DNA of 59,253 nt from a virus. Lineage: Duplodnaviria > Caudoviricetes. A model generated the notes under the pieces. The model searched no databases, was not told the origin of the DNA, and was given only the letters and a program-made list of their open reading frames with translations. Of this stretch, positions 1 to 59,253 are shown in pieces; the first letter of the stretch is position 1; the number at the start of each line of letters is the position of its first letter. A program made the translations under genes and the position numbers. The DNA lies in IMG/VR virus record IMGVR_UViG_3300025889_000131, positions 1 to 59,253 of that record. The stretch is one strand, 5' to 3'.

Positions 1-625
1 TATAACGCTGCACGTCATTAATGATACCACGCCAATCTGGGTACTTTGCGATAATTAGCTGCTTTAGTACTTTTTCATCATACTCAGAAACATCCTCATT
101 CTCAAGAATAAATTTAATTCTCTTGAAGAACTTAGCAGCCAGAGCAGATGTTTCCTTTTTAGGAATAACAAAATTGACTTCAGTACATCTTGACTTAAGT
201 GCAGGAAGAATCTTGTTTACGTAATTGCAAGTAAGAATAAAACCACAATTCTTACTGAACTCTTCCATAAAACCACGAAGAGCTGGTTGTGTTGACTGTG
301 GATTTAGATAGTCAGCCTCATCAAGAATAACAAACTTACGTCCACCTGAAAATGACGCGGTTGATGCATAATCCTGAATGTCTGTTCGAAGTGTATCAAT
401 ATTTCCACGCATAGATCCATTGATTAGAATATAATCACAACCAACTTCTTCAAGCATGGCCTTGGCGACCGTTGTTTTACCAACACCCTGTGTTCCAGAA
501 AGAATTAAATTAGGCACACCTTTTTCTACAAATGATTCGAAGGTTTTACTCAATTCTTCTGGAAGAATACAGTCTGCAATTTTCTTAGGACGATACTTTT
601 CACACCAAAGAAATTCTTCACTCAT
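1..625 (-). CDS. gp44: Clamp loader AAA+ subunit gp44 (3' end runs off window; missing from ORF track)
   Basis: Manual translation from ATG at 625: MSEEFLWCEKYRP..., Walker A GTQGVGKTT, Walker B ILDEADYL, SRC motif; directly downstream of gp45. Confidence 0.95.
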   Translation of the reverse strand, partial: MSEEFLWCEKYRPKKIADCILPEELSKTFESFVEKGVPNLILSGTQGVGKTTVAKAMLEEVGCDYILINGSMRGNIDTLRTDIQDYASTASFSGGRKFVILDEADYLNPQSTQPALRGFMEEFSKNCGFILTCNYVNKILPALKSRCTEVNFVIPKKETSALAAKFFKRIKFILENEDVSEYDEKVLKQLIIAKYPDWRGIINDVQRY

Positions 626-639
626 AATATAATGACTCC

Positions 640-1278
640 TTACTTACATGTAATCCAATATTTAGCAACTTCGCTTTCAAAGTAAACTGCTTGTTCGTAG
701 ACAGTTACTTTATAATCACCGGGTAGGAATGTCAACTTAGAAACATCGAGTACCGCTTCAAACTCTTTATCAGACTCACCAACTGTTTGATTGAACTGAT
801 TGGCTGTATTGTTCTTGCGATTTGTAACTTTTGCTGTTACGTTTTCTCCGTCACCAGAAAGAATAAAGTCTTCTGCGTTTAGTGTCCCAGCAGCCTTCTT
901 TGCTTTCGAAAAAACTTTTTCTGATACTGTAAATTCAGCAAGAGGATTTTCAAGTTTCAGATTTTTGTCAGGAGGAGAAATAATAGAGTCTGGATGCGCA
1001 AAGAAAAACGTGCCTTTGTTTGATCCATCATTGATAACAGCTTTCTTGTCTTCAATTTCGATTTCATAGTTTTCATCGAATAGACTCAGCATATTTAGAA
1101 AAGAGCTGATGTCATAGATACACATCTCACCATCGATACTTTGCTCAATTTCAAACTCTGCAAGAAAGTTCTTTTGTGGAGACATTGTACGAACAATGCT
1201 TCCTTCTTTAAGAAAAATGGATGGATTGATTAGTGATGCATTCTTAAGAATTTTAATAGTATCGCCACTCAATTGCAT
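640..1278 (-). CDS. gp45: Sliding clamp gp45
   Basis: MQLSGDTIKILKNASLINPSI... and C-terminal LTFLPGDYKV/YWI match the T4 gp45 family; true start probably ATG at 1278 rather than 1461. Confidence 0.92.
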   Translation of the reverse strand: MQLSGDTIKILKNASLINPSIFLKEGSIVRTMSPQKNFLAEFEIEQSIDGEMCIYDISSFLNMLSLFDENYEIEIEDKKAVINDGSNKGTFFFAHPDSIISPPDKNLKLENPLAEFTVSEKVFSKAKKAAGTLNAEDFILSGDGENVTAKVTNRKNNTANQFNQTVGESDKEFEAVLDVSKLTFLPGDYKVTVYEQAVYFESEVAKYWITCK

Positions 1279-1282
1279 TTTA

Positions 1283-1567
1283 TTAGTCCTTTCGCTTATT
1301 TTTAGGAAATTTGATCTGATTTTTGGTCTTTGTTGCCAGATCATCAGCAACATGATAAAACAACATAGCTGTATCTTTGACTCCAAGATGCTGCTTATAA
1401 GCATCCGTTGTAGCAGCAAGAATTCCACCAAGAACAGCACTCGTAGCAATGGATTCTTCATTTACCATTGAGTCTAATTCTAATATATTCTCCGCCATGA
1501 TGTCAATAGTTTGTTTTTTAACTTTTTGGATTTGAAGTTTAATGAGAGCATCTTTACTAACTGGCAT
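1283..1567 (-). CDS. Hypothetical protein
   Basis: Fills the gap in a tightly packed operon; no motif recognised. Confidence 0.6.
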   Translation of the reverse strand: MPVSKDALIKLQIQKVKKQTIDIMAENILELDSMVNEESIATSAVLGGILAATTDAYKQHLGVKDTAMLFYHVADDLATKTKNQIKFPKNKRKD

Positions 1568-1988
1568 ATGAGATCTTTTGCTCCTCTTGTTTTAGATTTC
1601 TGGGAGATGTGTATTCTTTGAGATCTTCATGAACAGAATTAAGAGCAGACATATAATAATGTCTGATCCATTCATGATCAAGAATAACTCTTTCTGTTTT
1701 ACCATCGTTTTGAACACCCACAAGAAATTCAATATCACTGATAATATTTTGTTTTTCATGAAAACGCGGTTCAATGACAAATACATTTTTGAGAAGATGA
1801 CCTTTATCTGCTCTCGCAAAACTGTCTTCGACTGTTTTCTTATAATCATGAGAATGAACAATCATAATAGTGCGGCTGTTCATTTCTTCTACATGATGAG
1901 TAGATCTTCCTGTTCTTCGAGCACCCAAATCTATCATATTGAAAGAATGATTTATCATAAAGTCAAAATCGTCAATTGTCTCAAGCAT
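1557..1988 (-). CDS. Hypothetical protein with degenerate P-loop-like segment
   Basis: Start overlaps the upstream stop; GARRTGRST near the N-terminus. Confidence 0.6.
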   Translation of the reverse strand: MLETIDDFDFMINHSFNMIDLGARRTGRSTHHVEEMNSRTIMIVHSHDYKKTVEDSFARADKGHLLKNVFVIEPRFHEKQNIISDIEFLVGVQNDGKTERVILDHEWIRHYYMSALNSVHEDLKEYTSPRNLKQEEQKISYAS

Positions 1989-2827
1989 TATTTTCTAACC
2001 TCCGCAGCATCAGCAGTTGCGGAAACTCCAACTTGAGCTAAAGCTTCCAGATTACCAGTAAAGTTGTATTTACCAGCATGAGATAATTTCATCCATGGAC
2101 ACATCCAGACTTTAATTCCGATATCTCTTGCCCAACGGCAGAACATGTAATCTTCGGAAAGATATCGATTCGATTTTTCATCAATGACAGTATCAAAGTA
2201 AGCCATGATCTGCCGTGTTCCATCAAAGTGTTTCGTGCGCACATGATCTGGCGTATAGAGTTGCTGTGGGTATGCTTCAGCGAATTTCTCAAATACTCGT
2301 CTTTGGATCATCATAAATCCAGTTCCGCCTTCAGATACTTCTGCTGGCTCATTAATCTTGATTTCACTAACTCCCTCAACTGGATTAAATACGTGATCAC
2401 CAACAAAATTCTCAAGTACATTTGGATTTTCGTCGGCAAATCCTTTATCTACAGCTTTCTTGATTTTCTCCCAGGAAATTGTCTTCTTTGGATAGGGTCC
2501 ACAAACGATATCCTTATCACTATCTGGATCAGCAATAGCAGCCAAAGTCAGAACATCATTAGCATCAAATTGAATATCAGCATCAATGAACATAAGATGG
2601 GTCATATCAGAACGAAGAAATTCATCAACTGTATAATTACGTGCGCGCGTAATAAGACTTTCGTTGAAAAGAAAGAACAGTCTCATATCAATTCCATAAC
2701 GTGTACAGATTGCGGAAAGATCAGCCACAGATTTTGTGTATGTGCCTTCACAAATCCCACCATACATTGGCGTGCCTAAAAAAATCTTTCGTTTTCTAAG
2801 TTCTTCTACTGTAATTTCCATTTCCAT
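1988..2827 (-). CDS. GT-A fold glycosyltransferase-like protein
   Basis: IFLGTPMYGG, ESLITRARN, DxD motif (FIDAD), GTGFMMI, YLSEDYMFC, late H in LSHAG. Confidence 0.8.
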   Translation of the reverse strand: MEMEITVEELRKRKIFLGTPMYGGICEGTYTKSVADLSAICTRYGIDMRLFFLFNESLITRARNYTVDEFLRSDMTHLMFIDADIQFDANDVLTLAAIADPDSDKDIVCGPYPKKTISWEKIKKAVDKGFADENPNVLENFVGDHVFNPVEGVSEIKINEPAEVSEGGTGFMMIQRRVFEKFAEAYPQQLYTPDHVRTKHFDGTRQIMAYFDTVIDEKSNRYLSEDYMFCRWARDIGIKVWMCPWMKLSHAGKYNFTGNLEALAQVGVSATADAAEVRK

Positions 2828-3354
2828 TATACTACTGCTCCAATTCTATCTCTTGCTTTATTAATTTTAACACGCTGTTTTAGTGCTTGTTGCTTATGAT
2901 AACGTGTTGCTCTTTTCAAGAAGTCAATGCCATTGATATGGTCATATTCATGCTGAATAACTCTAGCTGTCATTCCAGTAAAACGGCTGGCTTCAGGCTC
3001 ATTAAATTTGTTTGTCCAACGAAGACGAATACTTTCAGGCCGCTTGATTTTTAAGAATAAACCTGGAAATGATAGACAACCTTCTTCAATATAACATTTC
3101 TCTTCAGATTCATCAACTATTTTTGGATTAAAAATCATTCCAACATCACGTGTCTGATGATTTAAAATTGCAAAGACACTATAAGGATATCCAAGTTGAT
3201 TTGCTGATACTCCAAGAGCCCAGTTCTTTCCATAGAAACAGGACTTGAATGCTTCTTCAAGTTCTTCAATGGGAACCTGTGGATTATCGAAATCAAACGG
3301 TTCTGTTGGTTTATAAAGAATTGGATCTTTGGAATCAACTAATTTGGTCATCAA
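2827..3354 (-). CDS. def: Peptide deformylase
   Basis: All three PDF motifs: GVSANQLG, EGCLS, QHEYDH. Confidence 0.95.
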   Translation of the reverse strand: MMTKLVDSKDPILYKPTEPFDFDNPQVPIEELEEAFKSCFYGKNWALGVSANQLGYPYSVFAILNHQTRDVGMIFNPKIVDESEEKCYIEEGCLSFPGLFLKIKRPESIRLRWTNKFNEPEASRFTGMTARVIQHEYDHINGIDFLKRATRYHKQQALKQRVKINKARDRIGAVV

Positions 3355-3437
3355 TTTCTCTTAGCTTATCAAATATATCTTTGCCAAAAATTTCTTGCAT
3401 AAGAAATTCATATATGTAACGCCCATTATTAAATCTC

Positions 3438-4637
3438 CTATGCAAATTCAAGTTCAGTAATACTTTCGTCCCAGACCTCATGACGCTGTGTATTGTTATC
3501 CTGTAGAAGCTGAGTTGCTTTCATCATTGGAAGTTGACCTTCAAGATATTTCTTAATCTCTGTTGCCATATCTTTAGCTGTCGTCACTGGAACATTCTGA
3601 CAGACATGGTTTAAATTGCGTCTAGGATTGAGCAATTCAAAGTCTGAAGGAAGACCCATAATACCCATGCATTCACGGTATGTCAAAAATCTTTCTTCGA
3701 CTGGGTGAGTCATATTACGTGGAAGATGTCCGACGAAAGCTCCTGTGTAATTTTTAGGTACATAGAGAGCTCTCGTCATGATACCACCACCTGAGTCTAG
3801 TTTTTTCTGACGGCGTTCACATTTCTGAGCTTCTTTTTCATTTCCCTGTTCTCGGAAAAACTTAGCTAACTCTGGAAATGTAATTCCTTTTTTCCGAATA
3901 TATCCAGTCAATTCATATGACTTATCAAGAGATTCCACAAATTCAGCATGTGTCATCCCTGGATGCATTTTGTCCATAATAAAGCAGTAGTATGGATTAT
4001 CTCGAAGTTGTTTTTCGTTTGTCAGTTCTGTTTGAGTATTTCCTTTGAGATTGGAAAGGAATTCTTTGATTGGAGTATATGGACGAGAATAGTATCCCAT
4101 GGTAGGAACATGATCTTTCTCTTTCCAAAAGAAATAAAATGAACGTTGTCTATATTGTGGAAGACCATGAAGCAATGATTTTGTCTTATAGACTGTCATT
4201 GTATATCCGTTGTCTTTACCGATTTTGTAGATACGATCACGAATTTTCTTGCCGGTATTCCCAGCAAATGTAGGAGCGTTTTCACCCCAGAAGACTCTTG
4301 GCTTAATGTTTTCAAGTACATATTCAGCAGTGATAGCCATCCAATCATTTTTTGGATTGTCTGCACCAGAATGATGACTCATAGTACTGAGCCCTGCGCA
4401 TGGGCAAACAGTAGATACAACGTCAACCTCTTTTAGTTTTCTTGGAGGATCATCACCGTCAATGACTCGATACGGAATATCCAATGCTTTCCAGTTATTG
4501 TAGTAATTGATTAAGTGAGAGTCATTTGCTCCAAATGCTTCATATGATGCAATCCATTCTGGAGTTGAACCATAAACTTCATCTGATGCTAAAGAAATTC
4601 CACCAATAAGAGGGATGACACTTGCGTGTGTTATCAT
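3438..4637 (-). CDS. DNA cytosine-C5 methyltransferase-like protein with atypical SAM-binding motifs
   Basis: Motif IV PC (VCPCAGLS), VI ENA, VIII PQYRQR, IX RFLTYRE; motif I reads IPLIGG and motif X reads CQNVP. Confidence 0.85.
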   Translation of the reverse strand: MITHASVIPLIGGISLASDEVYGSTPEWIASYEAFGANDSHLINYYNNWKALDIPYRVIDGDDPPRKLKEVDVVSTVCPCAGLSTMSHHSGADNPKNDWMAITAEYVLENIKPRVFWGENAPTFAGNTGKKIRDRIYKIGKDNGYTMTVYKTKSLLHGLPQYRQRSFYFFWKEKDHVPTMGYYSRPYTPIKEFLSNLKGNTQTELTNEKQLRDNPYYCFIMDKMHPGMTHAEFVESLDKSYELTGYIRKKGITFPELAKFFREQGNEKEAQKCERRQKKLDSGGGIMTRALYVPKNYTGAFVGHLPRNMTHPVEERFLTYRECMGIMGLPSDFELLNPRRNLNHVCQNVPVTTAKDMATEIKKYLEGQLPMMKATQLLQDNNTQRHEVWDESITELEFA

Positions 4638-5509
4638 TCAAACATTCCTTCCAGAGTTTTTACTGGCTCTTTTTTACTTGATTCATAAGCTTTCTTCCAT
4701 TGAATAACTGCTGCGAATTTATCCTGTCCACCCCATTCTCCCATCTTTGCAACCTTTGTTCTGATGGTTACAAATTCTGGAAACTTCCGAGCAAGTTGAG
4801 CCATTGATTTGTTATGGACTTCAAGTGTACGATATTCTGCACAACCACCTTCTGTTTGTGTCAAACCTGGACGCACGCGATATCTAAAACTGATTCGATT
4901 CTTGTATCCTTTGGTAAGCAACTGCAGCAAGATAAAATAATCCTGTGAGCATTTCAATGATGTGAAATCAATTTCTTCTTTTGGAAACGTCTTTCCATTA
5001 TAGAAATGAGCAATTGTCTGTCGCCAACAATCATCGTAATCTTGTTCACGAGGCATATTCCAGGTTGCTTCAAGACCACATGTAACAAACTCATCGAGCC
5101 AGTCGCTAATTTCTTTCATCATATTGTCAAAATAATCTTCGTATCCTTCGCGCTTGACATAATCATTGATTTCTGTATTGACGAGATTGTGCTGATCTTT
5201 TTCGGAGGGGCGTGATGTATAGACAAACTGCATAATGTCATCATCGAAAACAGCATACTTCTGATTACCGGCTTGATAAGCAATCCATTCACGAGTCGGA
5301 CTAAGACCATATTTAAGTGGATCTTCACCTTCTGGTTCTTTGCCTTGACACGGACAGACAAGAACAGGATATCCTTTTTCTTTGAGAGCTTCTTCTTCGT
5401 CAGCTGCAACGACAAGTACTGCTTTTTTCTTCCATTTTTCTGGAAGATAATCGTAAGTAAGTTGATTGTCTACGCGACGATAGGTGGGAATATAAAGAGT
5501 TTCAATCAT
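4634..5509 (-). CDS. DNA base glycosyltransferase (GT-A; T2/T6 beta-glucosyl-HMC-alpha-glucosyltransferase / TET-associated GT family)
   Basis: IPTYRR, GLSPTR, FDDD, DYFILLQLLTKGY, TQTEGGC, HNKSM..LARKFP resemble the recalled family pattern (IPSYQR, GIAGTR, IDDD, AQAPGGC). Confidence 0.8.
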   Translation of the reverse strand: MIETLYIPTYRRVDNQLTYDYLPEKWKKKAVLVVAADEEEALKEKGYPVLVCPCQGKEPEGEDPLKYGLSPTREWIAYQAGNQKYAVFDDDIMQFVYTSRPSEKDQHNLVNTEINDYVKREGYEDYFDNMMKEISDWLDEFVTCGLEATWNMPREQDYDDCWRQTIAHFYNGKTFPKEEIDFTSLKCSQDYFILLQLLTKGYKNRISFRYRVRPGLTQTEGGCAEYRTLEVHNKSMAQLARKFPEFVTIRTKVAKMGEWGGQDKFAAVIQWKKAYESSKKEPVKTLEGMFE

Positions 5510-5511
5510 TG

Positions 5512-6015
5512 TTAATCATCCTTTGGTTCAAATACAACATCAATTTTTTTCTCGGCAGCACAGTAATTACAAACGACCTTTACATGATCTATATATGGGT
5601 GATCGAAGACAGTTTTAAATCCCCACGTTCTAATATCAATATCTTTGCCGTCTTTATATTTTATAACAATAGTTCCTCCGAGATGTACACTGTCATAAAA
5701 ATTTGGATCATTGACAAAACCAGATGATTTCTCTGTTCCATCTAAATCTGTCATTATAACATCTTCAACGGACTTCCAGTTTTTCCAGACATTCTTCATA
5801 TAATGAGTTACTTCTTGCTGAAAGATATCCATCCAATCCCAGACATAATTTACATCTTTCTGATATCTTTCAAGAGATTTACCAAGAATTTCTTCTATAT
5901 CTTTATCGAAATTATTTTCTAAAAATGTATAGTTGGAATCAGCAAATGCGGTTGTTCCAGTTGCCAAAGGAATTGATACAGCAACACCGCTAATCATAAA
6001 GTTACGTCTATTCAT
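5512..6015 (-). CDS. Hypothetical protein with twin-arginine (Tat) signal peptide
   Basis: MNRRNFM followed by a hydrophobic stretch and an AFA cleavage site. Confidence 0.7.
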   Translation of the reverse strand: MNRRNFMISGVAVSIPLATGTTAFADSNYTFLENNFDKDIEEILGKSLERYQKDVNYVWDWMDIFQQEVTHYMKNVWKNWKSVEDVIMTDLDGTEKSSGFVNDPNFYDSVHLGGTIVIKYKDGKDIDIRTWGFKTVFDHPYIDHVKVVCNYCAAEKKIDVVFEPKDD

Positions 6016-6016
6016 C

Positions 6017-6484
6017 TTAAAATTCTCCTAAAATCTCAACCTCAATACCAGTCTCTTCAAAATTCATAAGAGACTGCTTTAGTTTTATTGTCCAAATATT
6101 TTCTGGATCTAGATTTGATACAATGCTGGAAGGCATGATAACACGAGAGATTCCAACCTGAATAATTGCTTTAGAGCAACCGTCACAAATTGGACGACCA
6201 TGGACGTAAAGTACTGATCCTTTTAGCTTTACTCCATTGTATGTAGCATTATATATACAGTTCTCTTCTGCATGCACAGTAAGAGGATACTTTTTTTCTC
6301 TGTTCTCAAGTCTTTCTTGTGTGTCTGCAATTCCACGAGGAAATCCATTGTATCCAATAGACAGCACATAGTTGTCTTCTGGATTGACAGCAACAGCACC
6401 AACTTTTGATGAAGGATCTTTTGACCAAGTAGCTACATGAGCCGCAAGACCCATATATCTTTTATGCCAACTATCTGTAATCAT
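6017..6484 (-). CDS. cd: dCMP deaminase
   Basis: SKDPS.KVGA, GYNGFPRG, HAEEN, PICDGC zinc ligands. Confidence 0.93.
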   Translation of the reverse strand: MITDSWHKRYMGLAAHVATWSKDPSSKVGAVAVNPEDNYVLSIGYNGFPRGIADTQERLENREKKYPLTVHAEENCIYNATYNGVKLKGSVLYVHGRPICDGCSKAIIQVGISRVIMPSSIVSNLDPENIWTIKLKQSLMNFEETGIEVEILGEF

Positions 6485-7190
6485 CTTTCACTTCATTCCA
6501 ATTCTTCTTAGTCATCAAATGATTTCCGGTTTTATACCAAGCCTCTACGCGCCAAAAATCACGTTCGTACACATGAAGACTACCAACCTGCCATGTGATG
6601 ATATATTTCTCAAGTTTCAACATATCAACCATAAGAGATGCAACATGTGATTGCCAAGCATAGTCATTACGATATCCAAACACAACATCATTGCTGCGCA
6701 TTTGCACAACAACTTCAAGTATATTGTTACGAATTAGATATTGCACAGCATTCGTACAGATAAAATCTGAACGACCATTTCTGCAATAATCATTATGCAT
6801 ACTCGGACGATTGTAAATCATTACAGCGCGCCGGCTGTTTGGATTCTTTCTGAGCTCTTCAATAACATTTAGATACTGATTTCCATTGTACTGAGACCAA
6901 ATAAGAAATCCATAGTTAGAATTGATAATGCCATCTTTATCTGCAACCTGCTCCCAGATTTCAGGTACCTTTCCAGGAATATCTTTGACATAAAGAGATT
7001 TTGACTGATACCAAGCCAATTCTCTCTCGATATAGTCATGATTGATCTTTCCGAAAATGGTTGGTTCATCGGCTACAAATGAAGCACCGACGATTTCAAG
7101 AGTCTTTACTCCAGTCTTATCGACAATAAATTCTTTTTCTTCTAAAAGATGACCAAACTCTTCTCTAATTTCGGCCACAAATTTTGTCAT
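6471..7190 (-). CDS. gp42: dCMP hydroxymethylase (thymidylate synthase fold)
   Basis: Closely resembles T4 gp42 (VDKTGVKT.EI.GASFVADEP, INSNYG, DFICTN, MRSNDVVFGYRNDYAWQ with the dCMP-specifying Asp, GSLHVY); start at 7190 with a GAGG RBS. Confidence 0.92.
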   Translation of the reverse strand: MTKFVAEIREEFGHLLEEKEFIVDKTGVKTLEIVGASFVADEPTIFGKINHDYIERELAWYQSKSLYVKDIPGKVPEIWEQVADKDGIINSNYGFLIWSQYNGNQYLNVIEELRKNPNSRRAVMIYNRPSMHNDYCRNGRSDFICTNAVQYLIRNNILEVVVQMRSNDVVFGYRNDYAWQSHVASLMVDMLKLEKYIITWQVGSLHVYERDFWRVEAWYKTGNHLMTKKNWNEVKDDYR

Positions 7191-7197
7191 TACTGCC

Positions 7198-7695
7198 TCA
7201 TTTAAATGTTCCGTACTGATTATTGAAAATGTCTCTGTTGTGTATGTCTTGTCCTTCCATCTCACCACGTAAATATGTTACTGCGAAAGAACAATAATTG
7301 ATGATGTCTTTATATGTATCCTCGATTCCTTCATGATTTGGTTCCTGAGTAGAACCATTTTCAGCAGCTTCAAGTAAACTGCGAGCTCGAAGTACTTTTT
7401 GCTCAATCATATCATGAATAGTAGAAATACCACGGCGATAATGCATGGCTTGTTTCACAGAAGATTTTGGATTTTGATAGTCTCGAGATTTACTGTTCTG
7501 CAGATCAATACATTCCTCAAGTACTATAACTGAATGTCTCTTTTCTGTGGCATAATCAGAATGTAGTCCCCCTCTTTCAGTAACTCCAATAACTTCCATT
7601 TGTCCAGAACCGTCATCTTGAATGGGTTCTTTTCGGATCCGCCAATATTGGTCTTTCCTTGGATATGTTGTGCCGTACGACATCTTTGCTGTCAT
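7198..7695 (-). CDS. Nucleotide-modification-associated (Nmad1/DUF1599-like, all-alpha NTP-PPase) protein
   Basis: KSRDY...K.LR...EGIEDTYKDIINY pattern; adjacent to gp42. Confidence 0.65.
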   Translation of the reverse strand: MTAKMSYGTTYPRKDQYWRIRKEPIQDDGSGQMEVIGVTERGGLHSDYATEKRHSVIVLEECIDLQNSKSRDYQNPKSSVKQAMHYRRGISTIHDMIEQKVLRARSLLEAAENGSTQEPNHEGIEDTYKDIINYCSFAVTYLRGEMEGQDIHNRDIFNNQYGTFK

Positions 7696-8105
7696 TAATT
7701 GTTCTCCTCGAAAATTCCATGATTGCCTTTATGACTCGGTCCTTCCCAACCTTCAGGTTTAATAAGATCCGGCAGACCAAGTTTGTTTGGACGAGATTTA
7801 TTGACACCTCGTTTCTTGGCCATATTTGCTCTCAATACTTCGTCCCATGCTTTATTAGCATCTACATCCATTATATCAAGAGTTCCAATAGCGACAACAC
7901 ATAAATCAATCAATCCGTCAATAATTTCTTCAGGATCTTTCTCTTTAATAGCAGTCTCTGTTTCTTTCAACTCTTCTTTAAGAAAATTCAAACGAAACTT
8001 TAGATGTTCCCAAATCTTTTTCTGGTTATCTTCATCTTGAAGCCAATCATGTACTCCATAATGCTGATGCATGCTGAAAATATCTTGGTACCAATTGTAA
8101 CTCAT
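7695..8105 (-). CDS. MazG-like NTP pyrophosphohydrolase (candidate dCTPase/dUTPase)
   Basis: EELKE...EIIDGLID acidic motif, EVLRANMAK, DLIKPEGW. Confidence 0.8.
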   Translation of the reverse strand: MSYNWYQDIFSMHQHYGVHDWLQDEDNQKKIWEHLKFRLNFLKEELKETETAIKEKDPEEIIDGLIDLCVVAIGTLDIMDVDANKAWDEVLRANMAKKRGVNKSRPNKLGLPDLIKPEGWEGPSHKGNHGIFEENN

Positions 8106-9820
8106 TACGCCTCCATTTCACTAAAATTCTTTACTTTTGAAAATTTGATTACGTTCTTAAATTTGTCTTGTAAGACATCGCCTTTGTGAGAGATTACGAA
8201 TACGTTTGTGTTCTTTCCAATATCATACAGCAACTTCAGAAAATCATCACATCCAGCATTATCAAGAGATGCATCAAAGACTTCGTCGAGAATAAGAAGG
8301 TTTGTGTTAGTACTATTCTTCATCTTCGCAATTGCTCTCCATGTCAACAGAAGAGCAAGATCGATACGCATCTTTTCTCCTTCACTGAAGGAACTGTACT
8401 GAAAACTGTCACGGTGCCGGGATTTGATTGTTTCATTGAACTCTTCATCAATCTCAAATTCAACGAAGAAATCCATCGATGTAAGATACTTATTGATCAG
8501 CTTATTCATAACAGGAATATACTGTTTAATGATTTGTGCTTTGACTCCTCGGTCTTTCAGCATTTCACCACAAACAGTCAATACACTTTTCTCATCAAGT
8601 ATTTCTTGTTTACGAGAATTCTTATTGGAAAGATCTGTCTTTAATAAATCAATATTTGCTTTTTCTGCCTGAATGTCAACTGATTTTTCATTAAGTTTAT
8701 CCATATCACTACGGACTGTTTCAATGTATCTTTCAAGAGAATTCTTTTGACTTCTATATTCAGATACTTTTTCTCTCAGTTCTGAGATTTTAGAAGAGAT
8801 CGTGCGGAAACTTTCTAACTTCTCTTCTAAGGTAGTAATACGCATTTCTGCCTTATTAAGTGCAGTTTCAGTCTTTGCTCGTTTTTTGGATAGAGAATCA
8901 CTTATTTTTAGAATAAAATTTTCATCTATGTCCTGTTTGCAGGTAGGACATTCCGTATTTTCACCGTAAAATGAAATTTCTTTATCCACTTTTCTAATAA
9001 CAGTAGAAAACTTAGATCTATACTGTTCTATCTGTCTAAGCTGTTCACTGAACTTATCTTTTTTAACCAAGAGTGCATTCAGAGAATCTATTTGTTCCTC
9101 TTTCTTATCAATCTTTTCTTCAAGCTTCTCAATGGATTCTTTACTCTCTTTAATCTTCTGTTCATAATCTTCTTTGAGACCTTTCTGGTCACTTTTAAGA
9201 TTATCAACATACTTTCTCTGAATACGAATCTTTTCTTCAAGAATTTCTATTTCGTTTCTAATGCTGTTCAAATTTTCTTTGTTTGATGCAAGCTTTTCTT
9301 TAAGAAGAATGTTCATAACAGAGAACATCTGAATATCTAAGAGATCCTCGATAATTTCACGGCGGCGCCATTTTGTCAACTGCATAAACGGAACAAACGT
9401 AGATGATCCAAGAATGACAATCTGTGTAAATGAATTGAAGTTCAGCTTAAGAATATTGTTCTCAAGAAATTTCTGATAATCTCTTGTAGCTGCGTCTTGA
9501 TTTTGGATATTATCATTACAGTAAATTTCAAATACACCAGGTTTGATACCACGACGAATAAAGTACTTGTTGCTTCCAATGGAGAACCAAACTTCAACTA
9601 TCAAGTTTTTCTTATTCACTGAATTTACAAGTTGGGGTTTATTGATATTACGGAATGGCTTACCAAAAAGCACAAAACACAATGCATCGAGCATAGTAGA
9701 TTTACCAGCTCCATTGTCTCCAACAATTAGTGTATTTGCGTGTGATGCTAAATCAATTTCTGTCCAAGAATTCCCAGTAGACAGAAAATTCTTATAACGA
9801 ATCTTCTCAAAGAAAATCAA
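8105..9820 (-). CDS. gp46: Recombination nuclease ATPase subunit gp46 (Rad50-like)
   Basis: GDNGAGKS, CPTC zinc hook in coiled coil, FSEGEKMR signature, LDEVFD, ISH. Confidence 0.97.
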   Translation of the reverse strand: MIFFEKIRYKNFLSTGNSWTEIDLASHANTLIVGDNGAGKSTMLDALCFVLFGKPFRNINKPQLVNSVNKKNLIVEVWFSIGSNKYFIRRGIKPGVFEIYCNDNIQNQDAATRDYQKFLENNILKLNFNSFTQIVILGSSTFVPFMQLTKWRRREIIEDLLDIQMFSVMNILLKEKLASNKENLNSIRNEIEILEEKIRIQRKYVDNLKSDQKGLKEDYEQKIKESKESIEKLEEKIDKKEEQIDSLNALLVKKDKFSEQLRQIEQYRSKFSTVIRKVDKEISFYGENTECPTCKQDIDENFILKISDSLSKKRAKTETALNKAEMRITTLEEKLESFRTISSKISELREKVSEYRSQKNSLERYIETVRSDMDKLNEKSVDIQAEKANIDLLKTDLSNKNSRKQEILDEKSVLTVCGEMLKDRGVKAQIIKQYIPVMNKLINKYLTSMDFFVEFEIDEEFNETIKSRHRDSFQYSSFSEGEKMRIDLALLLTWRAIAKMKNSTNTNLLILDEVFDASLDNAGCDDFLKLLYDIGKNTNVFVISHKGDVLQDKFKNVIKFSKVKNFSEMEA

Positions 9821-9830
9821 TCAGTATCTC

Positions 9831-10907
9831 CTACTCAACTGCAGTATATTCTTGAGCTTTATGGTAAAACTCTTCCATCTTTCGAGCAACCTGTTTTTTG
9901 AAATCATCGTCAAAATCTTCTGCTTCGATATAATTATGAACGATCGTCATAGTATCTTGTGTTTCTTCGAGAATATCTTCTTCTGATTGTTCATATACGT
10001 TGTGATGATCGTCTGTGATAGAAATAGACTGAGGATTGAATGAATAAAGTTTGTCCAACATCTGATCAAACAGACTCGGTTTTGATTTGTTGCTTACGAC
10101 AACCTTCACATATGTATTTGCATATGAAGAAAAATCTCTCTTAAGAATCTTTTCTCTTGAATCTATACTATCATTGTAAATGATCTTATGAAATAACTTA
10201 TATGGATTCTGCACGAAAGTCAACTCTTTTGTGGAACTATCGAAGATATGAAATCCGCGCGGATCATTATAATCAGACCATGTCATCTCATATGGAGAAC
10301 CTAAGTATTGAATATTCCCCTTCTTTGAACGATGATGAAAATGACCAGAACAAACAAGCTCAAATTTATCGAATAGAGAAGGTTCTGTTCCATCATAGCA
10401 TGCGATAGCATTACGATACATTGCAAAACCTTGAATTTCAAGATGACCGAAACAAACAGTTGCATCTGTGTCTTCGATAGTAGTCATTGATTCTTCAAAG
10501 TTGTCTGCACAAATCCATGGAAGTAATAGTATCTTACAATCGTCAAACTCTACAGTTTGTGGTCCTTCGTATACATGAATATTTTTGTATTCTCTGAAAA
10601 GAAGATCCATAGTATTTATTTTGTTTGTATTTTTATAATATGTCGTATGATTGCCAGCAATACTATGAAGTTTGATATTTTTTTCCCTCAATTTATCAAA
10701 CCACATTCCTTTAGATTCGGATAATGTTTTAAAGTTAACAAACTTTCTTCTATCAAATGTATCACCCAAATCAATAACTGTATCTATGTTTTTCTTTTCT
10801 AAATATGGAAAGAAAACATTACTATAAAATTTATCATAGTATTCATACATCACACCACTATCGTTTCTACTTCCAAAATGCTGATCCGTAATAAGAGCAA
10901 TTTTCAT
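9831..10907 (-). CDS. gp47: Recombination nuclease subunit gp47 (Mre11-like)
   Basis: DQHFG, GDTFD, GNH, GHLE, SGHFH metallophosphoesterase motifs. Confidence 0.96.
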   Translation of the reverse strand: MKIALITDQHFGSRNDSGVMYEYYDKFYSNVFFPYLEKKNIDTVIDLGDTFDRRKFVNFKTLSESKGMWFDKLREKNIKLHSIAGNHTTYYKNTNKINTMDLLFREYKNIHVYEGPQTVEFDDCKILLLPWICADNFEESMTTIEDTDATVCFGHLEIQGFAMYRNAIACYDGTEPSLFDKFELVCSGHFHHRSKKGNIQYLGSPYEMTWSDYNDPRGFHIFDSSTKELTFVQNPYKLFHKIIYNDSIDSREKILKRDFSSYANTYVKVVVSNKSKPSLFDQMLDKLYSFNPQSISITDDHHNVYEQSEEDILEETQDTMTIVHNYIEAEDFDDDFKKQVARKMEEFYHKAQEYTAVE

Positions 10908-11284
10908 TATCGTCTAAGCCTATTGATTACTGCTGGTCCAACTTGAGTCCAATCGACATATGGTCTTTTACCATGAGCTACTTTAGAGAAATTCAGAGGA
11001 CAACCAAATGCAGCATCATCAATATAAATCTGTGCTTCTGCTTTTGGAGACTCTGACCAACGACTAATGCTCTGATTTACAGCATCAAATTCAATTCCAC
11101 GGTCAGAGCAATATTGAACAGCCTCAGCAAGTTCTTTTCCGTCTCTCATTGTCCAAAGAATAAGTTTGGCTCCCATTTCTCTGAATGCTGTCATGTACTC
11201 AATAGCATAAGAAACAGGGACACCAATATTTGGATATTCATGTTCAACTATAGTTCCGTCAAAGTCAATAGCAATTGTCAACAT
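10907..11284 (-). CDS. Small HAD-superfamily phosphatase
   Basis: IAIDFDGT, WT.R, K, YIDD. Confidence 0.85.
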   Translation of the reverse strand: MLTIAIDFDGTIVEHEYPNIGVPVSYAIEYMTAFREMGAKLILWTMRDGKELAEAVQYCSDRGIEFDAVNQSISRWSESPKAEAQIYIDDAAFGCPLNFSKVAHGKRPYVDWTQVGPAVINRLRR

Positions 11285-11472
11285 TCATCTATCTCCCATG
11301 CCCAGTTTACGACAACCCAGTCATCAATACAATTTTCTCGACTGATCAAATGATCTCTATTTACCTTTCTCACTTTATCACACCAATAGTCCCAATATTC
11401 AGATATGATATCATCTTCAGATTTTATTATCAAATCATCTTGACCATATTCATGATAAGCATAATATTTCAT
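11278..11472 (-). CDS. Hypothetical protein
   Basis: Overlaps both neighbours; Trp-rich 64 aa. Confidence 0.65.
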   Translation of the reverse strand: MKYYAYHEYGQDDLIIKSEDDIISEYWDYWCDKVRKVNRDHLISRENCIDDWVVVNWAWEIDEC

Positions 11473-12005
11473 TACAGACCTTTCTTTTTCTCGTAATCCT
11501 TTACGAATTGATTGATACCTTCGTCACTAAATTCTTTATACACAACCTGTGTACCAATATGGTCAAAAGCATCTGAACCCCATGTAAGTTTATCTGTTTC
11601 TTGTTTTGTAGAAGCTGCCATTTGTGAGTTTACATGGTCCGTGATTTTATGCTTGTTATAAGAGTACTTCTGTTCCTTTGCAATTTTTCTCCAAAAGGCC
11701 CATTTAGTAATTTGTGTGAAATATGAAAATGGACTCTTCGATTTTTGAGGATCAAAATTGTGAAAGTATCTAACACAATTCTCAATAGCATCAGACACCA
11801 TATCCTCTCGGAATGGATAGTTTCTATACTTGAGATCATATGAAAGTCTTTCTGCAATCTTATAAAGACACTCTCCAAGATAATGAGTAAGCGGAGGAGT
11901 TTCTTGTTTGTTTCTCTCTGCTTTATGAACGTCTTTATAATATTCTACGATTGCAGTATAAAATTCTTCATTGTCTACATAGTGTTCAGGATTTTGTTTA
12001 CTCAT
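11472..12005 (-). CDS. gp55: Late sigma factor gp55
   Basis: HYVDNEEF, KIAERLS, NY.FREDMVSDAIENC, PFSYFTQI..AF.R.I.KE.K. Confidence 0.95.
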   Translation of the reverse strand: MSKQNPEHYVDNEEFYTAIVEYYKDVHKAERNKQETPPLTHYLGECLYKIAERLSYDLKYRNYPFREDMVSDAIENCVRYFHNFDPQKSKSPFSYFTQITKWAFWRKIAKEQKYSYNKHKITDHVNSQMAASTKQETDKLTWGSDAFDHIGTQVVYKEFSDEGINQFVKDYEKKKGL

Positions 12006-12442
12006 TAGTTCAATTTGATAGAGTTATTTGATACAAGTGTCATCATAGCTTCAAAAATTTCTCTATTCTTTCCTTTCAATTCAGATAGTGCTTCACTTTC
12101 ATTGTCTTCATCAAAGTCATCTTCATGCTCATATTCACTTGTTCTATTAGTATACATCGAATATGTAGATTTAGCATATCCGTCTTGAATAGTAATATTA
12201 GGAGATTCTAACAGGACAACATGCTTCCTGTCAACTAAAAATGTCTCGGAATCAGAAAATGGCATCCACAAAGCAAGTCCATGCGCAACTATCATTCCAT
12301 TATTGAGAAATCGAATCTCTATTGGTCGATAAAGTTCTATCTTATCTGGGTCTTGCTGATCAACATAACTGATCAAAAGATCTCCTGATGTCAGTTTTAC
12401 TAACAAAATTTCATAGTCTTTATTCATAGGTTCATCAATCAT
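12005..12442 (-). CDS. Conserved hypothetical protein (Sm-like, KLxSGD motif) between uvsW and gp55
   Basis: LVKLTSGDLLIS...WMPFSD; GGAG RBS precedes the ATG at 12442. Confidence 0.65.
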   Translation of the reverse strand: MIDEPMNKDYEILLVKLTSGDLLISYVDQQDPDKIELYRPIEIRFLNNGMIVAHGLALWMPFSDSETFLVDRKHVVLLESPNITIQDGYAKSTYSMYTNRTSEYEHEDDFDEDNESEALSELKGKNREIFEAMMTLVSNNSIKLN

Positions 12443-12507
12443 ATCTAACTCCGTTGTGAGAAATAAAATAAGAGAAAGTGCGAAAAGTAAAGGAAGCCAG
12501 AATTTAA

Positions 12508-13989
12508 TCATCTGATTGTCTTTACTTTATAGTCGAACTCCTCTTCAATGTAATACTGTACTCGCTTGAAAAAATGTTTTAGTGTGTAATTTGCACGGCC
12601 ATTCCATTTAAGATCGTCTACAATATCGAATATCTTTGCCATTGATTTTCCTTCCGCTAGTCGTAAGGCTCTGCCAATACTTTGAAGATTTCTAACACGA
12701 GACTTACTAGGACTACACAGGACCACATTGTGTAAATTACGAATGTTAACACCAGTAGAAAATACACCAACAGAAGCGACAATAATACAATCATCGTTGC
12801 TTTCACATAGTTTACGAACACGCTCCCTATCCTCTGAAGCAACTCTACCGGATACAAAAAATACTTTCCTGGCATCTCCTGCTCTTTCTCGTATCATGTC
12901 GAATAAAGGCTCGCCATGTTTTTCGACAAACTGAAATAGAAGAAGGGTATTGCCTTTGCACATCATTGAAAGATTTGTCAGCATTTGATTTCGTTTTGAA
13001 TTTGTGACAATCCAGTCGATCTCGTCATGATACTTCATTTTTGAAACGAGACGGCAGTCTTTTGGTGGATACTGCAATACTGTACAGAAAATCTTTAGAT
13101 TGGAAATATGCTCGGATTCGATAAGTTCTTTTGTTTTGACAAACTGCTTTACTTTTCCAAACAGTCCTTCCACAGATAGTTTGTGTGCACCTTCCGAATT
13201 ATCTTTAAGTGTTCCAGTAAATCCAAATCTTGCCGGGCATTTTTTAAGTCGTTCGAGAATTTTCTTGAGCGACTTGGCATCGTATAAATGGCATTCATCT
13301 CCTATAACACATCTATATTTATCAAAGTACTTCTTTGGTAGTTTTACGAGTGACTGCCATGTGGAAATAGTAATTGGACAATCAGATCTTGGATCAATTC
13401 CAGCCTGTACACAATGAATATTTTCTGACGGCATTCCATAATCAACGAAATCATCACGCATCTGATTCACAAGAGAAATTGTCGGTACAATAACAAGTAC
13501 TGGTTTCGACATATAAAATTTGGCTAATCCATAAATGATAAGTGATTTACCACTTGCTGTAGGACTTAGAATTGTAGCTCTTTGTTCGTTTATGCAATAA
13601 TGAAAGCTGTCAACTTGATAATCTCTGGGTTCGTACTTAGATATTCTTCTAAAATACTTCTCTGCGTCAGACCTAGATATTGCAGGATGGTCTGTACTTT
13701 TGTATTCAACATCGTATCCTCTTTGTTTTGCAAACACTTTGATATGAGGAAGTAATCCTTTATAGATTTTTCCTGTCTTTGTACTAAACAGACGAATCTT
13801 ACCGTCCCAAACTTTGTTTCTAAATCGTTTGTCCCATTTCTTATTTGGAGACTCGAAAGAAAAGAAGTCCGAAATCTCTTGTGTAATTCCGTTCTGAGCT
13901 TCTACTTTAATATGGACATGGTCTATATCAGTAATTTTTAGCATATTGTCTGGCACATCACTTTCACATACAGCGAAAAATGGATTCAT
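12508..13989 (-). CDS. uvsW: DNA helicase UvsW
   Basis: PRDYQ, SPTASGKS, DECH, GFTGT, QSIGR.LR. Confidence 0.96.
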   Translation of the reverse strand: MNPFFAVCESDVPDNMLKITDIDHVHIKVEAQNGITQEISDFFSFESPNKKWDKRFRNKVWDGKIRLFSTKTGKIYKGLLPHIKVFAKQRGYDVEYKSTDHPAISRSDAEKYFRRISKYEPRDYQVDSFHYCINEQRATILSPTASGKSLIIYGLAKFYMSKPVLVIVPTISLVNQMRDDFVDYGMPSENIHCVQAGIDPRSDCPITISTWQSLVKLPKKYFDKYRCVIGDECHLYDAKSLKKILERLKKCPARFGFTGTLKDNSEGAHKLSVEGLFGKVKQFVKTKELIESEHISNLKIFCTVLQYPPKDCRLVSKMKYHDEIDWIVTNSKRNQMLTNLSMMCKGNTLLLFQFVEKHGEPLFDMIRERAGDARKVFFVSGRVASEDRERVRKLCESNDDCIIVASVGVFSTGVNIRNLHNVVLCSPSKSRVRNLQSIGRALRLAEGKSMAKIFDIVDDLKWNGRANYTLKHFFKRVQYYIEEEFDYKVKTIR

Positions 13990-14429
13990 TACCCTCCGAA
14001 GTTAGTCATCTTATGCCATTCGATTGCGGCTTTAATTTGAAAGCCTCTATTATTTATTGCTTTTAGAATATATTCTAATGTGTGTACTTTTTCCTCAGCA
14101 AGACCAATTCTTGTTGTGAGTGCAATCATGTCATCATCAGCATCTATATAAGAATTAAGATCTCCTTTAAGCACAACTTTCTTAAATGGTTCTCTATTAA
14201 TCTCCGCAAGATCTTCTGGATTGTTCAGATCACCAGAATAATAATCACGCAAAAGAGCAGTCAACTTCTTTTTCTCAGCCCGTAGCTTAAGAAGTCGAAT
14301 TCTTTCGTCTCCGTAATACTTTAGATATTTTCCATGAAGATACGGAATGTTTAGACTTTCATCTCCAAGTTCAGTATCATTCACTTTGCAGTCGGCTTGC
14401 CACTGCTCAATAATTGTTTCATACTTCAT
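13989..14429 (-). CDS. uvsY: Recombination mediator UvsY
   Basis: ESLNIPYLHGKY, YY.G, RGFQIKAAIEW.K; synteny gp3-uvsY-uvsW. Confidence 0.92.
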   Translation of the reverse strand: MKYETIIEQWQADCKVNDTELGDESLNIPYLHGKYLKYYGDERIRLLKLRAEKKKLTALLRDYYSGDLNNPEDLAEINREPFKKVVLKGDLNSYIDADDDMIALTTRIGLAEEKVHTLEYILKAINNRGFQIKAAIEWHKMTNFGG

Positions 14430-14435
14430 AAATGA

Positions 14436-14978
14436 TTATAATGTCTCCAATGTAAATTTACGATAACGAAAAGACGCCGTTGCTTCGAGATATTCAATGT
14501 CTGGATTTCTTGTATCAAAATCAAGAGAGTTGAGAGAAACAGGAAACATATCCTGAAATTGAATGCGAATATTTGCATTCTGATGACTTGTATAAATCAG
14601 TAAAGATGCATCCGAATAGTATTGTTTTTCGTTTGGTTTGCTTGTTTGAATAGAAGAATTTGATGTTGCAGGAAATGTTTTGTATTGTTCATAATTATCA
14701 GGAAACGTTATTCCAATCAACCAATTATAGATCTCATTGTAGTTTTGCATATCTTCATCAACAGCAAAACGAATATCCAAAGGCTCAAAACTGATCTTCG
14801 TTGGTGTATGAGGCAGACGATTAAATGGATTGTCTGATAATACTTCTTGAGAAACCATGCTCGGCAAAGAAGCACCTTGACAGAAATAGGTCAATAATGG
14901 TGCTCTCTTTAGAGTAAAAATAAAACTGAGAGGACTGAGAAAATTTTTATTCTCAGGTACGCCTGGAATTTGTGCCAT
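14436..14978 (-). CDS. gp3: Tail tube terminator / tail completion gp3
   Basis: NFLSPLSF, F.VDEDM.NY.EI.NW, SDASL.I, FP.SL, F.Y; preceded by a late promoter. Confidence 0.9.
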   Translation of the reverse strand: MAQIPGVPENKNFLSPLSFIFTLKRAPLLTYFCQGASLPSMVSQEVLSDNPFNRLPHTPTKISFEPLDIRFAVDEDMQNYNEIYNWLIGITFPDNYEQYKTFPATSNSSIQTSKPNEKQYYSDASLLIYTSHQNANIRIQFQDMFPVSLNSLDFDTRNPDIEYLEATASFRYRKFTLETL

Positions 14979-14988
14979 AGATTCTCCT

Positions 14989-15642
14989 TTATCTATTTAT
15001 ACACTCTTCATTCCAAACTTTCTGTAGTGTCACATACGGAACAAAAATGGTGTACTCTTCGTTCAGTAGATTGAAGTATCTTTGAATAGGATAAATGTCT
15101 TTTGGAACTCCCATAATGATTCCAAGGATTGCATTGTCAACCAGAGATACCACAGCACCGCCAGACATTCCTTCTAAAACGCGTCCAGTTCCAATCCAGA
15201 AATCGGATCTTTTTTCACCCTTCCATGATAAATTTATTGACTCAAGAGTAAATCCACGTGATCTGATATTTACTTCCATCTCAGTTCCAAAATCTAAAAT
15301 AGAATCTTCATGAGGAATGAATACCGTCATTTTAGCACGATATTCCACAGGTTCATCTTTATTTGGATCTCTCCACAGAACAGAATTTATATTTTCATCT
15401 CTAACAAATTTAACATCAAGAATTTCATTGGAACAGATTTCTTGTGAAAGAGTTTTATTAATATGTGCACTTGTAGCAACAATATTATCGTCCCAAGGAG
15501 TAGCATTTTGTTCATACATCCGTACTTTAATGAGAGACGTCATAATATCTCTCATTGAGTCACCTTCTACAACCTCATTTGAATATACAGTTGAAGAGAA
15601 AAACAGTAATACCAAAACAGTATTCAGCAAAAACCTAATCAT
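14989..15642 (-). CDS. Exported trypsin-like serine protease
   Basis: Hydrophobic N-terminal signal; ATSAH (catalytic His) and GMSGG (catalytic Ser) motifs. Confidence 0.7.
   Translation of the reverse strand: MIRFLLNTVLVLLFFSSTVYSNEVVEGDSMRDIMTSLIKVRMYEQNATPWDDNIVATSAHINKTLSQEICSNEILDVKFVRDENINSVLWRDPNKDEPVEYRAKMTVFIPHEDSILDFGTEMEVNIRSRGFTLESINLSWKGEKRSDFWIGTGRVLEGMSGGAVVSLVDNAILGIIMGVPKDIYPIQRYFNLLNEEYTIFVPYVTLQKVWNEECINR
14994..15001 (-). promoter_or_regulatory. T4-type late promoter TATAAATA upstream of gp3
   Basis: Exact match on the minus strand. Confidence 0.8.
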
Positions 15643-15682
15643 ATCTAAGTCCTATTTACAGTTCAACGAAGGTACAAGCTAG

Positions 15683-15711
15683 ACTATAAACCAAAAAAAC
15701 ACTTTCGTCAA
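15683..15711 (-). promoter_or_regulatory. Sigma70-type promoter TTGACG-N17-TATAGT driving the protease gene
   Basis: -35 at 15706-15711, -10 at 15683-15688, 17-nt spacer. Confidence 0.7.
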
Positions 15712-15722
15712 TCCAAAAACAG

Positions 15723-15752
15723 AAAAAAAAGAGGAGGACCGAAGCCCTCCTC
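15723..15752 (-). terminator. Rho-independent terminator after gp23
   Basis: GAGGAGGGC-TTCG-GTCCTCCTC followed by T8 on the minus strand (cUUCGg tetraloop typical of T4-like phages). Confidence 0.92.
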
Positions 15753-15775
15753 AGTTTGTTTATATATGCCTGATT

Positions 15776-17146
15776 TTACATCAGGTTCTTAACAGTAACA
15801 ATACGGTAGTAAATGTTGCTGTTTGCAGCGCTAACTACACCGTTTGCAGCAGTTGTTGCGAACGGATTGGCAACCAGACCATAACGAGTCTTGAAGCCAA
15901 TTTTCGGCTGAAACGTCTGTTCCCCGATAGCGCGAGCCATCTGCAGAGGCACGTATGGGCAGTAGAACAGACCAGCGTCGTAAGGTGAAGAACCTTTGTA
16001 GCCGATCGTGTAGTACTCGTTACCTGAAGCAGACGCGAAGTAAGGATCAATATAAACCTTGATCTTACCGAACAGAACGCCGGCAAACGTGTTGCCTGTG
16101 TCGTCTGTTTGCAGGTTGCTTGACAGAGCAGGGCTGTAGTCCAGAAGACCAGCAGCGTTCAACGCAGTAGCTACGTCGGAACCACAGATCAGGACGTTAC
16201 CCTTACCGCGACGAGTCGACTTAGAGATCTGGTTGGCATCGCGGTCGATCTGAACCATCAGGCCCTTAAATCGTTCCACAGACCAACGTCCGTTAGAGTC
16301 AACGTCGAGGTCAAAAGTACCAGCATTCTGAGTGTTCAGCTGAGCACCCGCAGTAGCAGTACCGTTGATTGCGCGAATAACTTCACGGTTGATTTCCGCC
16401 AGAATTTCAGCAGAAAGAATGTTGCTGAGTTCTGTTTCCGCGTCCAGTCCGTGAACCGCTTTCAGATCCTGTGCAAGTTCGGTTGAGTATTCAGCCTTCA
16501 GTGCACGAGTTTCAGCAGTTACGGTAACCTTCTCGATTGAGAACGCCATTTCCTGGAAGTAGTTGTCAGCTGCATCGCCGAGAGATTCAGCAATGGCAGT
16601 TGTCATACCACCTGGGAAGCCGTAGTTAGCTCCTGTCGGATCAGAACCGTAAGTTGTCGACAGCTGCGAGTTAGCTGTGACGTAAGCTGTGTTACCAGCC
16701 ATGATAGCAGAGAAGCCAACGTTCGCTTCGTTGTAAAGCGCTTCTTTACCAGACTGGTTAGTATAACGCGGACGGATAGCAAAGATCAAGCCCGTCGGAC
16801 CTGACATTGGCTGAACGCCGGCAACGTCATACGAAATTAGGTTCGGCATAGAACGACGAACCAGTGAGATAAGTACCGGGTCAAAAATATCGACGGCACC
16901 ATCGCCAGCAGTCGAGCTGGATGCACCCATTGAGTTGTTTGGCGCAGCTTCCGACAGAAGCCCCGTACCAGACGCAAGAGCACGTTCCGTACGTGAGAAC
17001 TTTTCCTGGTTTTCTAGCATTTGAGCAACAATGTTCTTTTTGTACGTTCCCTTGATCGGCTCAAGGTCTTCGTGCTCAAGGACAGGCTGCCACTTTTTTA
17101 CCAGATGATCAGCAAAGCTCTCATTGAAAAATTCTGGATTCAACAT
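15776..17146 (-). CDS. gp23: Major capsid protein gp23
   Basis: KW.P.LE, ENQ, LSE|A cleavage site, DPVLISLVRR, GVQPM.GPTGLIFA, R.LKAEY, FYCPYVPL, FQPKIGFKTRYG. Confidence 0.99.
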   Translation of the reverse strand: MLNPEFFNESFADHLVKKWQPVLEHEDLEPIKGTYKKNIVAQMLENQEKFSRTERALASGTGLLSEAAPNNSMGASSSTAGDGAVDIFDPVLISLVRRSMPNLISYDVAGVQPMSGPTGLIFAIRPRYTNQSGKEALYNEANVGFSAIMAGNTAYVTANSQLSTTYGSDPTGANYGFPGGMTTAIAESLGDAADNYFQEMAFSIEKVTVTAETRALKAEYSTELAQDLKAVHGLDAETELSNILSAEILAEINREVIRAINGTATAGAQLNTQNAGTFDLDVDSNGRWSVERFKGLMVQIDRDANQISKSTRRGKGNVLICGSDVATALNAAGLLDYSPALSSNLQTDDTGNTFAGVLFGKIKVYIDPYFASASGNEYYTIGYKGSSPYDAGLFYCPYVPLQMARAIGEQTFQPKIGFKTRYGLVANPFATTAANGVVSAANSNIYYRIVTVKNLM

Positions 17147-17166
17147 AACTTTATAACTCCTTATTC

Positions 17167-18363
17167 TTATTCTTTACGAGCTGAGCGGCCAATTGCATTG
17201 ACGTATGCACTCATTGCGCCCGTTGGTGTTGTTACTTCTTCTTCAATCGGTCCTTCATAATCCAGTTCTTCGTTGAGTGAACCGATTTCACTATCTGAAT
17301 TATCAAAATAACTTTCTTTGATAGTTTCAAGTTTTTCTCGGTAGCTGTCTGAATCTTCAAATGCTACAGCTTCTGCGAGATCTTTAAATTTAGCAGCATC
17401 CGTATCAGTCAAATCTTCTGACAGTTCTTCAAAAATGTCTTCTTTTTCTCCATCCTTTACTTGTTTGCGAGCTTCAACAAGCTTGTTGTGTGTTTCATCA
17501 AGTTGAGCCTGAAGATCTTCAGTGTGTGCAACAAGTTCTTCCACAATGTCGACTTTATCTTCAGGAATTTCAACGTAATGCTCGACAAACAGATTCTTTA
17601 GACCACCAAGGAAGTTTTCAACCATTTCCTGGCGAATACCTCTTTCAATGGCGACCTTATTTTCTTCAACGTATTCAGCAGCAATATACTCGAGATATTC
17701 GTCGAGCTTTTCTGCCAGGTCATTGTAGATTTCTTCTTTTGCTTCAGCAAGTTCTGCTTCTTGTTCAGCAGCAATGTTTTCAAGAATTTGATTGACCTTG
17801 GAAACAACAGCTGCTTCAAAGATTGTAGTTGCTTTGTCTTTAAATTCTTCCGTTAGGTCTGATTCGTTTTTGAAGATAGCATTCAGATCTTCTTCAAGAT
17901 TAATATCTTCGGCCGAAACTGAGCGAACGGTATATTTTTCTTCGTTGATTTCTTTACCATCTTCTTCAGTATATTCTTTCTGAAGAGCGGCAAGCAAACT
18001 ATCAAAAGAAGAAACAAGAGAGCTACGATCCATGCTCTGCATCTTTTCGACCATGGCATTGATAACGCCAACCTTTGTCTTAACTTTTTGAGGAGCTTTA
18101 TCTCCATTGCGCTTATCACCACGACGTGGCTTTGTTTGACCTTTAACTGGATCAGGAGCCATTGAAGGATCACCCATAGAAGCGTCAACTTCGTCTAGGT
18201 CATCATCTTCTTCGTCCTCATCATCGTCGTCATCAGATGAATGAGCCTTGTCGTCTTCTTCATCGTCATATTCCTCAGTCTTTTTGCCTTCCTCGAGTTC
18301 TTCTTCATCGAGGAATTCGTCTTCCATTTCTAATTCTTCTTCGTTAAGACGATCTGTTGACAT
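17167..18363 (-). CDS. gp22: Prohead core scaffold gp22
   Basis: Very acidic; LTEEFK.KA.TIFEAAV, YLEY..EY..EN, F...V.IPE.KVD, M.AY. Confidence 0.93.
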   Translation of the reverse strand: MSTDRLNEEELEMEDEFLDEEELEEGKKTEEYDDEEDDKAHSSDDDDDEDEEDDDLDEVDASMGDPSMAPDPVKGQTKPRRGDKRNGDKAPQKVKTKVGVINAMVEKMQSMDRSSLVSSFDSLLAALQKEYTEEDGKEINEEKYTVRSVSAEDINLEEDLNAIFKNESDLTEEFKDKATTIFEAAVVSKVNQILENIAAEQEAELAEAKEEIYNDLAEKLDEYLEYIAAEYVEENKVAIERGIRQEMVENFLGGLKNLFVEHYVEIPEDKVDIVEELVAHTEDLQAQLDETHNKLVEARKQVKDGEKEDIFEELSEDLTDTDAAKFKDLAEAVAFEDSDSYREKLETIKESYFDNSDSEIGSLNEELDYEGPIEEEVTTPTGAMSAYVNAIGRSARKE

Positions 18364-18399
18364 CTTGAATCTCCTTGTTTATAAAGATTATCTTCATAT

Positions 18400-18407
18400 T
18401 ATTTATA
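18400..18407 (-). promoter_or_regulatory. Late promoter TATAAATA upstream of gp22
   Basis: Exact match, intergenic. Confidence 0.88.
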
Positions 18408-18433
18408 AATTTCATTTCTCTAAGAACTATTTC

Positions 18434-19081
18434 TTAAAGGTTATTGATGAAATCCTCAAATGCTTGCATTTTTACTTCAGCAAGGTTTCTTTTACTTGCT
18501 TTTTTGACTTTGTTTTTGACCTTTTCAGATAGCCAAATCTTACGTTCTGTATCGTAATACCATTCCACTCCTTCCATTACACCTTCAACGAAGGCATTAG
18601 GAGCAGAAGGATCAGCAACAATATCACCCGCTGTTGCAAGTTGAAAATCTTTTTGTACTTCAGCAACGCCACGGTTATTTTTAAGTGTACCCATTCCACG
18701 TGAGGAAACACCAAGCTGACATTCTTCATCGATAAGATTTTTAACAATCTTACCCATCGGTGTATCCATAATTTTGGCTTTCCCGATGAAGTTGTTGCCT
18801 TCTTGTTTCAACTCAACGATTTTATGTGATACGCGATGCAGATTGATAACAGGTCCATCTGGGTGACCGAGTTCTCCGTAAGCCTTATTCTTGTTTACGC
18901 TTTCTTTGACATAACGATTGCATTCGTTTGCAAGAACATCTACTGGATACACACGTCCGTTTCTGTTCTTGATACCACCCTGCATAAAGATACCTTTGAT
19001 ATAGTAGTCTTTACCAGCGGTACCTTCTTTAGCCTCTGTGAGAATTTCTACATCTTCGATTGTTTCAGTGATTAGCTTCAT
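18434..19081 (-). CDS. gp21: Prohead protease gp21
   Basis: MKLITE, NRNGRVY, GELGHP, GVSSRGMG, DIVADPSAPNA. Confidence 0.97.
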   Translation of the reverse strand: MKLITETIEDVEILTEAKEGTAGKDYYIKGIFMQGGIKNRNGRVYPVDVLANECNRYVKESVNKNKAYGELGHPDGPVINLHRVSHKIVELKQEGNNFIGKAKIMDTPMGKIVKNLIDEECQLGVSSRGMGTLKNNRGVAEVQKDFQLATAGDIVADPSAPNAFVEGVMEGVEWYYDTERKIWLSEKVKNKVKKASKRNLAEVKMQAFEDFINNL

Positions 19082-19440
19082 GAAACAGAACCTTTCTTGT
19101 GAATCTTAAGTAATAGATTTCCGGTTCCATTAGCAAGAGTAAATACAACGTTTGCTGTACGGTCTCCAGTAGAAACTTCTATAGGTGTTCCTTCAAGTTG
19201 GAAATCAATACTTCCAGTTTGACCATAACACGTCCAAACAGTATTTGCACCACGAGCAATTGCCCATGAAGCATTATTTGATACATTCGACCAAATGGCT
19301 TTGGAGATAACCATTTCCGAAACAGTTTCTCCAGCGGCATTTGCTGGGTTTGTTCCACCGTTCAGATTAAGATATCCAGAAGCATCTGTACGAATTACAA
19401 TATAACCGCGTTTCTGATTTGATGTTGTCTGCTGAGCCAT
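19078..19440 (-). CDS. Hypothetical head-cluster protein (possible decoration protein)
   Basis: Beta-rich, Asn/Thr/Gly-rich; GGAG RBS; coupled to gp21. Confidence 0.65.
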   Translation of the reverse strand: MAQQTTSNQKRGYIVIRTDASGYLNLNGGTNPANAAGETVSEMVISKAIWSNVSNNASWAIARGANTVWTCYGQTGSIDFQLEGTPIEVSTGDRTANVVFTLANGTGNLLLKIHKKGSVS

Positions 19441-19450
19441 GTATTACTCC

Positions 19451-20080
19451 TTAAGAAGCAGAATCAGCGAAGTTCAGCATCTTCATAAATTCTGATTTAC
19501 CTTTACCAAGATTAGCCGCAAACTTTTTAGCATTAGCTGGTTTGAGTGCTTCATAAACATTCATAAGAATACTTGCTGATTTCTTATCGACACTCATCGA
19601 ACTTCCATTCTTGAATGTAATCTTTTGCTTTGACCCAGAAGAAACAATTTTCTTAAGTGTATCAATGACGTTGACTTCTTCCGTAATAAGTGTTTCTGCC
19701 GATTCCAGATTTTCTTCTTTGACTCCTTGAGCCTTTGTTGCATTACGATTTGCAGCCGTTTTAGACTGCTTCATATTTAGTTTTTTCATAAAGTTTGAAA
19801 TCTTTGGAGAACTACCCTGCTGATTGGGTTTGTGTTCACCTCCAGTAACTTTACGGTTTGGATCAACACTATCGTTGGAATTGACCGTACCTTTGAACTG
19901 ACTTCTTTCAGCATTAGGATGTTCGTTTTTCTCAACCTCATGCTTCTTTTTAAGTTCTTTTTCTTTTTTAGAAGAAGTTTCTTCTCCTTTGCCTTCATCG
20001 TCCGTTTGTTTGTTCGGAGTCAGATCATCAGCAGGAGAATTTCCTTTTGCTTCTGAAAATAGTTCACTGAAGGTTTTCAT
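19451..20080 (-). CDS. Prohead core protein gp68-like
   Basis: MKTFSELFSE start at 20080; Lys-rich; C-terminal I.F.NG....VD...A..L..VY..L...N...F pattern; position between gp67 and gp21. Confidence 0.65.
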   Translation of the reverse strand: MKTFSELFSEAKGNSPADDLTPNKQTDDEGKGEETSSKKEKELKKKHEVEKNEHPNAERSQFKGTVNSNDSVDPNRKVTGGEHKPNQQGSSPKISNFMKKLNMKQSKTAANRNATKAQGVKEENLESAETLITEEVNVIDTLKKIVSSGSKQKITFKNGSSMSVDKKSASILMNVYEALKPANAKKFAANLGKGKSEFMKMLNFADSAS

Positions 20081-20084
20081 TTGT

Positions 20085-20261
20085 TTAGTCCTCTGATTCT
20101 TCTTCGTTTGTAGATTCATCAAACAAAGATTGACCAATTTCAACGCGTTTTAGATCAACATATTCTTTAGCGTGATCATGAATTTTGTTTTCCACACCTC
20201 GCTTGAAATCATTAGTGCGACCTGCTACAAGATGGTCAATAAGTTCTCGGGAATTAGACAT
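20085..20261 (-). CDS. gp67: Prohead core protein gp67-like (58 aa; below ORF-track cutoff)
   Basis: MSNSRELIDHLVAGRTNDFKRGVENKIHDHAKEYVDLKRVEIGQSLFDESTNEEESED; follows a late promoter and GGAG RBS. Confidence 0.75.
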   Translation of the reverse strand: MSNSRELIDHLVAGRTNDFKRGVENKIHDHAKEYVDLKRVEIGQSLFDESTNEEESED

Positions 20262-20286
20262 AATTACTTCTCCGTCTGTTTACTAT

Positions 20287-20294
20287 TATTTATA
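20287..20294 (-). promoter_or_regulatory. Late promoter TATAAATA upstream of gp67
   Basis: Exact match, intergenic. Confidence 0.88.
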
Positions 20295-20307
20295 AAAGAG
20301 AATTCTT

Positions 20308-21543
20308 CTACCATTCTTCTCTAATACGAAAGATGCCTGCTACAGTTCCGGAACCACCATCAAGCGTCTGTACTGCAATTGTCACAGGTTGATTCTCAGG
20401 AATAGTGATAAACAGGCCACCTTTATCGGTTGATTCTGATGTTTGGTTTCTATTGGTCGACGAAGTAACAATTTCAGTGTAAATACAATGTCCATCAGTG
20501 ATTTCGTTGTTAGCAGTTATATCGAAAATTGTGGAAACCTCACTGTTTGCATGTAATGCGGGTACTTGAAAATTAGCAGTGTTTGAAATTGTTGAGTTAA
20601 CCATAACTCTAACGAGGATGTCTTTATTGACAGGAAACAGTTCAAAACCTTCAATCTTCTTAGCAATTGATCGGTCTTTCTCTGTATTTTTGCTTTGAGC
20701 ACTAAGCAAAGGTCTCAATGTACCATCTGTTCCTTTACTAGCAACATAATCAGAAACAATACGCGTATCTGGACTGAATGGACCAACAACTGAAAATTGA
20801 CGGCCGGCAACATACACTACATTGTTAGATGTAGAGTTGCCATTTGACAAGAGGACACCGATCGGAAGATTAGGAAACTTTAAGCTAGTCTGTTGTGAAG
20901 GTTTATATACATGACAGATAATTTTACGCTGCCGTAATGTGCTAGGATCCTGAATAACTACACCCCATTCAACCACACCATACCCATACCACGTAAAATC
21001 AATGTGATAAATGTTCCCAGTATTCAAGTCCAGTTGATATCCGGATGGTCCAGTCCCATCAAGTCTATCTAAATTCCAAGCTGTTTGATATGTTTTTTCA
21101 ACAGCAATACCATCTCGTGTAACCTTAACGTAAGTTCCTCCAGAATCTCTTCCGAACACAAGACCATTTTCAGGTTCAATTCCCGTTTCTTGGTGTTCAT
21201 ATCCCCACTCAAGATACGCACCGTTTGTAAACTGTGGATCTGCGTTTGCAAAACGGATACCAACACCAACCTGTGCACCGTATCCAGGCATATAACGTCC
21301 ACGTTCTGCCGTATGTAACTCAACAACACTATTAGCTGTACTTCCTGTATATAAAACAATTTCTGCTGTATTACCATCAACAGCATTTGCTGTACCTGTT
21401 TTTTCAACAATGTCTCGAATAGCACTGACTCCTTTGAATGGAATCACCTCAAGAATTGGTGTTCGCTGGACAACGTGAATTTCATCATAACCAGAAACTT
21501 GTTCATGGTCGATTAAAACTCTATTATTGAATGTGTATGACAT
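20308..21543 (-). CDS. Putative virion structural protein (beta-rich)
   Basis: RY.PG, WNLDRLDGTGPSG, IDFTWYGYG motifs; translationally coupled to the collagen gene. Confidence 0.6.
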   Translation of the reverse strand: MSYTFNNRVLIDHEQVSGYDEIHVVQRTPILEVIPFKGVSAIRDIVEKTGTANAVDGNTAEIVLYTGSTANSVVELHTAERGRYMPGYGAQVGVGIRFANADPQFTNGAYLEWGYEHQETGIEPENGLVFGRDSGGTYVKVTRDGIAVEKTYQTAWNLDRLDGTGPSGYQLDLNTGNIYHIDFTWYGYGVVEWGVVIQDPSTLRQRKIICHVYKPSQQTSLKFPNLPIGVLLSNGNSTSNNVVYVAGRQFSVVGPFSPDTRIVSDYVASKGTDGTLRPLLSAQSKNTEKDRSIAKKIEGFELFPVNKDILVRVMVNSTISNTANFQVPALHANSEVSTIFDITANNEITDGHCIYTEIVTSSTNRNQTSESTDKGGLFITIPENQPVTIAVQTLDGGSGTVAGIFRIREEW

Positions 21544-22668
21544 TTAGATTATGCTCCATTCCACGCCATCATAAACCATCAAGATAGACGCGTTGTTAAG
21601 TTGAAGTTTGTAAAATGCTGCACTGTCAACCCCATCAGTTGGTGTTACTGTAATTGGGTTGTTAACCGCATTTCCTGATGCATCTTTGATATGAACCTTT
21701 GTTCCAATTTCGAAGTTTCCTCCGATAGAAAGTGCTGTATTGTTTGTTGGATTATTGACCTTTACTAAACATTCGGCTGTCGTGAAAGATGTGTTTGATA
21801 ATGTATATGTATTAGATGTTACATCAATTCTAGTGAACAAAACTCTATTTAAATTCTGATGTCTGTATTTCTGAATATTAGAATCAAAAATAAGAGCAGC
21901 ATTATTTGCAATTTCACTAAGAGGTAGATAGTTTAGATCATCATTTTGATGTAAATTGACAGATCCGCCTCCACCACCAGAAGATATAACACCTTGACGA
22001 ACAGATTTTTTTAACTCATTGAAGTCTTTTTCGAATTGTTTGATAATTGGAGCGACATTCGCACTTGCTCCAGGATCTCCCTTTGGGCCTCTGGGTCCAG
22101 TTTTACCAGGAGTTCCAGAATCTCCCTTGTCACCCTTTGGGCCTCTGGGTCCAGTTTTACCTGGGTCTCCCTTGTCACCTTTTGGACCTCTAGGTCCTGT
22201 TTTTCCAGGAGGTCCAGGTAATCCTCTATCGCCGTCATTGCCTTTTTCGCCTTTGAGCCCACGTTCGCCACGATCACCTTTGAGTCCGCGTTCGCCACGA
22301 TCACCTTTTGGTCCTTGTTTACCATCACGACCTGGTTCTCCTTGAGGACCGGATTCGCCACGATCTCCATCCCGGCCAGGGTCACCTTTTTCTCCGGGTT
22401 CTCCTTTTTCTCCTTGAGGACCAATTTCTCCTTGGGGCCCCTGTTCTCCGTCTTTTCCATCTCTTCCAGGATTCCCCTGTGGTCCTTGAGGACCTCTTTC
22501 ACCAATCGGTCCCTGCTTTCCTTGCTCACCTCTATCACCCTTTTCTCCTTTTGGTCTTTCAATAACCTTAATTTCGGAAAGAATTTCAGCTTTGATCTGT
22601 TTAGATTTTTTCTCAACAATAGCAATCATTGCTGCTAAAGTTGGAGCATTTTCCAGAAGATTTTTCAT
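21544..22668 (-). CDS. Collagen triple-helix fibre protein
   Basis: 54 uninterrupted Gly-X-Y triplets (aa 41-202), then a coiled coil, a G5 linker and a beta-rich C-terminal domain. Confidence 0.9.
22063..22548 (-). repeat. Gly-X-Y collagen repeat region with internal DNA duplications
   Basis: [11 protein letters not shown] occurs three times and KGDRGERGL twice, with near-identical DNA. Confidence 0.9.
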
Positions 22669-22671
22669 TTT

Positions 22672-24447
22672 TTACTCCGCAATAGGAGCTGTATTTCCAT
22701 GATCCACAATGTGATTGAGATCTCCGTCAAAATACTTTGTCATACTCTTAATCAGTTTCTTTTCATCTTCTGTTAATTCTTTAGGAGGAATGAATTCTTC
22801 TTTTTTATTGTCTTCATCCTCTTCGTCTGGAACAGGAGTCGGTGTGTTATTCGCGAATGGATTTTCCTTTTTCTTTGGAGGAAACCCTCCGAAATCATTA
22901 CCATCATCATCTTGCTGACCAAATGCTGAATTGTCTTCTTGATCGAATGGATCCTGAATTTCTCCAGATGACTTTTCTTTCTCAATACGTTCTTTTTCTA
23001 TTTTAATTTCTTCATCTGTCATTCTAAGAATTTTCTTACGTGCATACTCCATCGAGAAGTATTTACCAACAAACTGATCAACTTCTCCAAGCAAACCAAT
23101 ACGATCACGAAGAATTTCTGTCTCTTTAAGTTCTACATATTCGTTATCTGTTGCAAAGTCATATGTGATAAACTCTTTGATTTTACGAAAATCATTGCGA
23201 TGCATAATACCGCGAAGTGCAAGATGAATTTCTAACAGTTCATCAAATAGAATTGCAAATCGATTACGGAGTCTTTTAACAAACTTCGTAAATTTGACTT
23301 CGTCTCTATCAATTTCTTGTGAACGACCAATATTAAACGTGTTCTCTGATTCCATACGTGAAATAGGAACATTCAACGCTTTATAAAGTCTACGGCGAAA
23401 ATAATCGACATCTTCCATTTCACCAAGATTTTGTCCACCTTCAAGAGTACTGATTTCAGTTCCTCTTCCACCTTCACGTCGAGGCAACCAGAAATCTTCA
23501 AGCATATTCATATACTTGCGATCATCTCTGATTTCGCCTGTATTAGCATCATACACGACTTTATTCTTGTAGCGCACCATCATGTCGCGAAGATGTTGTT
23601 CAGCTTTGATCTTTGGGAGGTTACCAACATCAATGTAGAATACTCTACGCTCAGGCGCACGAGAGATACGATAAATAACAACCGCATCTTCAAGCATTCT
23701 TAACTGATTGATTGGCTTAATAGCTTTGTGAATATTAGAAAGAACTAATGTATTTGTTTCGTCAAAGATACCAGATGTTGTATAGATAACACTGTCTTTT
23801 GAAAGTTTGACACCCTTTTCTCCAGATGAATTGATGAATCCATCCTTATTGAAAAGATAATACTGACGATATCCTTTGATGATTTCGGCGCTAGTACGTG
23901 GATCTTTTTCTTTGACTCCTTCTTTGACCTTCTTGATTTTACGAGGGTCAATCATTCGGAGTTGACGAATGCCTTTACGTGAGTTCTTCTTATCAATGAG
24001 AATATGATAATATAGACGGCCATCGACATACCATCTCTTGAAGATTTCATAACCTTCATTGGAGAAATTAAGCACTGACAATAGATAATCAAATTCTTTT
24101 CGAATTTTTTCTTTGATTGAGTCGTCTAAAGATTCAAGCTTATCAAGAACAATAGACACAGATTGGTCATCACTATCAATAGTGATTGCTTCGTTGACGA
24201 TGTCTTGAATAGCTACATCTGGTTCTGGTTGAGCAGCGAGATTACGATATTTTGTAATAAGTTGTGCTTCATTCTTGAACTTACCTTCGAAATCAACATA
24301 AGATCCGAAAGCCTGTCCTGAAACACCAATTCCAGAAGAAATTTCAATTGCACCATCTTCTTCTTTGGGCACAATTGACGGAGTAAGATCTTCACTCTTA
24401 TTCGTTTTTTTCTCGATTTTCCAACCAAGCAACTCAAAGCCGGCCAT
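22672..24447 (-). CDS. gp20: Portal protein gp20 with extended acidic C-terminus
   Basis: WYVDGR, NQLRMLEDAVVIYRISRAPERRVFYIDVGNLPK, EDFWLPRREGGRGTEI. Confidence 0.98.
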   Translation of the reverse strand: MAGFELLGWKIEKKTNKSEDLTPSIVPKEEDGAIEISSGIGVSGQAFGSYVDFEGKFKNEAQLITKYRNLAAQPEPDVAIQDIVNEAITIDSDDQSVSIVLDKLESLDDSIKEKIRKEFDYLLSVLNFSNEGYEIFKRWYVDGRLYYHILIDKKNSRKGIRQLRMIDPRKIKKVKEGVKEKDPRTSAEIIKGYRQYYLFNKDGFINSSGEKGVKLSKDSVIYTTSGIFDETNTLVLSNIHKAIKPINQLRMLEDAVVIYRISRAPERRVFYIDVGNLPKIKAEQHLRDMMVRYKNKVVYDANTGEIRDDRKYMNMLEDFWLPRREGGRGTEISTLEGGQNLGEMEDVDYFRRRLYKALNVPISRMESENTFNIGRSQEIDRDEVKFTKFVKRLRNRFAILFDELLEIHLALRGIMHRNDFRKIKEFITYDFATDNEYVELKETEILRDRIGLLGEVDQFVGKYFSMEYARKKILRMTDEEIKIEKERIEKEKSSGEIQDPFDQEDNSAFGQQDDDGNDFGGFPPKKKENPFANNTPTPVPDEEDEDNKKEEFIPPKELTEDEKKLIKSMTKYFDGDLNHIVDHGNTAPIAE

Positions 24448-24489
24448 AAGAACTCCTTTTCATTATAAAGCTATATATTGCTTGGAGAG

Positions 24490-25041
24490 TTAGGAACCTC
24501 CAGCGTTTCCTGTGACACCACCAATAACTTTCCAGTAATCATAGACGAATGTGCACTGGAATTCTTCGACTGTATCTCCACCTTCCCAATTCAGTTCAAT
24601 TGGTGAAATGGTCTGTGGGAACATTCCTATAAATTGATACGTACGAAGAGCAGTACCATCTTTACCGAAGTGAGTTACTGTTGCTTGTGATTTGTACTGA
24701 ACCTGAGAAGAACTTCCGGTTGTTCGAAGGTTGCCCTCAAAGCTGTTGATCGCATTTGACCATTCTTCAAGTGCATTTCGAATAGCGAAGTCTTCGTCAT
24801 TGAGAATTGTTACTTCCCATTCGGCGAATGTTCTGTTACCAGCAAGTTTGATTTCGCGACCAAAGTATTTTACTGGAATAACTCCAAGTTCTGCTCCTGG
24901 AATAGCAGCGGCTCGACAAAGTAGAGGTACTTTAACATCTGCAGTTCCATTGATAGGATTCTGAATCTCTACCTGGAAGAGAGAATTGCGAGCACCGCCA
25001 GCGGCAAGTCCTGCTGAAAACTCGTTAACATTGAAAGACAT
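24490..25041 (-). CDS. gp19: Tail tube gp19
   Basis: GGAR..LF.V, GR.IKLAGNRTF..W..T..NDEDF.IR...E.W. Confidence 0.96.
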   Translation of the reverse strand: MSFNVNEFSAGLAAGGARNSLFQVEIQNPINGTADVKVPLLCRAAAIPGAELGVIPVKYFGREIKLAGNRTFAEWEVTILNDEDFAIRNALEEWSNAINSFEGNLRTTGSSSQVQYKSQATVTHFGKDGTALRTYQFIGMFPQTISPIELNWEGGDTVEEFQCTFVYDYWKVIGGVTGNAGGS

Positions 25042-25059
25042 TATGCTTTACTCCTTTTC

Positions 25060-27006
25060 TTAGAACGAGCCAACTACTTCAGTGAATTCAACGCCAGTGC
25101 GGACTCCAATAAAGTTCAGTTTAATGAAGTTGATTGAACGTGTCGGTTTGATGTAAATATCACAGACAAATTCGTTTCTGTCAATTACTTCGCCTGTATT
25201 ATTTGTTCCGTCACAAACAACTACAAAGTCCGTAATACCTCTGCGTCCCTGTACGTCGCGCAAGAACGGTTCTACAAGATTGCGGAACTGAGTTCTTGTT
25301 GTGTCGTCATTCTGTTCAAACAACGTGAAGTTAGCTGCAAGTTCAATTGCTTTTTCAAGTGTAATAAACAGACGACGTACGTTGATTCGATCAAAGGCAC
25401 TTGGATTAGACAACATTGTCTTATCTCCAAGAAGAACAGTTCCCTGGCCAGCCTCTGAAACAACGGGATTGATTCCGTTTTTGTAAAGCTGATCACGATG
25501 TGACTTTTTAGGATTGTATGCAAGACGCTTAACGTTCTTGATGTTTCCTCTATTGTAGCCAGCAGGTGAGAACCATGGATCTCTAACCGCATCTGTACGA
25601 ACCATTAGGCCGCCAATATCTCCGTTTAGAGGTATGTAACGATCGACATCATTGTACTTATCGTACTGCAATTTCCAACCACTGTCCATGACTGCGTATG
25701 AAGTTGACGGCAGCAGATTGCGATATGTGATAATATCGTCCATTTGAGCTGTTTCGTACGCGTCATTTCCAACAACATCTGCTTGTCTCGGTGAGATACA
25801 TGCTACACAGTCCTTGCGAACTTCGGCAATGTTATTGATAATATGTAATGCACGAGTCTGATTTGCACCAGCACCAAGCAAGATAGAAACGTCAATTTCT
25901 TTCTTATCGTTGAATTTATCCCATCCAGTATTGTAATTAGAGTCAGAAGGTGTTACACCATCTTTACCCCAAACAAAACTTGTCGTATCTGGAGTTGCAG
26001 GACCAGTGAATGTAAATGAAGCCTTCGATCCGAAATTTGTTGTCCCAGAAGGATGACCTGTCCACCAAGCCCATTCAGATCTACGATTGATTGCATCTTT
26101 ATAGTAATTTGTTGATCCGTCAGGTGCTTTTGCATCAGATGCAGCAGACAGCCCTTCGAAGATTTCAAGAATTTCACCACGTGTTCCTGTGATTTCGCCA
26201 TCCTCGTCGACGATAGCAAGGTGAAGTTCATCACCACTACCACCAACTGTATTAGCATAATCTGTAGTTCCGGGTGCTTTCTTGACGTAATCGTAGTATT
26301 CCCAGCGGCGTTCAATACTTGCAGATCCACTTGTGTGATTTGAGTTTGAAGAAGCAGCCGCAGTCGTGTTACCAGTATACTTACTTGATAGTATCAAATA
26401 CGTTGCGTTTGTAACAGCGGATACTTTAACAACTTCTTTATCTTGACCAGCAACAAGCAAGTCACCAGATACAAGTTCATTGGCAAAATCAGTACCCAAC
26501 CCAGTTACGACAGTACTGTTAGAAGTAAAAGTCAAGTTACCAGAAAGAGTACTTGAATAAGCATTACCAGTCAAGCATAATGAATACTTGAGAGAATTAC
26601 CAAGTTCTCCTGGATACTTAGCAACAAGAGGACCAACACCAGAAATTCCAGAGCTGTAATTGTCGTCGTAATCGTTATCTGATTTGATTAATGTTTTTAC
26701 AGTATTGGCAGACGCCGTAATAGCATTTTGAGCATTTGCGCCACTTTCCTCAACTACACGGACAGTATATAACTGATTTCCATAAGCTAGGAAGTTAGCT
26801 CCAGTGAAGAAATCAACATATGTATTAGCATTCGGTTCGCGAAATGTATTTACCAATCCATTTTCATCAGAAATCAAAATTGGTTTCTGAACCGGACCCC
26901 AACGAAAGTGCCCAACCAATGCTCCTGTACTAGTAGAAACATTTGGAACTGACGTTGTAAGATCGCGTTCGCTGATTGTGATGCCTGGAGAAACCTGCAG
27001 AGCCAT
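25060..27006 (-). CDS. gp18: Tail sheath gp18
   Basis: SPGI...E.D, F.WGP, PWFSPAG.NRG, SAFDRINVRRLF, IKP.RSINFI.LNF. Confidence 0.98.
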   Translation of the reverse strand: MALQVSPGITISERDLTTSVPNVSTSTGALVGHFRWGPVQKPILISDENGLVNTFREPNANTYVDFFTGANFLAYGNQLYTVRVVEESGANAQNAITASANTVKTLIKSDNDYDDNYSSGISGVGPLVAKYPGELGNSLKYSLCLTGNAYSSTLSGNLTFTSNSTVVTGLGTDFANELVSGDLLVAGQDKEVVKVSAVTNATYLILSSKYTGNTTAAASSNSNHTSGSASIERRWEYYDYVKKAPGTTDYANTVGGSGDELHLAIVDEDGEITGTRGEILEIFEGLSAASDAKAPDGSTNYYKDAINRRSEWAWWTGHPSGTTNFGSKASFTFTGPATPDTTSFVWGKDGVTPSDSNYNTGWDKFNDKKEIDVSILLGAGANQTRALHIINNIAEVRKDCVACISPRQADVVGNDAYETAQMDDIITYRNLLPSTSYAVMDSGWKLQYDKYNDVDRYIPLNGDIGGLMVRTDAVRDPWFSPAGYNRGNIKNVKRLAYNPKKSHRDQLYKNGINPVVSEAGQGTVLLGDKTMLSNPSAFDRINVRRLFITLEKAIELAANFTLFEQNDDTTRTQFRNLVEPFLRDVQGRRGITDFVVVCDGTNNTGEVIDRNEFVCDIYIKPTRSINFIKLNFIGVRTGVEFTEVVGSF

Positions 27007-27045
27007 CTTATGATCTCCTTGTTAAAAATAAAATTCGTTTCATAT

Positions 27046-27053
27046 TATTTATA
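27046..27053 (-). promoter_or_regulatory. Late promoter TATAAATA upstream of gp18
   Basis: Exact match, intergenic. Confidence 0.88.
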
Positions 27054-27065
27054 AAAACGGAATTC

Positions 27066-28697
27066 TTAGTATCTACCGTCAAAGTCCCAGCGAGCACCAT
27101 ACTTATCCATGAACTCTTCCTGCTCATCTTTCTGTTCAAAGTAATCGACTCCATCGTCGATAATACCAAATGGCATAAGATCTTCTTCGATAAGACGTTC
27201 GTTGTCTTTCTGAAACTGTGCTCTAAAGTCAGTATTTGTTATTTCTTTGAAGTATTCCTGCTTAACAAGCCAAGAGAATAAAACAAGACACATAACCAAG
27301 TCATCAGTTCCAGTATCAGCTTCATAAGAATCTTTAATAGAAACAAAATTAGACAGTTCAGTGATAGTATCAAAGTCCTGAATGATCAGCTTGTCTCCTT
27401 CAATCAAATCTTTTAAAGTTGAACAACCAATACGTTTAACCTGTTTAGTTGTACGAACACCTTTAGATACATTTGCTCCAAAACCAGATCCAATTTTTTG
27501 GCCACTGCGGCCGCGCATGGTTGTCATAAGAATGTTTTCGTATTCGTAGTCGTAATGAAGAATGTCTGCTACCTGCTCACCAATATCATTGACTTCTACA
27601 AGTACATATGCTTGGTTGTATTTGTAGCATGTGCTGTAAATAATTTCAGGATAGAGAGATGGTGAAATCTTATTACTTCTATATCGTGCAACCATTTTAT
27701 ACGGCATTTCTGTAATATCAATAACCGTAAATGCAGAATTATCTAAATGGACACCTCTCGAAACATCGACAACAGTTACGTATTCATGTCCTTTGATTGG
27801 ATCTTCAAAAATAGCAAGATGTTCATTGGGATACTTGGGTTTTACCCACGGCAGGTTTTGCAGTTTTTTAGGACTAATGAGAGTATTAGTACTTCCAAGA
27901 AACTCAACCTCAAACTCTTGTCTAAACTGTTCTTCGCTTGTGTTCGCAATTGTTTCTTCTTTCCAAGCCTCATCACGTCCTGGAACATCTGACCAATGTA
28001 CATCGATTGGAATATAGTTATTGTTTCTCTCAACAGCATTGGTATAAATTTTATAGAAGTGATTCATTCCTTTTGGAGTAGAAACGATAATAATCTTTGT
28101 CGTTTTACCAGAAGAAATTGTGGGATACACGGATGCGAAGAATTCTTCTGCGATATTGTCTCCAATAAACGCAAACTCGTCAAGGAAAATTAAATTGTAT
28201 GATCCACCACGAATAGCGTCGGACGACGTGGCCGCAGCAATAACTTTACTCTGGTTTTCAAGTTCAATACTTCCTTTATTCCATTCGACAACACCTTGCT
28301 GAATCCATTTTGGAAGATACTGATAAGCTAGTCGAATTTTACCAAGAAGATCTTGTGCTAATCTCTCTTTGTTAGCCAGAATAGCAATATTCTGATCACC
28401 GTGAAACAGAACTACCCAAAGAATATAGCCAGTAACAGTTACAGACTTTCCAGCCTGCCGTGGAAGTTTACAGATAACAAAACGGTTGTCTTTGAAAGTA
28501 TGTACCATTTTTTTCTGGTATTCATACATACGAAAAGGAACAAGCCCATGGTCAACGTTAATAATCTTAACATAGTTCTCAATAAAGTATTCCGGATCTT
28601 GAACACATTTGATATACTCTTGCATCTGCTCACGTGTATACTCAACATCTACGTTGACAGCTTTAAGATTTTTATTTCTTAGGTATGTATCTGCCAT
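27066..28697 (-). CDS. gp17: Terminase large subunit gp17
   Basis: PRQAGKS, LDEFAF, STPKG.NHFY, VDVSRG, DDLVM; no intein or intron evident. Confidence 0.98.
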   Translation of the reverse strand: MADTYLRNKNLKAVNVDVEYTREQMQEYIKCVQDPEYFIENYVKIINVDHGLVPFRMYEYQKKMVHTFKDNRFVICKLPRQAGKSVTVTGYILWVVLFHGDQNIAILANKERLAQDLLGKIRLAYQYLPKWIQQGVVEWNKGSIELENQSKVIAAATSSDAIRGGSYNLIFLDEFAFIGDNIAEEFFASVYPTISSGKTTKIIIVSTPKGMNHFYKIYTNAVERNNNYIPIDVHWSDVPGRDEAWKEETIANTSEEQFRQEFEVEFLGSTNTLISPKKLQNLPWVKPKYPNEHLAIFEDPIKGHEYVTVVDVSRGVHLDNSAFTVIDITEMPYKMVARYRSNKISPSLYPEIIYSTCYKYNQAYVLVEVNDIGEQVADILHYDYEYENILMTTMRGRSGQKIGSGFGANVSKGVRTTKQVKRIGCSTLKDLIEGDKLIIQDFDTITELSNFVSIKDSYEADTGTDDLVMCLVLFSWLVKQEYFKEITNTDFRAQFQKDNERLIEEDLMPFGIIDDGVDYFEQKDEQEEFMDKYGARWDFDGRY

Positions 28698-28704
28698 TTT
28701 TCTA

Positions 28705-28733
28705 TTGACATCCGTTCATTTTGATGTTAGATT
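28705..28733 (+). promoter_or_regulatory. Sigma70-like promoter TTGACA-N17-(TGn)TAGATT, antisense to gp16
   Basis: -35 at 28705-28710, -10 at 28728-28733, in the gp16/gp17 gap. Confidence 0.45.
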
Positions 28734-28756
28734 AGTATCTGTCCGGTTCGATAATA

Positions 28757-29245
28757 CTAATTAGAGTCTTCTGATGGTTGGTCGGTAGGCACATTACCAT
28801 TTTTAATCATCTGTTGCAATTCTTTAGTAGAACCTACAAACAGTGCATTAGTAACAGTTTTAGCATTTCCATCAGATTTATTCTCACCGACAGTCATACC
28901 AGATAGTTCATTAGACTGTTTCTTCAAATCAAGTAGATCTTTGTTACTTTCAACAAGAATTTTAATCAACTGACCAATAACTTCAAAGGCACGTGGATGT
29001 TGACTGATTTGTGCAATTCCAATAAGACTGTCAAGGGCACCCGCTCCTTGATCGATGATCATTTTTAGATTTTGTCTAGCGTATGCATAATCTTCTCTGA
29101 TTTCTTTATCTGGTGCTGGAGTATTTGTTTGTGGAGGAAGTACTTCTTGTTTTTTGTCTTCATTAAGAATTTCTATAAGAGCATCGGCACCTTTGATGTT
29201 GAAAATCTTATCTAGATTCTGTTCCATATTTGATTTTGCGGCCAT
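28757..29245 (-). CDS. gp16: Terminase small subunit gp16
   Basis: DY.YAR.NL, HPRAFEV..QLIK, TNALFVGST.ELQ. Confidence 0.95.
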   Translation of the reverse strand: MAAKSNMEQNLDKIFNIKGADALIEILNEDKKQEVLPPQTNTPAPDKEIREDYAYARQNLKMIIDQGAGALDSLIGIAQISQHPRAFEVIGQLIKILVESNKDLLDLKKQSNELSGMTVGENKSDGNAKTVTNALFVGSTKELQQMIKNGNVPTDQPSEDSN

Positions 29246-30090
29246 TATGTGTCACTCCCAGTTTCAGGATTATATTTCAATCCATCAGTGAAGAAAAATA
29301 GATCATCCGCAAATCCATAATCACTATTAGCAGAAATTTGTGAGATCGCAATAGATGCAGATGAATTGGTTGTTGGTGCTCCATTCGCAAGCAATCCAGG
29401 AGTTGCAATAATACGAGAATTGCGAGCACTTCCAACAATATTATTAGCATGAAAGTCAATTTGTGCTCTCTTAATAGTCTTTCCTGTAGTAACAGGTCCA
29501 AATACATATCCGCGAATTGTAAAGTTTAGATTCCAAATTAATGATCGTCTTGTAATAAAATCACCTTCATACGTGTCTTCAATATTGATGTCATTAAGAA
29601 TAATTGGTGTATCAAATGTAAGACTCATTTCAGGAATCATTCTTACAGCCGTTGTAAATTCTGGACGAAAGTAAGGAATGATCTGTTCTACAATTTGTGC
29701 AGCATCATCAGCGTTTTTGGTAAAAATAGACAAAACAATCTGAATGTCATAGGGAACTGGAACATATTGTGTTTTCAAAATTCCAGTATCGGAACTAGAA
29801 ATCGTTTTATTCTTGAGAGTACTTGAAAGCTTTCTTCGCCCATCATATGTCATTCCAGTAATCTCAAATCCAATTCTTGGAACCTGAACCATTACATCCT
29901 TTTCCAGATTTGGATCTGCTCCAATGCGTGCTAAGAATGACTCTTTTGGTCCATAAGCTATAGGAACAGAAATAGACTGAACGCGGTTTCCACTGCTGTC
30001 TAATCTCTGCACTACGATATCATTGAAAAGATTTCCAAATGCAATGATGTATTTGCGAATACTCTGATGATAAAACTGATCTCCAAACAT
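29245..30090 (-). CDS. gp15: Tail sheath stabiliser/terminator gp15
   Basis: MFG..FYH..IRKY...FG.LFN, VP.AYGPK, QI.EQI.PYF.P. Confidence 0.95.
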   Translation of the reverse strand: MFGDQFYHQSIRKYIIAFGNLFNDIVVQRLDSSGNRVQSISVPIAYGPKESFLARIGADPNLEKDVMVQVPRIGFEITGMTYDGRRKLSSTLKNKTISSSDTGILKTQYVPVPYDIQIVLSIFTKNADDAAQIVEQIIPYFRPEFTTAVRMIPEMSLTFDTPIILNDINIEDTYEGDFITRRSLIWNLNFTIRGYVFGPVTTGKTIKRAQIDFHANNIVGSARNSRIIATPGLLANGAPTTNSSASIAISQISANSDYGFADDLFFFTDGLKYNPETGSDT

Positions 30091-30941
30091 TAGTATCTAT
30101 CCCTTTCAGAGAATGGATTCTGTTCACTGAAATCAATAATATTGTCAGCTTCAGTTTGGAAGAATTCGTTGTTAGCAGATGCATCTGTATCTTCAATTCT
30201 GTATTCCTGAATAATAGAGTCTCCATCTTCAGCAAGAAGCTGATCACCTTCTTCCGTAAGCAATTCGTAAACCAAAATATCATTGCTGTAGGTTGTATCA
30301 ATAGCATCAATTTCTGTGTTTCCAGTTGCAAAATCTTCGCTGCTGTATTTGAACAATTCACAACGAAGTTCATACATTTGCACGCGCCCAAGTTGATAAA
30401 ACGGAATTTCGTGTTCAACGTGTTTAATTTCGAAGATCTTACCATTTAATGGGAAGTAAATAAGATCACCCTCAAGTGGTCTTTCAGAACTTATAGAGTA
30501 ATCGTCGTATCCTTCAAGTACAAATGAAGCAGTATTGCCACTTCCAGAAGAAATAAATTGTCTACTTGGAGTAGTTGTACTTCCACTTTCAAGTATTAGA
30601 TTGAAACCACTCTCTGTCATAAGTTTCTCAGAACGAATCTGCTCAAATCTTTTCTTTGCAATGACCAATGTCATTTCATCTCGAATTTCTAAATTGAATC
30701 GAGATAGAAAATCACCCTCTCCCTCAAATCCTTCTACGTTTTTCACATATACTTCAAGGGCGGCTGCAACATTGAATGTAGATAGTGTGTCTTCTCCAAA
30801 TAGATTATCCTCACGAACAAGAGTACGAGGCAGATACTTAGCATCAATACCATGACTCTTAATAGATTCAATCACGAGATCTTCTATAAGATCCTGTTCT
30901 CTTGAATATGTTGAATGAGGAAAAAATGGATTTACTGACAC
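30090..30941 (-). CDS. gp14: Neck protein gp14
   Basis: NPFF, EQ.L.EDL..ESI...G, YLPR, P.EGDLIYFP, FEI..VEHE.PFYQLG, DFSE.NPF. Confidence 0.93.
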   Translation of the reverse strand: MSVNPFFPHSTYSREQDLIEDLVIESIKSHGIDAKYLPRTLVREDNLFGEDTLSTFNVAAALEVYVKNVEGFEGEGDFLSRFNLEIRDEMTLVIAKKRFEQIRSEKLMTESGFNLILESGSTTTPSRQFISSGSGNTASFVLEGYDDYSISSERPLEGDLIYFPLNGKIFEIKHVEHEIPFYQLGRVQMYELRCELFKYSSEDFATGNTEIDAIDTTYSNDILVYELLTEEGDQLLAEDGDSIIQEYRIEDTDASANNEFFQTEADNIIDFSEQNPFSERDRY

Positions 30942-30946
30942 TACAC

Positions 30947-31693
30947 TTAGCCAATCATGTCAGCTACTGGAAGTGAGTAGCTGTTAATCATTTCTTCTTC
31001 AAGCTTATTGATTTCTTCCTTGGCATCTTCAAGAATCTGACGACCATTAAATGTAACACCACCTGGAAGTTGTAGACCCTCAAACTTGCTTAGGTTTTCG
31101 CCCCATTGTTTTTTCATTAGAGCAGTTGCATATCTTTTCAACCACCAATCATCCCACACATCCGTATATACATTAGGATCAACAATTTGATAAGCATCAA
31201 TAATGATATAATCTCCAGTGGTGATTTTATCCCAGTCCATATCAATATGAAGACGATCTACTTTACGATTCCATCTGACAATCTGCTCACCGGTAAGTAA
31301 TTCCTGGAGCATATCAATATGTCTCATAGCTAAATAGTATGGCACCATACTTGTATTTGAGAAATCGAAGAAATCATTAAGTTGAATTTGATATCTTACA
31401 GAAAAAAGTGAAGATGATGCAGTAGTACCGCTATCAAATATTGGAAGTATATGCTGAATACCGATAATGCTCTCATCGGTTGTGATATACTTATTTGTTT
31501 TATCTGCTGCTGTAACTTGGTGACGAATAAGTACACGTTGTGTCCCATCATGGTGGTAATCATGATAATAATCCAATGCTTCATCTACACGATCATCAAC
31601 CTGATCATCAGAAATATTGATATCTAACACCGGATATCCGAGTTTTCTCAGACAATAGTCTTTAAATTCTTGTTTGGTTGTTGGACGAGCCAT
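30947..31693 (-). CDS. gp13: Neck protein gp13
   Basis: YCLR.LG.PV..IN...DQ..DR.DEA, W.K.YATA..K.QWG.NL.KF. Confidence 0.95.
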   Translation of the reverse strand: MARPTTKQEFKDYCLRKLGYPVLDINISDDQVDDRVDEALDYYHDYHHDGTQRVLIRHQVTAADKTNKYITTDESIIGIQHILPIFDSGTTASSSLFSVRYQIQLNDFFDFSNTSMVPYYLAMRHIDMLQELLTGEQIVRWNRKVDRLHIDMDWDKITTGDYIIIDAYQIVDPNVYTDVWDDWWLKRYATALMKKQWGENLSKFEGLQLPGGVTFNGRQILEDAKEEINKLEEEMINSYSLPVADMIG

Positions 31694-31715
31694 GGAGTAT
31701 TCCTCTGTTTATTTT

Positions 31716-31723
31716 TATTTATA
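31716..31723 (-). promoter_or_regulatory. Late promoter TATAAATA upstream of gp13
   Basis: Exact match, intergenic. Confidence 0.88.
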
Positions 31724-31739
31724 AGCAGAGGATTTACTC

Positions 31740-31871
31740 TTAAAATATAGCGCCGACAATTCCTGCAATAAAGATAGCCGCAAATGCTGCAATGATAACC
31801 TGCTTTGGCCATGGCTGAGCAAGATACCAATCCCGTGCTATACCATAGTACTCTTTAGTTTTATTACTCAT
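31740..31871 (-). CDS. Small single-TM membrane protein (43 aa; not in ORF track)
   Basis: MSNKTKEYYGIARDWYLAQPWPKQVIIAAFAAIFIAGIVGAIF; starts 5 nt after the upstream stop and fills the gap. Confidence 0.65.
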   Translation of the reverse strand: MSNKTKEYYGIARDWYLAQPWPKQVIIAAFAAIFIAGIVGAIF

Positions 31872-31876
31872 TATTC

Positions 31877-32509
31877 TTATCCTATCTGGTTGTTTGGCCA
31901 GCCACCAGAAACATTGATTGTTTCTACGGCAGACACCGTGTTTGCATTGTTGATTTGATCTTTTAGATCATGAGAATGACGAATACAATTAGCTCCATAT
32001 GCATACGCCGACACAAATAACGAAATTACTTCCTGATCATTAAATGGTACCTTTGTATTATCTTTACTTCTCCAATAACCCCCATGAGCATTTGCAATCC
32101 CGGAAGAAATTACAGAAAGCGTGTCTGACATATTTTTACGACCACCGTTTCCCAATTGAAAAGCATTGTTTTCATGATAAACGTCACCGTTTATTCTCAT
32201 AGAAAGTTCTGCTGCAACTTCTGTTTTTTTCTTTTCTTTTAATCTTGAAATTACAGTATCACTTGGAAGATTTTGTACTTCCCATTGCTGAATCCAAGCA
32301 CCATTTTGTTTAATTGGTGTAACTTCTACAACCTTCTGATCTGTATTTGCGGACGGTTTAGAAGTTTTGCTGTACTTGATATATTGCCCAATTTGATATT
32401 GATAAGGAAGATTTATTGGAAACGAAACATTAGGAAAAAGCTTACGAACATTAACTTCGTTAAGACTAAATTCTTCTACTGTATTATCTTCTGCAAGTTT
32501 AAGAAACAT
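31877..32509 (-). CDS. Tail fibre-associated protein (DUF4376-like C-terminus)
   Basis: LFPNVSFP, W.Q.W.V, W...DN...., LK..I..A.T...V..I...W; follows the adhesin gene. Confidence 0.6.
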   Translation of the reverse strand: MFLKLAEDNTVEEFSLNEVNVRKLFPNVSFPINLPYQYQIGQYIKYSKTSKPSANTDQKVVEVTPIKQNGAWIQQWEVQNLPSDTVISRLKEKKKTEVAAELSMRINGDVYHENNAFQLGNGGRKNMSDTLSVISSGIANAHGGYWRSKDNTKVPFNDQEVISLFVSAYAYGANCIRHSHDLKDQINNANTVSAVETINVSGGWPNNQIG

Positions 32510-32535
32510 CTTTTATTCCTTCTTTTTCCTATTTA

Positions 32536-34554
32536 TTATCCACTTTTCGGGAAAGATCTGTCCGGCGGCGTGAAAGCTGCAGTATATCGCTGAACCCCAG
32601 CAGTAAGCCGAAAATCCTCAATACGCCCGTCAATTGAATTTGCATCACCAAGTATAATTTGTGCGGATACACCAGGAAACACATTTCCAATATATGTATC
32701 TGCTGAAGTCCCATTCATCCATAGTGTTGATGTTGTTCCGTCATAAGTCACAGCAACATGTATCCACGTGCCAGTGCTTAATGCACCTGATCCATTCAAC
32801 CTAACACCTGATCCAAATTGCTGAATTTGGAGGTCGGCGTTTGAACCTCCGGCGCCACCACCACCTTCGATTGCGCCATAAGTTATTCCACCACTAATGT
32901 ACCGAAAGAATCGTGCTTCGTTAGCTAACGAATCTAAGTATGTCCAGAACTCAACAGTGTACGCAGGACCTAAACCTAATAATTCAGTTGCTGGTGTTGC
33001 AGCAGTGTCACTGGTTCCATCTAGCTCAATAGATGCGCCCGCAAATTTTACAACACCAGTGTCCGTTTGTGTATTACCGGTCAGAGTAATGTTGTGCTTT
33101 GCAGAAGCATCATAAATACCAGCATTGGTGAAGTTTACGAGTAGTTTAGTGTCTGTGACTGCTGTAGGCGGGGCTGTCGGAGGAGTAAAGCTACCTGTAC
33201 CTGTCGTTAAAGCTGTTCCTACTATTAAACGAACACTGCTGATATATCCCTGAAACGGGTCAGCGCCACCATCACCAATTAGAACTGGCTCTGTGGTGTT
33301 ATGTAATGATCCAAGAACAACGCCATCTTCGTGAACTCCGTTTATATAAATCCGATGTGTTGTGCCGTCGTAGGTTACTCGTATGTGTGTCCAAGCATTT
33401 AGAATAGGCGTGCTCGTCCCATCTATAGTTGTCTGAGCAAGGCCATCTGTTGACAGAGCAACATACCAGCCCGCGGGGCGTTGTCTGACTTCAAAACTTC
33501 TTTGATTGGTGGCTGCATTATGATGAGAATAAACGGTGTGAGAGGCGGCGCCATTGCCGCCCTGCGCTGTTGGATATACCCAAGCATCGAACGTGTAATC
33601 TGTATTTTGTGTGAAATCCGCATTGTCTGCGATTGATAGATAATCACCAGTCCCATCAAAGTAACCAGAACCACCGTGATCAGCAGCAGTCCAAGGAACT
33701 GTTGAGGGGAAAAGAGAGTGTGGCACGAGTGCGCAATTCGATCCGCTGAATGCTACAGTTTGATCTTGTCCACTGTTGTCTATTAAACGGTTGTCTTGGA
33801 GCGTTAGTAACTGAGTATTAGTGACTGCAGTTAGCGGAGCCGTTGGTGGAGTAAAACCAGTTGTGTAAACAGTTGAGCCAATCACCACTCTAAAGTCAGA
33901 GAAAAAACTAGGGTCGCAGTTACCACTTGAGTTGGAGTTGGCACCAAGCACTAGGTTTGCAGAGCTTGCGTGAACCGTGACACCGACCCTGGTCGCGTTC
34001 ACACCTTCAACGCCATTAATGAATAGCAGGAAGTCATCACCGCTTCTGCAAACAGCAACGTGGTTCCATTCTTTTAGGACTAAACTTTCGGTGGAGGCGG
34101 TGTTAATTGACCAGGTACTTCCGTTAACTGAGACTAACAAAGACGGTGTTAGTCCCGCTGACGCGAAGTAAACCAGCACGCCACTGACGACGCCGCCATT
34201 TAATCGCTTAGAGAGTAAACCGTCGCCTACTTTATAGTCTTCGGTGGGAAAAACCCAAAATTCAAACGTAAATTCACTAGAACTAACGTCTAAACTGGCA
34301 TCATGTGTAACGCTAAGAAAACCAGAGGTGTCTTTGTATAGGGACCAACCATTAGGACTGAACGGGCTAAAAGTTCCCTGCGTCGCATCGCCATTTGTTG
34401 TGATGGTATGATTAGAGGTGCTCTCATCGTCAAAAGATTGGTTCTGCTGCGCATCCACGTTCTGCTGGTTAAGTAGCAGAACCACCTTCTCCCAATATTC
34501 ATCAGTAAAAGTTGCGCCTGCTGGTTTAAGAGCAGCCATTGAAATTAAATCCAT
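32536..34554 (-). CDS. LamG/concanavalin-A-like lectin-domain adhesin (about three domains)
   Basis: Repeated FTFEFWV/YTFDAWV/YTVEFWT, W.H.AV, L.ING, F.PPTAP motifs. Confidence 0.8.
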   Translation of the reverse strand: MDLISMAALKPAGATFTDEYWEKVVLLLNQQNVDAQQNQSFDDESTSNHTITTNGDATQGTFSPFSPNGWSLYKDTSGFLSVTHDASLDVSSSEFTFEFWVFPTEDYKVGDGLLSKRLNGGVVSGVLVYFASAGLTPSLLVSVNGSTWSINTASTESLVLKEWNHVAVCRSGDDFLLFINGVEGVNATRVGVTVHASSANLVLGANSNSSGNCDPSFFSDFRVVIGSTVYTTGFTPPTAPLTAVTNTQLLTLQDNRLIDNSGQDQTVAFSGSNCALVPHSLFPSTVPWTAADHGGSGYFDGTGDYLSIADNADFTQNTDYTFDAWVYPTAQGGNGAASHTVYSHHNAATNQRSFEVRQRPAGWYVALSTDGLAQTTIDGTSTPILNAWTHIRVTYDGTTHRIYINGVHEDGVVLGSLHNTTEPVLIGDGGADPFQGYISSVRLIVGTALTTGTGSFTPPTAPPTAVTDTKLLVNFTNAGIYDASAKHNITLTGNTQTDTGVVKFAGASIELDGTSDTAATPATELLGLGPAYTVEFWTYLDSLANEARFFRYISGGITYGAIEGGGGAGGSNADLQIQQFGSGVRLNGSGALSTGTWIHVAVTYDGTTSTLWMNGTSADTYIGNVFPGVSAQIILGDANSIDGRIEDFRLTAGVQRYTAAFTPPDRSFPKSG

Positions 34555-34557
34555 AAC

Positions 34558-35349
34558 TTACCTACTGTCAATTGATGATTCAATTCCGCGCCAAACAGTT
34601 CCGTTATTTCTTGTAAGAAATACTAAGATATCTGTTTGACCTGATGTTAGTGTTGGCGCAGTTTGTGCAGCCCATTTAACATTCGTCGGCCAAGTAATAG
34701 TATGATCTCCTGCACCATCCATTTCAAGAATAAATCCGCATGCATTTCCAGAAACAGCTGAATTGGCAAAAGAATAAGTTACATCTGCATCAATAGTATG
34801 ATAGAAATAATTACCAGCATTCAAGTTAAGTGTAATAGAACCAGCAGTATTACCTAGATTTACTCCAGTAACTCCATGCCCCTTGAGCATTCCGTTTTCA
34901 ATTGCGTTGTTACCAAAGTTTACATCTCCAGTAAATGTTCCACCAGACAGAGGAATATATGTAGCAGAAGCATTTGCAACTTGAAGTCTATCTGCAATAG
35001 CAAGATTTGTATTTGCAAGATTACTTTGAATCCAAGAATTTGTATTTGCAAGATTACTTTGAATCCAAGAATTTGTATTAGAGAGAACTGATTGTAATTG
35101 TGTGTTAGTTGCAATACGAGCACCACCAACAGTAAATGTTCCAGTTACAGATGTATTTTGACCAGAAAATGTTGCATTTGCACTAACATTAGCAGTACCC
35201 TTTACGGAAAGAATTGAAAGAGTACCATGATTGAGACCTGTCGTATTGGCAAATAAACTAAGTTCATCTGCAAGCAAGTTATGATCAGTTCTCAACTGAC
35301 CGATTGTATTTGCTGTAGTTACTGTATTAAATTTTGATCCGACTGCCAT
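34558..35349 (-). CDS. Short fibre shaft protein B
   Basis: N-terminal NT...R...N anchor-like motif, 11-aa repeats, GGTFTG, C-terminal TWP..VKWA....PTL...DIL.F.T.N.GT domain. Confidence 0.7.
   Translation of the reverse strand: MAVGSKFNTVTTANTIGQLRTDHNLLADELSLFANTTGLNHGTLSILSVKGTANVSANATFSGQNTSVTGTFTVGGARIATNTQLQSVLSNTNSWIQSNLANTNSWIQSNLANTNLAIADRLQVANASATYIPLSGGTFTGDVNFGNNAIENGMLKGHGVTGVNLGNTAGSITLNLNAGNYFYHTIDADVTYSFANSAVSGNACGFILEMDGAGDHTITWPTNVKWAAQTAPTLTSGQTDILVFLTRNNGTVWRGIESSIDSR
35005..35079. repeat. Perfect 33-bp tandem repeat (2.3 copies) encoding SWIQSNLANTN
   Basis: atttgtatttgcaagattactttgaatccaaga at 35005 and 35038, partial copy at 35071. Confidence 0.92.
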
Positions 35350-35375
35350 TTCTTTTTCCTTAGTTTATTTATTTA

Positions 35376-36272
35376 TTAAGCGCGCCAATCTAAACCAAGA
35401 ATTCCTCCAGCGCCTGTTCCACCTGTTCCTGCACCTGATCCTGTTCCACCGCCACCGCCGCCGCCACCGCCGCCGGCAACAGAATTCTGTCCATCCAATT
35501 TTTTTCCGCCGCGTGTACCAAAGTTAATACCACCTGCTCCGCCACCGCCGCCGCCATAGAAATCTCCGGTTGGAGATCCACCATTAGCCTTAGCTACTGG
35601 AACAATACCTGTAGTATCAGATGGATTACCACTGGTTGCTGCAGATCCACCTGTTCCTGAACTATCCCCTGAACCATTACCACCAGGAGCCCCAGGCGTG
35701 GCCGGGCTGTTGTCACCATATCCACCTCCACCGCCGCCTCCATTTGGAGAAATACCAGGAGAACCTCCACCAAAGCGCCCACCTCCTGAGCCGCCATTTC
35801 CACCTGCTGTACCGTCACCTCCAGAACCACCAGCTCCACCTGTAATTAAATTAGTGTCAGAACCAGCATTCAAACGAAAGACGTCAGACGAAAGACTGTC
35901 TTGAATATAAGTATCTTCTCCTGCACCACCAACAACCATTGTATATTCTTCACCAGGAGTTACAGTAATATTAAATGCTTCTCCGAAATCAGAAAGAATA
36001 TGTTCGCCGCCACCACCGCCACCTCCACCGCCATTACTTACGGAGTTTGCAGAACCGGTTCCGCCGCCAGCAGAACCAAAGACATAAATTTTAGTTGTCT
36101 TAGATCCAGGTGTAAGTTTGTAGCTGCCAGGTTTTGTAAGAAGCAATGCATCGTCAATAAGGTCATATGTCCCATTATAATTTGTTCCACCAGATACACT
36201 GATAGGTTCAATCGCTACTTCATATGGACTGATAGCAGAGTTAACCCTGCGCATAACTCTACCAATTTGCAT
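35376..36272 (-). CDS. Glycine-rich adhesin-like protein
   Basis: Many poly-Gly tracts, as in phage glycine-rich receptor-binding tips; coupled to the upstream fibre gene. Confidence 0.7.
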   Translation of the reverse strand: MQIGRVMRRVNSAISPYEVAIEPISVSGGTNYNGTYDLIDDALLLTKPGSYKLTPGSKTTKIYVFGSAGGGTGSANSVSNGGGGGGGGGEHILSDFGEAFNITVTPGEEYTMVVGGAGEDTYIQDSLSSDVFRLNAGSDTNLITGGAGGSGGDGTAGGNGGSGGGRFGGGSPGISPNGGGGGGGYGDNSPATPGAPGGNGSGDSSGTGGSAATSGNPSDTTGIVPVAKANGGSPTGDFYGGGGGGAGGINFGTRGGKKLDGQNSVAGGGGGGGGGGTGSGAGTGGTGAGGILGLDWRA

Positions 36273-37246
36273 TAATAAAATTCCTGGCCAGACGGGAATC
36301 CGTAATAAGTTGTTCCACCATTACGAGTAAAGAAGGAAAGAAAATCAACAGCTTCGTTACGTGAAGACATTGTTGGAATTGAATTTCCTGCCCATTTTAC
36401 AGAAGAAGGCCATGTAATTTGACGTTCCGTTCCGTCACATGTAAAGATAAGAGTAAATGAAAATGCATTTGCTCCGGCTGGCGGATTGTTGAAGTTTACA
36501 GTATCAACAGTTGCAGTCAAATCAATTCCAAAGTTCTGTGCTGAACTTAAATCAAGTGTAATCGTATTGGATGAAATTGATGCTGTTGTATATGTCTCAC
36601 GATATGTCTTTGCTTTAACAAAATTATTGAATGTAGTATTACCATTGACAGTGTGTGTATCACCGGAAAGAACAGTATTAGAAGTAATAAGTGTATTTTT
36701 TGAACGGATAACTGTATTGGAACTATTCTTAAGTACTTCGAAATTACCCTTAACTACTGCTCTTCCTACAGTATGAAGTGCACCAGCAATATTTGTATTT
36801 GCACCACTTAGAGAAGTATTAGACAAAACATAAAATCTTCCGCCGCGAATATCAGTATTCGCACCTTGTAATTCAGTATTAGCTTTAAGATAAACATCAT
36901 TGCCAATAAAGTTAGTATTAGCACCGCGGAATGTTGTTTTCTTTACAAAGTTAGTATTGGCTCCATTAAACACAGTGTTGGAAACAACAAGTAATGTTCC
37001 TCCATCTATGTTAGTATTAGCACCATCCATGACAACAGTATTTGAGAATCGACTGTGAGCAGCTGTAACATATAAATTTGCCCCGCTTACACGTGTATTA
37101 CCAGTACCACTAAGATTTACTGAAGTAACAGATGGAATACCAGTTGTGTTCGCCATTTTATTGACAAATGAACTGATCAAATTGGTGTTAATGCGCCATG
37201 TATCAAATGTGTTTGTAATTGCTGTATTAGATAACTGTTGCGGCAT
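36272..37246 (-). CDS. Short fibre shaft protein A
   Basis: NTFDTWR..TN N-terminal motif, GANTN repeats, same C-terminal TWPSSVKWAG domain as 34558..35349. Confidence 0.7.
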   Translation of the reverse strand: MPQQLSNTAITNTFDTWRINTNLISSFVNKMANTTGIPSVTSVNLSGTGNTRVSGANLYVTAAHSRFSNTVVMDGANTNIDGGTLLVVSNTVFNGANTNFVKKTTFRGANTNFIGNDVYLKANTELQGANTDIRGGRFYVLSNTSLSGANTNIAGALHTVGRAVVKGNFEVLKNSSNTVIRSKNTLITSNTVLSGDTHTVNGNTTFNNFVKAKTYRETYTTASISSNTITLDLSSAQNFGIDLTATVDTVNFNNPPAGANAFSFTLIFTCDGTERQITWPSSVKWAGNSIPTMSSRNEAVDFLSFFTRNGGTTYYGFPSGQEFY

Positions 37247-37467
37247 TAGTTAGTTCCTATATTTGCGATATGCTCAAGAATTTTCTCTGTTCTTTCAAGC
37301 GTTCTTTCAAGTCTTTCCATTCGTTCATGAAGATCATCAATTTTTTCAGACTGTTTACGTCGAGCTCTATAGGCTCTAAGACCATCGCTGTCTACATTTA
37401 ATAGAGCACCCGTTGTTTTATCTTTAACGAGATCTTCTCTTCCAACAATTTTCTCTTTGTTTTCCAT
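37246..37467 (-). CDS. Small coiled-coil virion-associated protein
   Basis: L.KD..TGA.LN.D....AY plus a coiled coil; coupled to the large virion gene. Confidence 0.7.
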   Translation of the reverse strand: MENKEKIVGREDLVKDKTTGALLNVDSDGLRAYRARRKQSEKIDDLHERMERLERTLERTEKILEHIANIGTN

Positions 37468-40400
37468 TATTTCTGCAGTGCAATTGCTCTAAAGTTACGA
37501 ACTCTTGGCGGATTAACTGTCGTTGATGACAGAAGAACAAGCTTAACTTTCAGATATTTATATCTCGAGAAAGCAACTCTTGAATTATTAGTATACTGAA
37601 TAATTCCGGTCGTTGTATTTGCTCCAGATTTATATGTGTCTGACCAATTAGGAACCGTATACTTTCTTTCTGTAAAGTCATTACGGTTTTCCGTAGACGA
37701 AACAACCAGATTAGAAGTTGCATCCGTCATTGGTACCCAACCGCGATCTTCAAGAGCATCATCATCTTCACGATTGAGAATCTTATAGTATGCTTTAATC
37801 TGTGAATCGTTTGGAGTATAACCGTCAAGATAGATAAGTAAATCTTCAGCATCCTGTCCATCTTCAAGTACAACTGTTTTTGTGATATATCTTGATTTTG
37901 CATTACCACCAGTTGTGTTTGCAGCTGGACCATTGACCCATTCACTGTCTTCATTTGAAGAGTCAGCGTTAATCATGTTCTCGATATTTACGAGATAGGT
38001 ACGATCAATATCGATAGCAGGAGATACTCTATCATTACGTGAGAACATATTGATGATTGCTTCTCCTGTCGGCGGCAACGACTGATCTCTTTCTGATGAT
38101 TTAGAGAGAATAAATCTGCGTGACTGATTTACTGTTGTTTCACCAACAGTAAAGTCAGTACTATCTACTTCAAACGCATTTGTTGCAGATGCAAACTTAC
38201 TTGATGACAGAATACGTGTGTCATTAAGATCAAGATAATCAGACCATAACATGAATGAATCTTGATTTAGTACATCACGACTTACAACATTTGCTGTATA
38301 TCCATTAACTCTTGATGTAAGTGTTGTATTTGCAACGAACTGAGCAGATGCGTTGGTAGTGACTCCACTTGGTGTTTCATATACTCCAGTTGTGTTTGAT
38401 ACGTAGAGGTATGAGTTTGAGTAGTTGGTACTATCATAGTAGTACAGTTTACCAGTTGCATAGTTTTTAGCATGAATAACCGCTGTTTGCCCGGTAGCAA
38501 CACTCGTATCAGAGAACTTGAACGTAAGCGTTTCACCAATTTGGAAATCAGTTCCTGTAGTGATTTTTGTGACCACAATGTCATTGGCTGACGCGTTGAT
38601 TCCAGTGTTGGAGTCCGGGCCAATTCTCGAAACCGTACCGATTGCTCCAGACGTTCCTCCAACAACAAATTCTTGGCCTGCTCCATTTGCGATCGGAGGT
38701 GTGCCAGAGACTGATGTAGTAAGTGTAATTCGCTGTGGTCCATGTATCACCTCTCCAAATTTTGTAAAGTAATCCTGTGAAGTAGAACTTGGTACTCCGT
38801 TAGAAACATTGTCGACCGTAAAGAAGTCAACATTTGCTTTCTTGAGTACTGCAGTTCCTGTAGCATTTGTAGTAAACTTAGCCAAGTAAACAGTAAACTT
38901 CAGATCTTCTTCCTGAATTGCGGTATACTGACGATCATTAGAAGATGCATGAAGCATTCCAATTGCAGGCTGTTTACTTACACGATTTCCTGTAACCGTA
39001 TCTACTTCACCAAGCCTTGAGCACCAGATATTATAGTTCGGATTGTTTGCAGCAGGACGAACAACGAGTGCATATTCTCTTGATCCAACTAAGTAAATTG
39101 GAGTAGAGAATGTAAACGGTGTTGGTTTGCTTCCATCGTCACTTAGGTTGACATCTGCGCTGTTGACAGTAACTTGGCTGAATGGAACAATCTTACTTGT
39201 AATTGCGTTGCTTGTTTTATCAACTTCTCTAATTTCAACAGATACTGGATAGTTAGCATCTTTTGACTGGAAGTACAGATCAATCTTAGTTAAGAAAGCA
39301 CCGGATGATGACGCACCGCTAAGACCAACATCTGCAAGAGTAAATGTTTGTGCTAACGGATCTTCTGCGCAGGCTCCACCTGATACAGATAGAGATGCAC
39401 TGTAAGCATTTAGTGCAGCCTGTGTATCAAACAGACCAGTTGGATTGATGACTCCGGTAAATTGACCGTTCCAGAGAAGTCCACTTTCTCCAAGTTCTGG
39501 TGCATCTACGGAATACTGAATTGGAACGGGTGCATTTGGATTTGTAGTAATCGGAGGCTGTGCACTACCAGAACCAACAGCTGCTGTATTTGCTGTACCA
39601 GGCTGTGGTGATGCTTCGTATGCTTCTCCACCAGGAAGTACGTTAACAACATCATGTCTATCCTGTTTCCATCCACTGTATTCTGAAACGGCTTCATTGC
39701 GAATTTCAGGAATACGCGTAGTAACGATCGTATCTTGTACAGACTTAGTTGTCCCAGATGAAGTAAAGAATGCATCAGCTGAAGTAGTTGTTTCGTTAAG
39801 TCTCGGAATATTTTTCGGACTGTCTGTAATACGGAATACTTTAGTACCAGTTGTGAACTTCAAGCTTGCATCGTTTGGAATACGGAAGAGACCATATACA
39901 TTTCCATTAGCATCTGATGTCAGCGATCCACCTTCATTAGCCGTATTTGCATAGCTGCTGTTTGTTGGTGTGACATAAGAACTGACATAACGATTATCAA
40001 AGTAAGCATAAAGCTTAGTATTAGGTTTCATTCCAATTGCATTGAATTTAACAATACGCGAACGCATGTATTTCGAAACACTAACGCCAACAACGTTTGT
40101 ATTGCGTGTCGTCTTGATTGTATCTGGAAGACGTTTGATCTGAACACCAGATCTTTGGAAACGATAATCCGTTACAGCAATACTACGCTCAACATCATGT
40201 AAGAATTCTCTACCAGCTCCATTGATAACAACCTCTTTTGAAACGGTTGGATCTGTGTAGTATTCATTTCTTGATGAATCATCTACTTCCCAATCGCCCC
40301 ATTCTGTTGTGATAACTTTTTCTTCAAAGTAGTTGTCATTGTTATTATCAAAGTTCTGATTGACATCTGGAAGCTGAATAACACTTTCCCACGTATCATT

Positions 40401-43400
40401 GTCTGGGTCAAGAGTCATTGTTCCGCGGAAGTTATAAAACAATCCAGCAAGATTACGAGTATGTGTAGAATACGGATTCTTGAATGTTTGATCGTGTTCA
40501 TACTTAAGTGTAACCAATTTTCCAACAGGAGGATTTGCAACAGTTTGAATTTTAGAGATACTCCCTGAGGTACCTCCAGTTACTGTTTCTCCTGCAGTAA
40601 ATGATCCAGAAGTAATAGTTTCAATATAGAGCTTATTGTCTACTTGATAAACAAGTGTTCCTGTGGCTCCGCCAGCGCCAGTAATTGTTTCACCTGCAGT
40701 GAATGTATTACCTGTAAGATTAGTATTACTCAGTGTTGAATTGATATAAAGTGTTAGCTTAGAATCGCGTGGCTTATTGAGAACATTAGTGCTATTCGCA
40801 GAATGATAGTTCATTTCTACATGGTCAACCTTAACTGGTGGACGCATTTCATTCTTTGTTCTATCAATTGAGATAGAATAATCATCATCGGCTGGATCAC
40901 CAACTCCATGACCGGTAAATCCATCTACAATAATTCCGTTCTTGAAACGATCAATACCAGAAGAGTCTGCAATAAATCGACCAGCAGTTTCTCTTTCAAG
41001 CTGATTTAGAGCAACATAGTATTCAAGGCGACTGATACGTTCATCAAGAGCACCAATGTCTTTCATTTTATATCCGCGTTGTGATGTAGGAGTCATCTTG
41101 ACAGCAAGATCACGACGCTTGTTTGGAGTCAGTTTGTTTGCTTCACTTAGAGGAATTGAAGGATACGGAGGAATATGCAGAGTTGCCAAAATCATAGCAT
41201 CTGCTGGACTACGAGGAGGCTGAGGAGCCTCAGAAGGAACACCGCGAACCGTACGGAATGATCCCTTTGAGTCGATCACAAGAAGATCTATACGACCAAG
41301 ATAATTCTGGTAATCAAACAAGAAATTAGCATTCGGAGGTGAATAGTGCAATCCGCTTGCAATAGTCGAAATTGTAGTATTTGTCGGAGGATTGGTTGTG
41401 ATATTTGTCAGTGATGTAACATTATTTGCTGTATCACTAATACGTGGACGAATGTCAATACAATCTCTCAGATCAAGTACTTTACCGTCTGTTGGAGAAA
41501 TAAACAGAGGAATTTCTTCTGTTTTGATTGAAGTATTACTTGGATTGCTATCATTGATAGGATAACTGTCAACACTGAAGTAACCAATACCAGATGATGT
41601 ATCATGTTCGAAGAAATCATACTTAACAAGCAGATAATCTGATGTTGTCAGAGTCAATGGCTTGAAAGGATTGCGCTTAAGTTTACCATGATTGTAAAGA
41701 TTGTCTCTTTGTCCGTTATCAAGAACAAAGTTTTCTGTCACATCTACTCCATCCGTAAGAGCAGAGAATGCAGATCCTTTACGACGAACCTGTGTAATCT
41801 TATGAATGTCGGATACACCGAGATTCCATGGACCAAGAATTCCTCCATTAGCAGAGGAAAGATTCAGTTGTACGTAACGATTCTTTCGAATTGTTTTGTC
41901 AATCTGTGCTCCGTCAACTCTTTTCTGCTTAGAAATTACAGTTGCCGAAACAGATCCAGTTGTGTTGAAACCTTCTTTGAGATCAAAACGAACAGACGTT
42001 GATGATGATGAACCTACAAGACGACCAGTAGCTGTGTTAGATCCAGCAGCACCAGTACCAGTCAGATCAACAGCCTGCCCGGCGAAGATAACTTTGTGAT
42101 GATTTTGTGATCCACCGGTTGACCAGTTCTTCGTATTAGAAATGATTAGATTTGTGTCATTCTGAATGGTAAGAATGCGTTCACCTTGAGTTCCATTACC
42201 AAAATGAATGTATTCACCGACATTATATTCTGATGCAAAGTCAGTTCCTGAACCAGCTACGTTTGCACCTGTTACAGTTACTGTTCCTGTGTGATGTGCC
42301 GTAGAAGTATTTGCTGTGGTATTAAAGAATAAATGATAATTATCACGAATTTGAGAAGCTGTAAGTGTCCCGGTTCCGTGATTGATCTGTCCTGTTCCAG
42401 ATGCAGCAGAAGTAGTAATAGTAAAGACACCAGTATTCGAAATGTTTACTGACTCTCTCTTCAAGTAACGATGATCAAGATCAAGTGTTCCGCTTGCGTC
42501 TGTAAGTTGTTTGACACCCCTTGATCCAATTGGATACACACCTCTAACAAACCCAGGCTCCTGAATTGAGGCTACTCCGTTAGAGAGAACCACATCAGCA
42601 ATTGAGTTAGCAGCTGAACCTGACGTCCAGTTATCCAAGAAGACACTGCGTACATTAGCAAAATTAGCTGATGACATCTGAATATCATAGAGATATAGAT
42701 TATATAGTGCGTTGTTACTTCCAGGTGTTCCTGATACATACTCGAGAGCACGGGCACGCGCAGTACCAATCTCTGAACCAACCGCAACACCCGTCTTATT
42801 ATTTCCACCAATACCACCTGTATGTACATAAGTATTGGCAGCACTGTTTCTGAGACTGATTACACTGTGCTTATTAAAGTCCCATGAGCCAGCAACACCA
42901 TAAACCTGTACATAATTTCCGTAATTGGTAGAAACTGTTGCATCATTATATGTCTTTGTGTCAATTCCTTTCGGTGTTTCTACGTATGTAGTTCCAGATG
43001 TTTTATGATCGTATCCGCGAACATAAGCTTTACCACTTTCAACACCAAGCATGAGAAGGTTGTTATTCCCGCGAGATGATGATGAAAGAATACCATTGTT
43101 ATTACCGGTCTTTAGATGTTCATGAACTCTAACACCCATACCTTCTGTTACGTAATCACCTTCATTATCGAAGGCTCTGCGTGCTACATAGTCACGAAGT
43201 TTGTTATACGTAGATGCATCACGCTTAAGCTCCATAGCTCCATTTTTGATTTGGAGAAGTTCTACAAAGTTACTGTTTGCTCCAAATGAAGATGTCGTTG
43301 ATCTCGTTGTAAGAATCGGATCAAGTTTAAGTCTATCTGCCCCAACAGCACTGTAATTCTTAGCTCCACTTGCAGGATCAAGTAATGATAAATCCTGTGA

Positions 43401-44093
43401 AGAAGTGACAACATTCTCCGCAATATCAAATCCTACGCGAACTGTTGGGAATCGTGAACGTTTACCGACAATAACGCTCTGCTCAGGAACTCTAATAAAG
43501 TGATCCTTCGCAAAAATAATACCTTCACGAACTGTCATGCGCGCTGAATAACCAGTAGCATTAGCCTGAGAAACAACATTTGCAGAAAGTCCGCTGTTAG
43601 CTACTAGCTGTTCTCCTGCAGACGATGCATCTCCAACAAAGATCTTCTGAATATTGTTTGAACTTGAGCTCGTGTATTTAACGAACAGTGTTTTAGTATC
43701 CAAACCGTCTGCTTCTGACCCGTCTTCAGATCCAACAACATATGCTGTAATTCCAGATGTCTGTCCTGTAATTGATGTTCCCACAAGAGCAGCTGCATTT
43801 ACAGTCGATCCAGTATTAGCACTATCGCGAATACGAACAAAACCAACCTGCTGATCATAAAGAATTTCACAGCCTTTAACAACCGCTCCTTCTTTAAGAA
43901 TATGCTCTCCAAATCGATCAATTTGATTTTGAAGAAGTGTTTGAAGCTGAGTTAATTCTCTGCCTTGAACAGCACGTCCTGGACGAAACAGAAATCTATG
44001 AAAATTCTTTGTTTCATCAAAGTCATCATAATAAGGATCAACATTGAAATCTGTTGATAGTGTGTTTGTATTAGATACTGAAACGTCTGCCAT
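37467..44093 (-). CDS. Large virion structural protein (VrlC/DUF4815-like, baseplate periphery)
   Basis: PYYDDFD..KNF.R.LFRPG..VQ.RELTQ.Q, GADRL, GKAYV.GY, M.DIG.L..RI..LEYY, DPLAQTF, C-terminal R.IAL; follows gp8. Confidence 0.85.
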   Translation of the reverse strand: MADVSVSNTNTLSTDFNVDPYYDDFDETKNFHRFLFRPGRAVQGRELTQLQTLLQNQIDRFGEHILKEGAVVKGCEILYDQQVGFVRIRDSANTGSTVNAAALVGTSITGQTSGITAYVVGSEDGSEADGLDTKTLFVKYTSSSSNNIQKIFVGDASSAGEQLVANSGLSANVVSQANATGYSARMTVREGIIFAKDHFIRVPEQSVIVGKRSRFPTVRVGFDIAENVVTSSQDLSLLDPASGAKNYSAVGADRLKLDPILTTRSTTSSFGANSNFVELLQIKNGAMELKRDASTYNKLRDYVARRAFDNEGDYVTEGMGVRVHEHLKTGNNNGILSSSSRGNNNLLMLGVESGKAYVRGYDHKTSGTTYVETPKGIDTKTYNDATVSTNYGNYVQVYGVAGSWDFNKHSVISLRNSAANTYVHTGGIGGNNKTGVAVGSEIGTARARALEYVSGTPGSNNALYNLYLYDIQMSSANFANVRSVFLDNWTSGSAANSIADVVLSNGVASIQEPGFVRGVYPIGSRGVKQLTDASGTLDLDHRYLKRESVNISNTGVFTITTSAASGTGQINHGTGTLTASQIRDNYHLFFNTTANTSTAHHTGTVTVTGANVAGSGTDFASEYNVGEYIHFGNGTQGERILTIQNDTNLIISNTKNWSTGGSQNHHKVIFAGQAVDLTGTGAAGSNTATGRLVGSSSSTSVRFDLKEGFNTTGSVSATVISKQKRVDGAQIDKTIRKNRYVQLNLSSANGGILGPWNLGVSDIHKITQVRRKGSAFSALTDGVDVTENFVLDNGQRDNLYNHGKLKRNPFKPLTLTTSDYLLVKYDFFEHDTSSGIGYFSVDSYPINDSNPSNTSIKTEEIPLFISPTDGKVLDLRDCIDIRPRISDTANNVTSLTNITTNPPTNTTISTIASGLHYSPPNANFLFDYQNYLGRIDLLVIDSKGSFRTVRGVPSEAPQPPRSPADAMILATLHIPPYPSIPLSEANKLTPNKRRDLAVKMTPTSQRGYKMKDIGALDERISRLEYYVALNQLERETAGRFIADSSGIDRFKNGIIVDGFTGHGVGDPADDDYSISIDRTKNEMRPPVKVDHVEMNYHSANSTNVLNKPRDSKLTLYINSTLSNTNLTGNTFTAGETITGAGGATGTLVYQVDNKLYIETITSGSFTAGETVTGGTSGSISKIQTVANPPVGKLVTLKYEHDQTFKNPYSTHTRNLAGLFYNFRGTMTLDPDNDTWESVIQLPDVNQNFDNNNDNYFEEKVITTEWGDWEVDDSSRNEYYTDPTVSKEVVINGAGREFLHDVERSIAVTDYRFQRSGVQIKRLPDTIKTTRNTNVVGVSVSKYMRSRIVKFNAIGMKPNTKLYAYFDNRYVSSYVTPTNSSYANTANEGGSLTSDANGNVYGLFRIPNDASLKFTTGTKVFRITDSPKNIPRLNETTTSADAFFTSSGTTKSVQDTIVTTRIPEIRNEAVSEYSGWKQDRHDVVNVLPGGEAYEASPQPGTANTAAVGSGSAQPPITTNPNAPVPIQYSVDAPELGESGLLWNGQFTGVINPTGLFDTQAALNAYSASLSVSGGACAEDPLAQTFTLADVGLSGASSSGAFLTKIDLYFQSKDANYPVSVEIREVDKTSNAITSKIVPFSQVTVNSADVNLSDDGSKPTPFTFSTPIYLVGSREYALVVRPAANNPNYNIWCSRLGEVDTVTGNRVSKQPAIGMLHASSNDRQYTAIQEEDLKFTVYLAKFTTNATGTAVLKKANVDFFTVDNVSNGVPSSTSQDYFTKFGEVIHGPQRITLTTSVSGTPPIANGAGQEFVVGGTSGAIGTVSRIGPDSNTGINASANDIVVTKITTGTDFQIGETLTFKFSDTSVATGQTAVIHAKNYATGKLYYYDSTNYSNSYLYVSNTTGVYETPSGVTTNASAQFVANTTLTSRVNGYTANVVSRDVLNQDSFMLWSDYLDLNDTRILSSSKFASATNAFEVDSTDFTVGETTVNQSRRFILSKSSERDQSLPPTGEAIINMFSRNDRVSPAIDIDRTYLVNIENMINADSSNEDSEWVNGPAANTTGGNAKSRYITKTVVLEDGQDAEDLLIYLDGYTPNDSQIKAYYKILNREDDDALEDRGWVPMTDATSNLVVSSTENRNDFTERKYTVPNWSDTYKSGANTTTGIIQYTNNSRVAFSRYKYLKVKLVLLSSTTVNPPRVRNFRAIALQK

Positions 44094-44102
44094 GGATTAC
44101 CT

Positions 44103-45641
44103 TTAGAATGTAAAGACGAGTTTGAAGTTTTCATCTTGATCACGCGCGCGTGAAATAGCTTGTCTATTTTCTATATATATGACTTCACCTGAGTATGGTT
44201 TAAGATCAGCGGCAGTAATACTGTCAATAATGCCGTTAGCTCCTGAACTTGTAACTGTTTCACCTGTGGAAAAAGCAATATTAGAAGAGACAAGTACTAC
44301 ATGCAAATTGCCTGCAGTATTCGATGAATTTGTATTTGAAAAACGAACAATTCGACCAGTAGCCCCTGAAGTTTCTCCAGTAACAACACTATCAAGTACA
44401 AATGAACCACTTGAACTTACAGAGCTAAGATTGAGTTTTGTTGTTTGTGATACAGTTGTTGTAGTACAAAGAGATCCGTTTGCCCATTTCGGGTTAAGAA
44501 TCAATCCAAATCGACGATAGTCATTGACGATTGGAAGTGTATTTGCTTCATCTCTTTCAAGCGTAACATTAAACATGAGATTCTTGCCGTTAAGCTCTTG
44601 TACTGGATTAGAACCATGTCCTCCGTTTTGGGGAATGTATGCTGTGGCAACTGCACCGGATCCACTATTAGCTGTAATTACAACATTAGCTGTTGAATAA
44701 TCAGATCCTTCGTTGATAATATTCACATATGAAATTGCTCCAGCAACCACGTTTGAATATGCTGTTGCTCCTGTTCCGTCTCCATAAATTGTTACCTTTG
44801 GAGAAATAAGATATGCAGAAGACGTATTTGGAAGTGATGTGAATGCAGCATTAACAGTTGCTGTTCGTGTGGATCCAACATAGTTAATAATTTCTCTTTG
44901 CTGACCAGATCCAGCACTACCTGTGATACGAAGAACACTTCCGTTGTAAATATCATCTGTACCAGACGCATTTGATCTAAGTACAAGAGTGGTTGAATTT
45001 GAAACCGCATTGAAACCAAGAGTATTGGACGTAAACACATATCCAGATCCTCCGGTCGTCACATCGATAACTTGAATAGATCCATTAACTGCGGCCTGCT
45101 GTACATCCCATTGAAGAGAACTATCATCTGCTGTAAGTGTTTTTACTGGGATATAATTCGTAGAAACAAAATCTGTAATGTCATCAGAAGAAAGTGAATA
45201 CATGAATTTCCATTTGTATCCATCGGCAGTTGTGAGAACAGATGTACTTGTTCCTGTTGGTTCTACTGTTGAATTCGCTCCACTATTATTGAATAAACAC
45301 TTATAAACATTGTTTGCACTTGAAAGAACGAAGTATTGAGAAGAAAAAATGTTTGTATCTGTGTGATCATATTCGGTAAAAAGAGTATTATTTGACCAGT
45401 TGTATCTATTTGTTGCTAAAGAAATACCACCAGGAATAATTCTCTTAAGACCGAACATATCTCTCCAAACATCATAGTCAACATTGCCGACGTAATTTGA
45501 TTGTGCTGGAACTGACTGTTCGTTTGCCCAAGGCTCAATTCTTCCAATGAAGAGATATAGATAATCATCTTCACTATCAAGTGCTGCTTTAAACTTTTTA
45601 GCAGTTTCGATGCTGAAATTGTATGTTACGATTCCTGACAT
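44103..45641 (-). CDS. gp8: Baseplate wedge gp8
   Basis: YLFIGR..PW, VYKCL.N, DGY.WK.MY, GHG.NP..EL, Y.ENR..I.R..DQ.E..K.V..F. Confidence 0.93.
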   Translation of the reverse strand: MSGIVTYNFSIETAKKFKAALDSEDDYLYLFIGRIEPWANEQSVPAQSNYVGNVDYDVWRDMFGLKRIIPGGISLATNRYNWSNNTLFTEYDHTDTNIFSSQYFVLSSANNVYKCLFNNSGANSTVEPTGTSTSVLTTADGYKWKFMYSLSSDDITDFVSTNYIPVKTLTADDSSLQWDVQQAAVNGSIQVIDVTTGGSGYVFTSNTLGFNAVSNSTTLVLRSNASGTDDIYNGSVLRITGSAGSGQQREIINYVGSTRTATVNAAFTSLPNTSSAYLISPKVTIYGDGTGATAYSNVVAGAISYVNIINEGSDYSTANVVITANSGSGAVATAYIPQNGGHGSNPVQELNGKNLMFNVTLERDEANTLPIVNDYRRFGLILNPKWANGSLCTTTTVSQTTKLNLSSVSSSGSFVLDSVVTGETSGATGRIVRFSNTNSSNTAGNLHVVLVSSNIAFSTGETVTSSGANGIIDSITAADLKPYSGEVIYIENRQAISRARDQDENFKLVFTF

Positions 45642-45663
45642 TTTCTCTCTTTCGGCTACAAAT

Positions 45664-45671
45664 TATTTATA
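45664..45671 (-). promoter_or_regulatory. Late promoter TATAAATA upstream of gp8
   Basis: Exact match, intergenic. Confidence 0.88.
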
Positions 45672-45673
45672 AG

Positions 45674-47668
45674 CTAATTATAGATGATATCGATTAAAGA
45701 ATAATATTGTCCGTTAGAAACATAAGAAGTTTCACTATTTCCGGCATATGAAGGATCAATTCTCATTGACTCTGCTCCGTAAACAGTAATGGCTCTAACG
45801 TCAGTATTTCCAAGTGGTGTTGGAGCAGAAATAGCATTATCCGTTTGAATAAGGATAGAAGTATTTCCTGGAACAATTGCGCTTGAATTGTTGAAGAAAG
45901 TATTGTTTCCGTATAGCAAACTATCCGTTCCAACATAAAGCATTGGTGTATTTGAGAAACGGTTTAGCATATATGGATCTGTCTCCCAGAAACTCAATGA
46001 TGTAGTATTTGCAACAAAGACTCCACCAACTCCAAGTACCCACGCTGTATTTGGTTGTTCAATTGTTTCTCCAACGGTCACAGAAGAAGCTGTTGACTCA
46101 GAAGTAATAAGTTTAGTGCCAAACCTTTTGAAACCAGCTGGATGAAGTAGATCGTTCACGGCCTGTCTATACTCTCGTGTATTCATAGTACTTTTAATAA
46201 CATAAGAGTAATCTTGATAGTAATCATTATCTTGTAACTTCATATTACTTGACAAGAATCCACGAGTATCAGTATATCCGCCTTCTCCAATAATAAATCC
46301 AGAAGTAACTGTCGTTCCAATAGCATTTACTGTTCTAAGTGTATTATTTACTGTATTTGCTCTACTTGAATCGTTTGCCGCTGATTGGTTGTAAATTTGT
46401 GCTGATCTATCACGAGTATAAAGAGACCCCTGTTCGTTTATAGCAATTGTACTAATGGATCCGGGAGCATGTGCCACAGAAATAACAGCGTTATTTCCAA
46501 GTCCGTTTAGTTGTAATTCAGCTACATTCTCCTGAGTAACAATAACAGATGGAAGTATAGAGTATCCAGTCCCAAAATTGGTAATGTAAATTCCAGTAAT
46601 TGCACCAACACTTATATTACTAAATACAAGAGAAGATTGAAGAGTACTATTGACATTTGCTGTTTGTAAATTTGCACTTCCGTTAACAGTATTGCCACCA
46701 GCACCACCAAATGCTGTATTACTATTGATGTTTAGTGGAACATGAGAAAAGTTATTGATAGTATCTGTGTTGATCGATACAACACCAGAATTAGATACAC
46801 TTGAAATATAGAAGCTTGCACCAGTACCAGAACCACCGGCAATAGTGATTGATGCATTTGTAGTATATCCATTTCCTCCATCTTCAATAGCAAAAACTAC
46901 TGCTTCTGTATCAGATGTTGTGAGAACATATCCGTTAGCACCGGAACCAGTGCCATGATCTGAGAATGTAATATGATCTCCAACTCTATGATAAGCTCCA
47001 CCAAAAGTAATATCAAGATTAGCAAGAGGACCAGTTCCGGTATAGATTGTTCCAGAAAAATCAGAATCGGAAGTACTAATAACTTCATCATTTTTAAATG
47101 TACCATTGATACGCGACAGATTATAATTGAACACCTCAATACCAAATTCTCTCGTAGCAGAAATTGATTCTACACGCGCCTGCGCACCAGACTCTCTACC
47201 AAGTATTGTTTGTCCGCCCTGTGCATATGCATTACCAGAAGTAACATTTACACGAATATACTGATCTTTTTCCCAGACACCATCACTCACACGAAGTATA
47301 TTGTCTGCTGGATAGTAAATATCAATTTCTTCATTATACAATGCTCTAAACAGAAGCTTGTATGATTCTTTAGATCCTTTTGCTCTATAAAGATCAAGAA
47401 CATTTTTTATGAAAGTACGTTCGTTTGCACTAATTGATTTTGGAACATTGACGAGATATTCTCTTTTAAACCAATCAAGATATTCACTCGTTGTATTATC
47501 AATGTCTGTATAGTTCAAAAGATTTTTAGATCTTTCAATAACTTTACCATCTTGCTCAATAGATTCATAATAAGCTTTGACAAATTTCACAAGCAAAGGC
47601 CCTTCTTGTTTGATAAAAGAAGGGAACTGATCCTCAATAAGAACAGATATTTTTTTGTTAGTAGACAT
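45674..47668 (-). CDS. gp7: Baseplate wedge initiator gp7
   Basis: QFP.F, F.KAYY, Y.AKG...SY.LLFR.LY, SDG.W, LQD..YYQ.YSY..KS, HPAG...FG. Confidence 0.88.
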   Translation of the reverse strand: MSTNKKISVLIEDQFPSFIKQEGPLLVKFVKAYYESIEQDGKVIERSKNLLNYTDIDNTTSEYLDWFKREYLVNVPKSISANERTFIKNVLDLYRAKGSKESYKLLFRALYNEEIDIYYPADNILRVSDGVWEKDQYIRVNVTSGNAYAQGGQTILGRESGAQARVESISATREFGIEVFNYNLSRINGTFKNDEVISTSDSDFSGTIYTGTGPLANLDITFGGAYHRVGDHITFSDHGTGSGANGYVLTTSDTEAVVFAIEDGGNGYTTNASITIAGGSGTGASFYISSVSNSGVVSINTDTINNFSHVPLNINSNTAFGGAGGNTVNGSANLQTANVNSTLQSSLVFSNISVGAITGIYITNFGTGYSILPSVIVTQENVAELQLNGLGNNAVISVAHAPGSISTIAINEQGSLYTRDRSAQIYNQSAANDSSRANTVNNTLRTVNAIGTTVTSGFIIGEGGYTDTRGFLSSNMKLQDNDYYQDYSYVIKSTMNTREYRQAVNDLLHPAGFKRFGTKLITSESTASSVTVGETIEQPNTAWVLGVGGVFVANTTSLSFWETDPYMLNRFSNTPMLYVGTDSLLYGNNTFFNNSSAIVPGNTSILIQTDNAISAPTPLGNTDVRAITVYGAESMRIDPSYAGNSETSYVSNGQYYSLIDIIYN

Positions 47669-49539
47669 TATGCTTTATATACTGTTACACCAGTTTCGTT
47701 ACTTCCAGTCGTCAGTGTTGAACCCTGTGTAGTAACTGTTGAAACGCCAAAGTTTGTCGAAGTTCTTTCATCAATCATCGTAATTTTTGTATCACTGAAA
47801 AGAAGTAATTCGTTTGTTTCTGCTCTCACATCTTCTGTTTTTGGTGATACATAAAGACTGATAAAGGATCCAAAATATGCTGTTGGTCTGAAACTGTTGA
47901 TTTTTACGATTCCCTGAGCATAATCAATTGTGCCGATATTATCATCAAGATAAATTCTCTGAGATCCTTTAGCATAATAAATTCTAACAGTTCCTTCTCC
48001 ATCATCATCAAAAAATGCTGTTTTGCCTTCATATGTAAAGGAGCTTGAAGAAAGCGTTCCTGGAATTCCATCTTCAATATGAGCATGCCTTTGTTCAAGA
48101 GAATTATTAAAGTTCAGTGTATATGTAAATGTAGCTGACAGAATTGGAGTAAATCTTTTCTCGAGACCAATGGTTGTAATATTTCCAAGTATAGATGCAT
48201 CCGTATCATCAATTTTTCTAGTAAAACTGGAGTATCTAAATAAATTATTATCAAATGTTCCGAGTTTACTTGTTTCAAACGAAGTAATTGAGTTTTCTAC
48301 TTTTTCTCTAAGTGCACTTGCCGACAATACTGTAAGATCACTGTCATATTTAACAGTAATCGTTGGATTGATATAAAGATATGTTGCGTCCACAAATTCT
48401 GTTTCTACACCAACAATACTGTATTGTTTAAGATGATTTTTGATAACATTTTTTCTTTGATCTGATAAAAATAGAGCAGTAGATGGTTTTGCTGCTATAA
48501 AGACACGACCTGGAGTAGAGGGAATATTATTCTCTCCACCCCAAGCACGCAGGCTGCTAATTTCTGGAAAGTCTCTTTTAATAATGCGCTCATAGTCTTT
48601 TGCATTAACGGCGCGATTCTGTGTCTGATAGTTACGAGGTGCACTGAATTTAATGCTTTCAATTGTCTCTGTATTTGCACCACCTTCAGCTGCTGTTTGG
48701 ACAGTAAAGCTATAATTTGAATATCCTCCTAGTGTAGAAGGACCAGAGAATGTATTTGCACCATTAAGATCACTTCCGTGACAGACACGATATCCAATGA
48801 TAACAATGTTGCCATTATCCAATTCTTGTCCAAGAACATCATCACCGAAGATCAATTCATATTCTTCATTCTCGTTTTCTTGCAGGAAGTAAATTTTACT
48901 GTTAGCATAAACATTGCGTAAATCTGTAGCTCTCGTAAATGTTCTTGTGGTACTATTAGAAGAACTAGTTTGTACTTCTACAGTAAGAGATGTTGTATCA
49001 ACATTCTTGTTTGGAATATTAAATCTTTGATTGGTACTGTTCACGTCAACAGTATAACGATGAGTCAGCGGTTCACCTTCTACAATATTCAAGTTAGCAC
49101 TGTATGTATTACTTGAAGGAAGAATAGTATAAGATTGAGGAGTTACAAATTTATAAGTAATTCCGTCAACATCACTTGTGAATACTGTATTCTTATCAAC
49201 TGTGATAGATGCAGGAGAATCATTTGGAACTACTGTTACTTGAACAACCGCGGTAGCTCCACGAGCAGAAGTTGGTGTGTATCCAAGCGCTTTTGCTTTA
49301 CTGACAACATTATTGCGAATCTGAGCAGAGTCAAGAAAAGATTCATTGGTTGCCATATTTATATAAATGGCATTCATATAAGTATTATAAGCAAGCATAT
49401 CAATGAGGTTAGCCATAGCTGAACCTTCAAAGTCATGATCGCTGAAATCGCCGACAGAACTGATGTAGTTCTTAATGTTATTACGAATAGTCGTAAAATT
49501 AAGAGATGTTACGTTCAGAACATTATTGGAAAGAGCCAT
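47668..49539 (-). CDS. gp6: Baseplate wedge gp6
   Basis: D.DFEGS....L.D.LAYNT, ESFLDSA..R..VVS.AK.LGY.P, FGD...G, QNRAV...DY. Confidence 0.96.
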   Translation of the reverse strand: MALSNNVLNVTSLNFTTIRNNIKNYISSVGDFSDHDFEGSAMANLIDMLAYNTYMNAIYINMATNESFLDSAQIRNNVVSKAKALGYTPTSARGATAVVQVTVVPNDSPASITVDKNTVFTSDVDGITYKFVTPQSYTILPSSNTYSANLNIVEGEPLTHRYTVDVNSTNQRFNIPNKNVDTTSLTVEVQTSSSNSTTRTFTRATDLRNVYANSKIYFLQENENEEYELIFGDDVLGQELDNGNIVIIGYRVCHGSDLNGANTFSGPSTLGGYSNYSFTVQTAAEGGANTETIESIKFSAPRNYQTQNRAVNAKDYERIIKRDFPEISSLRAWGGENNIPSTPGRVFIAAKPSTALFLSDQRKNVIKNHLKQYSIVGVETEFVDATYLYINPTITVKYDSDLTVLSASALREKVENSITSFETSKLGTFDNNLFRYSSFTRKIDDTDASILGNITTIGLEKRFTPILSATFTYTLNFNNSLEQRHAHIEDGIPGTLSSSSFTYEGKTAFFDDDGEGTVRIYYAKGSQRIYLDDNIGTIDYAQGIVKINSFRPTAYFGSFISLYVSPKTEDVRAETNELLLFSDTKITMIDERTSTNFGVSTVTTQGSTLTTGSNETGVTVYKA

Positions 49540-49934
49540 TATCGAATTCTTTCTACTGAGATAGTTGTTGTGACTGCATCTGTAAGATTGCGAATAAGAA
49601 ACGTGATTGTAACCTCAAGAGAATTAATATCTGGTGTTTCATCAACTTTCACTTCAAGAATTTCAACCCTTGGTTCATAGTTTCTAATTGCAACTCTGAT
49701 ATCTTCTTTGATCTCATAAGAAATATTTGGACCAAAGTTTTCAAATAGCTTTTGACGAATGCTACTACCCAAAAGAGGCTTGTAAAAACGTTCATATCTA
49801 TTAGTTAATACAATAGACTTAAGTGCTTGTTTGACTGCTCTTTCGTTCTTCACAATTGACAGATTCTTAGTTACAGGATGTGCTGCAAACGACAAATCTA
49901 AATCAGAGTACTGTATTGAATTGGGTACTGGCAT
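49539..49934 (-). CDS. gp25: Baseplate wedge gp25
   Basis: YSDLDL.F..HP, N..AV......V.T...ER...P..G, YEPRV. Confidence 0.95.
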   Translation of the reverse strand: MPVPNSIQYSDLDLSFAAHPVTKNLSIVKNERAVKQALKSIVLTNRYERFYKPLLGSSIRQKLFENFGPNISYEIKEDIRVAIRNYEPRVEILEVKVDETPDINSLEVTITFLIRNLTDAVTTTISVERIR

Positions 49935-49952
49935 TCGCCCCTCTTTTCTTTA

Positions 49953-49960
49953 TATTTATA
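49953..49960 (-). promoter_or_regulatory. Late promoter TATAAATA upstream of gp25
   Basis: Exact match overlapping the upstream stop codon. Confidence 0.8.
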
Positions 49961-50594
49961 ACTCTGATTCTCTTTTTACTTTAGAACTCTCAGGAATAGA
50001 CAGTCCATTTTCAAGATTAGACTGCAATTTATTCATTGCAGAGGTGATATTTTCATCAGTTTTAGAAGCAAGATCAATAGATTTACTTAGCTCTTCTTCC
50101 GTTTTATTTAATGCTTTATCAATAAGTGCTGCTGCATTTTCTGTTGGAACAGTAATTGGATTTCCTTTAATGATCTCTACACCGTCAAAGATTTGTAGAT
50201 TAGGAACATCTTTACATGGATCAAAATTCTCGAAGTCTTCTATGAGACTGTCAATGTATCCGTTGACATCAATTCCAGTATACTTACTCTGAATATCGGA
50301 AATGAGAGCAGCGAAAGCAACCGGGTTTCTCTGTTTCAAATTGGTTTTTAATGCACCTTTAAGAGCTATAAAATCTTGTTGGAGACTCTCATCTGGAATT
50401 AGATCTCCAGGAATAAGACTCTCAAGGTTATTTTTAAACGCTTTGATTTGACTTGATACGGCTGACTCAAGACTATCAATTGCTGCTGTGATACCATTTG
50501 TTACATCATCAATTTGTGAGTTGACGATATTCTTCAGCTTCTTAGCTTCATCTTCGAGTTTCTGAATGGATTGAGAAATACCACAAAGAGACAT
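49956..50594 (-). CDS. Hypothetical helical protein downstream of gp5
   Basis: Coupled to the gp5 stop; no motif recognised. Confidence 0.65.
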   Translation of the reverse strand: MSLCGISQSIQKLEDEAKKLKNIVNSQIDDVTNGITAAIDSLESAVSSQIKAFKNNLESLIPGDLIPDESLQQDFIALKGALKTNLKQRNPVAFAALISDIQSKYTGIDVNGYIDSLIEDFENFDPCKDVPNLQIFDGVEIIKGNPITVPTENAAALIDKALNKTEEELSKSIDLASKTDENITSAMNKLQSNLENGLSIPESSKVKRESEL

Positions 50595-51982
50595 TACTGA
50601 GGAGCTCCTGTATCTTGTTGTGTATCACTACCGCTATCATCATCCTGTGGATGTGTATGATTGACAAGACTGATATTTGAACCACCACCAAGCACGTCTG
50701 TAGATGCATCAACAGTACCAGTCACGTTTGTGTTATTGTTAATGTTCAATGTAGTTGCTGTCATGTTACTGTCTTGAAGAGATTTAACATTGAATTTAAG
50801 AGCAGCTGCAAGGTTGACATTCTTTAGTGCACCAATATCAAAAGAACCAAAGGTTACAAACGATGTATTTCCACTAATAATACTTGAGGAATTCTTAAGT
50901 ACAGTTTGCCTCATGTTTTTACTTACGGAAACGGAGTAATTTTTACCAATAGAAGTAGATACATTTTTCCCGAAGTAATAACGTGAATCTTCTCCTGCTC
51001 TTTGATTTATTCCACCATCGATTTGTTCTGATACATCACTTTTTACTTCTTTGACATCATTACCACCAATCTTTGTTACTCTATCTCCATGAACGGTTAG
51101 AAAATAATCGCCATCAACTTCTTCGACTCTATTTCCCTTTGTTAGAATATGTGTATCACCTTCAACAGTAATATTGACCGCTCCTTTAACGTAGACATTC
51201 TTGCCAGACAGATGCATTTCATATGTTTCACCGACAACTTTGGTAACCTTCGTTCCATCTGGTTGAATTTCTTCAAATGTTCCAGCCGTATGATAATTGT
51301 GAATACGTTCTGCGCTCGGTGTATCATCAACCTCAAATACGTGCCCGGATTCCGTTTTTCTCACATGGTTATATGGATATGTAGAGACAATTGGATCTTC
51401 TTGATTTCCATATCTAGGTTTTGGCTCGTCATAACTATTACGTTCAAAGAGTGCATTATCTTTATTAGATGTGTCAAGTACTGTGTCTACTCTTGAAGCA
51501 ACTGCTTTCTGTATTTCAAGAAGCCGTGCTTCTCTTTTGCCTTTCAATGATTGATCTTCAGAAGCTTCTATTTCTCCTCGTGCAAGCGTAGGAGTATCAG
51601 GCACATTATTGGCATATGGATAAATATTCCTTGGATCTCTAAATGCATCTCCAAGTACTTCTCCGCTTGGAATTCCTGCAAAGGAACCAAAGATAACTGG
51701 AAACTGAGCAGACTCTCCATCCATGAAAAATCCAAAGACCCATGAACCTTCGAGCAATCCAGTAGCAGATGTACCAATACCAGATAATGCTCCAGAAGTT
51801 ATTGGTTGAATAGGAATAGCCCATGGAAGATCATCTGTGGGTAGCACATCTCTATTTTCATCATGCCAACCCATGCATCGAACTTTACATCGACCAATCT
51901 GCAATGGATCATAACGGCTTTCTACTACACCAAACCACCAGATAAAACCATCAAGTCCAAGGAATTCTTTATTCTTAGCCAT
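50594..51982 (-). CDS. gp5: Baseplate central spike gp5 (OB-fold plus beta-helix, no lysozyme, HxH tip)
   Basis: GVVE...DP...GR..VR..G.H, LPWA, V.GFF.DG, YPYNHV..TESGH..E.DDTP..ER, beta-helix repeats, terminal HTH. Confidence 0.92.
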   Translation of the reverse strand: MAKNKEFLGLDGFIWWFGVVESRYDPLQIGRCKVRCMGWHDENRDVLPTDDLPWAIPIQPITSGALSGIGTSATGLLEGSWVFGFFMDGESAQFPVIFGSFAGIPSGEVLGDAFRDPRNIYPYANNVPDTPTLARGEIEASEDQSLKGKREARLLEIQKAVASRVDTVLDTSNKDNALFERNSYDEPKPRYGNQEDPIVSTYPYNHVRKTESGHVFEVDDTPSAERIHNYHTAGTFEEIQPDGTKVTKVVGETYEMHLSGKNVYVKGAVNITVEGDTHILTKGNRVEEVDGDYFLTVHGDRVTKIGGNDVKEVKSDVSEQIDGGINQRAGEDSRYYFGKNVSTSIGKNYSVSVSKNMRQTVLKNSSSIISGNTSFVTFGSFDIGALKNVNLAAALKFNVKSLQDSNMTATTLNINNNTNVTGTVDASTDVLGGGSNISLVNHTHPQDDDSGSDTQQDTGAPQ

Positions 51983-53357
51983 TACTTAACCTATCACCTT
52001 CAGTTTGAATCTTACTTGCATAAGAGTTTTTGACACATTCAAACGTCGTTGCAAATGAGTTGTTATCGAACTTAAATGTATGTGTCAATGAGGTTACAAG
52101 AAACTTGGCATTTCTTACACCATTTGCGTCTGCCTTTTCTCCGCCATAGAATATATTGTAGATCTTAGAAAACTCTTCATCATTCGAATCCTGTGAAACA
52201 AATATATTCACAACACTTCCAACATGAAGATCGGATGCACCAGAAATAGTACATTGCAACTTAATTGCATTCAGAAGTTCGCGGCTAGCTACATCAAGAT
52301 GCGCAAAACGATTTCTTCTTCTATAATAGAAATACTGTTTGTCTGTCTCTTCCGTGATGTGTTCTCTAACATAATCATTAAGTACAGTGGCTCGTAAAAA
52401 TCTTTCATGAACAGATGATTCCACATCACGATAAAGAGATACTTCTGGAATGATTTTTTCTGATCCAAGCATCTTCAATTGATCTGTTTCACCATACTTG
52501 AAATCTTTCTGTGCATATGTTTTCGTCACGGGATCAAAACATTTAACAGCATTACGATAACCGCCAGTTATAGATGTCTTCAATGTGTCTGGAATTCCAT
52601 CAATCTGAAGATCCAAAATAACTTTATAGTCATGAACCGTATCACTCTCTGATCTCTCGTTTCTTTTAAGAGAAGCAGCATCTGCATAATAATAACTCTC
52701 AAAAACATCAGAGTCAATCATTTCGTCAATAGTCTTGAAATAGAATTTACGCTCAAGTGTTTCATAAAAAGTAAAATTGGATGCTGGATAATCTGGAGAT
52801 TCAGCCTCTTTTGCAATCTTTCTAATGAAATTAAATGGTGTTTCTCCTACACCTACGAAATGCTGTGTTCCTAGAGTATCAGAGGCAACAACCTCCTTAG
52901 ATCTTGGGAATAGGTCACCATCAGTAAAGTGTGTGTGGAATATGTTTTTTACTATGTCTTTACAAGTACCCGTATGAGAATTTCTTACTTCTCTAAGTAC
53001 ATTCACCCTTTGTTCTGGAGAAACTCCAAATAAAACATATGACCTTGATCTTTCACCGTTTTTAACGATTGGAGAGGTTTTATACAGATCAAACTCCATT
53101 TCTACATATTCTTCTAATGATGGAGTTCTAAATGAGATACCAATTTTCTCATCACCTACAATTGGGAATCTCTCAATAAGTCCTTTTGCATCTTCAATGA
53201 TAATCTCTATTGCAACAAAATGAGAGAAGATGCTTTCGTATACATGAAACTCCATGCAAAGAGGTTTGATGTCAATAATCTGCGAACGATCATATGGCGT
53301 TAAGAGAACACTCTTTACGTCAAGAGAAAGGTGTTCATAAGTATTCGGGTTTTGCAT
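51975..53357 (-). CDS. Baseplate hub protein (gp27-like)
   Basis: YESIF......I.D...L....PI.G.E, F.FYE....F.F..., G...L.VG..V, FLVT.L.H; lies between gp53 and gp5. Confidence 0.7.
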   Translation of the reverse strand: MQNPNTYEHLSLDVKSVLLTPYDRSQIIDIKPLCMEFHVYESIFSHFVAIEIIIEDAKGLIERFPIVGDEKIGISFRTPSLEEYVEMEFDLYKTSPIVKNGERSRSYVLFGVSPEQRVNVLREVRNSHTGTCKDIVKNIFHTHFTDGDLFPRSKEVVASDTLGTQHFVGVGETPFNFIRKIAKEAESPDYPASNFTFYETLERKFYFKTIDEMIDSDVFESYYYADAASLKRNERSESDTVHDYKVILDLQIDGIPDTLKTSITGGYRNAVKCFDPVTKTYAQKDFKYGETDQLKMLGSEKIIPEVSLYRDVESSVHERFLRATVLNDYVREHITEETDKQYFYYRRRNRFAHLDVASRELLNAIKLQCTISGASDLHVGSVVNIFVSQDSNDEEFSKIYNIFYGGEKADANGVRNAKFLVTSLTHTFKFDNNSFATTFECVKNSYASKIQTEGDRLSNG

Positions 53358-53923
53358 TAGTCAAAAACACCTCTTACAGAAGCAAGAATATCGGTAACAT
53401 ATGCACTATCAAGAAGATAGATATTCCTGCGACCATCATTAAGATTAAGCTCATAATCGTACGCAGATACCAGTCTTCTTGAACCCGATGAAAGAGTTTC
53501 ATAGGTTGTTTCATCTACTACTACGGTTCTTTCTGGGATAATGGTTCCATCATATAATTTACTCTGAGGATTTAAGATCTTTTCATAATGATGTACCTCA
53601 GCTCTGGCAGCAGAAACACTGCCATATTTTTTCCGAATGAAGTTTTCGAAGGCCTGTGAATCGAGAGGCCATTCGAAGAGAGGATCGATAATATCATTCA
53701 CAAGTATCACAAGCCAATCGAGGTACGTATCTTTATAATAGATATCTGCAATAACATCCGGTCGATCACCATCTTGTACTTCATATGTATAATAAACAAC
53801 CTTTCTTGATTGGAGTGCTTGTTGAATTTTAAAACGCACAGTAATATTTGTCAGAAGAACAGGATTGTCATTCTTCTTAATGTCATATTGTACTTTGGGA
53901 AATGGTGAAAAGTATTCAGCCAT
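53357..53923 (-). CDS. gp53: Baseplate wedge gp53
   Basis: YF..FP...Y, Y...DGDRPD.IA..YY, W.....N.I.DP...WP, HHYE, YDYE..LN. Confidence 0.93.
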   Translation of the reverse strand: MAEYFSPFPKVQYDIKKNDNPVLLTNITVRFKIQQALQSRKVVYYTYEVQDGDRPDVIADIYYKDTYLDWLVILVNDIIDPLFEWPLDSQAFENFIRKKYGSVSAARAEVHHYEKILNPQSKLYDGTIIPERTVVVDETTYETLSSGSRRLVSAYDYELNLNDGRRNIYLLDSAYVTDILASVRGVFD

Positions 53924-54837
53924 TATGCTCCATCCTTATCGATTTCTTTCTTGGTAACAATACGAGTTTCCGTAAAGCTCATATCGATAGTGACACTCAC
54001 AGGTGCTTCTTCATCTCCAACGGTATGATAAAATGGTCCACCTTCTCCATGGTAATTGACACTGAAAGATGTAAGAACACTCTGGTTTAACTTGAATAGA
54101 TACTTGTCTTTATTGAATCCAATATGAAACTGATTCGGATAAGCAAAAATGTGATTCTCTGCTCTGTATTCTGGTGCCTGTGCTCTCTTGAAAAGATAAA
54201 TGATATTTCTAATAGTGTCTGATTCTTTTTGATTATTGGCGATCAGTTTGTAATTGAAAGAGTGTGTTCTAAATCCAATACCTTTAAACAAAACAGCCAT
54301 ATGAGGGTTACGCGTAATTCCCTTTCCAGCAAGTGCTCCTGTTGCAACCTGTTGCGCACCGGCAGATATACCTGCGAGAGCACCTGCGGCGGCAGTTCCT
54401 CCAAGAGCATTACCAAGAAGAGCGGATACGAGAGGAGCCGCCTGTGTTTCAGCAGCTTGCAAGCCAAGGCCTTTAAGTGCATCTTGATTGACTACTTTCT
54501 CTCTTGTTCCCGCGAGAAAGTCTGATACACTTTGAACGGAAAAATCAAGATCTCCAGCAGATTGAGCAGCAGCCTGTCCTAAAATTCCCATTTCTTCTTG
54601 TGCATAATCTACATTATATCCTGTCTGTAAATTTCCTGGAAGAGGCAGAATGATACGCTGAGAGATCTTCTGTTTTTCGTTAAGGTCTCTCTGATACTGA
54701 TAGTCTTCAAAGATACTGAACACAACAAACTGACCCATCTGTTCCATCTCGTTTGGAAAGACAAGTGTTCCACTTCTATTTCTATCTACAAGTTCTTTAA
54801 GTTGTGATCGTGTTTCTTTTAGATCTAAAGAGGCCAT
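53923..54837 (-). CDS. gp48: Baseplate tail tube cap gp48
   Basis: I.LPLP, NP....LF.G..FR.H.F...L......E...I..I...FK, P......SF.E. Confidence 0.88.
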   Translation of the reverse strand: MASLDLKETRSQLKELVDRNRSGTLVFPNEMEQMGQFVVFSIFEDYQYQRDLNEKQKISQRIILPLPGNLQTGYNVDYAQEEMGILGQAAAQSAGDLDFSVQSVSDFLAGTREKVVNQDALKGLGLQAAETQAAPLVSALLGNALGGTAAAGALAGISAGAQQVATGALAGKGITRNPHMAVLFKGIGFRTHSFNYKLIANNQKESDTIRNIIYLFKRAQAPEYRAENHIFAYPNQFHIGFNKDKYLFKLNQSVLTSFSVNYHGEGGPFYHTVGDEEAPVSVTIDMSFTETRIVTKKEIDKDGA

Positions 54838-54844
54838 ATAAATA
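54837..54844 (+). promoter_or_regulatory. Late promoter TATAAATA for gp4 (plus strand)
   Basis: Exact match overlapping the gp48 start codon. Confidence 0.85.
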
Positions 54845-54861
54845 TCCTTGGATTTACCAAC

Positions 54862-54869
54862 TATTTATA
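54862..54869 (-). promoter_or_regulatory. Late promoter TATAAATA for gp48 (minus strand)
   Basis: Exact match 24 nt upstream of the gp48 ATG. Confidence 0.85.
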
Positions 54870-54872
54870 ACT

Positions 54873-55331
54873 ATGCCAGAATACTACCAAGGAAAATATA
54901 GACCAAAAAACCCTCATAAGTACAAAGGAAACCCAAACGAAATCTACTTTCGTAGTTCTTGGGAAGCTAAAGCTATGATGTACTTTGACTTAAGAGAAGA
55001 AGTCATACAGTGGTCCAGCGAAGAAATTATTGTTCCATATAGATCTAAACTTGACGGTAAAAAGCATCGTTACTTTCCAGACTTTGTTATTACGGTAATT
55101 GACAAGAATGGAAAGAAAAAAACATATATGGTTGAAGTAAAACCGTATAAGCAGACAATAGAACCAAAACCACAAAAGAGAATGACAAAAAAGTACTTAA
55201 GAGAAGTCCAAACCTACGTTATAAATAAATCAAAATGGGAATATGCAGAAGAATTCTGTAAAGACCGCGGTTGGGAATTTACTACAATCACAGAGAAAGA
55301 TTTATTCGGAAGTGCCGGCATCAACCTTTGA
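54873..55331 (+). CDS. gp4: Head completion protein gp4 (TnsA-like nuclease fold)
   Basis: Y.GKY.P.NP.KY.G, RSSWE, W.SEE..VPY, HRYFPDF, EVKP..QT; true start ATG at 54873. Confidence 0.95.
   Translation: MPEYYQGKYRPKNPHKYKGNPNEIYFRSSWEAKAMMYFDLREEVIQWSSEEIIVPYRSKLDGKKHRYFPDFVITVIDKNGKKKTYMVEVKPYKQTIEPKPQKRMTKKYLREVQTYVINKSKWEYAEEFCKDRGWEFTTITEKDLFGSAGINL
55220..55227 (+). promoter_or_regulatory. Possible late promoter TATAAATA inside gp4, upstream of gp2
   Basis: Exact match but intragenic. Confidence 0.5.
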
Positions 55332-55899
55332 CCAAATATTAGCTAAAGGAGCTCGACAGGGTATTCTTCCTGCACGCACAGCAGACGCGCGTCGTTGGTT
55401 TAGAGATCAAGCAAAGAGATCCAATGTTACAGCCGAAAAGCTTCATGCTGAATCTAAAGCTGCGTTCACAAAATCTGTTTCTGTTGGGCGAATGTATATG
55501 TTTTTCTATGATCCGAAACATAAAAAGACACTTCCATATTATGACAGATTTCCGCTGATATTTCCTTTCAAAGGAGAATCAGATGGATTCTATGGAATCA
55601 ATCTTCATTACCTTCCACCAAAACTAAGAGCTATGCTGATGGATGGTTTGTATGATCTGCTTTCTAATAAGAAATATGACGAAACAACAAAGCTTCGTTT
55701 GAGCTATAATGTTCTTAATGGTGCTTCTAAATATAAATGGTTTAAACCTTGTGTTAAGAGATATCTATCACGGCATGTAAGATCTCGATTTATTGAAGTG
55801 AATGTGAATGAATGGGACATGGCACTCATGCTTCCAACACAGAAATTCCAAGGAGCTTCAACAGCAAAAGTCTGGAGAGATAGCAGAAATGCCGTTTAA
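55312..55899 (+). CDS. gp2: DNA end protector gp2
   Basis: GRMY.F.YDPK.K..LPYYD.FPL, G.NLHYL, K.YL..HV.S; probable GTG start at 55312. Confidence 0.93.
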   Translation: MPASTFDQILAKGARQGILPARTADARRWFRDQAKRSNVTAEKLHAESKAAFTKSVSVGRMYMFFYDPKHKKTLPYYDRFPLIFPFKGESDGFYGINLHYLPPKLRAMLMDGLYDLLSNKKYDETTKLRLSYNVLNGASKYKWFKPCVKRYLSRHVRSRFIEVNVNEWDMALMLPTQKFQGASTAKVWRDSRNAV

Positions 55900-56662
55900 A
55901 ATTAACGAGTTTACAAGTTCTATCAGCGCAACTGGTGTTTCTAAACAGGATCGGTTTGAGGTTCGTATTACACCTCCTTCACCCGGTGGTTCTGGAGAGT
56001 CAGCATTGAGTCGTCTTATCTCTGCATTATCCAGCGTGGGTGGTACCGTAGGACAGATTGCTGGTATTATTGACGGATTTGGAGGAGTCGACTCACAACA
56101 CTTAGCTCTTCGTGCATCTGAAGCTGAACTTCCAGGACGTTCAACACAGACAATAGAAAACAGATACTATGGCCCAGTTCAGAAAACTGGATATCAGGGA
56201 AATTACGTAGATACGCAGATTACGTTTATCTGTAGTGAAGATCTTCGTGAAAAGTTATTCTTCGAGAAATGGCAAGATCTTATCTTTGGAGATCATCGTA
56301 CAGGACCGAACAATCTCACTATGAAGAACTACAATGCTGGATACTATGATGACTATATCTCTACAATCGAGATTTTTCAGTATAATGAGAACAACGATAA
56401 AACGTATCAAATCAAACTACTTGAAGCCTTTCCTATTAATGTCAATCCATTGTCACTTTCCTGGGGAGCAGACGACATTCACAAATTGCAAGTTAGCTTC
56501 GCATTTAGATCATTTGAAGATAAATCTAACGGATTGTCTAAATTTGCTGCCGGTGCTTTCAATCTTAACAATGCACTTGGTGGAGGAAGCGGGAGAGAAG
56601 TTGGTGGAATTAATACATCGAACGTGCGACGTGGAATTCGTTTCTTAAATAGAATTTTTTAA
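55889..56662 (+). CDS. gp54: Baseplate tail tube initiator gp54
   Basis: gp19-like fold motifs (RF.V.I, LPGR, F..W.D.I, YYD.Y...I.I.Q, L.EAFP, L.V.F.F); start ATG at 55889. Confidence 0.8.
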   Translation: MPFKINEFTSSISATGVSKQDRFEVRITPPSPGGSGESALSRLISALSSVGGTVGQIAGIIDGFGGVDSQHLALRASEAELPGRSTQTIENRYYGPVQKTGYQGNYVDTQITFICSEDLREKLFFEKWQDLIFGDHRTGPNNLTMKNYNAGYYDDYISTIEIFQYNENNDKTYQIKLLEAFPINVNPLSLSWGADDIHKLQVSFAFRSFEDKSNGLSKFAAGAFNLNNALGGGSGREVGGINTSNVRRGIRFLNRIF

Positions 56663-56678
56663 CTGAATTGGAGTAACT

Positions 56679-57392
56679 ATGCCTTTACCATCATTAGCAA
56701 CACCTGAGTTTTTTACCAAGATTCCTTCAACACAGAAAGAAATCAAATTCCGTCCTTTTCTTGTTAAGGAAGAGAAGCTTCTCTATATAGCATTAGAAAG
56801 CAAAAACAATAAAGATATCGTCAATGCAGTTAAGCAGATTTTGCATAATTGTATTCTTGATGATATCGACATTGACGAACTGACATCATTCGATTTTGAA
56901 TATCTGTTTCTGCAGCTACGTGGAAAGTCAGTCGGTGAAGTTATCGAATTGATTGTTTCTCATGATCCAGAAAAGAACGACTGTAAACACAAAACACCAG
57001 TTGCCGTTAATATTGAAGACATTAAAGTTAATGTTCCAGAAAAGAATACTAAAACGGTGGAGCTAACATCAGATATTGGTATAGAACTACACTATCCAAA
57101 TATCGAAAAGCTTTCGAATGTGACAAACATTAAGACAGACGAATTCGATGCTCTTATTGATGTTATGGCATCATGCATTAAAAAGGTGTATCAGGGAGAT
57201 GAAGTTATTACAGATTTCAGCCATAAAGAAATGAAGGACTGGATTCTAACAATGAATAAAACACAGCGTGAAAGCATTTATGATTTCATTAAAGATATGC
57301 CGACTATTACACATAAAATTGAATGGACATGCCCGGCCTGTGGAAAGGATGATTTTGTAGAAGTACGAGGGCTTCAAGGTTTTTTTACCTAA
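56679..57392 (+). CDS. gp26: Baseplate hub assembly protein gp26
   Basis: MPLP....P, RPFLVKEEK.L, FD.EY.FL.LR.KSVGE, CPAC, GL..FF end. Confidence 0.93.
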   Translation: MPLPSLATPEFFTKIPSTQKEIKFRPFLVKEEKLLYIALESKNNKDIVNAVKQILHNCILDDIDIDELTSFDFEYLFLQLRGKSVGEVIELIVSHDPEKNDCKHKTPVAVNIEDIKVNVPEKNTKTVELTSDIGIELHYPNIEKLSNVTNIKTDEFDALIDVMASCIKKVYQGDEVITDFSHKEMKDWILTMNKTQRESIYDFIKDMPTITHKIEWTCPACGKDDFVEVRGLQGFFT

Positions 57393-57439
57393 GTCTTTCT
57401 CATAATACACTACAGAACTATTATCGAAGCACTTTCGCA

Positions 57440-57565
57440 ATGATGCAACATCATAAATATAGTTTGACAGAACTAGAAAATATGATTCCTTGGGAAAGAC
57501 AGATATATCAGACTATGCTTATTCAATATATTGAAGAAGAAAACGAAAGGCGCAATAAAAAGTAA
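57440..57565 (+). CDS. gp51: gp51-like baseplate hub assembly catalyst (41 aa from ATG; frame open back to 57380, possibly made as a gp26 frameshift extension)
   Basis: MMQHHKYSLTELENMIPWERQIY..ML...IEEEN; its stop overlaps the next ATG. Confidence 0.85.
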   Translation: MMQHHKYSLTELENMIPWERQIYQTMLIQYIEEENERRNKK

Positions 57566-59193
57566 TGGCACTTCCTGCACTCAATAATGATGAATCAGAA
57601 ACACTCATCATAGAAGGATCGATGATGATCGACGATAGTATTCAGGCTGTCGGAGACAAAATCGTGAATGTACTAAAGGCTATTGAATATACTATGTCTA
57701 TGACTATGATAAATGTTATGCAGGAAATGATTGATCAGAATACACAGATTATAGGTCTTCTTAAGAAAGAATACAATGCTGATGAAGCTGAACGAGACAG
57801 AGTCGAATCAGAAAAAGACACGTCTGCATTTGCTGCTGATGAGGCAGAAGCGGAGGCTGCAAGATCTCAGCCAACAGAAAAACTTATCAATACAGATAAA
57901 CTTAAAGCTTTTGGATCTAAATTAACAAACAGTCTTTTTAGTATACTCGGCGGTGCCGCCGCCCTTGGATTTCTGTATTTCCTTCCTGAAATTCTAGACA
58001 GTAAGTTTTTTAAAGAAGGCCTAAAGTTCATGAAAGAAACTTTGTGGCCTGCACTTGTTTCTCTTTGGGATGACTATTTGCTTCCAATTGTTCAATGGCT
58101 TGGTAATAGTCTTGGTGATCTCTTTGAGGACTTCAATGATCCAAATAAAACCGGTCTTGATATTCTTAAAGAGAACTTTGGTATTATTGCGCTAGTCATT
58201 GGTGGTATTGCCGCAAAGATTATTGGTTTATCAACTATTTTGAGTGGTGTTGGCCCAGCATTGGCTTCTGCTGGTGCATTGATATCTGCTCCAGTTGCTT
58301 TGTTTGCTGCAGGTGCAGCTGCTTTTGTGACTGGGATGATTGGTGCAACAGAAGCTCTTGAAAATGGCAAAGAAATACTCGATAAAGAAAAACTATCACT
58401 AACTGATAAGATCTCTCTTGCAATTGGAGGGTTTATTGGTGGTGTTCTTGGAATCTTTGATTGGATAGCCGGTCTTTTTGGAATAGAAACAAACTTCAAA
58501 GAAACAGCAACGAAAGGAATTTCTAACTTCATTGCAGATCTATTTGACAGTCTTAAAATTCTCATTGTTGATGCTTTACCTGCAGTCTTTCAAGATAAAG
58601 CAGCAGAAATGCTAGGTGTTGATACAGATTTGAGAGAAAGACAAAGAGATAGACAGATCACTGACAATGAAAATAAACTTCAGGAACTCGAAAAAGCAAA
58701 AACACGTATAGAAGAAAGTAACATTGGTGAGACAACCAAACAAATCAAACTGTCACAAATTGAAAAACAGATTGAAGAAATTACAGAACAGAACAAAATA
58801 AACAAACTGCAGAAACAGATTGGCACAATCGACGTTACAACATCACAAAGAACAGAAGAAATTCCTGGTGTGTTGGATAAAATTTTTGGTAAATCTGGAG
58901 AAGATGCTTATAGATCTGCTATAGGAGAAGATACAGAAGAAATTCCTGGTGTGTCGGATAGATTTTTTGGTAAATCTGGAGGAGATGTTTATAGCTCTGC
59001 TTCTAATATCGGAGAAGATATTGATATGAAATCAAGAGAAATTGACAGAGCTGGTACAAACGTAGTAACCATCGTTGATAATTCTACTAAGAATCAGAGC
59101 AGCATGCAAAACAACATCACAAATAGAAATGGAGGGTCAGCTGTTAGACCGAAGTCTGAAGAGCCGACCCTCAGTGCCATGGCTGGTTTGTAA
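57565..59193 (+). CDS. Tape-measure / baseplate hub protein (gp29-like)
   Basis: Helical, with hydrophobic Gly/Ala-rich central segments and coiled coils; C-terminal IVDNS..N; follows gp26-gp51. Confidence 0.7.
   Translation: MALPALNNDESETLIIEGSMMIDDSIQAVGDKIVNVLKAIEYTMSMTMINVMQEMIDQNTQIIGLLKKEYNADEAERDRVESEKDTSAFAADEAEAEAARSQPTEKLINTDKLKAFGSKLTNSLFSILGGAAALGFLYFLPEILDSKFFKEGLKFMKETLWPALVSLWDDYLLPIVQWLGNSLGDLFEDFNDPNKTGLDILKENFGIIALVIGGIAAKIIGLSTILSGVGPALASAGALISAPVALFAAGAAAFVTGMIGATEALENGKEILDKEKLSLTDKISLAIGGFIGGVLGIFDWIAGLFGIETNFKETATKGISNFIADLFDSLKILIVDALPAVFQDKAAEMLGVDTDLRERQRDRQITDNENKLQELEKAKTRIEESNIGETTKQIKLSQIEKQIEEITEQNKINKLQKQIGTIDVTTSQRTEEIPGVLDKIFGKSGEDAYRSAIGEDTEEIPGVSDRFFGKSGGDVYSSASNIGEDIDMKSREIDRAGTNVVTIVDNSTKNQSSMQNNITNRNGGSAVRPKSEEPTLSAMAGL
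58852..59019 (+). repeat. Imperfect 81-bp tandem duplication in the tape-measure gene
   Basis: TEEIPGVLDKIFGKSGEDAYRSAIGED / TEEIPGVSDRFFGKSGGDVYSSASNIGED; copies start at 58852 and 58933. Confidence 0.88.
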
Positions 59194-59253
59194 TTAGTCT
59201 TCGTCGTCGATCATTGACTCAAAGTCAGAGAGATCAAAATCCCCATCATCATC
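59194..59253 (-). CDS. C-terminal acidic tail of a convergent gene, probably ssDNA-binding protein gp32 (partial)
   Basis: Minus strand reads DDDGDFDLSDFESMIDDED*, like gp32 tails; only 19 codons visible. Confidence 0.5.
   Translation of the reverse strand, partial: DDDGDFDLSDFESMIDDED

Follow-up and report, generated by a model that had tools for sequence, protein, structure and literature searches.

What does a T4-like phage make with the genes that it carries between gp46 and gp45, and why is an enzyme with the fold of a DNA cytosine-5 methyltransferase among them? The window analysed here (59,253 nucleotides, about 33% of the genome) comes from an uncultured freshwater/aquatic T4-like myovirus, and on its minus strand 11 ORFs of at least 90 aa and one of 48 aa lie head to tail at 1283-8105. 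The best explanation, to which we assign a probability of about 55%, is that this block is transcribed together with the replication genes and is a cytosine-replacement module, in which hydroxymethylcytosine (hmC) would be synthesized and then glycosylated, with a putative further step by the methyltransferase-like enzyme. Very probably the block makes hmC and adds a sugar to it, a known kind of DNA camouflage. The system is thus of a known kind, here with a constant, divergent C5-methyltransferase-fold enzyme (hereafter MT-like) as its new part. Relatives were compared in 116 contigs or loci, which yielded 86 distinct MT-like sequences, 60 complete intervals and 54 distinct loci whose flank reached 5 kb or more.

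Layout of the gp46-gp45 interval

The block is flanked on one side by gp46, a SbcC/Rad50-like recombination nuclease subunit (8105..9820; phrog_77, E 5.5e-181), and on the other by the gp45 sliding clamp (640..1278; phrog_223, E 5.7e-59), whose alignment begins at residue 62 of the long frame, the Met that is its real start; these genes, like all those described below, lie on the minus strand. Neighbouring ORFs overlap by 1-14 nt or are spaced by 1-7 nt, and the sole larger gap, 83 nt between the MT-like and deformylase genes, is filled by the 48-aa ORF (3335..3481; phrog_13346, E 3.2e-5), which overlaps both neighbours and whose reality is uncertain. As regards timing, we counted 12 copies of the T4-type late promoter word where 3.6 were expected, none of them inside 1-14,900. 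An assembly artefact is excluded by contigs of other studies that bridge the stretch: X17 record 9 spans window positions 1-5857, X17 record 14 spans 5922-8873, and contigs from X7 match it at about 99.9%.

A sequence-only reading of this DNA had described eleven tightly coupled genes forming a self-contained island inserted between gp45 and gp46. The gene content, hmC synthesis and linkage that it proposed stand, but its single, self-contained island and its second MazG protein do not. Genes for a dNMP kinase or for sugar-nucleotide supply are absent from 1283-8105. Moreover, the peptide deformylase (2827..3354; PF01327, E 3.5e-31), which lies outside the DNA pathway, and a 279-aa GT-A-fold glycosyltransferase (1988..2827; phrog_1574, E 4.3e-64; AF2 pLDDT 88.4) occupy the same gp46-gp45 interval in DLP_6 and Cr30, two phages without a gp42 homologue in their complete genomes; the deformylase and this GT-A are therefore regarded as backbone genes. 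The 279-aa model matches STIV A197, collagen galactosyltransferase and GalNAc-transferases in Foldseek, and its DxD and EDY are invariant in 24 sequences. The block does contain two different GT-A enzymes, as had been proposed, but this one is not tied to hmC.

The small ORFs complete the interval. The 167-aa ORF (5512..6015), with a twin-arginine-like N-terminal signal, has no Pfam, PHROG or NCBIfam match and only TAT-signal-like Atlas rows with scores of at most 0.80, and tblastn matched it in none of the first 23 loci (in L004 the region lies past the locus end); it is probably a passenger gene. No family match in Pfam, PHROG or NCBIfam was found for the 94-aa ORF (1283..1567) or for the 143-aa ORF (1557..1988), the latter belonging to viral hypothetical clusters in the Atlas at 0.94.

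Probable synthesis and glycosylation of hydroxymethylcytosine

The gp42-type dCMP hydroxymethylase (6471..7190) has 239 aa when counted from the second in-frame Met (starting at the GTG instead would give 265 aa and an overlap with the gene upstream). It is 58% identical to Tequatrovirus gp42 and matches the T4 crystal-structure sequence (PDB 1b49) at E 9.8e-87, with identical active-site stretches and aligned Cys and Asp positions. It retains the Cys and the Asp residues at ThyA 143, 169 and 177, of which those at 169 and 177 are common to 59/60 relatives and that at 143 to 57/60. Residues of this kind separate hydroxymethylases from 5-hydroxycytosine-type synthases, and the synthases of RB69 and DLP3, which carry Asn at ThyA 169, produce 5-hydroxy-dCMP (PMC13326640); the window enzyme and 59/60 relatives have Asp there. 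Judged by its active-site residues, the window's thymidylate-synthase homologue is of the hmC type and not of the 5-hydroxycytosine type, and the earlier claim of hmC synthesis before replication, on the nucleotide, is supported. By strong homology, the enzyme would convert dCMP to 5-hydroxymethyl-dCMP.

The genes beside it fit such a pathway. Upstream of gp42, a position conserved in relatives, lies a MazG/PRA-PH-type nucleotide pyrophosphohydrolase of 136 aa (7695..8105; PF01503, E 1.2e-10; phrog_671, E 3.4e-23); among solved structures the MazG-like DR2231 is closest to it. It would clear the competing dCTP and/or dUTP, probably together with the 165-aa DUF1599 ('nucleotide modification associated domain 1') protein (7198..7695; PF07659, E 1.9e-7), whose gene adjoins gp42 on the upstream side in relatives. 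The two proteins match the two halves of a single 264-position profile, phrog_18404, so that fused forms probably exist. Of the two MazG-type proteins recognized earlier, only the first is one; in an hhalign profile comparison the DUF1599 protein did not match its MazG neighbour significantly (E 0.31). The 155-aa dCMP deaminase (6017..6484; PF00383, E 1.1e-18; phrog_174, E 3.4e-43), which directly follows gp42 in most relatives, could supply dUMP for dTMP synthesis. A thymidylate synthase, a PRA-PH protein and a dCMP deaminase together were reported to mark cytosine-modified viral contigs (PMC8670742; bioRxiv 2024.12.05.627091), and, according to that preprint, 5hm-dC forms are substrates for 7/90 assayed deaminases that neighbour such synthases, so that hmU could also arise. 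The triphosphate would then come from a host kinase or from one that the phage encodes elsewhere, with the result that new DNA would be built with hmC.

After replication, a sugar could be moved from a host nucleotide-sugar to the hmC hydroxyl by the TAGT/JGT-like GT-A glycosyltransferase of 291 aa (4634..5509; PF20691, 44.3 bits against a cut-off of 27.5; phrog_842, E 4e-35). Its residues R12, D89-D91 and D190 are invariant among 7 homologues, in an R/DDD/(E/Q)DY arrangement that agrees with the R...DDD...EDY/F motif set out for this family in the Pyle preprint (bioRxiv 2023.12.21.572611), and thus the active-site motif of the family is kept. Family membership and position suggest that it is a DNA hmC glycosyltransferase. 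Its relative in T2/T6, to which it is 24% identical, is annotated for the second glucose and not the first (phrog_842 is named 'beta-glucosyl-HMC-alpha-glucosyltransferase'), so that hmC as the acceptor is something that we infer. This annotation, together with the two thirds of the genome that lie outside the window and could encode a first transferase, leaves some room for an enzyme that adds only a second sugar or does not act on DNA at all. We consider this unlikely, as the enzyme fills the exact slot held in relatives by the T4-type alpha-glucosyltransferase (AGT), GT-A enzymes of this kind glycosylate 5hmC directly according to the same preprint, and a search of the 106-kb record of a TAGT-type relative found no AGT, although it caught AGT in a positive control. 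No match to the T4-type alpha- or beta-glucosyltransferase families occurs anywhere in the 59-kb window, as had been noted; the rest of the genome may hold a T4-type glucosyltransferase, a kinase or a gene for cofactor synthesis. The decoration route proposed earlier as foreign to T4 is only partly supported: the family concerned is already known on hmC DNA, and AGT sits in the same slot in 24/60 relatives.

The MT-like enzyme and the swappable cassette

Across the 116 related contigs the recurring order is MazG-DUF1599-gp42-deaminase-[cassette]-MT-like-GT-A-gp45, and gp42 lies upstream of the MT-like gene in 53/54 of the distinct loci with a flank of 5 kb or more, though the intervening genes change; the survey of gene neighbourhoods thus confirmed the linkage. 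The decoration slot is a swappable cassette, with T4-type AGT commonest among the 60 complete intervals (24/60) and TAGT in 6/60. Other relatives carry different glycosyltransferases with sugar-nucleotide enzymes, or a 5-hmdU-DNA-kinase-like protein with partners. The remaining classes are UDP-galactopyranose mutase with phrog_14998 (8/60), phrog_14998 alone (2/60), a GT4-like enzyme (4/60), GT-B with HAD and nucleotidyltransferase (3/60), a kinase-like set (8/60), a PLP-enzyme set (3/60) and a hydroxylase-like set (2/60). The constant companion of gp42 is the MT-like gene, translationally coupled to the last cassette gene; in the window its start overlaps the stop of the 291-aa GT-A gene by 4 nt.

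The MT-like enzyme (399 aa, 3438..4637; PF00145, E 4.1e-21; AF2 pLDDT 88.8) has a C5-methyltransferase fold, in line with its earlier description as C5-MTase-like; in Foldseek its model matches M.HhaI, HaeIII, MET1 and CmoX with E values between 1e-13 and 1e-11 and identities of 13-16%. In motifs IV, VI and VIII it can be aligned with E. coli Dcm, and among the 86 distinct sequences we counted CPCA in 82/86, CPCS in 3/86, QxRxR in 86/86, GENA in 84/86, CQNV in 85/86 and (I/V)PLIGG in 86/86. An Asp at the motif III position and the Asn aligned with motif X are retained. The Gln of Dcm motif IV is replaced by Ala or Ser in 85/86, Leu stands in place of the first Gly of motif I in 86/86, no conserved motif II acid was seen, and the first 140 residues have no sequence match to solved methylases. 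Going by these motifs, the enzyme keeps all that is needed to flip cytosine and attack C6, with an altered cofactor side, and it is both the constant and the novel piece of the module, divergent but with its catalytic motifs intact.

We tentatively prefer the reading that it is not a plain methylase but acts on a C5-substituted cytosine (hmC or an activated form) or transfers a group larger than methyl. Nearly as likely, it could be an ordinary SAM-dependent DNA cytosine-5 methyltransferase that adds a second protective layer at unreplaced cytosines or at a short motif, and it would be linked to gp42 only through a shared 'DNA protection' operon. The Pfam match, the fold and the retained Asp are in keeping with this, as is the conservation of the catalytic Cys, Glu, Arg-x-Arg and motif X Asn in 85-86/86; family members are named 'site-specific DNA-cytosine methylase' in their sources, and a 34% identical homologue (L123) adjoins an N6/N4 methylase, as an ordinary orphan methylase would, with no synthase within 8 kb. 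The N-terminal motifs are unalignable to solved methylases, so that SAM binding may be retained. However, the unmatched N-terminus and the Leu in motif I also speak against an ordinary methylase, and phage DNA would offer it no substrate if hmC fully replaces cytosine. The gene, moreover, stays fixed beside gp42 while its neighbours change, and the motif IV replacement resembles Q82A of M.HhaI, which lowered methylation considerably and opened the pocket to larger groups (PMC10666283).

A more specific proposal, which we hold to be rather unlikely, is that the catalytic Cys attacks C6 of hmC in DNA, the 5-CH2-OH (or its sugar or phosphate ester) leaves and another group adds; the product would be a new cytosine derivative, with the neighbouring cassette supplying the activation or the incoming group. 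C5-methylases are able to exchange groups on hmC in vitro, and the Gln to Ala change would open the pocket next to C5. In four divergent phage groups the enzyme is constantly paired with a synthase of the hydroxymethylase type, which is consistent with this, as is the phrog_13881 protein directly upstream of MT-like in 13/60 intervals, 8 of the 13 also with the 5-hmdU-DNA-kinase-like protein, which recalls the activation logic of thymidine hypermodification. Against it, no natural precedent was found in full-text searches of the literature, the partner in the window and in 24/60 relatives is a plain glycosyltransferase that needs no such help, and the MT-like enzyme, as far as compared, varies little with cassette type. 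Least probable by some distance is that it marks, traps or deaminates cytosines of unmodified host DNA as a form of host shut-off to which phage hmC DNA is immune, a purely inferential idea with no sequence signal, even though unmodified cytosine would be found only in host DNA during infection by an hmC phage, the C6-attack residues are kept but those for the cofactor altered, C5-methylases are known to deaminate without SAM, and one relative's module has a weak match to a DenB-like C-DNA endonuclease (phrog_1360, E 1.5e-6).

Comparison with known systems

The closest parallel is the T-even hmC pathway. The hydroxymethylase is of the same family with identical active-site residues, the deaminase and an all-alpha pyrophosphohydrolase beside gp42 recall the T-even cd deaminase and gp56 dCTPase, and the decorating enzyme is related to that of T2/T6, with AGT the most frequent cassette in relatives. 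The window differs in having all parts in one gp46-gp45 operon and no AGT or BGT, and its lineage in adding DUF1599 and the MT-like enzyme as constant members and in a slot with at least nine cassette compositions. T4 is not known to have a C5-methylase.

The clusters of methyltransferase, TET (5mYOX) and glycosyltransferase genes in phages likewise place a C5-methyltransferase-family gene beside a JGT-like GT-A that decorates 5hmC (Burke 2021, PMC8256090; Pyle 2023 preprint). Unlike in those clusters, no dioxygenase was seen by Pfam in the window block, and hmC would come from a gp42-type synthase before replication, so that a methylase is not needed to make a 5mC precursor. The accessible text of the preprint describes co-occurrence of GT-A genes with thymidylate synthases and does not treat the methylase-synthase pair.

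A phage C5-methylase homologue with an activity other than methylation is already known in CmoX, the C5-carboxymethyltransferase of Synechococcus phage S-B43 (PMC12783734; PDB 8yf3), which is a structural neighbour of the MT-like model (Foldseek rank 19, E 3.2e-11). The defining features of CmoX are an SPPC motif and an Arg replacing Asn304 of HhaI, and it is accompanied by CmoA (PMC12783734), whereas the MT-like enzyme has CPCA and retains the Asn; nothing like CmoA was noticed in the ORF scan.

Distant MT-like homologues (30-34% identity) accompany dCMP-type thymidylate synthase homologues in Pseudoalteromonas phage XG4 and cyanophage S-TIM54, and in a gut MAG the two share a bin only. Finally, the arabinosyl-5-hydroxycytosine clusters of RB69 and DLP3 resemble the block in placing a thymidylate synthase homologue beside glycosyltransferases in a T4-like phage (PMC13326640), and the HAD phosphatase and nucleotidyltransferase-kinase fusion of relatives such as XG4 are similar to the sugar-supply genes of RB69.

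The putative modification block and its surroundings

The window, whose completeness is put at ~33% for the IMG/VR record (59,253 bases), carries every gene from base 1 to ~54.8 kb on the minus strand. Scans against PHROG and Pfam recovered a T4-like set of replication and structural genes comprising gp44, gp45, gp46, gp47, gp55, a UvsW-like helicase and UvsY, together with the major capsid, portal, sheath, tube, terminase and baseplate proteins. Identity of the major capsid protein to those of cultured phages does not exceed 63.5%, with Methylophilales phage Melnitz as the best match and cyanophages next.

Between gp46 and gp45, the block (1283-8105, minus strand throughout) contains 11 ORFs of at least 90 aa and one 48-aa ORF, with neighbors overlapping by 1-14 nt or spaced by 1-7 nt; the ORF calls thus bear out the eleven tightly packed genes that had been described from the sequence alone. 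From the gp46 side, the order is a MazG/PRA-PH protein (7695-8105), a DUF1599 protein (7198-7695), a gp42-type synthase (6471-7190), a dCMP deaminase (6017-6484), a 167-aa ORF with a twin-arginine-like leader and no family (5512-6015), a 291-aa GT-A glycosyltransferase of the TAGT family (4634-5509) and a 399-aa C5-methyltransferase-like protein (3438-4637; hereafter MT-like). The 48-aa ORF comes next, followed by a peptide deformylase (2827-3354), a 279-aa protein (1988-2827) and, last before gp45, two ORFs without an assigned family (1557-1988 and 1283-1567). Two starts were corrected, that of gp45 to the Met at residue 62 of the long frame (640-1278) and that of gp42 to the second in-frame Met (6471-7190).

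The block is not an assembly artefact, because it is reproduced by contigs of other studies (from the metagenome dataset X17, record 9 spans 1-5857 and record 14 spans 5922-8873, and contigs of dataset X7 match at ~99.9%) and by the independent IMG/VR contig L004, which repeats 2-5431 at ~100% protein identity. Dataset X8 covers 9 of 30 bins of the stretch. Near-identical DNA was present in metagenome runs of 16 studies, of freshwater and aquatic origin with one marine run, and the phage collection contained no megablast match to the block.

In the window, 12 copies of the T4-type late promoter word were counted where shuffling predicts 3.6; they span 14994-55227 and mostly lie directly upstream of structural genes. 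Since the word search of the window found none before 14.9 kb, and so none in the replication block, the block belongs with the early/middle replication genes. Neither sigma-70-like promoters (56 vs. 47 ± 6.8) nor terminators (3 vs. 5.7) exceeded the shuffled expectation in the window. As a separate observation, the 167-aa ORF (5512-6015, minus strand) places a twin-arginine-type export signal amid a DNA-modification operon, and none of the first 23 related loci showed a homologue; Atlas look-ups returned no usable family for this ORF or for a 143-aa ORF.

Probable synthesis and glycosylation of hydroxymethylcytosine

In the sequence-only reading, 5-hydroxymethylcytosine (hmC) is made before replication and then decorated by a non-T4 route, possibly giving a new base. 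The first part of that proposal depends on the gp42-type synthase, which has a thymidylate synthase fold (PF00303, E 1.9e-17), is 58% identical to Tequatrovirus gp42 and matches the crystal sequence of T4 dCMP hydroxymethylase (PDB 1b49) over residues 5-231 with E 9.8e-87. In the alignment to T4, SDFICTN pairs with SDFMCTN and RSNDVVFGYRND with RSNDVVFGFRND, and the enzyme keeps the catalytic Cys, an Asp at ThyA N177 and, at ThyA L143, an acidic residue. For some "gp42" homologues the product is 5-hydroxy-dCMP (PMC13326640, 2026), and that paper sets out a residue rule in E. coli ThyA numbering, by which Asp at 177 indicates a dCMP substrate, an acidic residue at 143 indicates a non-methyl product through water access, and Asn at 169 indicates a 5-hydroxy product (PMC13326640). 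The window synthase reads Asp/Asp/Asp at 177, 143 and 169, identical to T4; among 60 relatives, Asp at 169 and 177 is found in 59 and the position 143 signature in 57. A 5-hydroxy-dCMP synthase of the RB69 gp48 type was rejected, as Asp169 (RSND), not Asn, is kept in the window and in 59/60 relatives. By its diagnostic residues, then, the window synthase is predicted to be an hmC-type enzyme, and its earlier identification as a gp42-like dCMP hydroxymethylase is supported. [quoted passage not shown]

Among the nucleotide companions, the dCMP deaminase is clear by PF00383, as had been proposed, and the 136-aa MazG protein matches PF01503 at 42 bits (cut-off 21.3). The second of the two "MazG-type" proteins is better described as DUF1599: the two proteins match separate halves of one PHROG profile, and direct comparison of their profiles was not significant (hhalign E 0.31). 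Two reports describe cytosine-modified viral contigs as typically carrying thymidylate synthase, PRA-PH and dCMP deaminase together (PMC8670742; bioRxiv 2024.12.05.627091). Outside the block, a 125-aa protein (10907-11284, minus strand) bears the PHROG name "phosphoheptose isomerase" (phrog_1238), but a small phosphatase of the HAD type is the likelier identity (NF046079, E 2.2e-30, which is below that model's cut-off). Proteins of phrog_1238 also occur inside the decoration cassettes of relatives and beside gp42 in Pseudoalteromonas phage XG4, and they are similar to a phosphatase proposed to act on a sugar phosphate in the arabinose pathway of RB69; the 125-aa protein may feed a sugar donor.

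The 291-aa GT-A scores 44.3 bits against PF20691 (TAGT; cut-off 27.5) and E 4e-35 against phrog_842, a PHROG annotated after the T2/T6 "beta-glucosyl-HMC-alpha-glucosyltransferase," to which it is ~24% identical. R12, D89-D90-D91 and D190 are invariant in seven homologues, with QDY in the window and EDF in the others. A preprint by Pyle describes an active site R...DDD...EDY/F in GT-A enzymes of phages that are relatives of the base-J glucosyltransferase, and reports that these enzymes place sugars on 5hmC (bioRxiv 2023.12.21.572611); the residues of the 291-aa protein fit this site. In the second step, a sugar would be put on the hmC hydroxyl after hmC synthesis; we think this probable, the homology being strong and both the catalytic residues and the position conserved.

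The claim that no T4-type glucosyltransferase is encoded here was upheld in that neither PF11440 (alpha-glucosyltransferase, AGT) nor PF09198 (beta-glucosyltransferase) matched in the window at E ≤0.01; the former profile found AGT in relatives, while the latter, run without a positive control, matched nothing anywhere. AGT was likewise absent from the 106-kb record behind L006, the closest long relative of the window, in a search whose positive control gave AGT.

As for the two GT-A glycosyltransferases of the sequence-only reading, both are of the GT-A type but only the 291-aa protein would be tied to hmC. The model of the 279-aa protein (pLDDT 88.4) shows a GT-A fold with Foldseek matches to viral, collagen and mucin-type transferases, and its DxD and EDY are invariant. 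However, this gene and the deformylase occupy the same gp46/gp45 position in Stenotrophomonas phage DLP_6 and Caulobacter phage Cr30, whose complete genomes contain no gp42 homologue, which places both among the backbone genes and outside the hmC pathway.

A fixed gene pair beside a variable cassette

Relatives carrying the MT-like protein were collected as 21 and then 80 IMG/VR loci, plus 16 contigs filed under metagenome-assembled genomes (MAGs) of many phyla. The gene is present in 116 loci, representing 86 distinct protein segments. A survey of gene neighborhoods confirmed the linkage expected of a modification island: among distinct loci, gp42 lies upstream of the MT-like gene in 53 of the 54 whose flank reaches at least 5 kb, and in 60 of the 65 with 3 kb or more. 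Where gp42 was missed at the 3-kb limit, the flank falls short of the distances found at other loci (up to 7.5 kb), except in L123, a gut-derived MAG contig. The 279-aa GT-A follows downstream in 40/54 loci with at least 4.5 kb on that side.

The interval between the deaminase and the MT-like gene is variable. In 60 complete intervals, it held a T4-type alpha-glucosyltransferase (PF11440, E ~1e-74) in 24 and TAGT, the class of the window's own cassette, in six. A myo-inositol-phosphate-synthase-like protein with PNK/HAD-like, 5-hmdU-DNA-kinase-like and phrog_13881 proteins occupied eight, and UDP-galactopyranose mutase with phrog_14998 another eight, phrog_14998 alone being found in two. The remaining contents were a GT4-like protein (4/60), GT-B with HAD and a nucleotidyltransferase-kinase (3/60), a PLP enzyme with the phrog_13881 set (3/60), and a hydroxylase-like protein with phrog_799 and phrog_13881 (2/60).

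The four-gene kinase-like cassette is exemplified in relatives by L023:5815-8004, L014:5762-8007, L063:4188-6310, L096:6794-9300 and others; its 5-hmdU-DNA-kinase-like part is PF18723 and its phrog_13881 protein has 365 aa. Fused forms of these two proteins probably exist, since PHROG profile 17781 spans both. All of the 8/60 relatives with this cassette have an hmC-type synthase, and the cassette may represent a phosphorylation-based hypermodification of hmC.

The MAG contigs (L110-L124), which share the phage's gene order, are spread over the bins of eight or more unrelated bacterial groups (Rhodobacteraceae, Bacteroidetes, Planctomycetes, Actinobacteria and Verrucomicrobia among them), and a scan of cellular genomes with the MT-like protein returned only MAG contigs and no isolate genome. 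They are most simply explained as mis-binned phage DNA, and for that reason we name no host from them.

The combination of hmC with glycosylation is the textbook escape of T-even phages from restriction and CRISPR cleavage, and its logic is already known. The Pyle preprint also notes, in general terms, that GT-A genes are associated with thymidylate synthases, clamp genes and deaminases (bioRxiv 2023.12.21.572611). What appears to be new is the fixed pairing of a divergent enzyme of C5-MTase fold with a gp42-type synthase next to a swappable decoration slot, for which a search of the full-text literature found no paper, although supplementary tables of the Pyle/MetaGPA work may list such contigs. 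The window places T-even logic in an abundant uncultured aquatic lineage, within one operon having a plug-in slot for different decorations, and the lineage offers a catalogue of candidate DNA-modifying enzymes that includes glycosyltransferases of several folds, sugar-nucleotide enzymes and kinase-like proteins.

Beyond these loci, the MT-like family counts 1,802 proteins at E <1e-5. In phage XG4, a homologue (32% identity) and a gp42-type synthase are 4.6 kb apart, the genes between them encoding a HAD phosphatase, a nucleotidyltransferase-kinase fusion, a GT-B-like protein and a 368-aa protein without assignment. On contig L123, a 34% homologue adjoins an N6/N4 methylase, and no synthase was encountered up to 8 kb away; another contig of its bin carries a gp42-type synthase with sugar genes, a weak link made by the bin only. 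In cyanophage S-TIM54, a homologue (31%) lies near a "ThyA" with Asp at ThyA 177. This "ThyA" (L001:6117-6959) thus has the mark of a dCMP-using enzyme, and it keeps His after the catalytic Cys; judged from sequence, its product could be either 5-methyl- or 5-hydroxymethyl-dCMP.

The C5-methyltransferase-like enzyme

That the block encodes a C5-MTase-like enzyme is supported by a PF00145 match (E ~4e-21) and by an AF2 model (pLDDT 88.8) with a two-domain C5-MTase fold, for which Foldseek returned M.HhaI, HaeIII, MET1 and DNMT1 (probability 1.00, TM 0.5-0.68) and CmoX, at 13-16% identity. Motifs IV (Pro-Cys), VI (Glu-Asn) and VIII (Gln-x-Arg-x-Arg) and the Asn of motif X align with those of E. 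coli Dcm, and among 86 MT-like sequences Gln-x-Arg-x-Arg is present in all 86, Pro-Cys and Cys-Gln-Asn-Val in 85 each, and Gly-Glu-Asn-Ala in 84. In the C5-MTase class, Glu and Arg read N4 and O2 of cytosine (PMC12783734); because both are kept, the enzyme probably flips a cytosine-type base and attacks it at C6.

Other motifs diverge, including motifs I and II, which in C5 methyltransferases serve SAM. Motif I reads (I/V)PLIGG in 86/86 sequences versus FAGIGG in Dcm, the first Gly having become Leu and the Phe-x-Gly-x-Gly pattern being lost. Motif II, placed by eye from the alignment, has no conserved acid, the residue after the conserved Ser-Tyr being E, D, S or K, and the Gln after Pro-Cys in motif IV, which aligns to a Gln in Dcm, is replaced by Ala (82/86) or Ser (3/86). 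With hhalign, only motifs IV-VIII aligned to Dcm, and the first 140 residues gave chance-level matches only, and no solved methylase by sequence, against the PDB. A C5-carboxymethyltransferase of the CmoX type was rejected. The CmoX criteria are an SPPC motif, Arg at the HhaI Asn304 position and CmoA nearby (PMC12783734); the MT-like protein has CPCA and a conserved Asn, and the Pfam and PHROG scans gave no CmoA-like annotation.

The constant MT-like enzyme poses a sharp question, whether it is a mop-up methylase or performs new chemistry on hmC. A C5 methylase would have no obvious substrate in this phage because the C5 positions of hmC DNA are already occupied. C5-methylases can exchange groups on hmC in vitro and can deaminate C without SAM. 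We see a real possibility, at somewhat under even odds, that the enzyme is not a plain methylase; the narrower proposal within this reading, that it processes hmC or activated hmC, is doubtful, and if true it would be useful for epigenetic sequencing tools. A plain methylase mopping up residual C would agree with the retained cytosine-reading residues and would imply that cytosine replacement is incomplete; it faces the same occupied C5 positions, and we hold it as an alternative only slightly less likely. Action on host DNA is improbable. On the reading that the enzyme is not a plain methylase, the MT-like proteins could form a new and widespread class of phage DNA enzymes of C5-MTase fold that acts on hmC DNA or uses a non-SAM cofactor and, with the cassettes, some of which bring 5-hmdU-kinase-like proteins into hmC phages, yields undescribed cytosine derivatives, a proposal that we advance as unlikely in its full form.

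One relative carries the MT-like gene twice in tandem. The second copy (L006:6743-7990; 42% identical) has lost Pro-Cys, Glu-Asn and Gln-Asn, which suggests a paralogue that is catalytically dead beside an intact one.

Follow-up and report, generated by a model that had tools for sequence, protein, structure and literature searches.

The window, by which we mean the whole stretch of 59,253 nucleotides analysed here, comes from a marine T4-like phage. Its segment 15776-49539 contains 24 ORFs, among them the genes for the major capsid protein, the neck, the tail sheath, the baseplate wedge, a giant tail protein and two fibres. Many of the outward-facing proteins encoded there carry the tripeptide [ASG]-N-[TS] in excess of what their composition predicts (Table 1).

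Table 1. Positions in the window of the proteins bearing the motif and of the candidate glycosyltransferase; motif copies are given as observed versus expected.
Feature	Position	Strand	Motif copies and remarks
GT-A glycosyltransferase, soluble, 279 aa, candidate writer of the tag	1988..2827	-	beyond 15776-49539
Major capsid protein gp23	15776..17146	-	4 vs 1.3; marginal, p 0.03 uncorrected
Virion structural protein, 411 aa	20308..21543	-	5 vs 0.96
Collagen-like protein, 374 aa	21544..22668	-	[10 protein letters not shown] in C-terminal domain
Tail sheath gp18	25060..27006	-	7 vs 2.1, all within residues 60-251
Neck protein gp14	30090..30941	-	2 vs 0.4; weak
DUF4376 protein, 210 aa	31877..32509	-	2 ANT vs 0.07
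Fibre, 263 aa, paralogue of the 324-aa fibre	34558..35349	-	7 vs 2.1
Fibre, 324 aa	36272..37246	-	17 vs 2.6
Giant tail protein, DUF4815/VrlC-like, 2208 aa	37467..44093	-	22 vs 8.8; AN 30 vs 12.3
Baseplate wedge gp8	44103..45641	-	7 vs 3.0
Baseplate wedge gp7-like	45674..47668	-	9 vs 3.4
Baseplate wedge gp6	47668..49539	-	5 vs 2.6; alone not significant

The 24 ORFs were taken together, and the expectation was drawn from each protein's own composition. Pooled in this way, they contain the motif 101 times, where about 37 copies are expected. When residues are shuffled locally, in stretches of 10 to 50, the mean counts lie at 38.7-42.8 (z 9.3-10.4), and after removal of the two repeat-bearing fibres 77 copies are left against 33.4-37.5 (z 6.7-7.7). 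With no motif chosen beforehand, ANT tops the ranking of all 8000 tripeptides by over-representation (32 versus 5.43, Poisson p 6e-15), followed by GAN, SNT, SAN, ANS and TAN. It keeps rank 1 without the two fibres (21 versus 4.53, p 1.6e-8, or about 1e-4 when corrected for 8000 tests). AN is the first of the 400 dipeptides (118 versus 57.8), and NT occurs 114 times against 75 expected. In the same 24 proteins, the reversed motif [TS]N[ASG] is at expectation (32 versus 36.6), as is the Asp version ([ASG]D[TS] 27 versus 27.2; AD[TS] 6 versus 7.9), and the canonical sequon N-x-S/T (x not Pro) is not enriched (150 versus 142.1, z 0.8). At the level of DNA, the word GCN-AAY-ACN is enriched in frame 0 alone (32 versus 5.7), with 1 copy in frame +1 and 3 in frame +2. 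It is confirmed that the motif is an ordered, Asn-specific, in-frame word concentrated on outward-facing virion proteins.

A preliminary description of this DNA had pointed to the motif by eye. The strings it gave as examples are all present, its hand counts hold (about 16 in the 324-aa fibre and more than 15 in the 2208-aa protein, where we count 17 and 22), and the excess that it proposed to check against composition-shuffled proteins persists even in 10-residue shuffles. It was right about Ala or Ser at -1 and Thr at +1, [ASG]NT making up 73 of the 101 copies. Gly at -1 is weak (GN dipeptide ratio 0.99; GNT 2.2-fold enriched versus 4.5-fold for ANT and 3.7-fold for SNT), and so is Ser at +1 (NS dipeptide ratio 0.87). 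The residue before the motif is mostly Thr or Ser, Ala, Thr and Val are enriched after it, and the surroundings are uncharged and rich in beta-branched residues. Among the proteins that it named, the sheath, gp7, gp8, the giant protein, the fibres and the 411-aa protein stand, whereas gp23 is marginal and gp6 does not reach significance; the motif excess of the LamG protein is not significant either. The rarity that it had noticed elsewhere is borne out, in replication proteins (7 versus about 5.5) and in 15 internal or inner-tail virion proteins (5 versus 7.0, summed by hand). A coat extending over the whole particle, as it envisaged, is not supported by these counts, in which the head proteins add little.

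The same word recurs in some related phages and not in others. Observed over expected in virion proteins is 2.75 for the window, 3.03 for Cr30, 2.71 for the baseplate region of DLP6, 2.01 for phiM12, 1.71 for both RHph_I1_18 and L034, and 2.0-2.5 for G005-G008. In Cr30, phiM12, DLP6, RHph_I1_18 and five marine contigs the top tripeptides and the classes of protein affected match those of the window, and with Cr30 and phiM12 it shares ANT, SNT and GNT as the top x-N-y tripeptides together with their flanks; these do not recur in HTVC008M and G001. Orthologues of the giant tail protein are enriched in DLP6 (22 versus 5.3), phiM12 (14 versus 5.9), G005 (17 versus 7.3) and G006 (16 versus 6.8), and those of the collagen-like protein in G006 (14 versus 2.6) and G007 (4 versus 0.5). 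The unenriched comparison set consisted of T4, Melnitz, two pelagimyophages, one cyanophage, one complete uncultured relative and ACG-2014f. Its ratios are 0.92 for T4, so that the comparison with T4 orthologues suggested earlier shows no excess there, and 1.10 for Melnitz, 1.02 for HTVC008M, 0.93 for Mosig, 0.77 for P-HM2, 1.13 for G001 and 0.86 for ACG-2014f. Phage OC has a ratio of only 1.2 (ANT 7 versus 3.1).

Could the motif be structural only? A small residue followed by Asn-Thr might serve as a turn-to-strand cap in beta-rich outer domains and fibre shafts, with nothing reading it. For the two homologous fibres, whose tandem repeats hold 24 of the 101 copies (about a quarter), this is probably what it does. 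Most motifs of the 324-aa fibre lie within the tandem repeat SNTVxxxGANTNFxG at spacings of 7 and 13 residues, which are conserved in 6 homologues, and its AF2 model, of low confidence (pLDDT 57), has strands of 3-5 residues every 6-7 residues at positions 50-127, with the motif at every turn-to-strand junction. Its 263-aa paralogue carries a near-exact 11-residue tandem repeat, NSWIQSNLANT, in two copies and the beginning of a third. In these two proteins only, the motif is a periodic turn-to-strand element; for the sheath, the wedge proteins gp6-8, the giant protein and the 411-aa protein, BLAST showed neither internal repeats nor shared modules. The uncharged flanks rich in beta-branched residues also suit a structural role.

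The tail sheath argues against such a role as a general account. With domain limits and exposure as given in the account of T4 gp18 in PMC3004832, so far as that account extends, the sites of the window sheath map to domains I, II and III and none to the interior domain IV. In nine sheaths from enriched lineages, the equivalents of domains I and II contain 46 of the 56 motifs (3.2 times their own composition) and that of domain IV contains 0, whereas domains I and II of six unenriched phages hold 5 motifs against 10.3 expected. The motif is not a property of the fold, because orthologues with the same fold in T4, Melnitz, HTVC008M, Mosig, P-HM2 and G001 have no excess. One site, GN[SA] at column 248, is kept even by unenriched lineages, as a structural element might be; but 11 of the 21 site clusters are private to one enriched lineage, and common loops bear the motif in differing registers. 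Sites that are partly lineage-specific are what would be expected for a selected tag. Moreover, Asx turns usually take Asp as well as Asn, and here Asp is no substitute. A purely structural motif is for these reasons unlikely to explain the enrichment as a whole, though it is to be taken seriously.

If the word is read by an enzyme, a candidate lies outside the segment considered so far. The product of ORF 1988-2827, missed by the preliminary description, matches the Pfam GT-A families Glyco_transf_21, Anp1 and Glycos_transf_2 below threshold (E 0.017-0.078; 15.0 bits for Glyco_transf_21 and 13.4 bits for Glycos_transf_2, under curated cut-offs of 21.7 and 23.3) and phrog_34859, annotated as 'glycosyltransferase', at 1.4e-4. 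Its AF2 model (pLDDT 75) has as best Foldseek match the viral GT-A protein A197 of STIV (PDB 2c0n; E 2e-8, TM 0.46/0.64), followed by ppGalNAc-transferases, LH3 and COLGALT1. In the PDB 195 chains match at E <= 0.001, and among the matches listed all 37 are glycosyltransferases. All 19 aligned homologues keep D82-x-D84 and E225-D226 unchanged, the DxD motif reading FIDADI or FIDSDI in all eight phage homologues, and a search for a hydrophobic segment found none. The product is a soluble enzyme with a Rossmann-like GT-A fold and, following a beta-strand, a DxD metal/nucleotide-sugar motif. It could instead act on DNA, on a lipid-linked glycan or on a host surface polymer; in the window its distance from a DNA-hypermodification cluster is a single gene.

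Each of the 11 enriched genomes or contigs examined has an orthologue of this enzyme (45-74% identity), and so does OC. Melnitz, G001, Mosig, P-HM2 and T4 lack one, and HTVC008M gave no tblastn match; ACG-2014f, in which the motif is not enriched, has distant GT-A homologues (about 30% identity). A GT-B protein (PF00534) co-occurs with the GT-A in Cr30, phiM12, DLP6, OC and G005 and adjoins a distant GT-A homologue in pelagiphage HTVC023P; none was found within the 59 kb of the window. G005 has in addition a nearby GDP-mannose 4,6-dehydratase and Capsule_synth protein. OC is an exception, with intact GT-A catalytic motifs and a GT-B despite its low motif ratio. In a sheath tree built by a quick method (key branches 86 and 90 SH-aLRT), the link between glycosyltransferase and motif comes down to some two independent contrasts, one of group A with group B and one of G001 within group B. 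It is a correlation at the level of clades. The proposal that the motif is a glycosylation sequon is partly supported, by a selected word and by a GT-A candidate in every enriched phage examined, and it is limited by the small number of contrasts and by OC.

The reader might also carry out some other modification (Asn hydroxylation, methylation, deamidation or a cross-link), or a decoration or assembly factor might dock on the word. The signs that the word itself is selected are silent about its reader, and in G005 a PhyH dioxygenase lies near the sugar genes. Asn hydroxylation, the other modification put forward at the outset, runs counter to the data and is disfavoured because HTVC008M and Mosig, which have the most annotated 2OG-Fe(II)/PhyH genes (at least 5 in the stretch covered for HTVC008M, at least 8 for Mosig), are not enriched; of the two enzyme classes whose distribution was to be compared with motif density, the glycosyltransferase follows it, OC excepted, and the oxygenases do not. 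Searches of the window found no oxygenase, protein methyltransferase or transglutaminase. Three of its accessory genes, TAGT and the 217-aa and 143-aa ORFs, are absent from Cr30, phiM12 and OC, and among the accessory genes tested GT-A alone matches the motif distribution. We consider a different modification or a docking function distinctly improbable.

An unmodified word might act physically at the surface, through hydration, weak binding of host polysaccharides or resistance to proteases or aggregation. The location of the motif would suit this, and there are other proteins in which flat beta surfaces bind water or sugars through arrays of Thr and Asn. For a bulk property of the surface, however, neither the strict order nor the small residue at -1 should be needed, and the habitats of the enriched phages are sea, pond, soil and sewage, of which the marine one is shared by unenriched phages; such a role is improbable indeed. 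Chance, composition or a repeat artefact, for which the copies in the two paralogous fibres and the choice of motif class after the sequence had been read might speak, can be set aside as next to negligible, because ANT ranks first of 8000 unprompted, also without the fibres, and the signal is replicated in independent cultured phages; the motif controls and the frame test rule it out as well.

The explanation we prefer is that [A/S/(G)]-Asn-Thr(/Ser) is a glycosylation tag in one T4-like clade, to which, on sequence evidence, we would give slightly less than an even chance. Selection would maintain this short linear tag, usually with Thr or Ser before it, Ala, Thr or Val after it and an uncharged, beta-rich stretch around it, where the tail sheath, baseplate wedge, giant tail protein and fibres face the solution. 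Soluble phage-encoded glycosyltransferases, the candidates being the GT-A of ORF 1988-2827 and the GT-B partner of complete relatives, would put a sugar on it in the cytoplasm before or during assembly, and the tail exterior would become covered by a sugar coat. We infer three steps, namely the reading of the tag by an enzyme, the identity of that enzyme as the glycosyltransferase, and the attachment of a sugar. The sugar may be on Asn, by analogy with the N-T-x-T sites of chlorovirus capsids, in which case the linkage may be N-linked and outside the universal N-x-S/T rule, or it may be on the adjoining Thr or Ser, by analogy with O-glycosylation at D-[S/T]-[A/I/L/V/M/T] in Bacteroidota. More tentative is the wider proposition that a widespread T4-like clade, including abundant marine phages and the laboratory phages Cr30, phiM12 and DLP6, sugar-coats tail and baseplate at dispersed [A/S/G]-Asn-Thr sites by means of a conserved soluble GT-A/GT-B pair. 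The literature search returned no report on glycosylated virions of these phages.

Several known systems can be compared with the proposed tag. Chlorovirus capsid glycans are made by virus-encoded cytoplasmic glycosyltransferases, and their sites generally need Ala, Ser or Gly ahead of Asn. For the phage motif this preference is measured; a GDP-mannose 4,6-dehydratase is encoded by chloroviruses and by the marine relative G005. For PBCV-1 and relatives, the portions of PMC9614988 that treat capsid protein Vp54 describe N-glycans attached by virus-encoded machinery to Asn in 302-NTGT, in 399-NTET and in 406-NTAT, sites beyond the N-x-S/T rule. As in the phage, the Asn there lies on the outside of a virion protein and has Thr directly after it; chemistry has shown beta-glucose linked to the chlorovirus Asn, while a glycan on the phage tag is a prediction. 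In the chlorovirus, a giant virus of eukaryotes, one capsid protein has four sites, whereas the phage has about a hundred, on tail proteins, and the second Thr of N-T-x-T is not selected in the phage motif (it is present at 9 of 73 [ASG]NT sites, close to the number that a Thr content of about 10% predicts).

In mycobacteriophages of the Che8 type, phage glycosyltransferases are reportedly thought to decorate the phages' own virion proteins (Freeman et al. 2023), the sugars being, by the same account, O-linked to C-terminal extensions of siphophage capsid and tail-tube subunits with no dispersed short sequon. Those enzymes are unrelated to the GT-A of the window as far as tblastn-level matches show, no mycobacteriophage being among the 64 records with a GT-A match. 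The general O-glycosylation motif of Bacteroidota, (D)(S/T)(A/I/L/V/M/T) in the part of PMC8550257 that defines it, is similar in having an acidic or amide residue before Ser/Thr and a methyl-bearing residue after (Ala, Thr or Val in the phage). It differs in its Asp, whose phage version is unenriched, and in belonging to a periplasmic pathway of the cell, whereas a cytoplasmic one is proposed for the phage. STIV A197 resembles the window enzyme as a small viral GT-A with DxD but shares 16% identity with it and comes from an archaeal virus. The STIV capsid protein is glycosylated, and we know of no proven substrate for A197. HMW1C/NGT enzymes of Haemophilus and Actinobacillus have a GT-B fold, unlike the window GT-A. 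They are soluble and, within the cytoplasm of the bacterium, attach hexose to Asn in surface proteins, according to works cited in PMC9614988. They read N-x-S/T, the sequon unenriched in the phage proteins (150 versus 142).

Harmless laboratory phages are suited to a direct test of the claim, since the motif signal and the two enzymes are found together in Cr30 of Caulobacter crescentus and in phiM12 of Sinorhizobium meliloti. Even without attachment of a sugar, the motif is a clean case of a three-residue word selected on protein surfaces in one clade. If the proposal is true, these phages would provide the first case of a bacteriophage virion glycosylated at a sequon, and a counterpart among bacterial viruses of the chlorovirus N-T sites; it would also give a handle on the class of enzymes that glycosylates those sites. 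As a sugar site, the motif would bear on the recognition of therapeutic phages by antibodies and on unexplained surface density in cryo-EM maps. T4-like phages would then mask or tune their tail surfaces with a glycan coat of their own making, with consequences for host recognition and for the stability and stickiness of these phages in sea water and soil.

The excess of small residue-Asn-Thr words in the virion proteins of this phage is real and specific, and it is replicated in cultured phages. The preliminary description had proposed that [ASG]-N-[TS] tripeptides form a modification tag on the virion surface; all the example strings that it quoted are present, and its counts hold (17 copies in the 324-aa fibre, 22 in the 2208-aa DUF4815 protein). 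Over the 24 virion ORFs surveyed there are 101 copies, where about 37 are expected from the composition of each protein. Shuffling within local windows of 10, 15, 20, 30 or 50 residues gives an expectation of 38.7-42.8 (z 9.3-10.4), and when both repeat-bearing fibres are excluded 77 copies stand against 33.4-37.5 (z 6.7-7.7). The enrichment thus persists under composition control, and composition and local low complexity are ruled out as its cause.

Because the motif class had been picked by eye, we ranked all 8000 tripeptides and 400 dipeptides in the same ORFs. ANT comes first among the tripeptides (32 versus 5.43 expected, p 6e-15) and keeps that rank without the fibres (21 versus 4.53, p 1.6e-8); GAN, SNT, SAN, ANS and TAN come next. 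Among dipeptides AN is first (118 versus 57.8) and NT second (114 versus 75.0), and GN shows no excess (71 versus 71.5). The unbiased ranking rules out post-hoc choice as the cause. The signal is ordered and residue-specific: neither the reversed class [TS]N[ASG] (32 versus 36.6), nor the Asp class [ASG]D[TS] (27 versus 27.2), nor the canonical sequon N-x-S/T (150 versus 142) is enriched. It acts on the protein and not on the DNA. Ala and Asn codons within AN follow general codon usage, and the word GCN-AAY-ACN is in excess in frame 0 only (32 versus 5.7, against 1 and 3 copies out of frame and 3 antisense), which rules out a DNA-level word or mutational bias. If the window is pooled with Caulobacter phage Cr30 and Sinorhizobium phage phiM12, x-N-T is raised only where x is Ala (4.5-fold), Ser (3.7-fold) or Gly (2.2-fold), the other 17 residues reaching at most 1.3-fold. 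Rankings, controls and pooling together confirm the observation and narrow its core to [A/S/(G)]-N-T(/S). Homologous modules common to these proteins can be set aside, since BLASTP matches occur only between the two fibres. Some other words are mildly raised in the same proteins: SG (113 versus 81.6), TG (110 versus 84.5) and likewise SSG, SGA and SGT.

The motif had been thought to run across the outward-facing proteins. This stands for both fibres, the 2208-aa protein, the sheath (7 versus 2.1), gp7 (9 versus 3.4) and the 411-aa virion protein (5 versus 0.96), each significant by itself. It is marginal for gp8 (7 versus 3.0) and gp23 (4 versus 1.3), and the excess is not significant in gp6 or in the LamG adhesin. 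Rarity elsewhere is borne out: 21 replication-side proteins hold 7 copies (about 5.5 expected), and 15 inner or internal virion proteins (scaffold, protease, tube and paralogues, portal, gp25, hub, tube cap, tape-measure-like protein, end protector) hold 5 versus 7.0 by hand sum. In the ORFs from 49539 onward (hub, inner baseplate) AN is depleted fourfold (3 versus 11.5, z -2.6), a deficit that reflects either chance or an avoidance of the word where proteins come to lie inside the particle.

The 59,253-base contig is part of the genome of a marine T4-like myovirus. A contiguous minus-strand virion block was recognised by PHROGs and Pfam matches; it runs through gp23, gp22, gp21, portal, tube, sheath, terminase, gp13-15, fibres, the 2208-aa protein, gp8, gp7, gp6 and gp25, followed by hub and inner-tail proteins. 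The closest cultured phages by nucleotide sequence are Methylophilales phages Melnitz (about 68% identity over gp23-gp21); by sheath protein they are Ochrobactrum phage OC, the pelagimyophages Mosig and HTVC008M, and Stenotrophomonas phage DLP6 (48-50% identity). A few other genes deserve mention. The two extra tube paralogues probably serve as tube terminator (gp3-like) and tube initiator (gp54-like). A membrane anchor is probable for two small ORFs whose N-termini are strongly hydrophobic (Kyte-Doolittle >1.8 over 19 residues); one is similar to a PHROG named 'methylamine utilization', the other to one named 'protease'. The glycine-rich protein between the fibre genes has no PHROG or Pfam match; it may act as a poly-glycine adhesin, like those at the tips of T-even fibres. 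Orthologues of the collagen-repeat protein in marine contigs are strongly enriched in the motif (14 versus 2.6 in G006, 4 versus 0.5 in G007).

Coordinates of features in the window and in related phages
Feature	Record	Position	Strand	Remarks
Replication and recombination genes	window	2-15642		PHROGs/Pfam
GT-A, candidate enzyme	window	1988-2827	minus	279 aa
DNA cytosine-hypermodification cluster	window	3438-8105	minus	includes TAGT
TAGT	window	4634-5509
Small hydrophobic ORF	window	12005-12511
Tube paralogue	window	14436-14978		phrog_45
Small hydrophobic ORF	window	14989-15642
Surveyed virion ORFs	window	15776-49539		24 ORFs
Collagen-repeat protein	window	21544-22668	minus	PF01391, three stretches; within head/neck block
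gp19 (tube)	window	24490-25041
Fibre paralogue	window	34558-35349		263 aa
Glycine-rich protein	window	35376-36272	minus	298 aa, 32% glycine
Fibre	window	36272-37246		324 aa
DUF4815 protein	window	37467-44093		2208 aa
Tube paralogue	window	55808-56662		phrog_45
GT-B gene cluster	G005 (L185)	45820-54877
Tail-fibre module with GT-A homologue	ACG-2014f (L050)	215176-221844
Stretch rich in other x-N-y words	HTVC008M (L085-L092)	40-75 kb

The motif is not a general trait of T4-type virion proteins or folds. In T4 itself 25 virion proteins hold 21 copies versus 22.9 (O/E 0.92), and Melnitz, HTVC008M, Mosig, P-HM2, G001 and ACG-2014f likewise lack an excess. Over the whole Cr30 genome a significant excess is limited to the sheath, the fibres, wedge proteins of the baseplate and two large tail proteins, and the remainder stands at about 0.98; non-virion ORFs of the marine contig G005 stand at 0.90. 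Cr30 (SNT, ANT, GNT) and phiM12 (ANT) share their top x-N-y words with the window, and the top words of HTVC008M and G001 are unrelated. The window, Cr30 and phiM12 also have flanks in common, with Thr or Ser at -2, Ala or Thr at +2 and a shortage of charged residues between -5 and +6. One stretch of HTVC008M is led by TNK, ANV and GNL, with 15 copies each versus 2.4-3.0 expected, probably from a repeat protein.

Motif enrichment in related phages and contigs (observed/expected)
Phage or contig	Status	Motif	O/E	ANT
Cr30	enriched	79/26.1	3.03	20/4.0
phiM12	enriched	54/26.9	2.01
Rhizobium phage RHph_I1_18	enriched	37/21.6	1.71	18/4.6
DLP6, baseplate region	enriched	44/16.2	2.71	20/3.5
DLP6, head-neck part			1.53
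Marine contigs L003-L007, L030, L031	enriched		2.0-3.3
Marine contigs G005-G008, homologues of window virion proteins	enriched		2.04-2.48
L034/L037/L039 group	enriched		1.6-2.1
Melnitz	unenriched		1.10-1.14
HTVC008M	unenriched		1.02
Mosig	unenriched		0.93
P-HM2	unenriched		0.77
G001, complete 164-kb uncultured relative	unenriched		1.13 (whole genome)
ACG-2014f cyanophage	unenriched		0.86 (whole genome)

Could the motif be purely structural? Twenty-four of the 101 copies are structural-repeat elements, whatever else they may be, because of the repeats of the fibres and their strand periodicity. In the 324-aa fibre most copies belong to a tandem repeat, SNTVxxxGANTNFxG, in which they are spaced by 7 and 13 residues and which is kept in six homologues. 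Its AF2 model, of low confidence (pLDDT 57, pTM 0.36), has strands of 3-5 residues every 6-7 residues and the motif at every turn-to-strand junction; a PDB sequence search with this fibre gave nothing useful. In the paralogue the 11-residue unit NSWIQSNLANT is repeated in tandem almost exactly, with two full copies and the beginning of another.

The sheath bears on the same question. We aligned 20 orthologues over one fold. Nine sheaths from enriched lineages carry 5-11 motifs each (1.3-3.1 expected) and nine from other lineages 0-2 (1.3-2.2 expected). T4 gp18 is described as having domains I and II exposed to solution and domain IV lining the inside (PMC3004832). Mapped on it, the 56 motifs of the enriched lineages fall in domains I (21), II (25) and III (10) and none in IV, so that 46 lie in exposed domains, as a surface tag would have it. 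Corrected for composition, domains I and II hold 46 versus 14.3 in enriched lineages and 5 versus 10.3 in unenriched ones; for domains III and IV the figures are 10 versus 8.1 and 4 versus 7.0. Clustering the sites with a tolerance of 5 alignment columns places 11 of 21 clusters in a single enriched lineage and 10 in at least two, and it would be too strong to say that all sites are at non-homologous positions. One site, GN[SA] at column 248, recurs in nearly all the sheaths and probably has a structural role. Shared loops often have the motif in shifted register (after a conserved VVR we find TANT, VVSNT, AADANS, ETTNANT and RGSNT). Such partly shared sites fit selection for the word on exposed loops better than an inherited structural element, within the limits that alignment uncertainty in the variable domains sets to this argument. 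A purely structural motif is, in our judgement, unlikely.

If the motif is instead a glycosylation tag, which enzyme might be involved? The sole glycosyltransferase of the window at the Pfam level is TAGT, the TET-associated glycosyltransferase (PF20691; PHROG 'beta-glucosyl-HMC-alpha-glucosyltransferase'). The hypermodification cluster around it holds a C5-methyltransferase-like ORF (399 aa), a 167-aa unknown, dCMP deaminase, a thymidylate-synthase-like ORF, DUF1599 and a MazG-like PRA-PH; no TET/JBP dioxygenase was recognised there. Because of this location, and because it is absent from Cr30, phiM12, OC, HTVC008M and G001, TAGT is not the candidate. Two ORFs of 217 and 143 aa, considered as co-distributed genes, are absent from the same five records.

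The candidate is GT-A. Three GT-A families match it below threshold, a PHROG with the annotation glycosyltransferase matches it too, and it has no hydrophobic segment. It has more than 8000 metagenomic homologues, the best 120 of these 63-100% identical, and D82-x-D84 and E225-D226 are invariant in 19 of 19 aligned homologues. The closest structural match of its AF2 model (pLDDT 75) is A197, the viral GT-A of STIV; next come polypeptide GalNAc-transferases, LH3 and COLGALT1 (collagen glycosyltransferases) and further GT-A enzymes. A PDB sequence search gave nothing useful. Orthologues (45-74% identity) occur in Cr30, phiM12 and relatives, DLP6, RHph_I1_18, OC, the L034 contig G003 and G005-G008. 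None was found in Melnitz, G001, Mosig, P-HM2 or T4, and HTVC008M is not among 64 tblastn matches. The gene for GT-A retains its position also where the TAGT cluster is missing. By whole-genome comparison, six Cr30 ORFs are common to phiM12 and missing in HTVC008M, G001 and ACG-2014f. One of them encodes GT-B, a PF00534 glycosyltransferase also present in DLP6, OC and G005 and not found in the 59 kb of the window. In pelagiphage HTVC023P, GT-B directly adjoins a distant GT-A homologue, which suggests that the two work together. In G005, GT-B, Capsule_synth (PF05159), GDP-mannose 4,6-dehydratase and a PhyH dioxygenase lie within 9 kb, by annotation a putative small sugar-making toolkit. Distant GT-A homologues (about 30% identity) fail as predictors: ACG-2014f has one without enrichment, and HTVC023P has one with only ANT raised (16 versus 6.0). 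Next to the ACG-2014f homologue (30%) lie a second glycosyltransferase, a nucleotide-sugar epimerase and a '26-residue repeat surface protein'; the word or the target may be a different one in this phage.

Seven GT-A-positive lineages (O/E 1.20-3.03) all rank above seven negative ones (0.77-1.14), the lineages not being independent. A sheath tree made by a quick method joins P-HM2, Melnitz, HTVC008M and Mosig, all negative, in one group and all positives with G001 in the other (SH-aLRT 86 and 90); DLP6 is reported to group with phiM12 and Cr30 by portal protein (PMC5349666). The sheath-tree grouping leaves about two independent contrasts, the split itself and G001, which lies inside the positive group and lacks gene and motif alike. 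OC is discordant, having both enzymes with catalytic motifs intact and an O/E of only 1.20 (ANT 7 versus 3.1). No enriched lineage without GT-A was seen among those compared. This correlation fits GT-A being 'necessary, not sufficient' for the motif; any action of the candidate enzyme on virion proteins is putative.

Virion glycosylation occurs in mycobacteriophages. For T4-like phages, the literature searched yielded no paper that describes glycosylated virions or an Asn-Thr word. The words 'glycos' and 'modification' do not occur in the main text of the phiM9 paper, and that of a marine phage proteomics paper mentions glycosylation for animal viruses only. The nearest precedent is in chlorovirus capsids, whose N-glycans are described on Asn in NTGT, NTET, NTAT and NIPG, none of these being N-x-S/T (PMC9614988; PMC5408694); however, the second Thr of N-T-x-T is not selected in the window proteins. 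Bacteroidota O-glycosylation is described at (D)(S/T)(A/I/L/V/M/T) (PMC8550257). That motif has a similar shape, with Ala, Thr or Val following and Asn here replacing Asp, but the Asp form is not enriched in the window proteins.

Another modification, or a docking role, is rather improbable. Asn hydroxylation, offered in the preliminary description as a variant, is disfavoured, since the motif is lacking in those phages that have the most 2OG-Fe(II) oxygenase genes. A direct physical role of the motif we hold to be more doubtful still. An artefact, given what the shuffles, rankings and codon controls rule out, is very hard to credit. The best-supported reading is the one first proposed, a convergently maintained surface sequon, for which a candidate enzyme pair can now be named; that this sequon is a glycosylation tag is a tentative view, to which we give somewhat less than an even chance.
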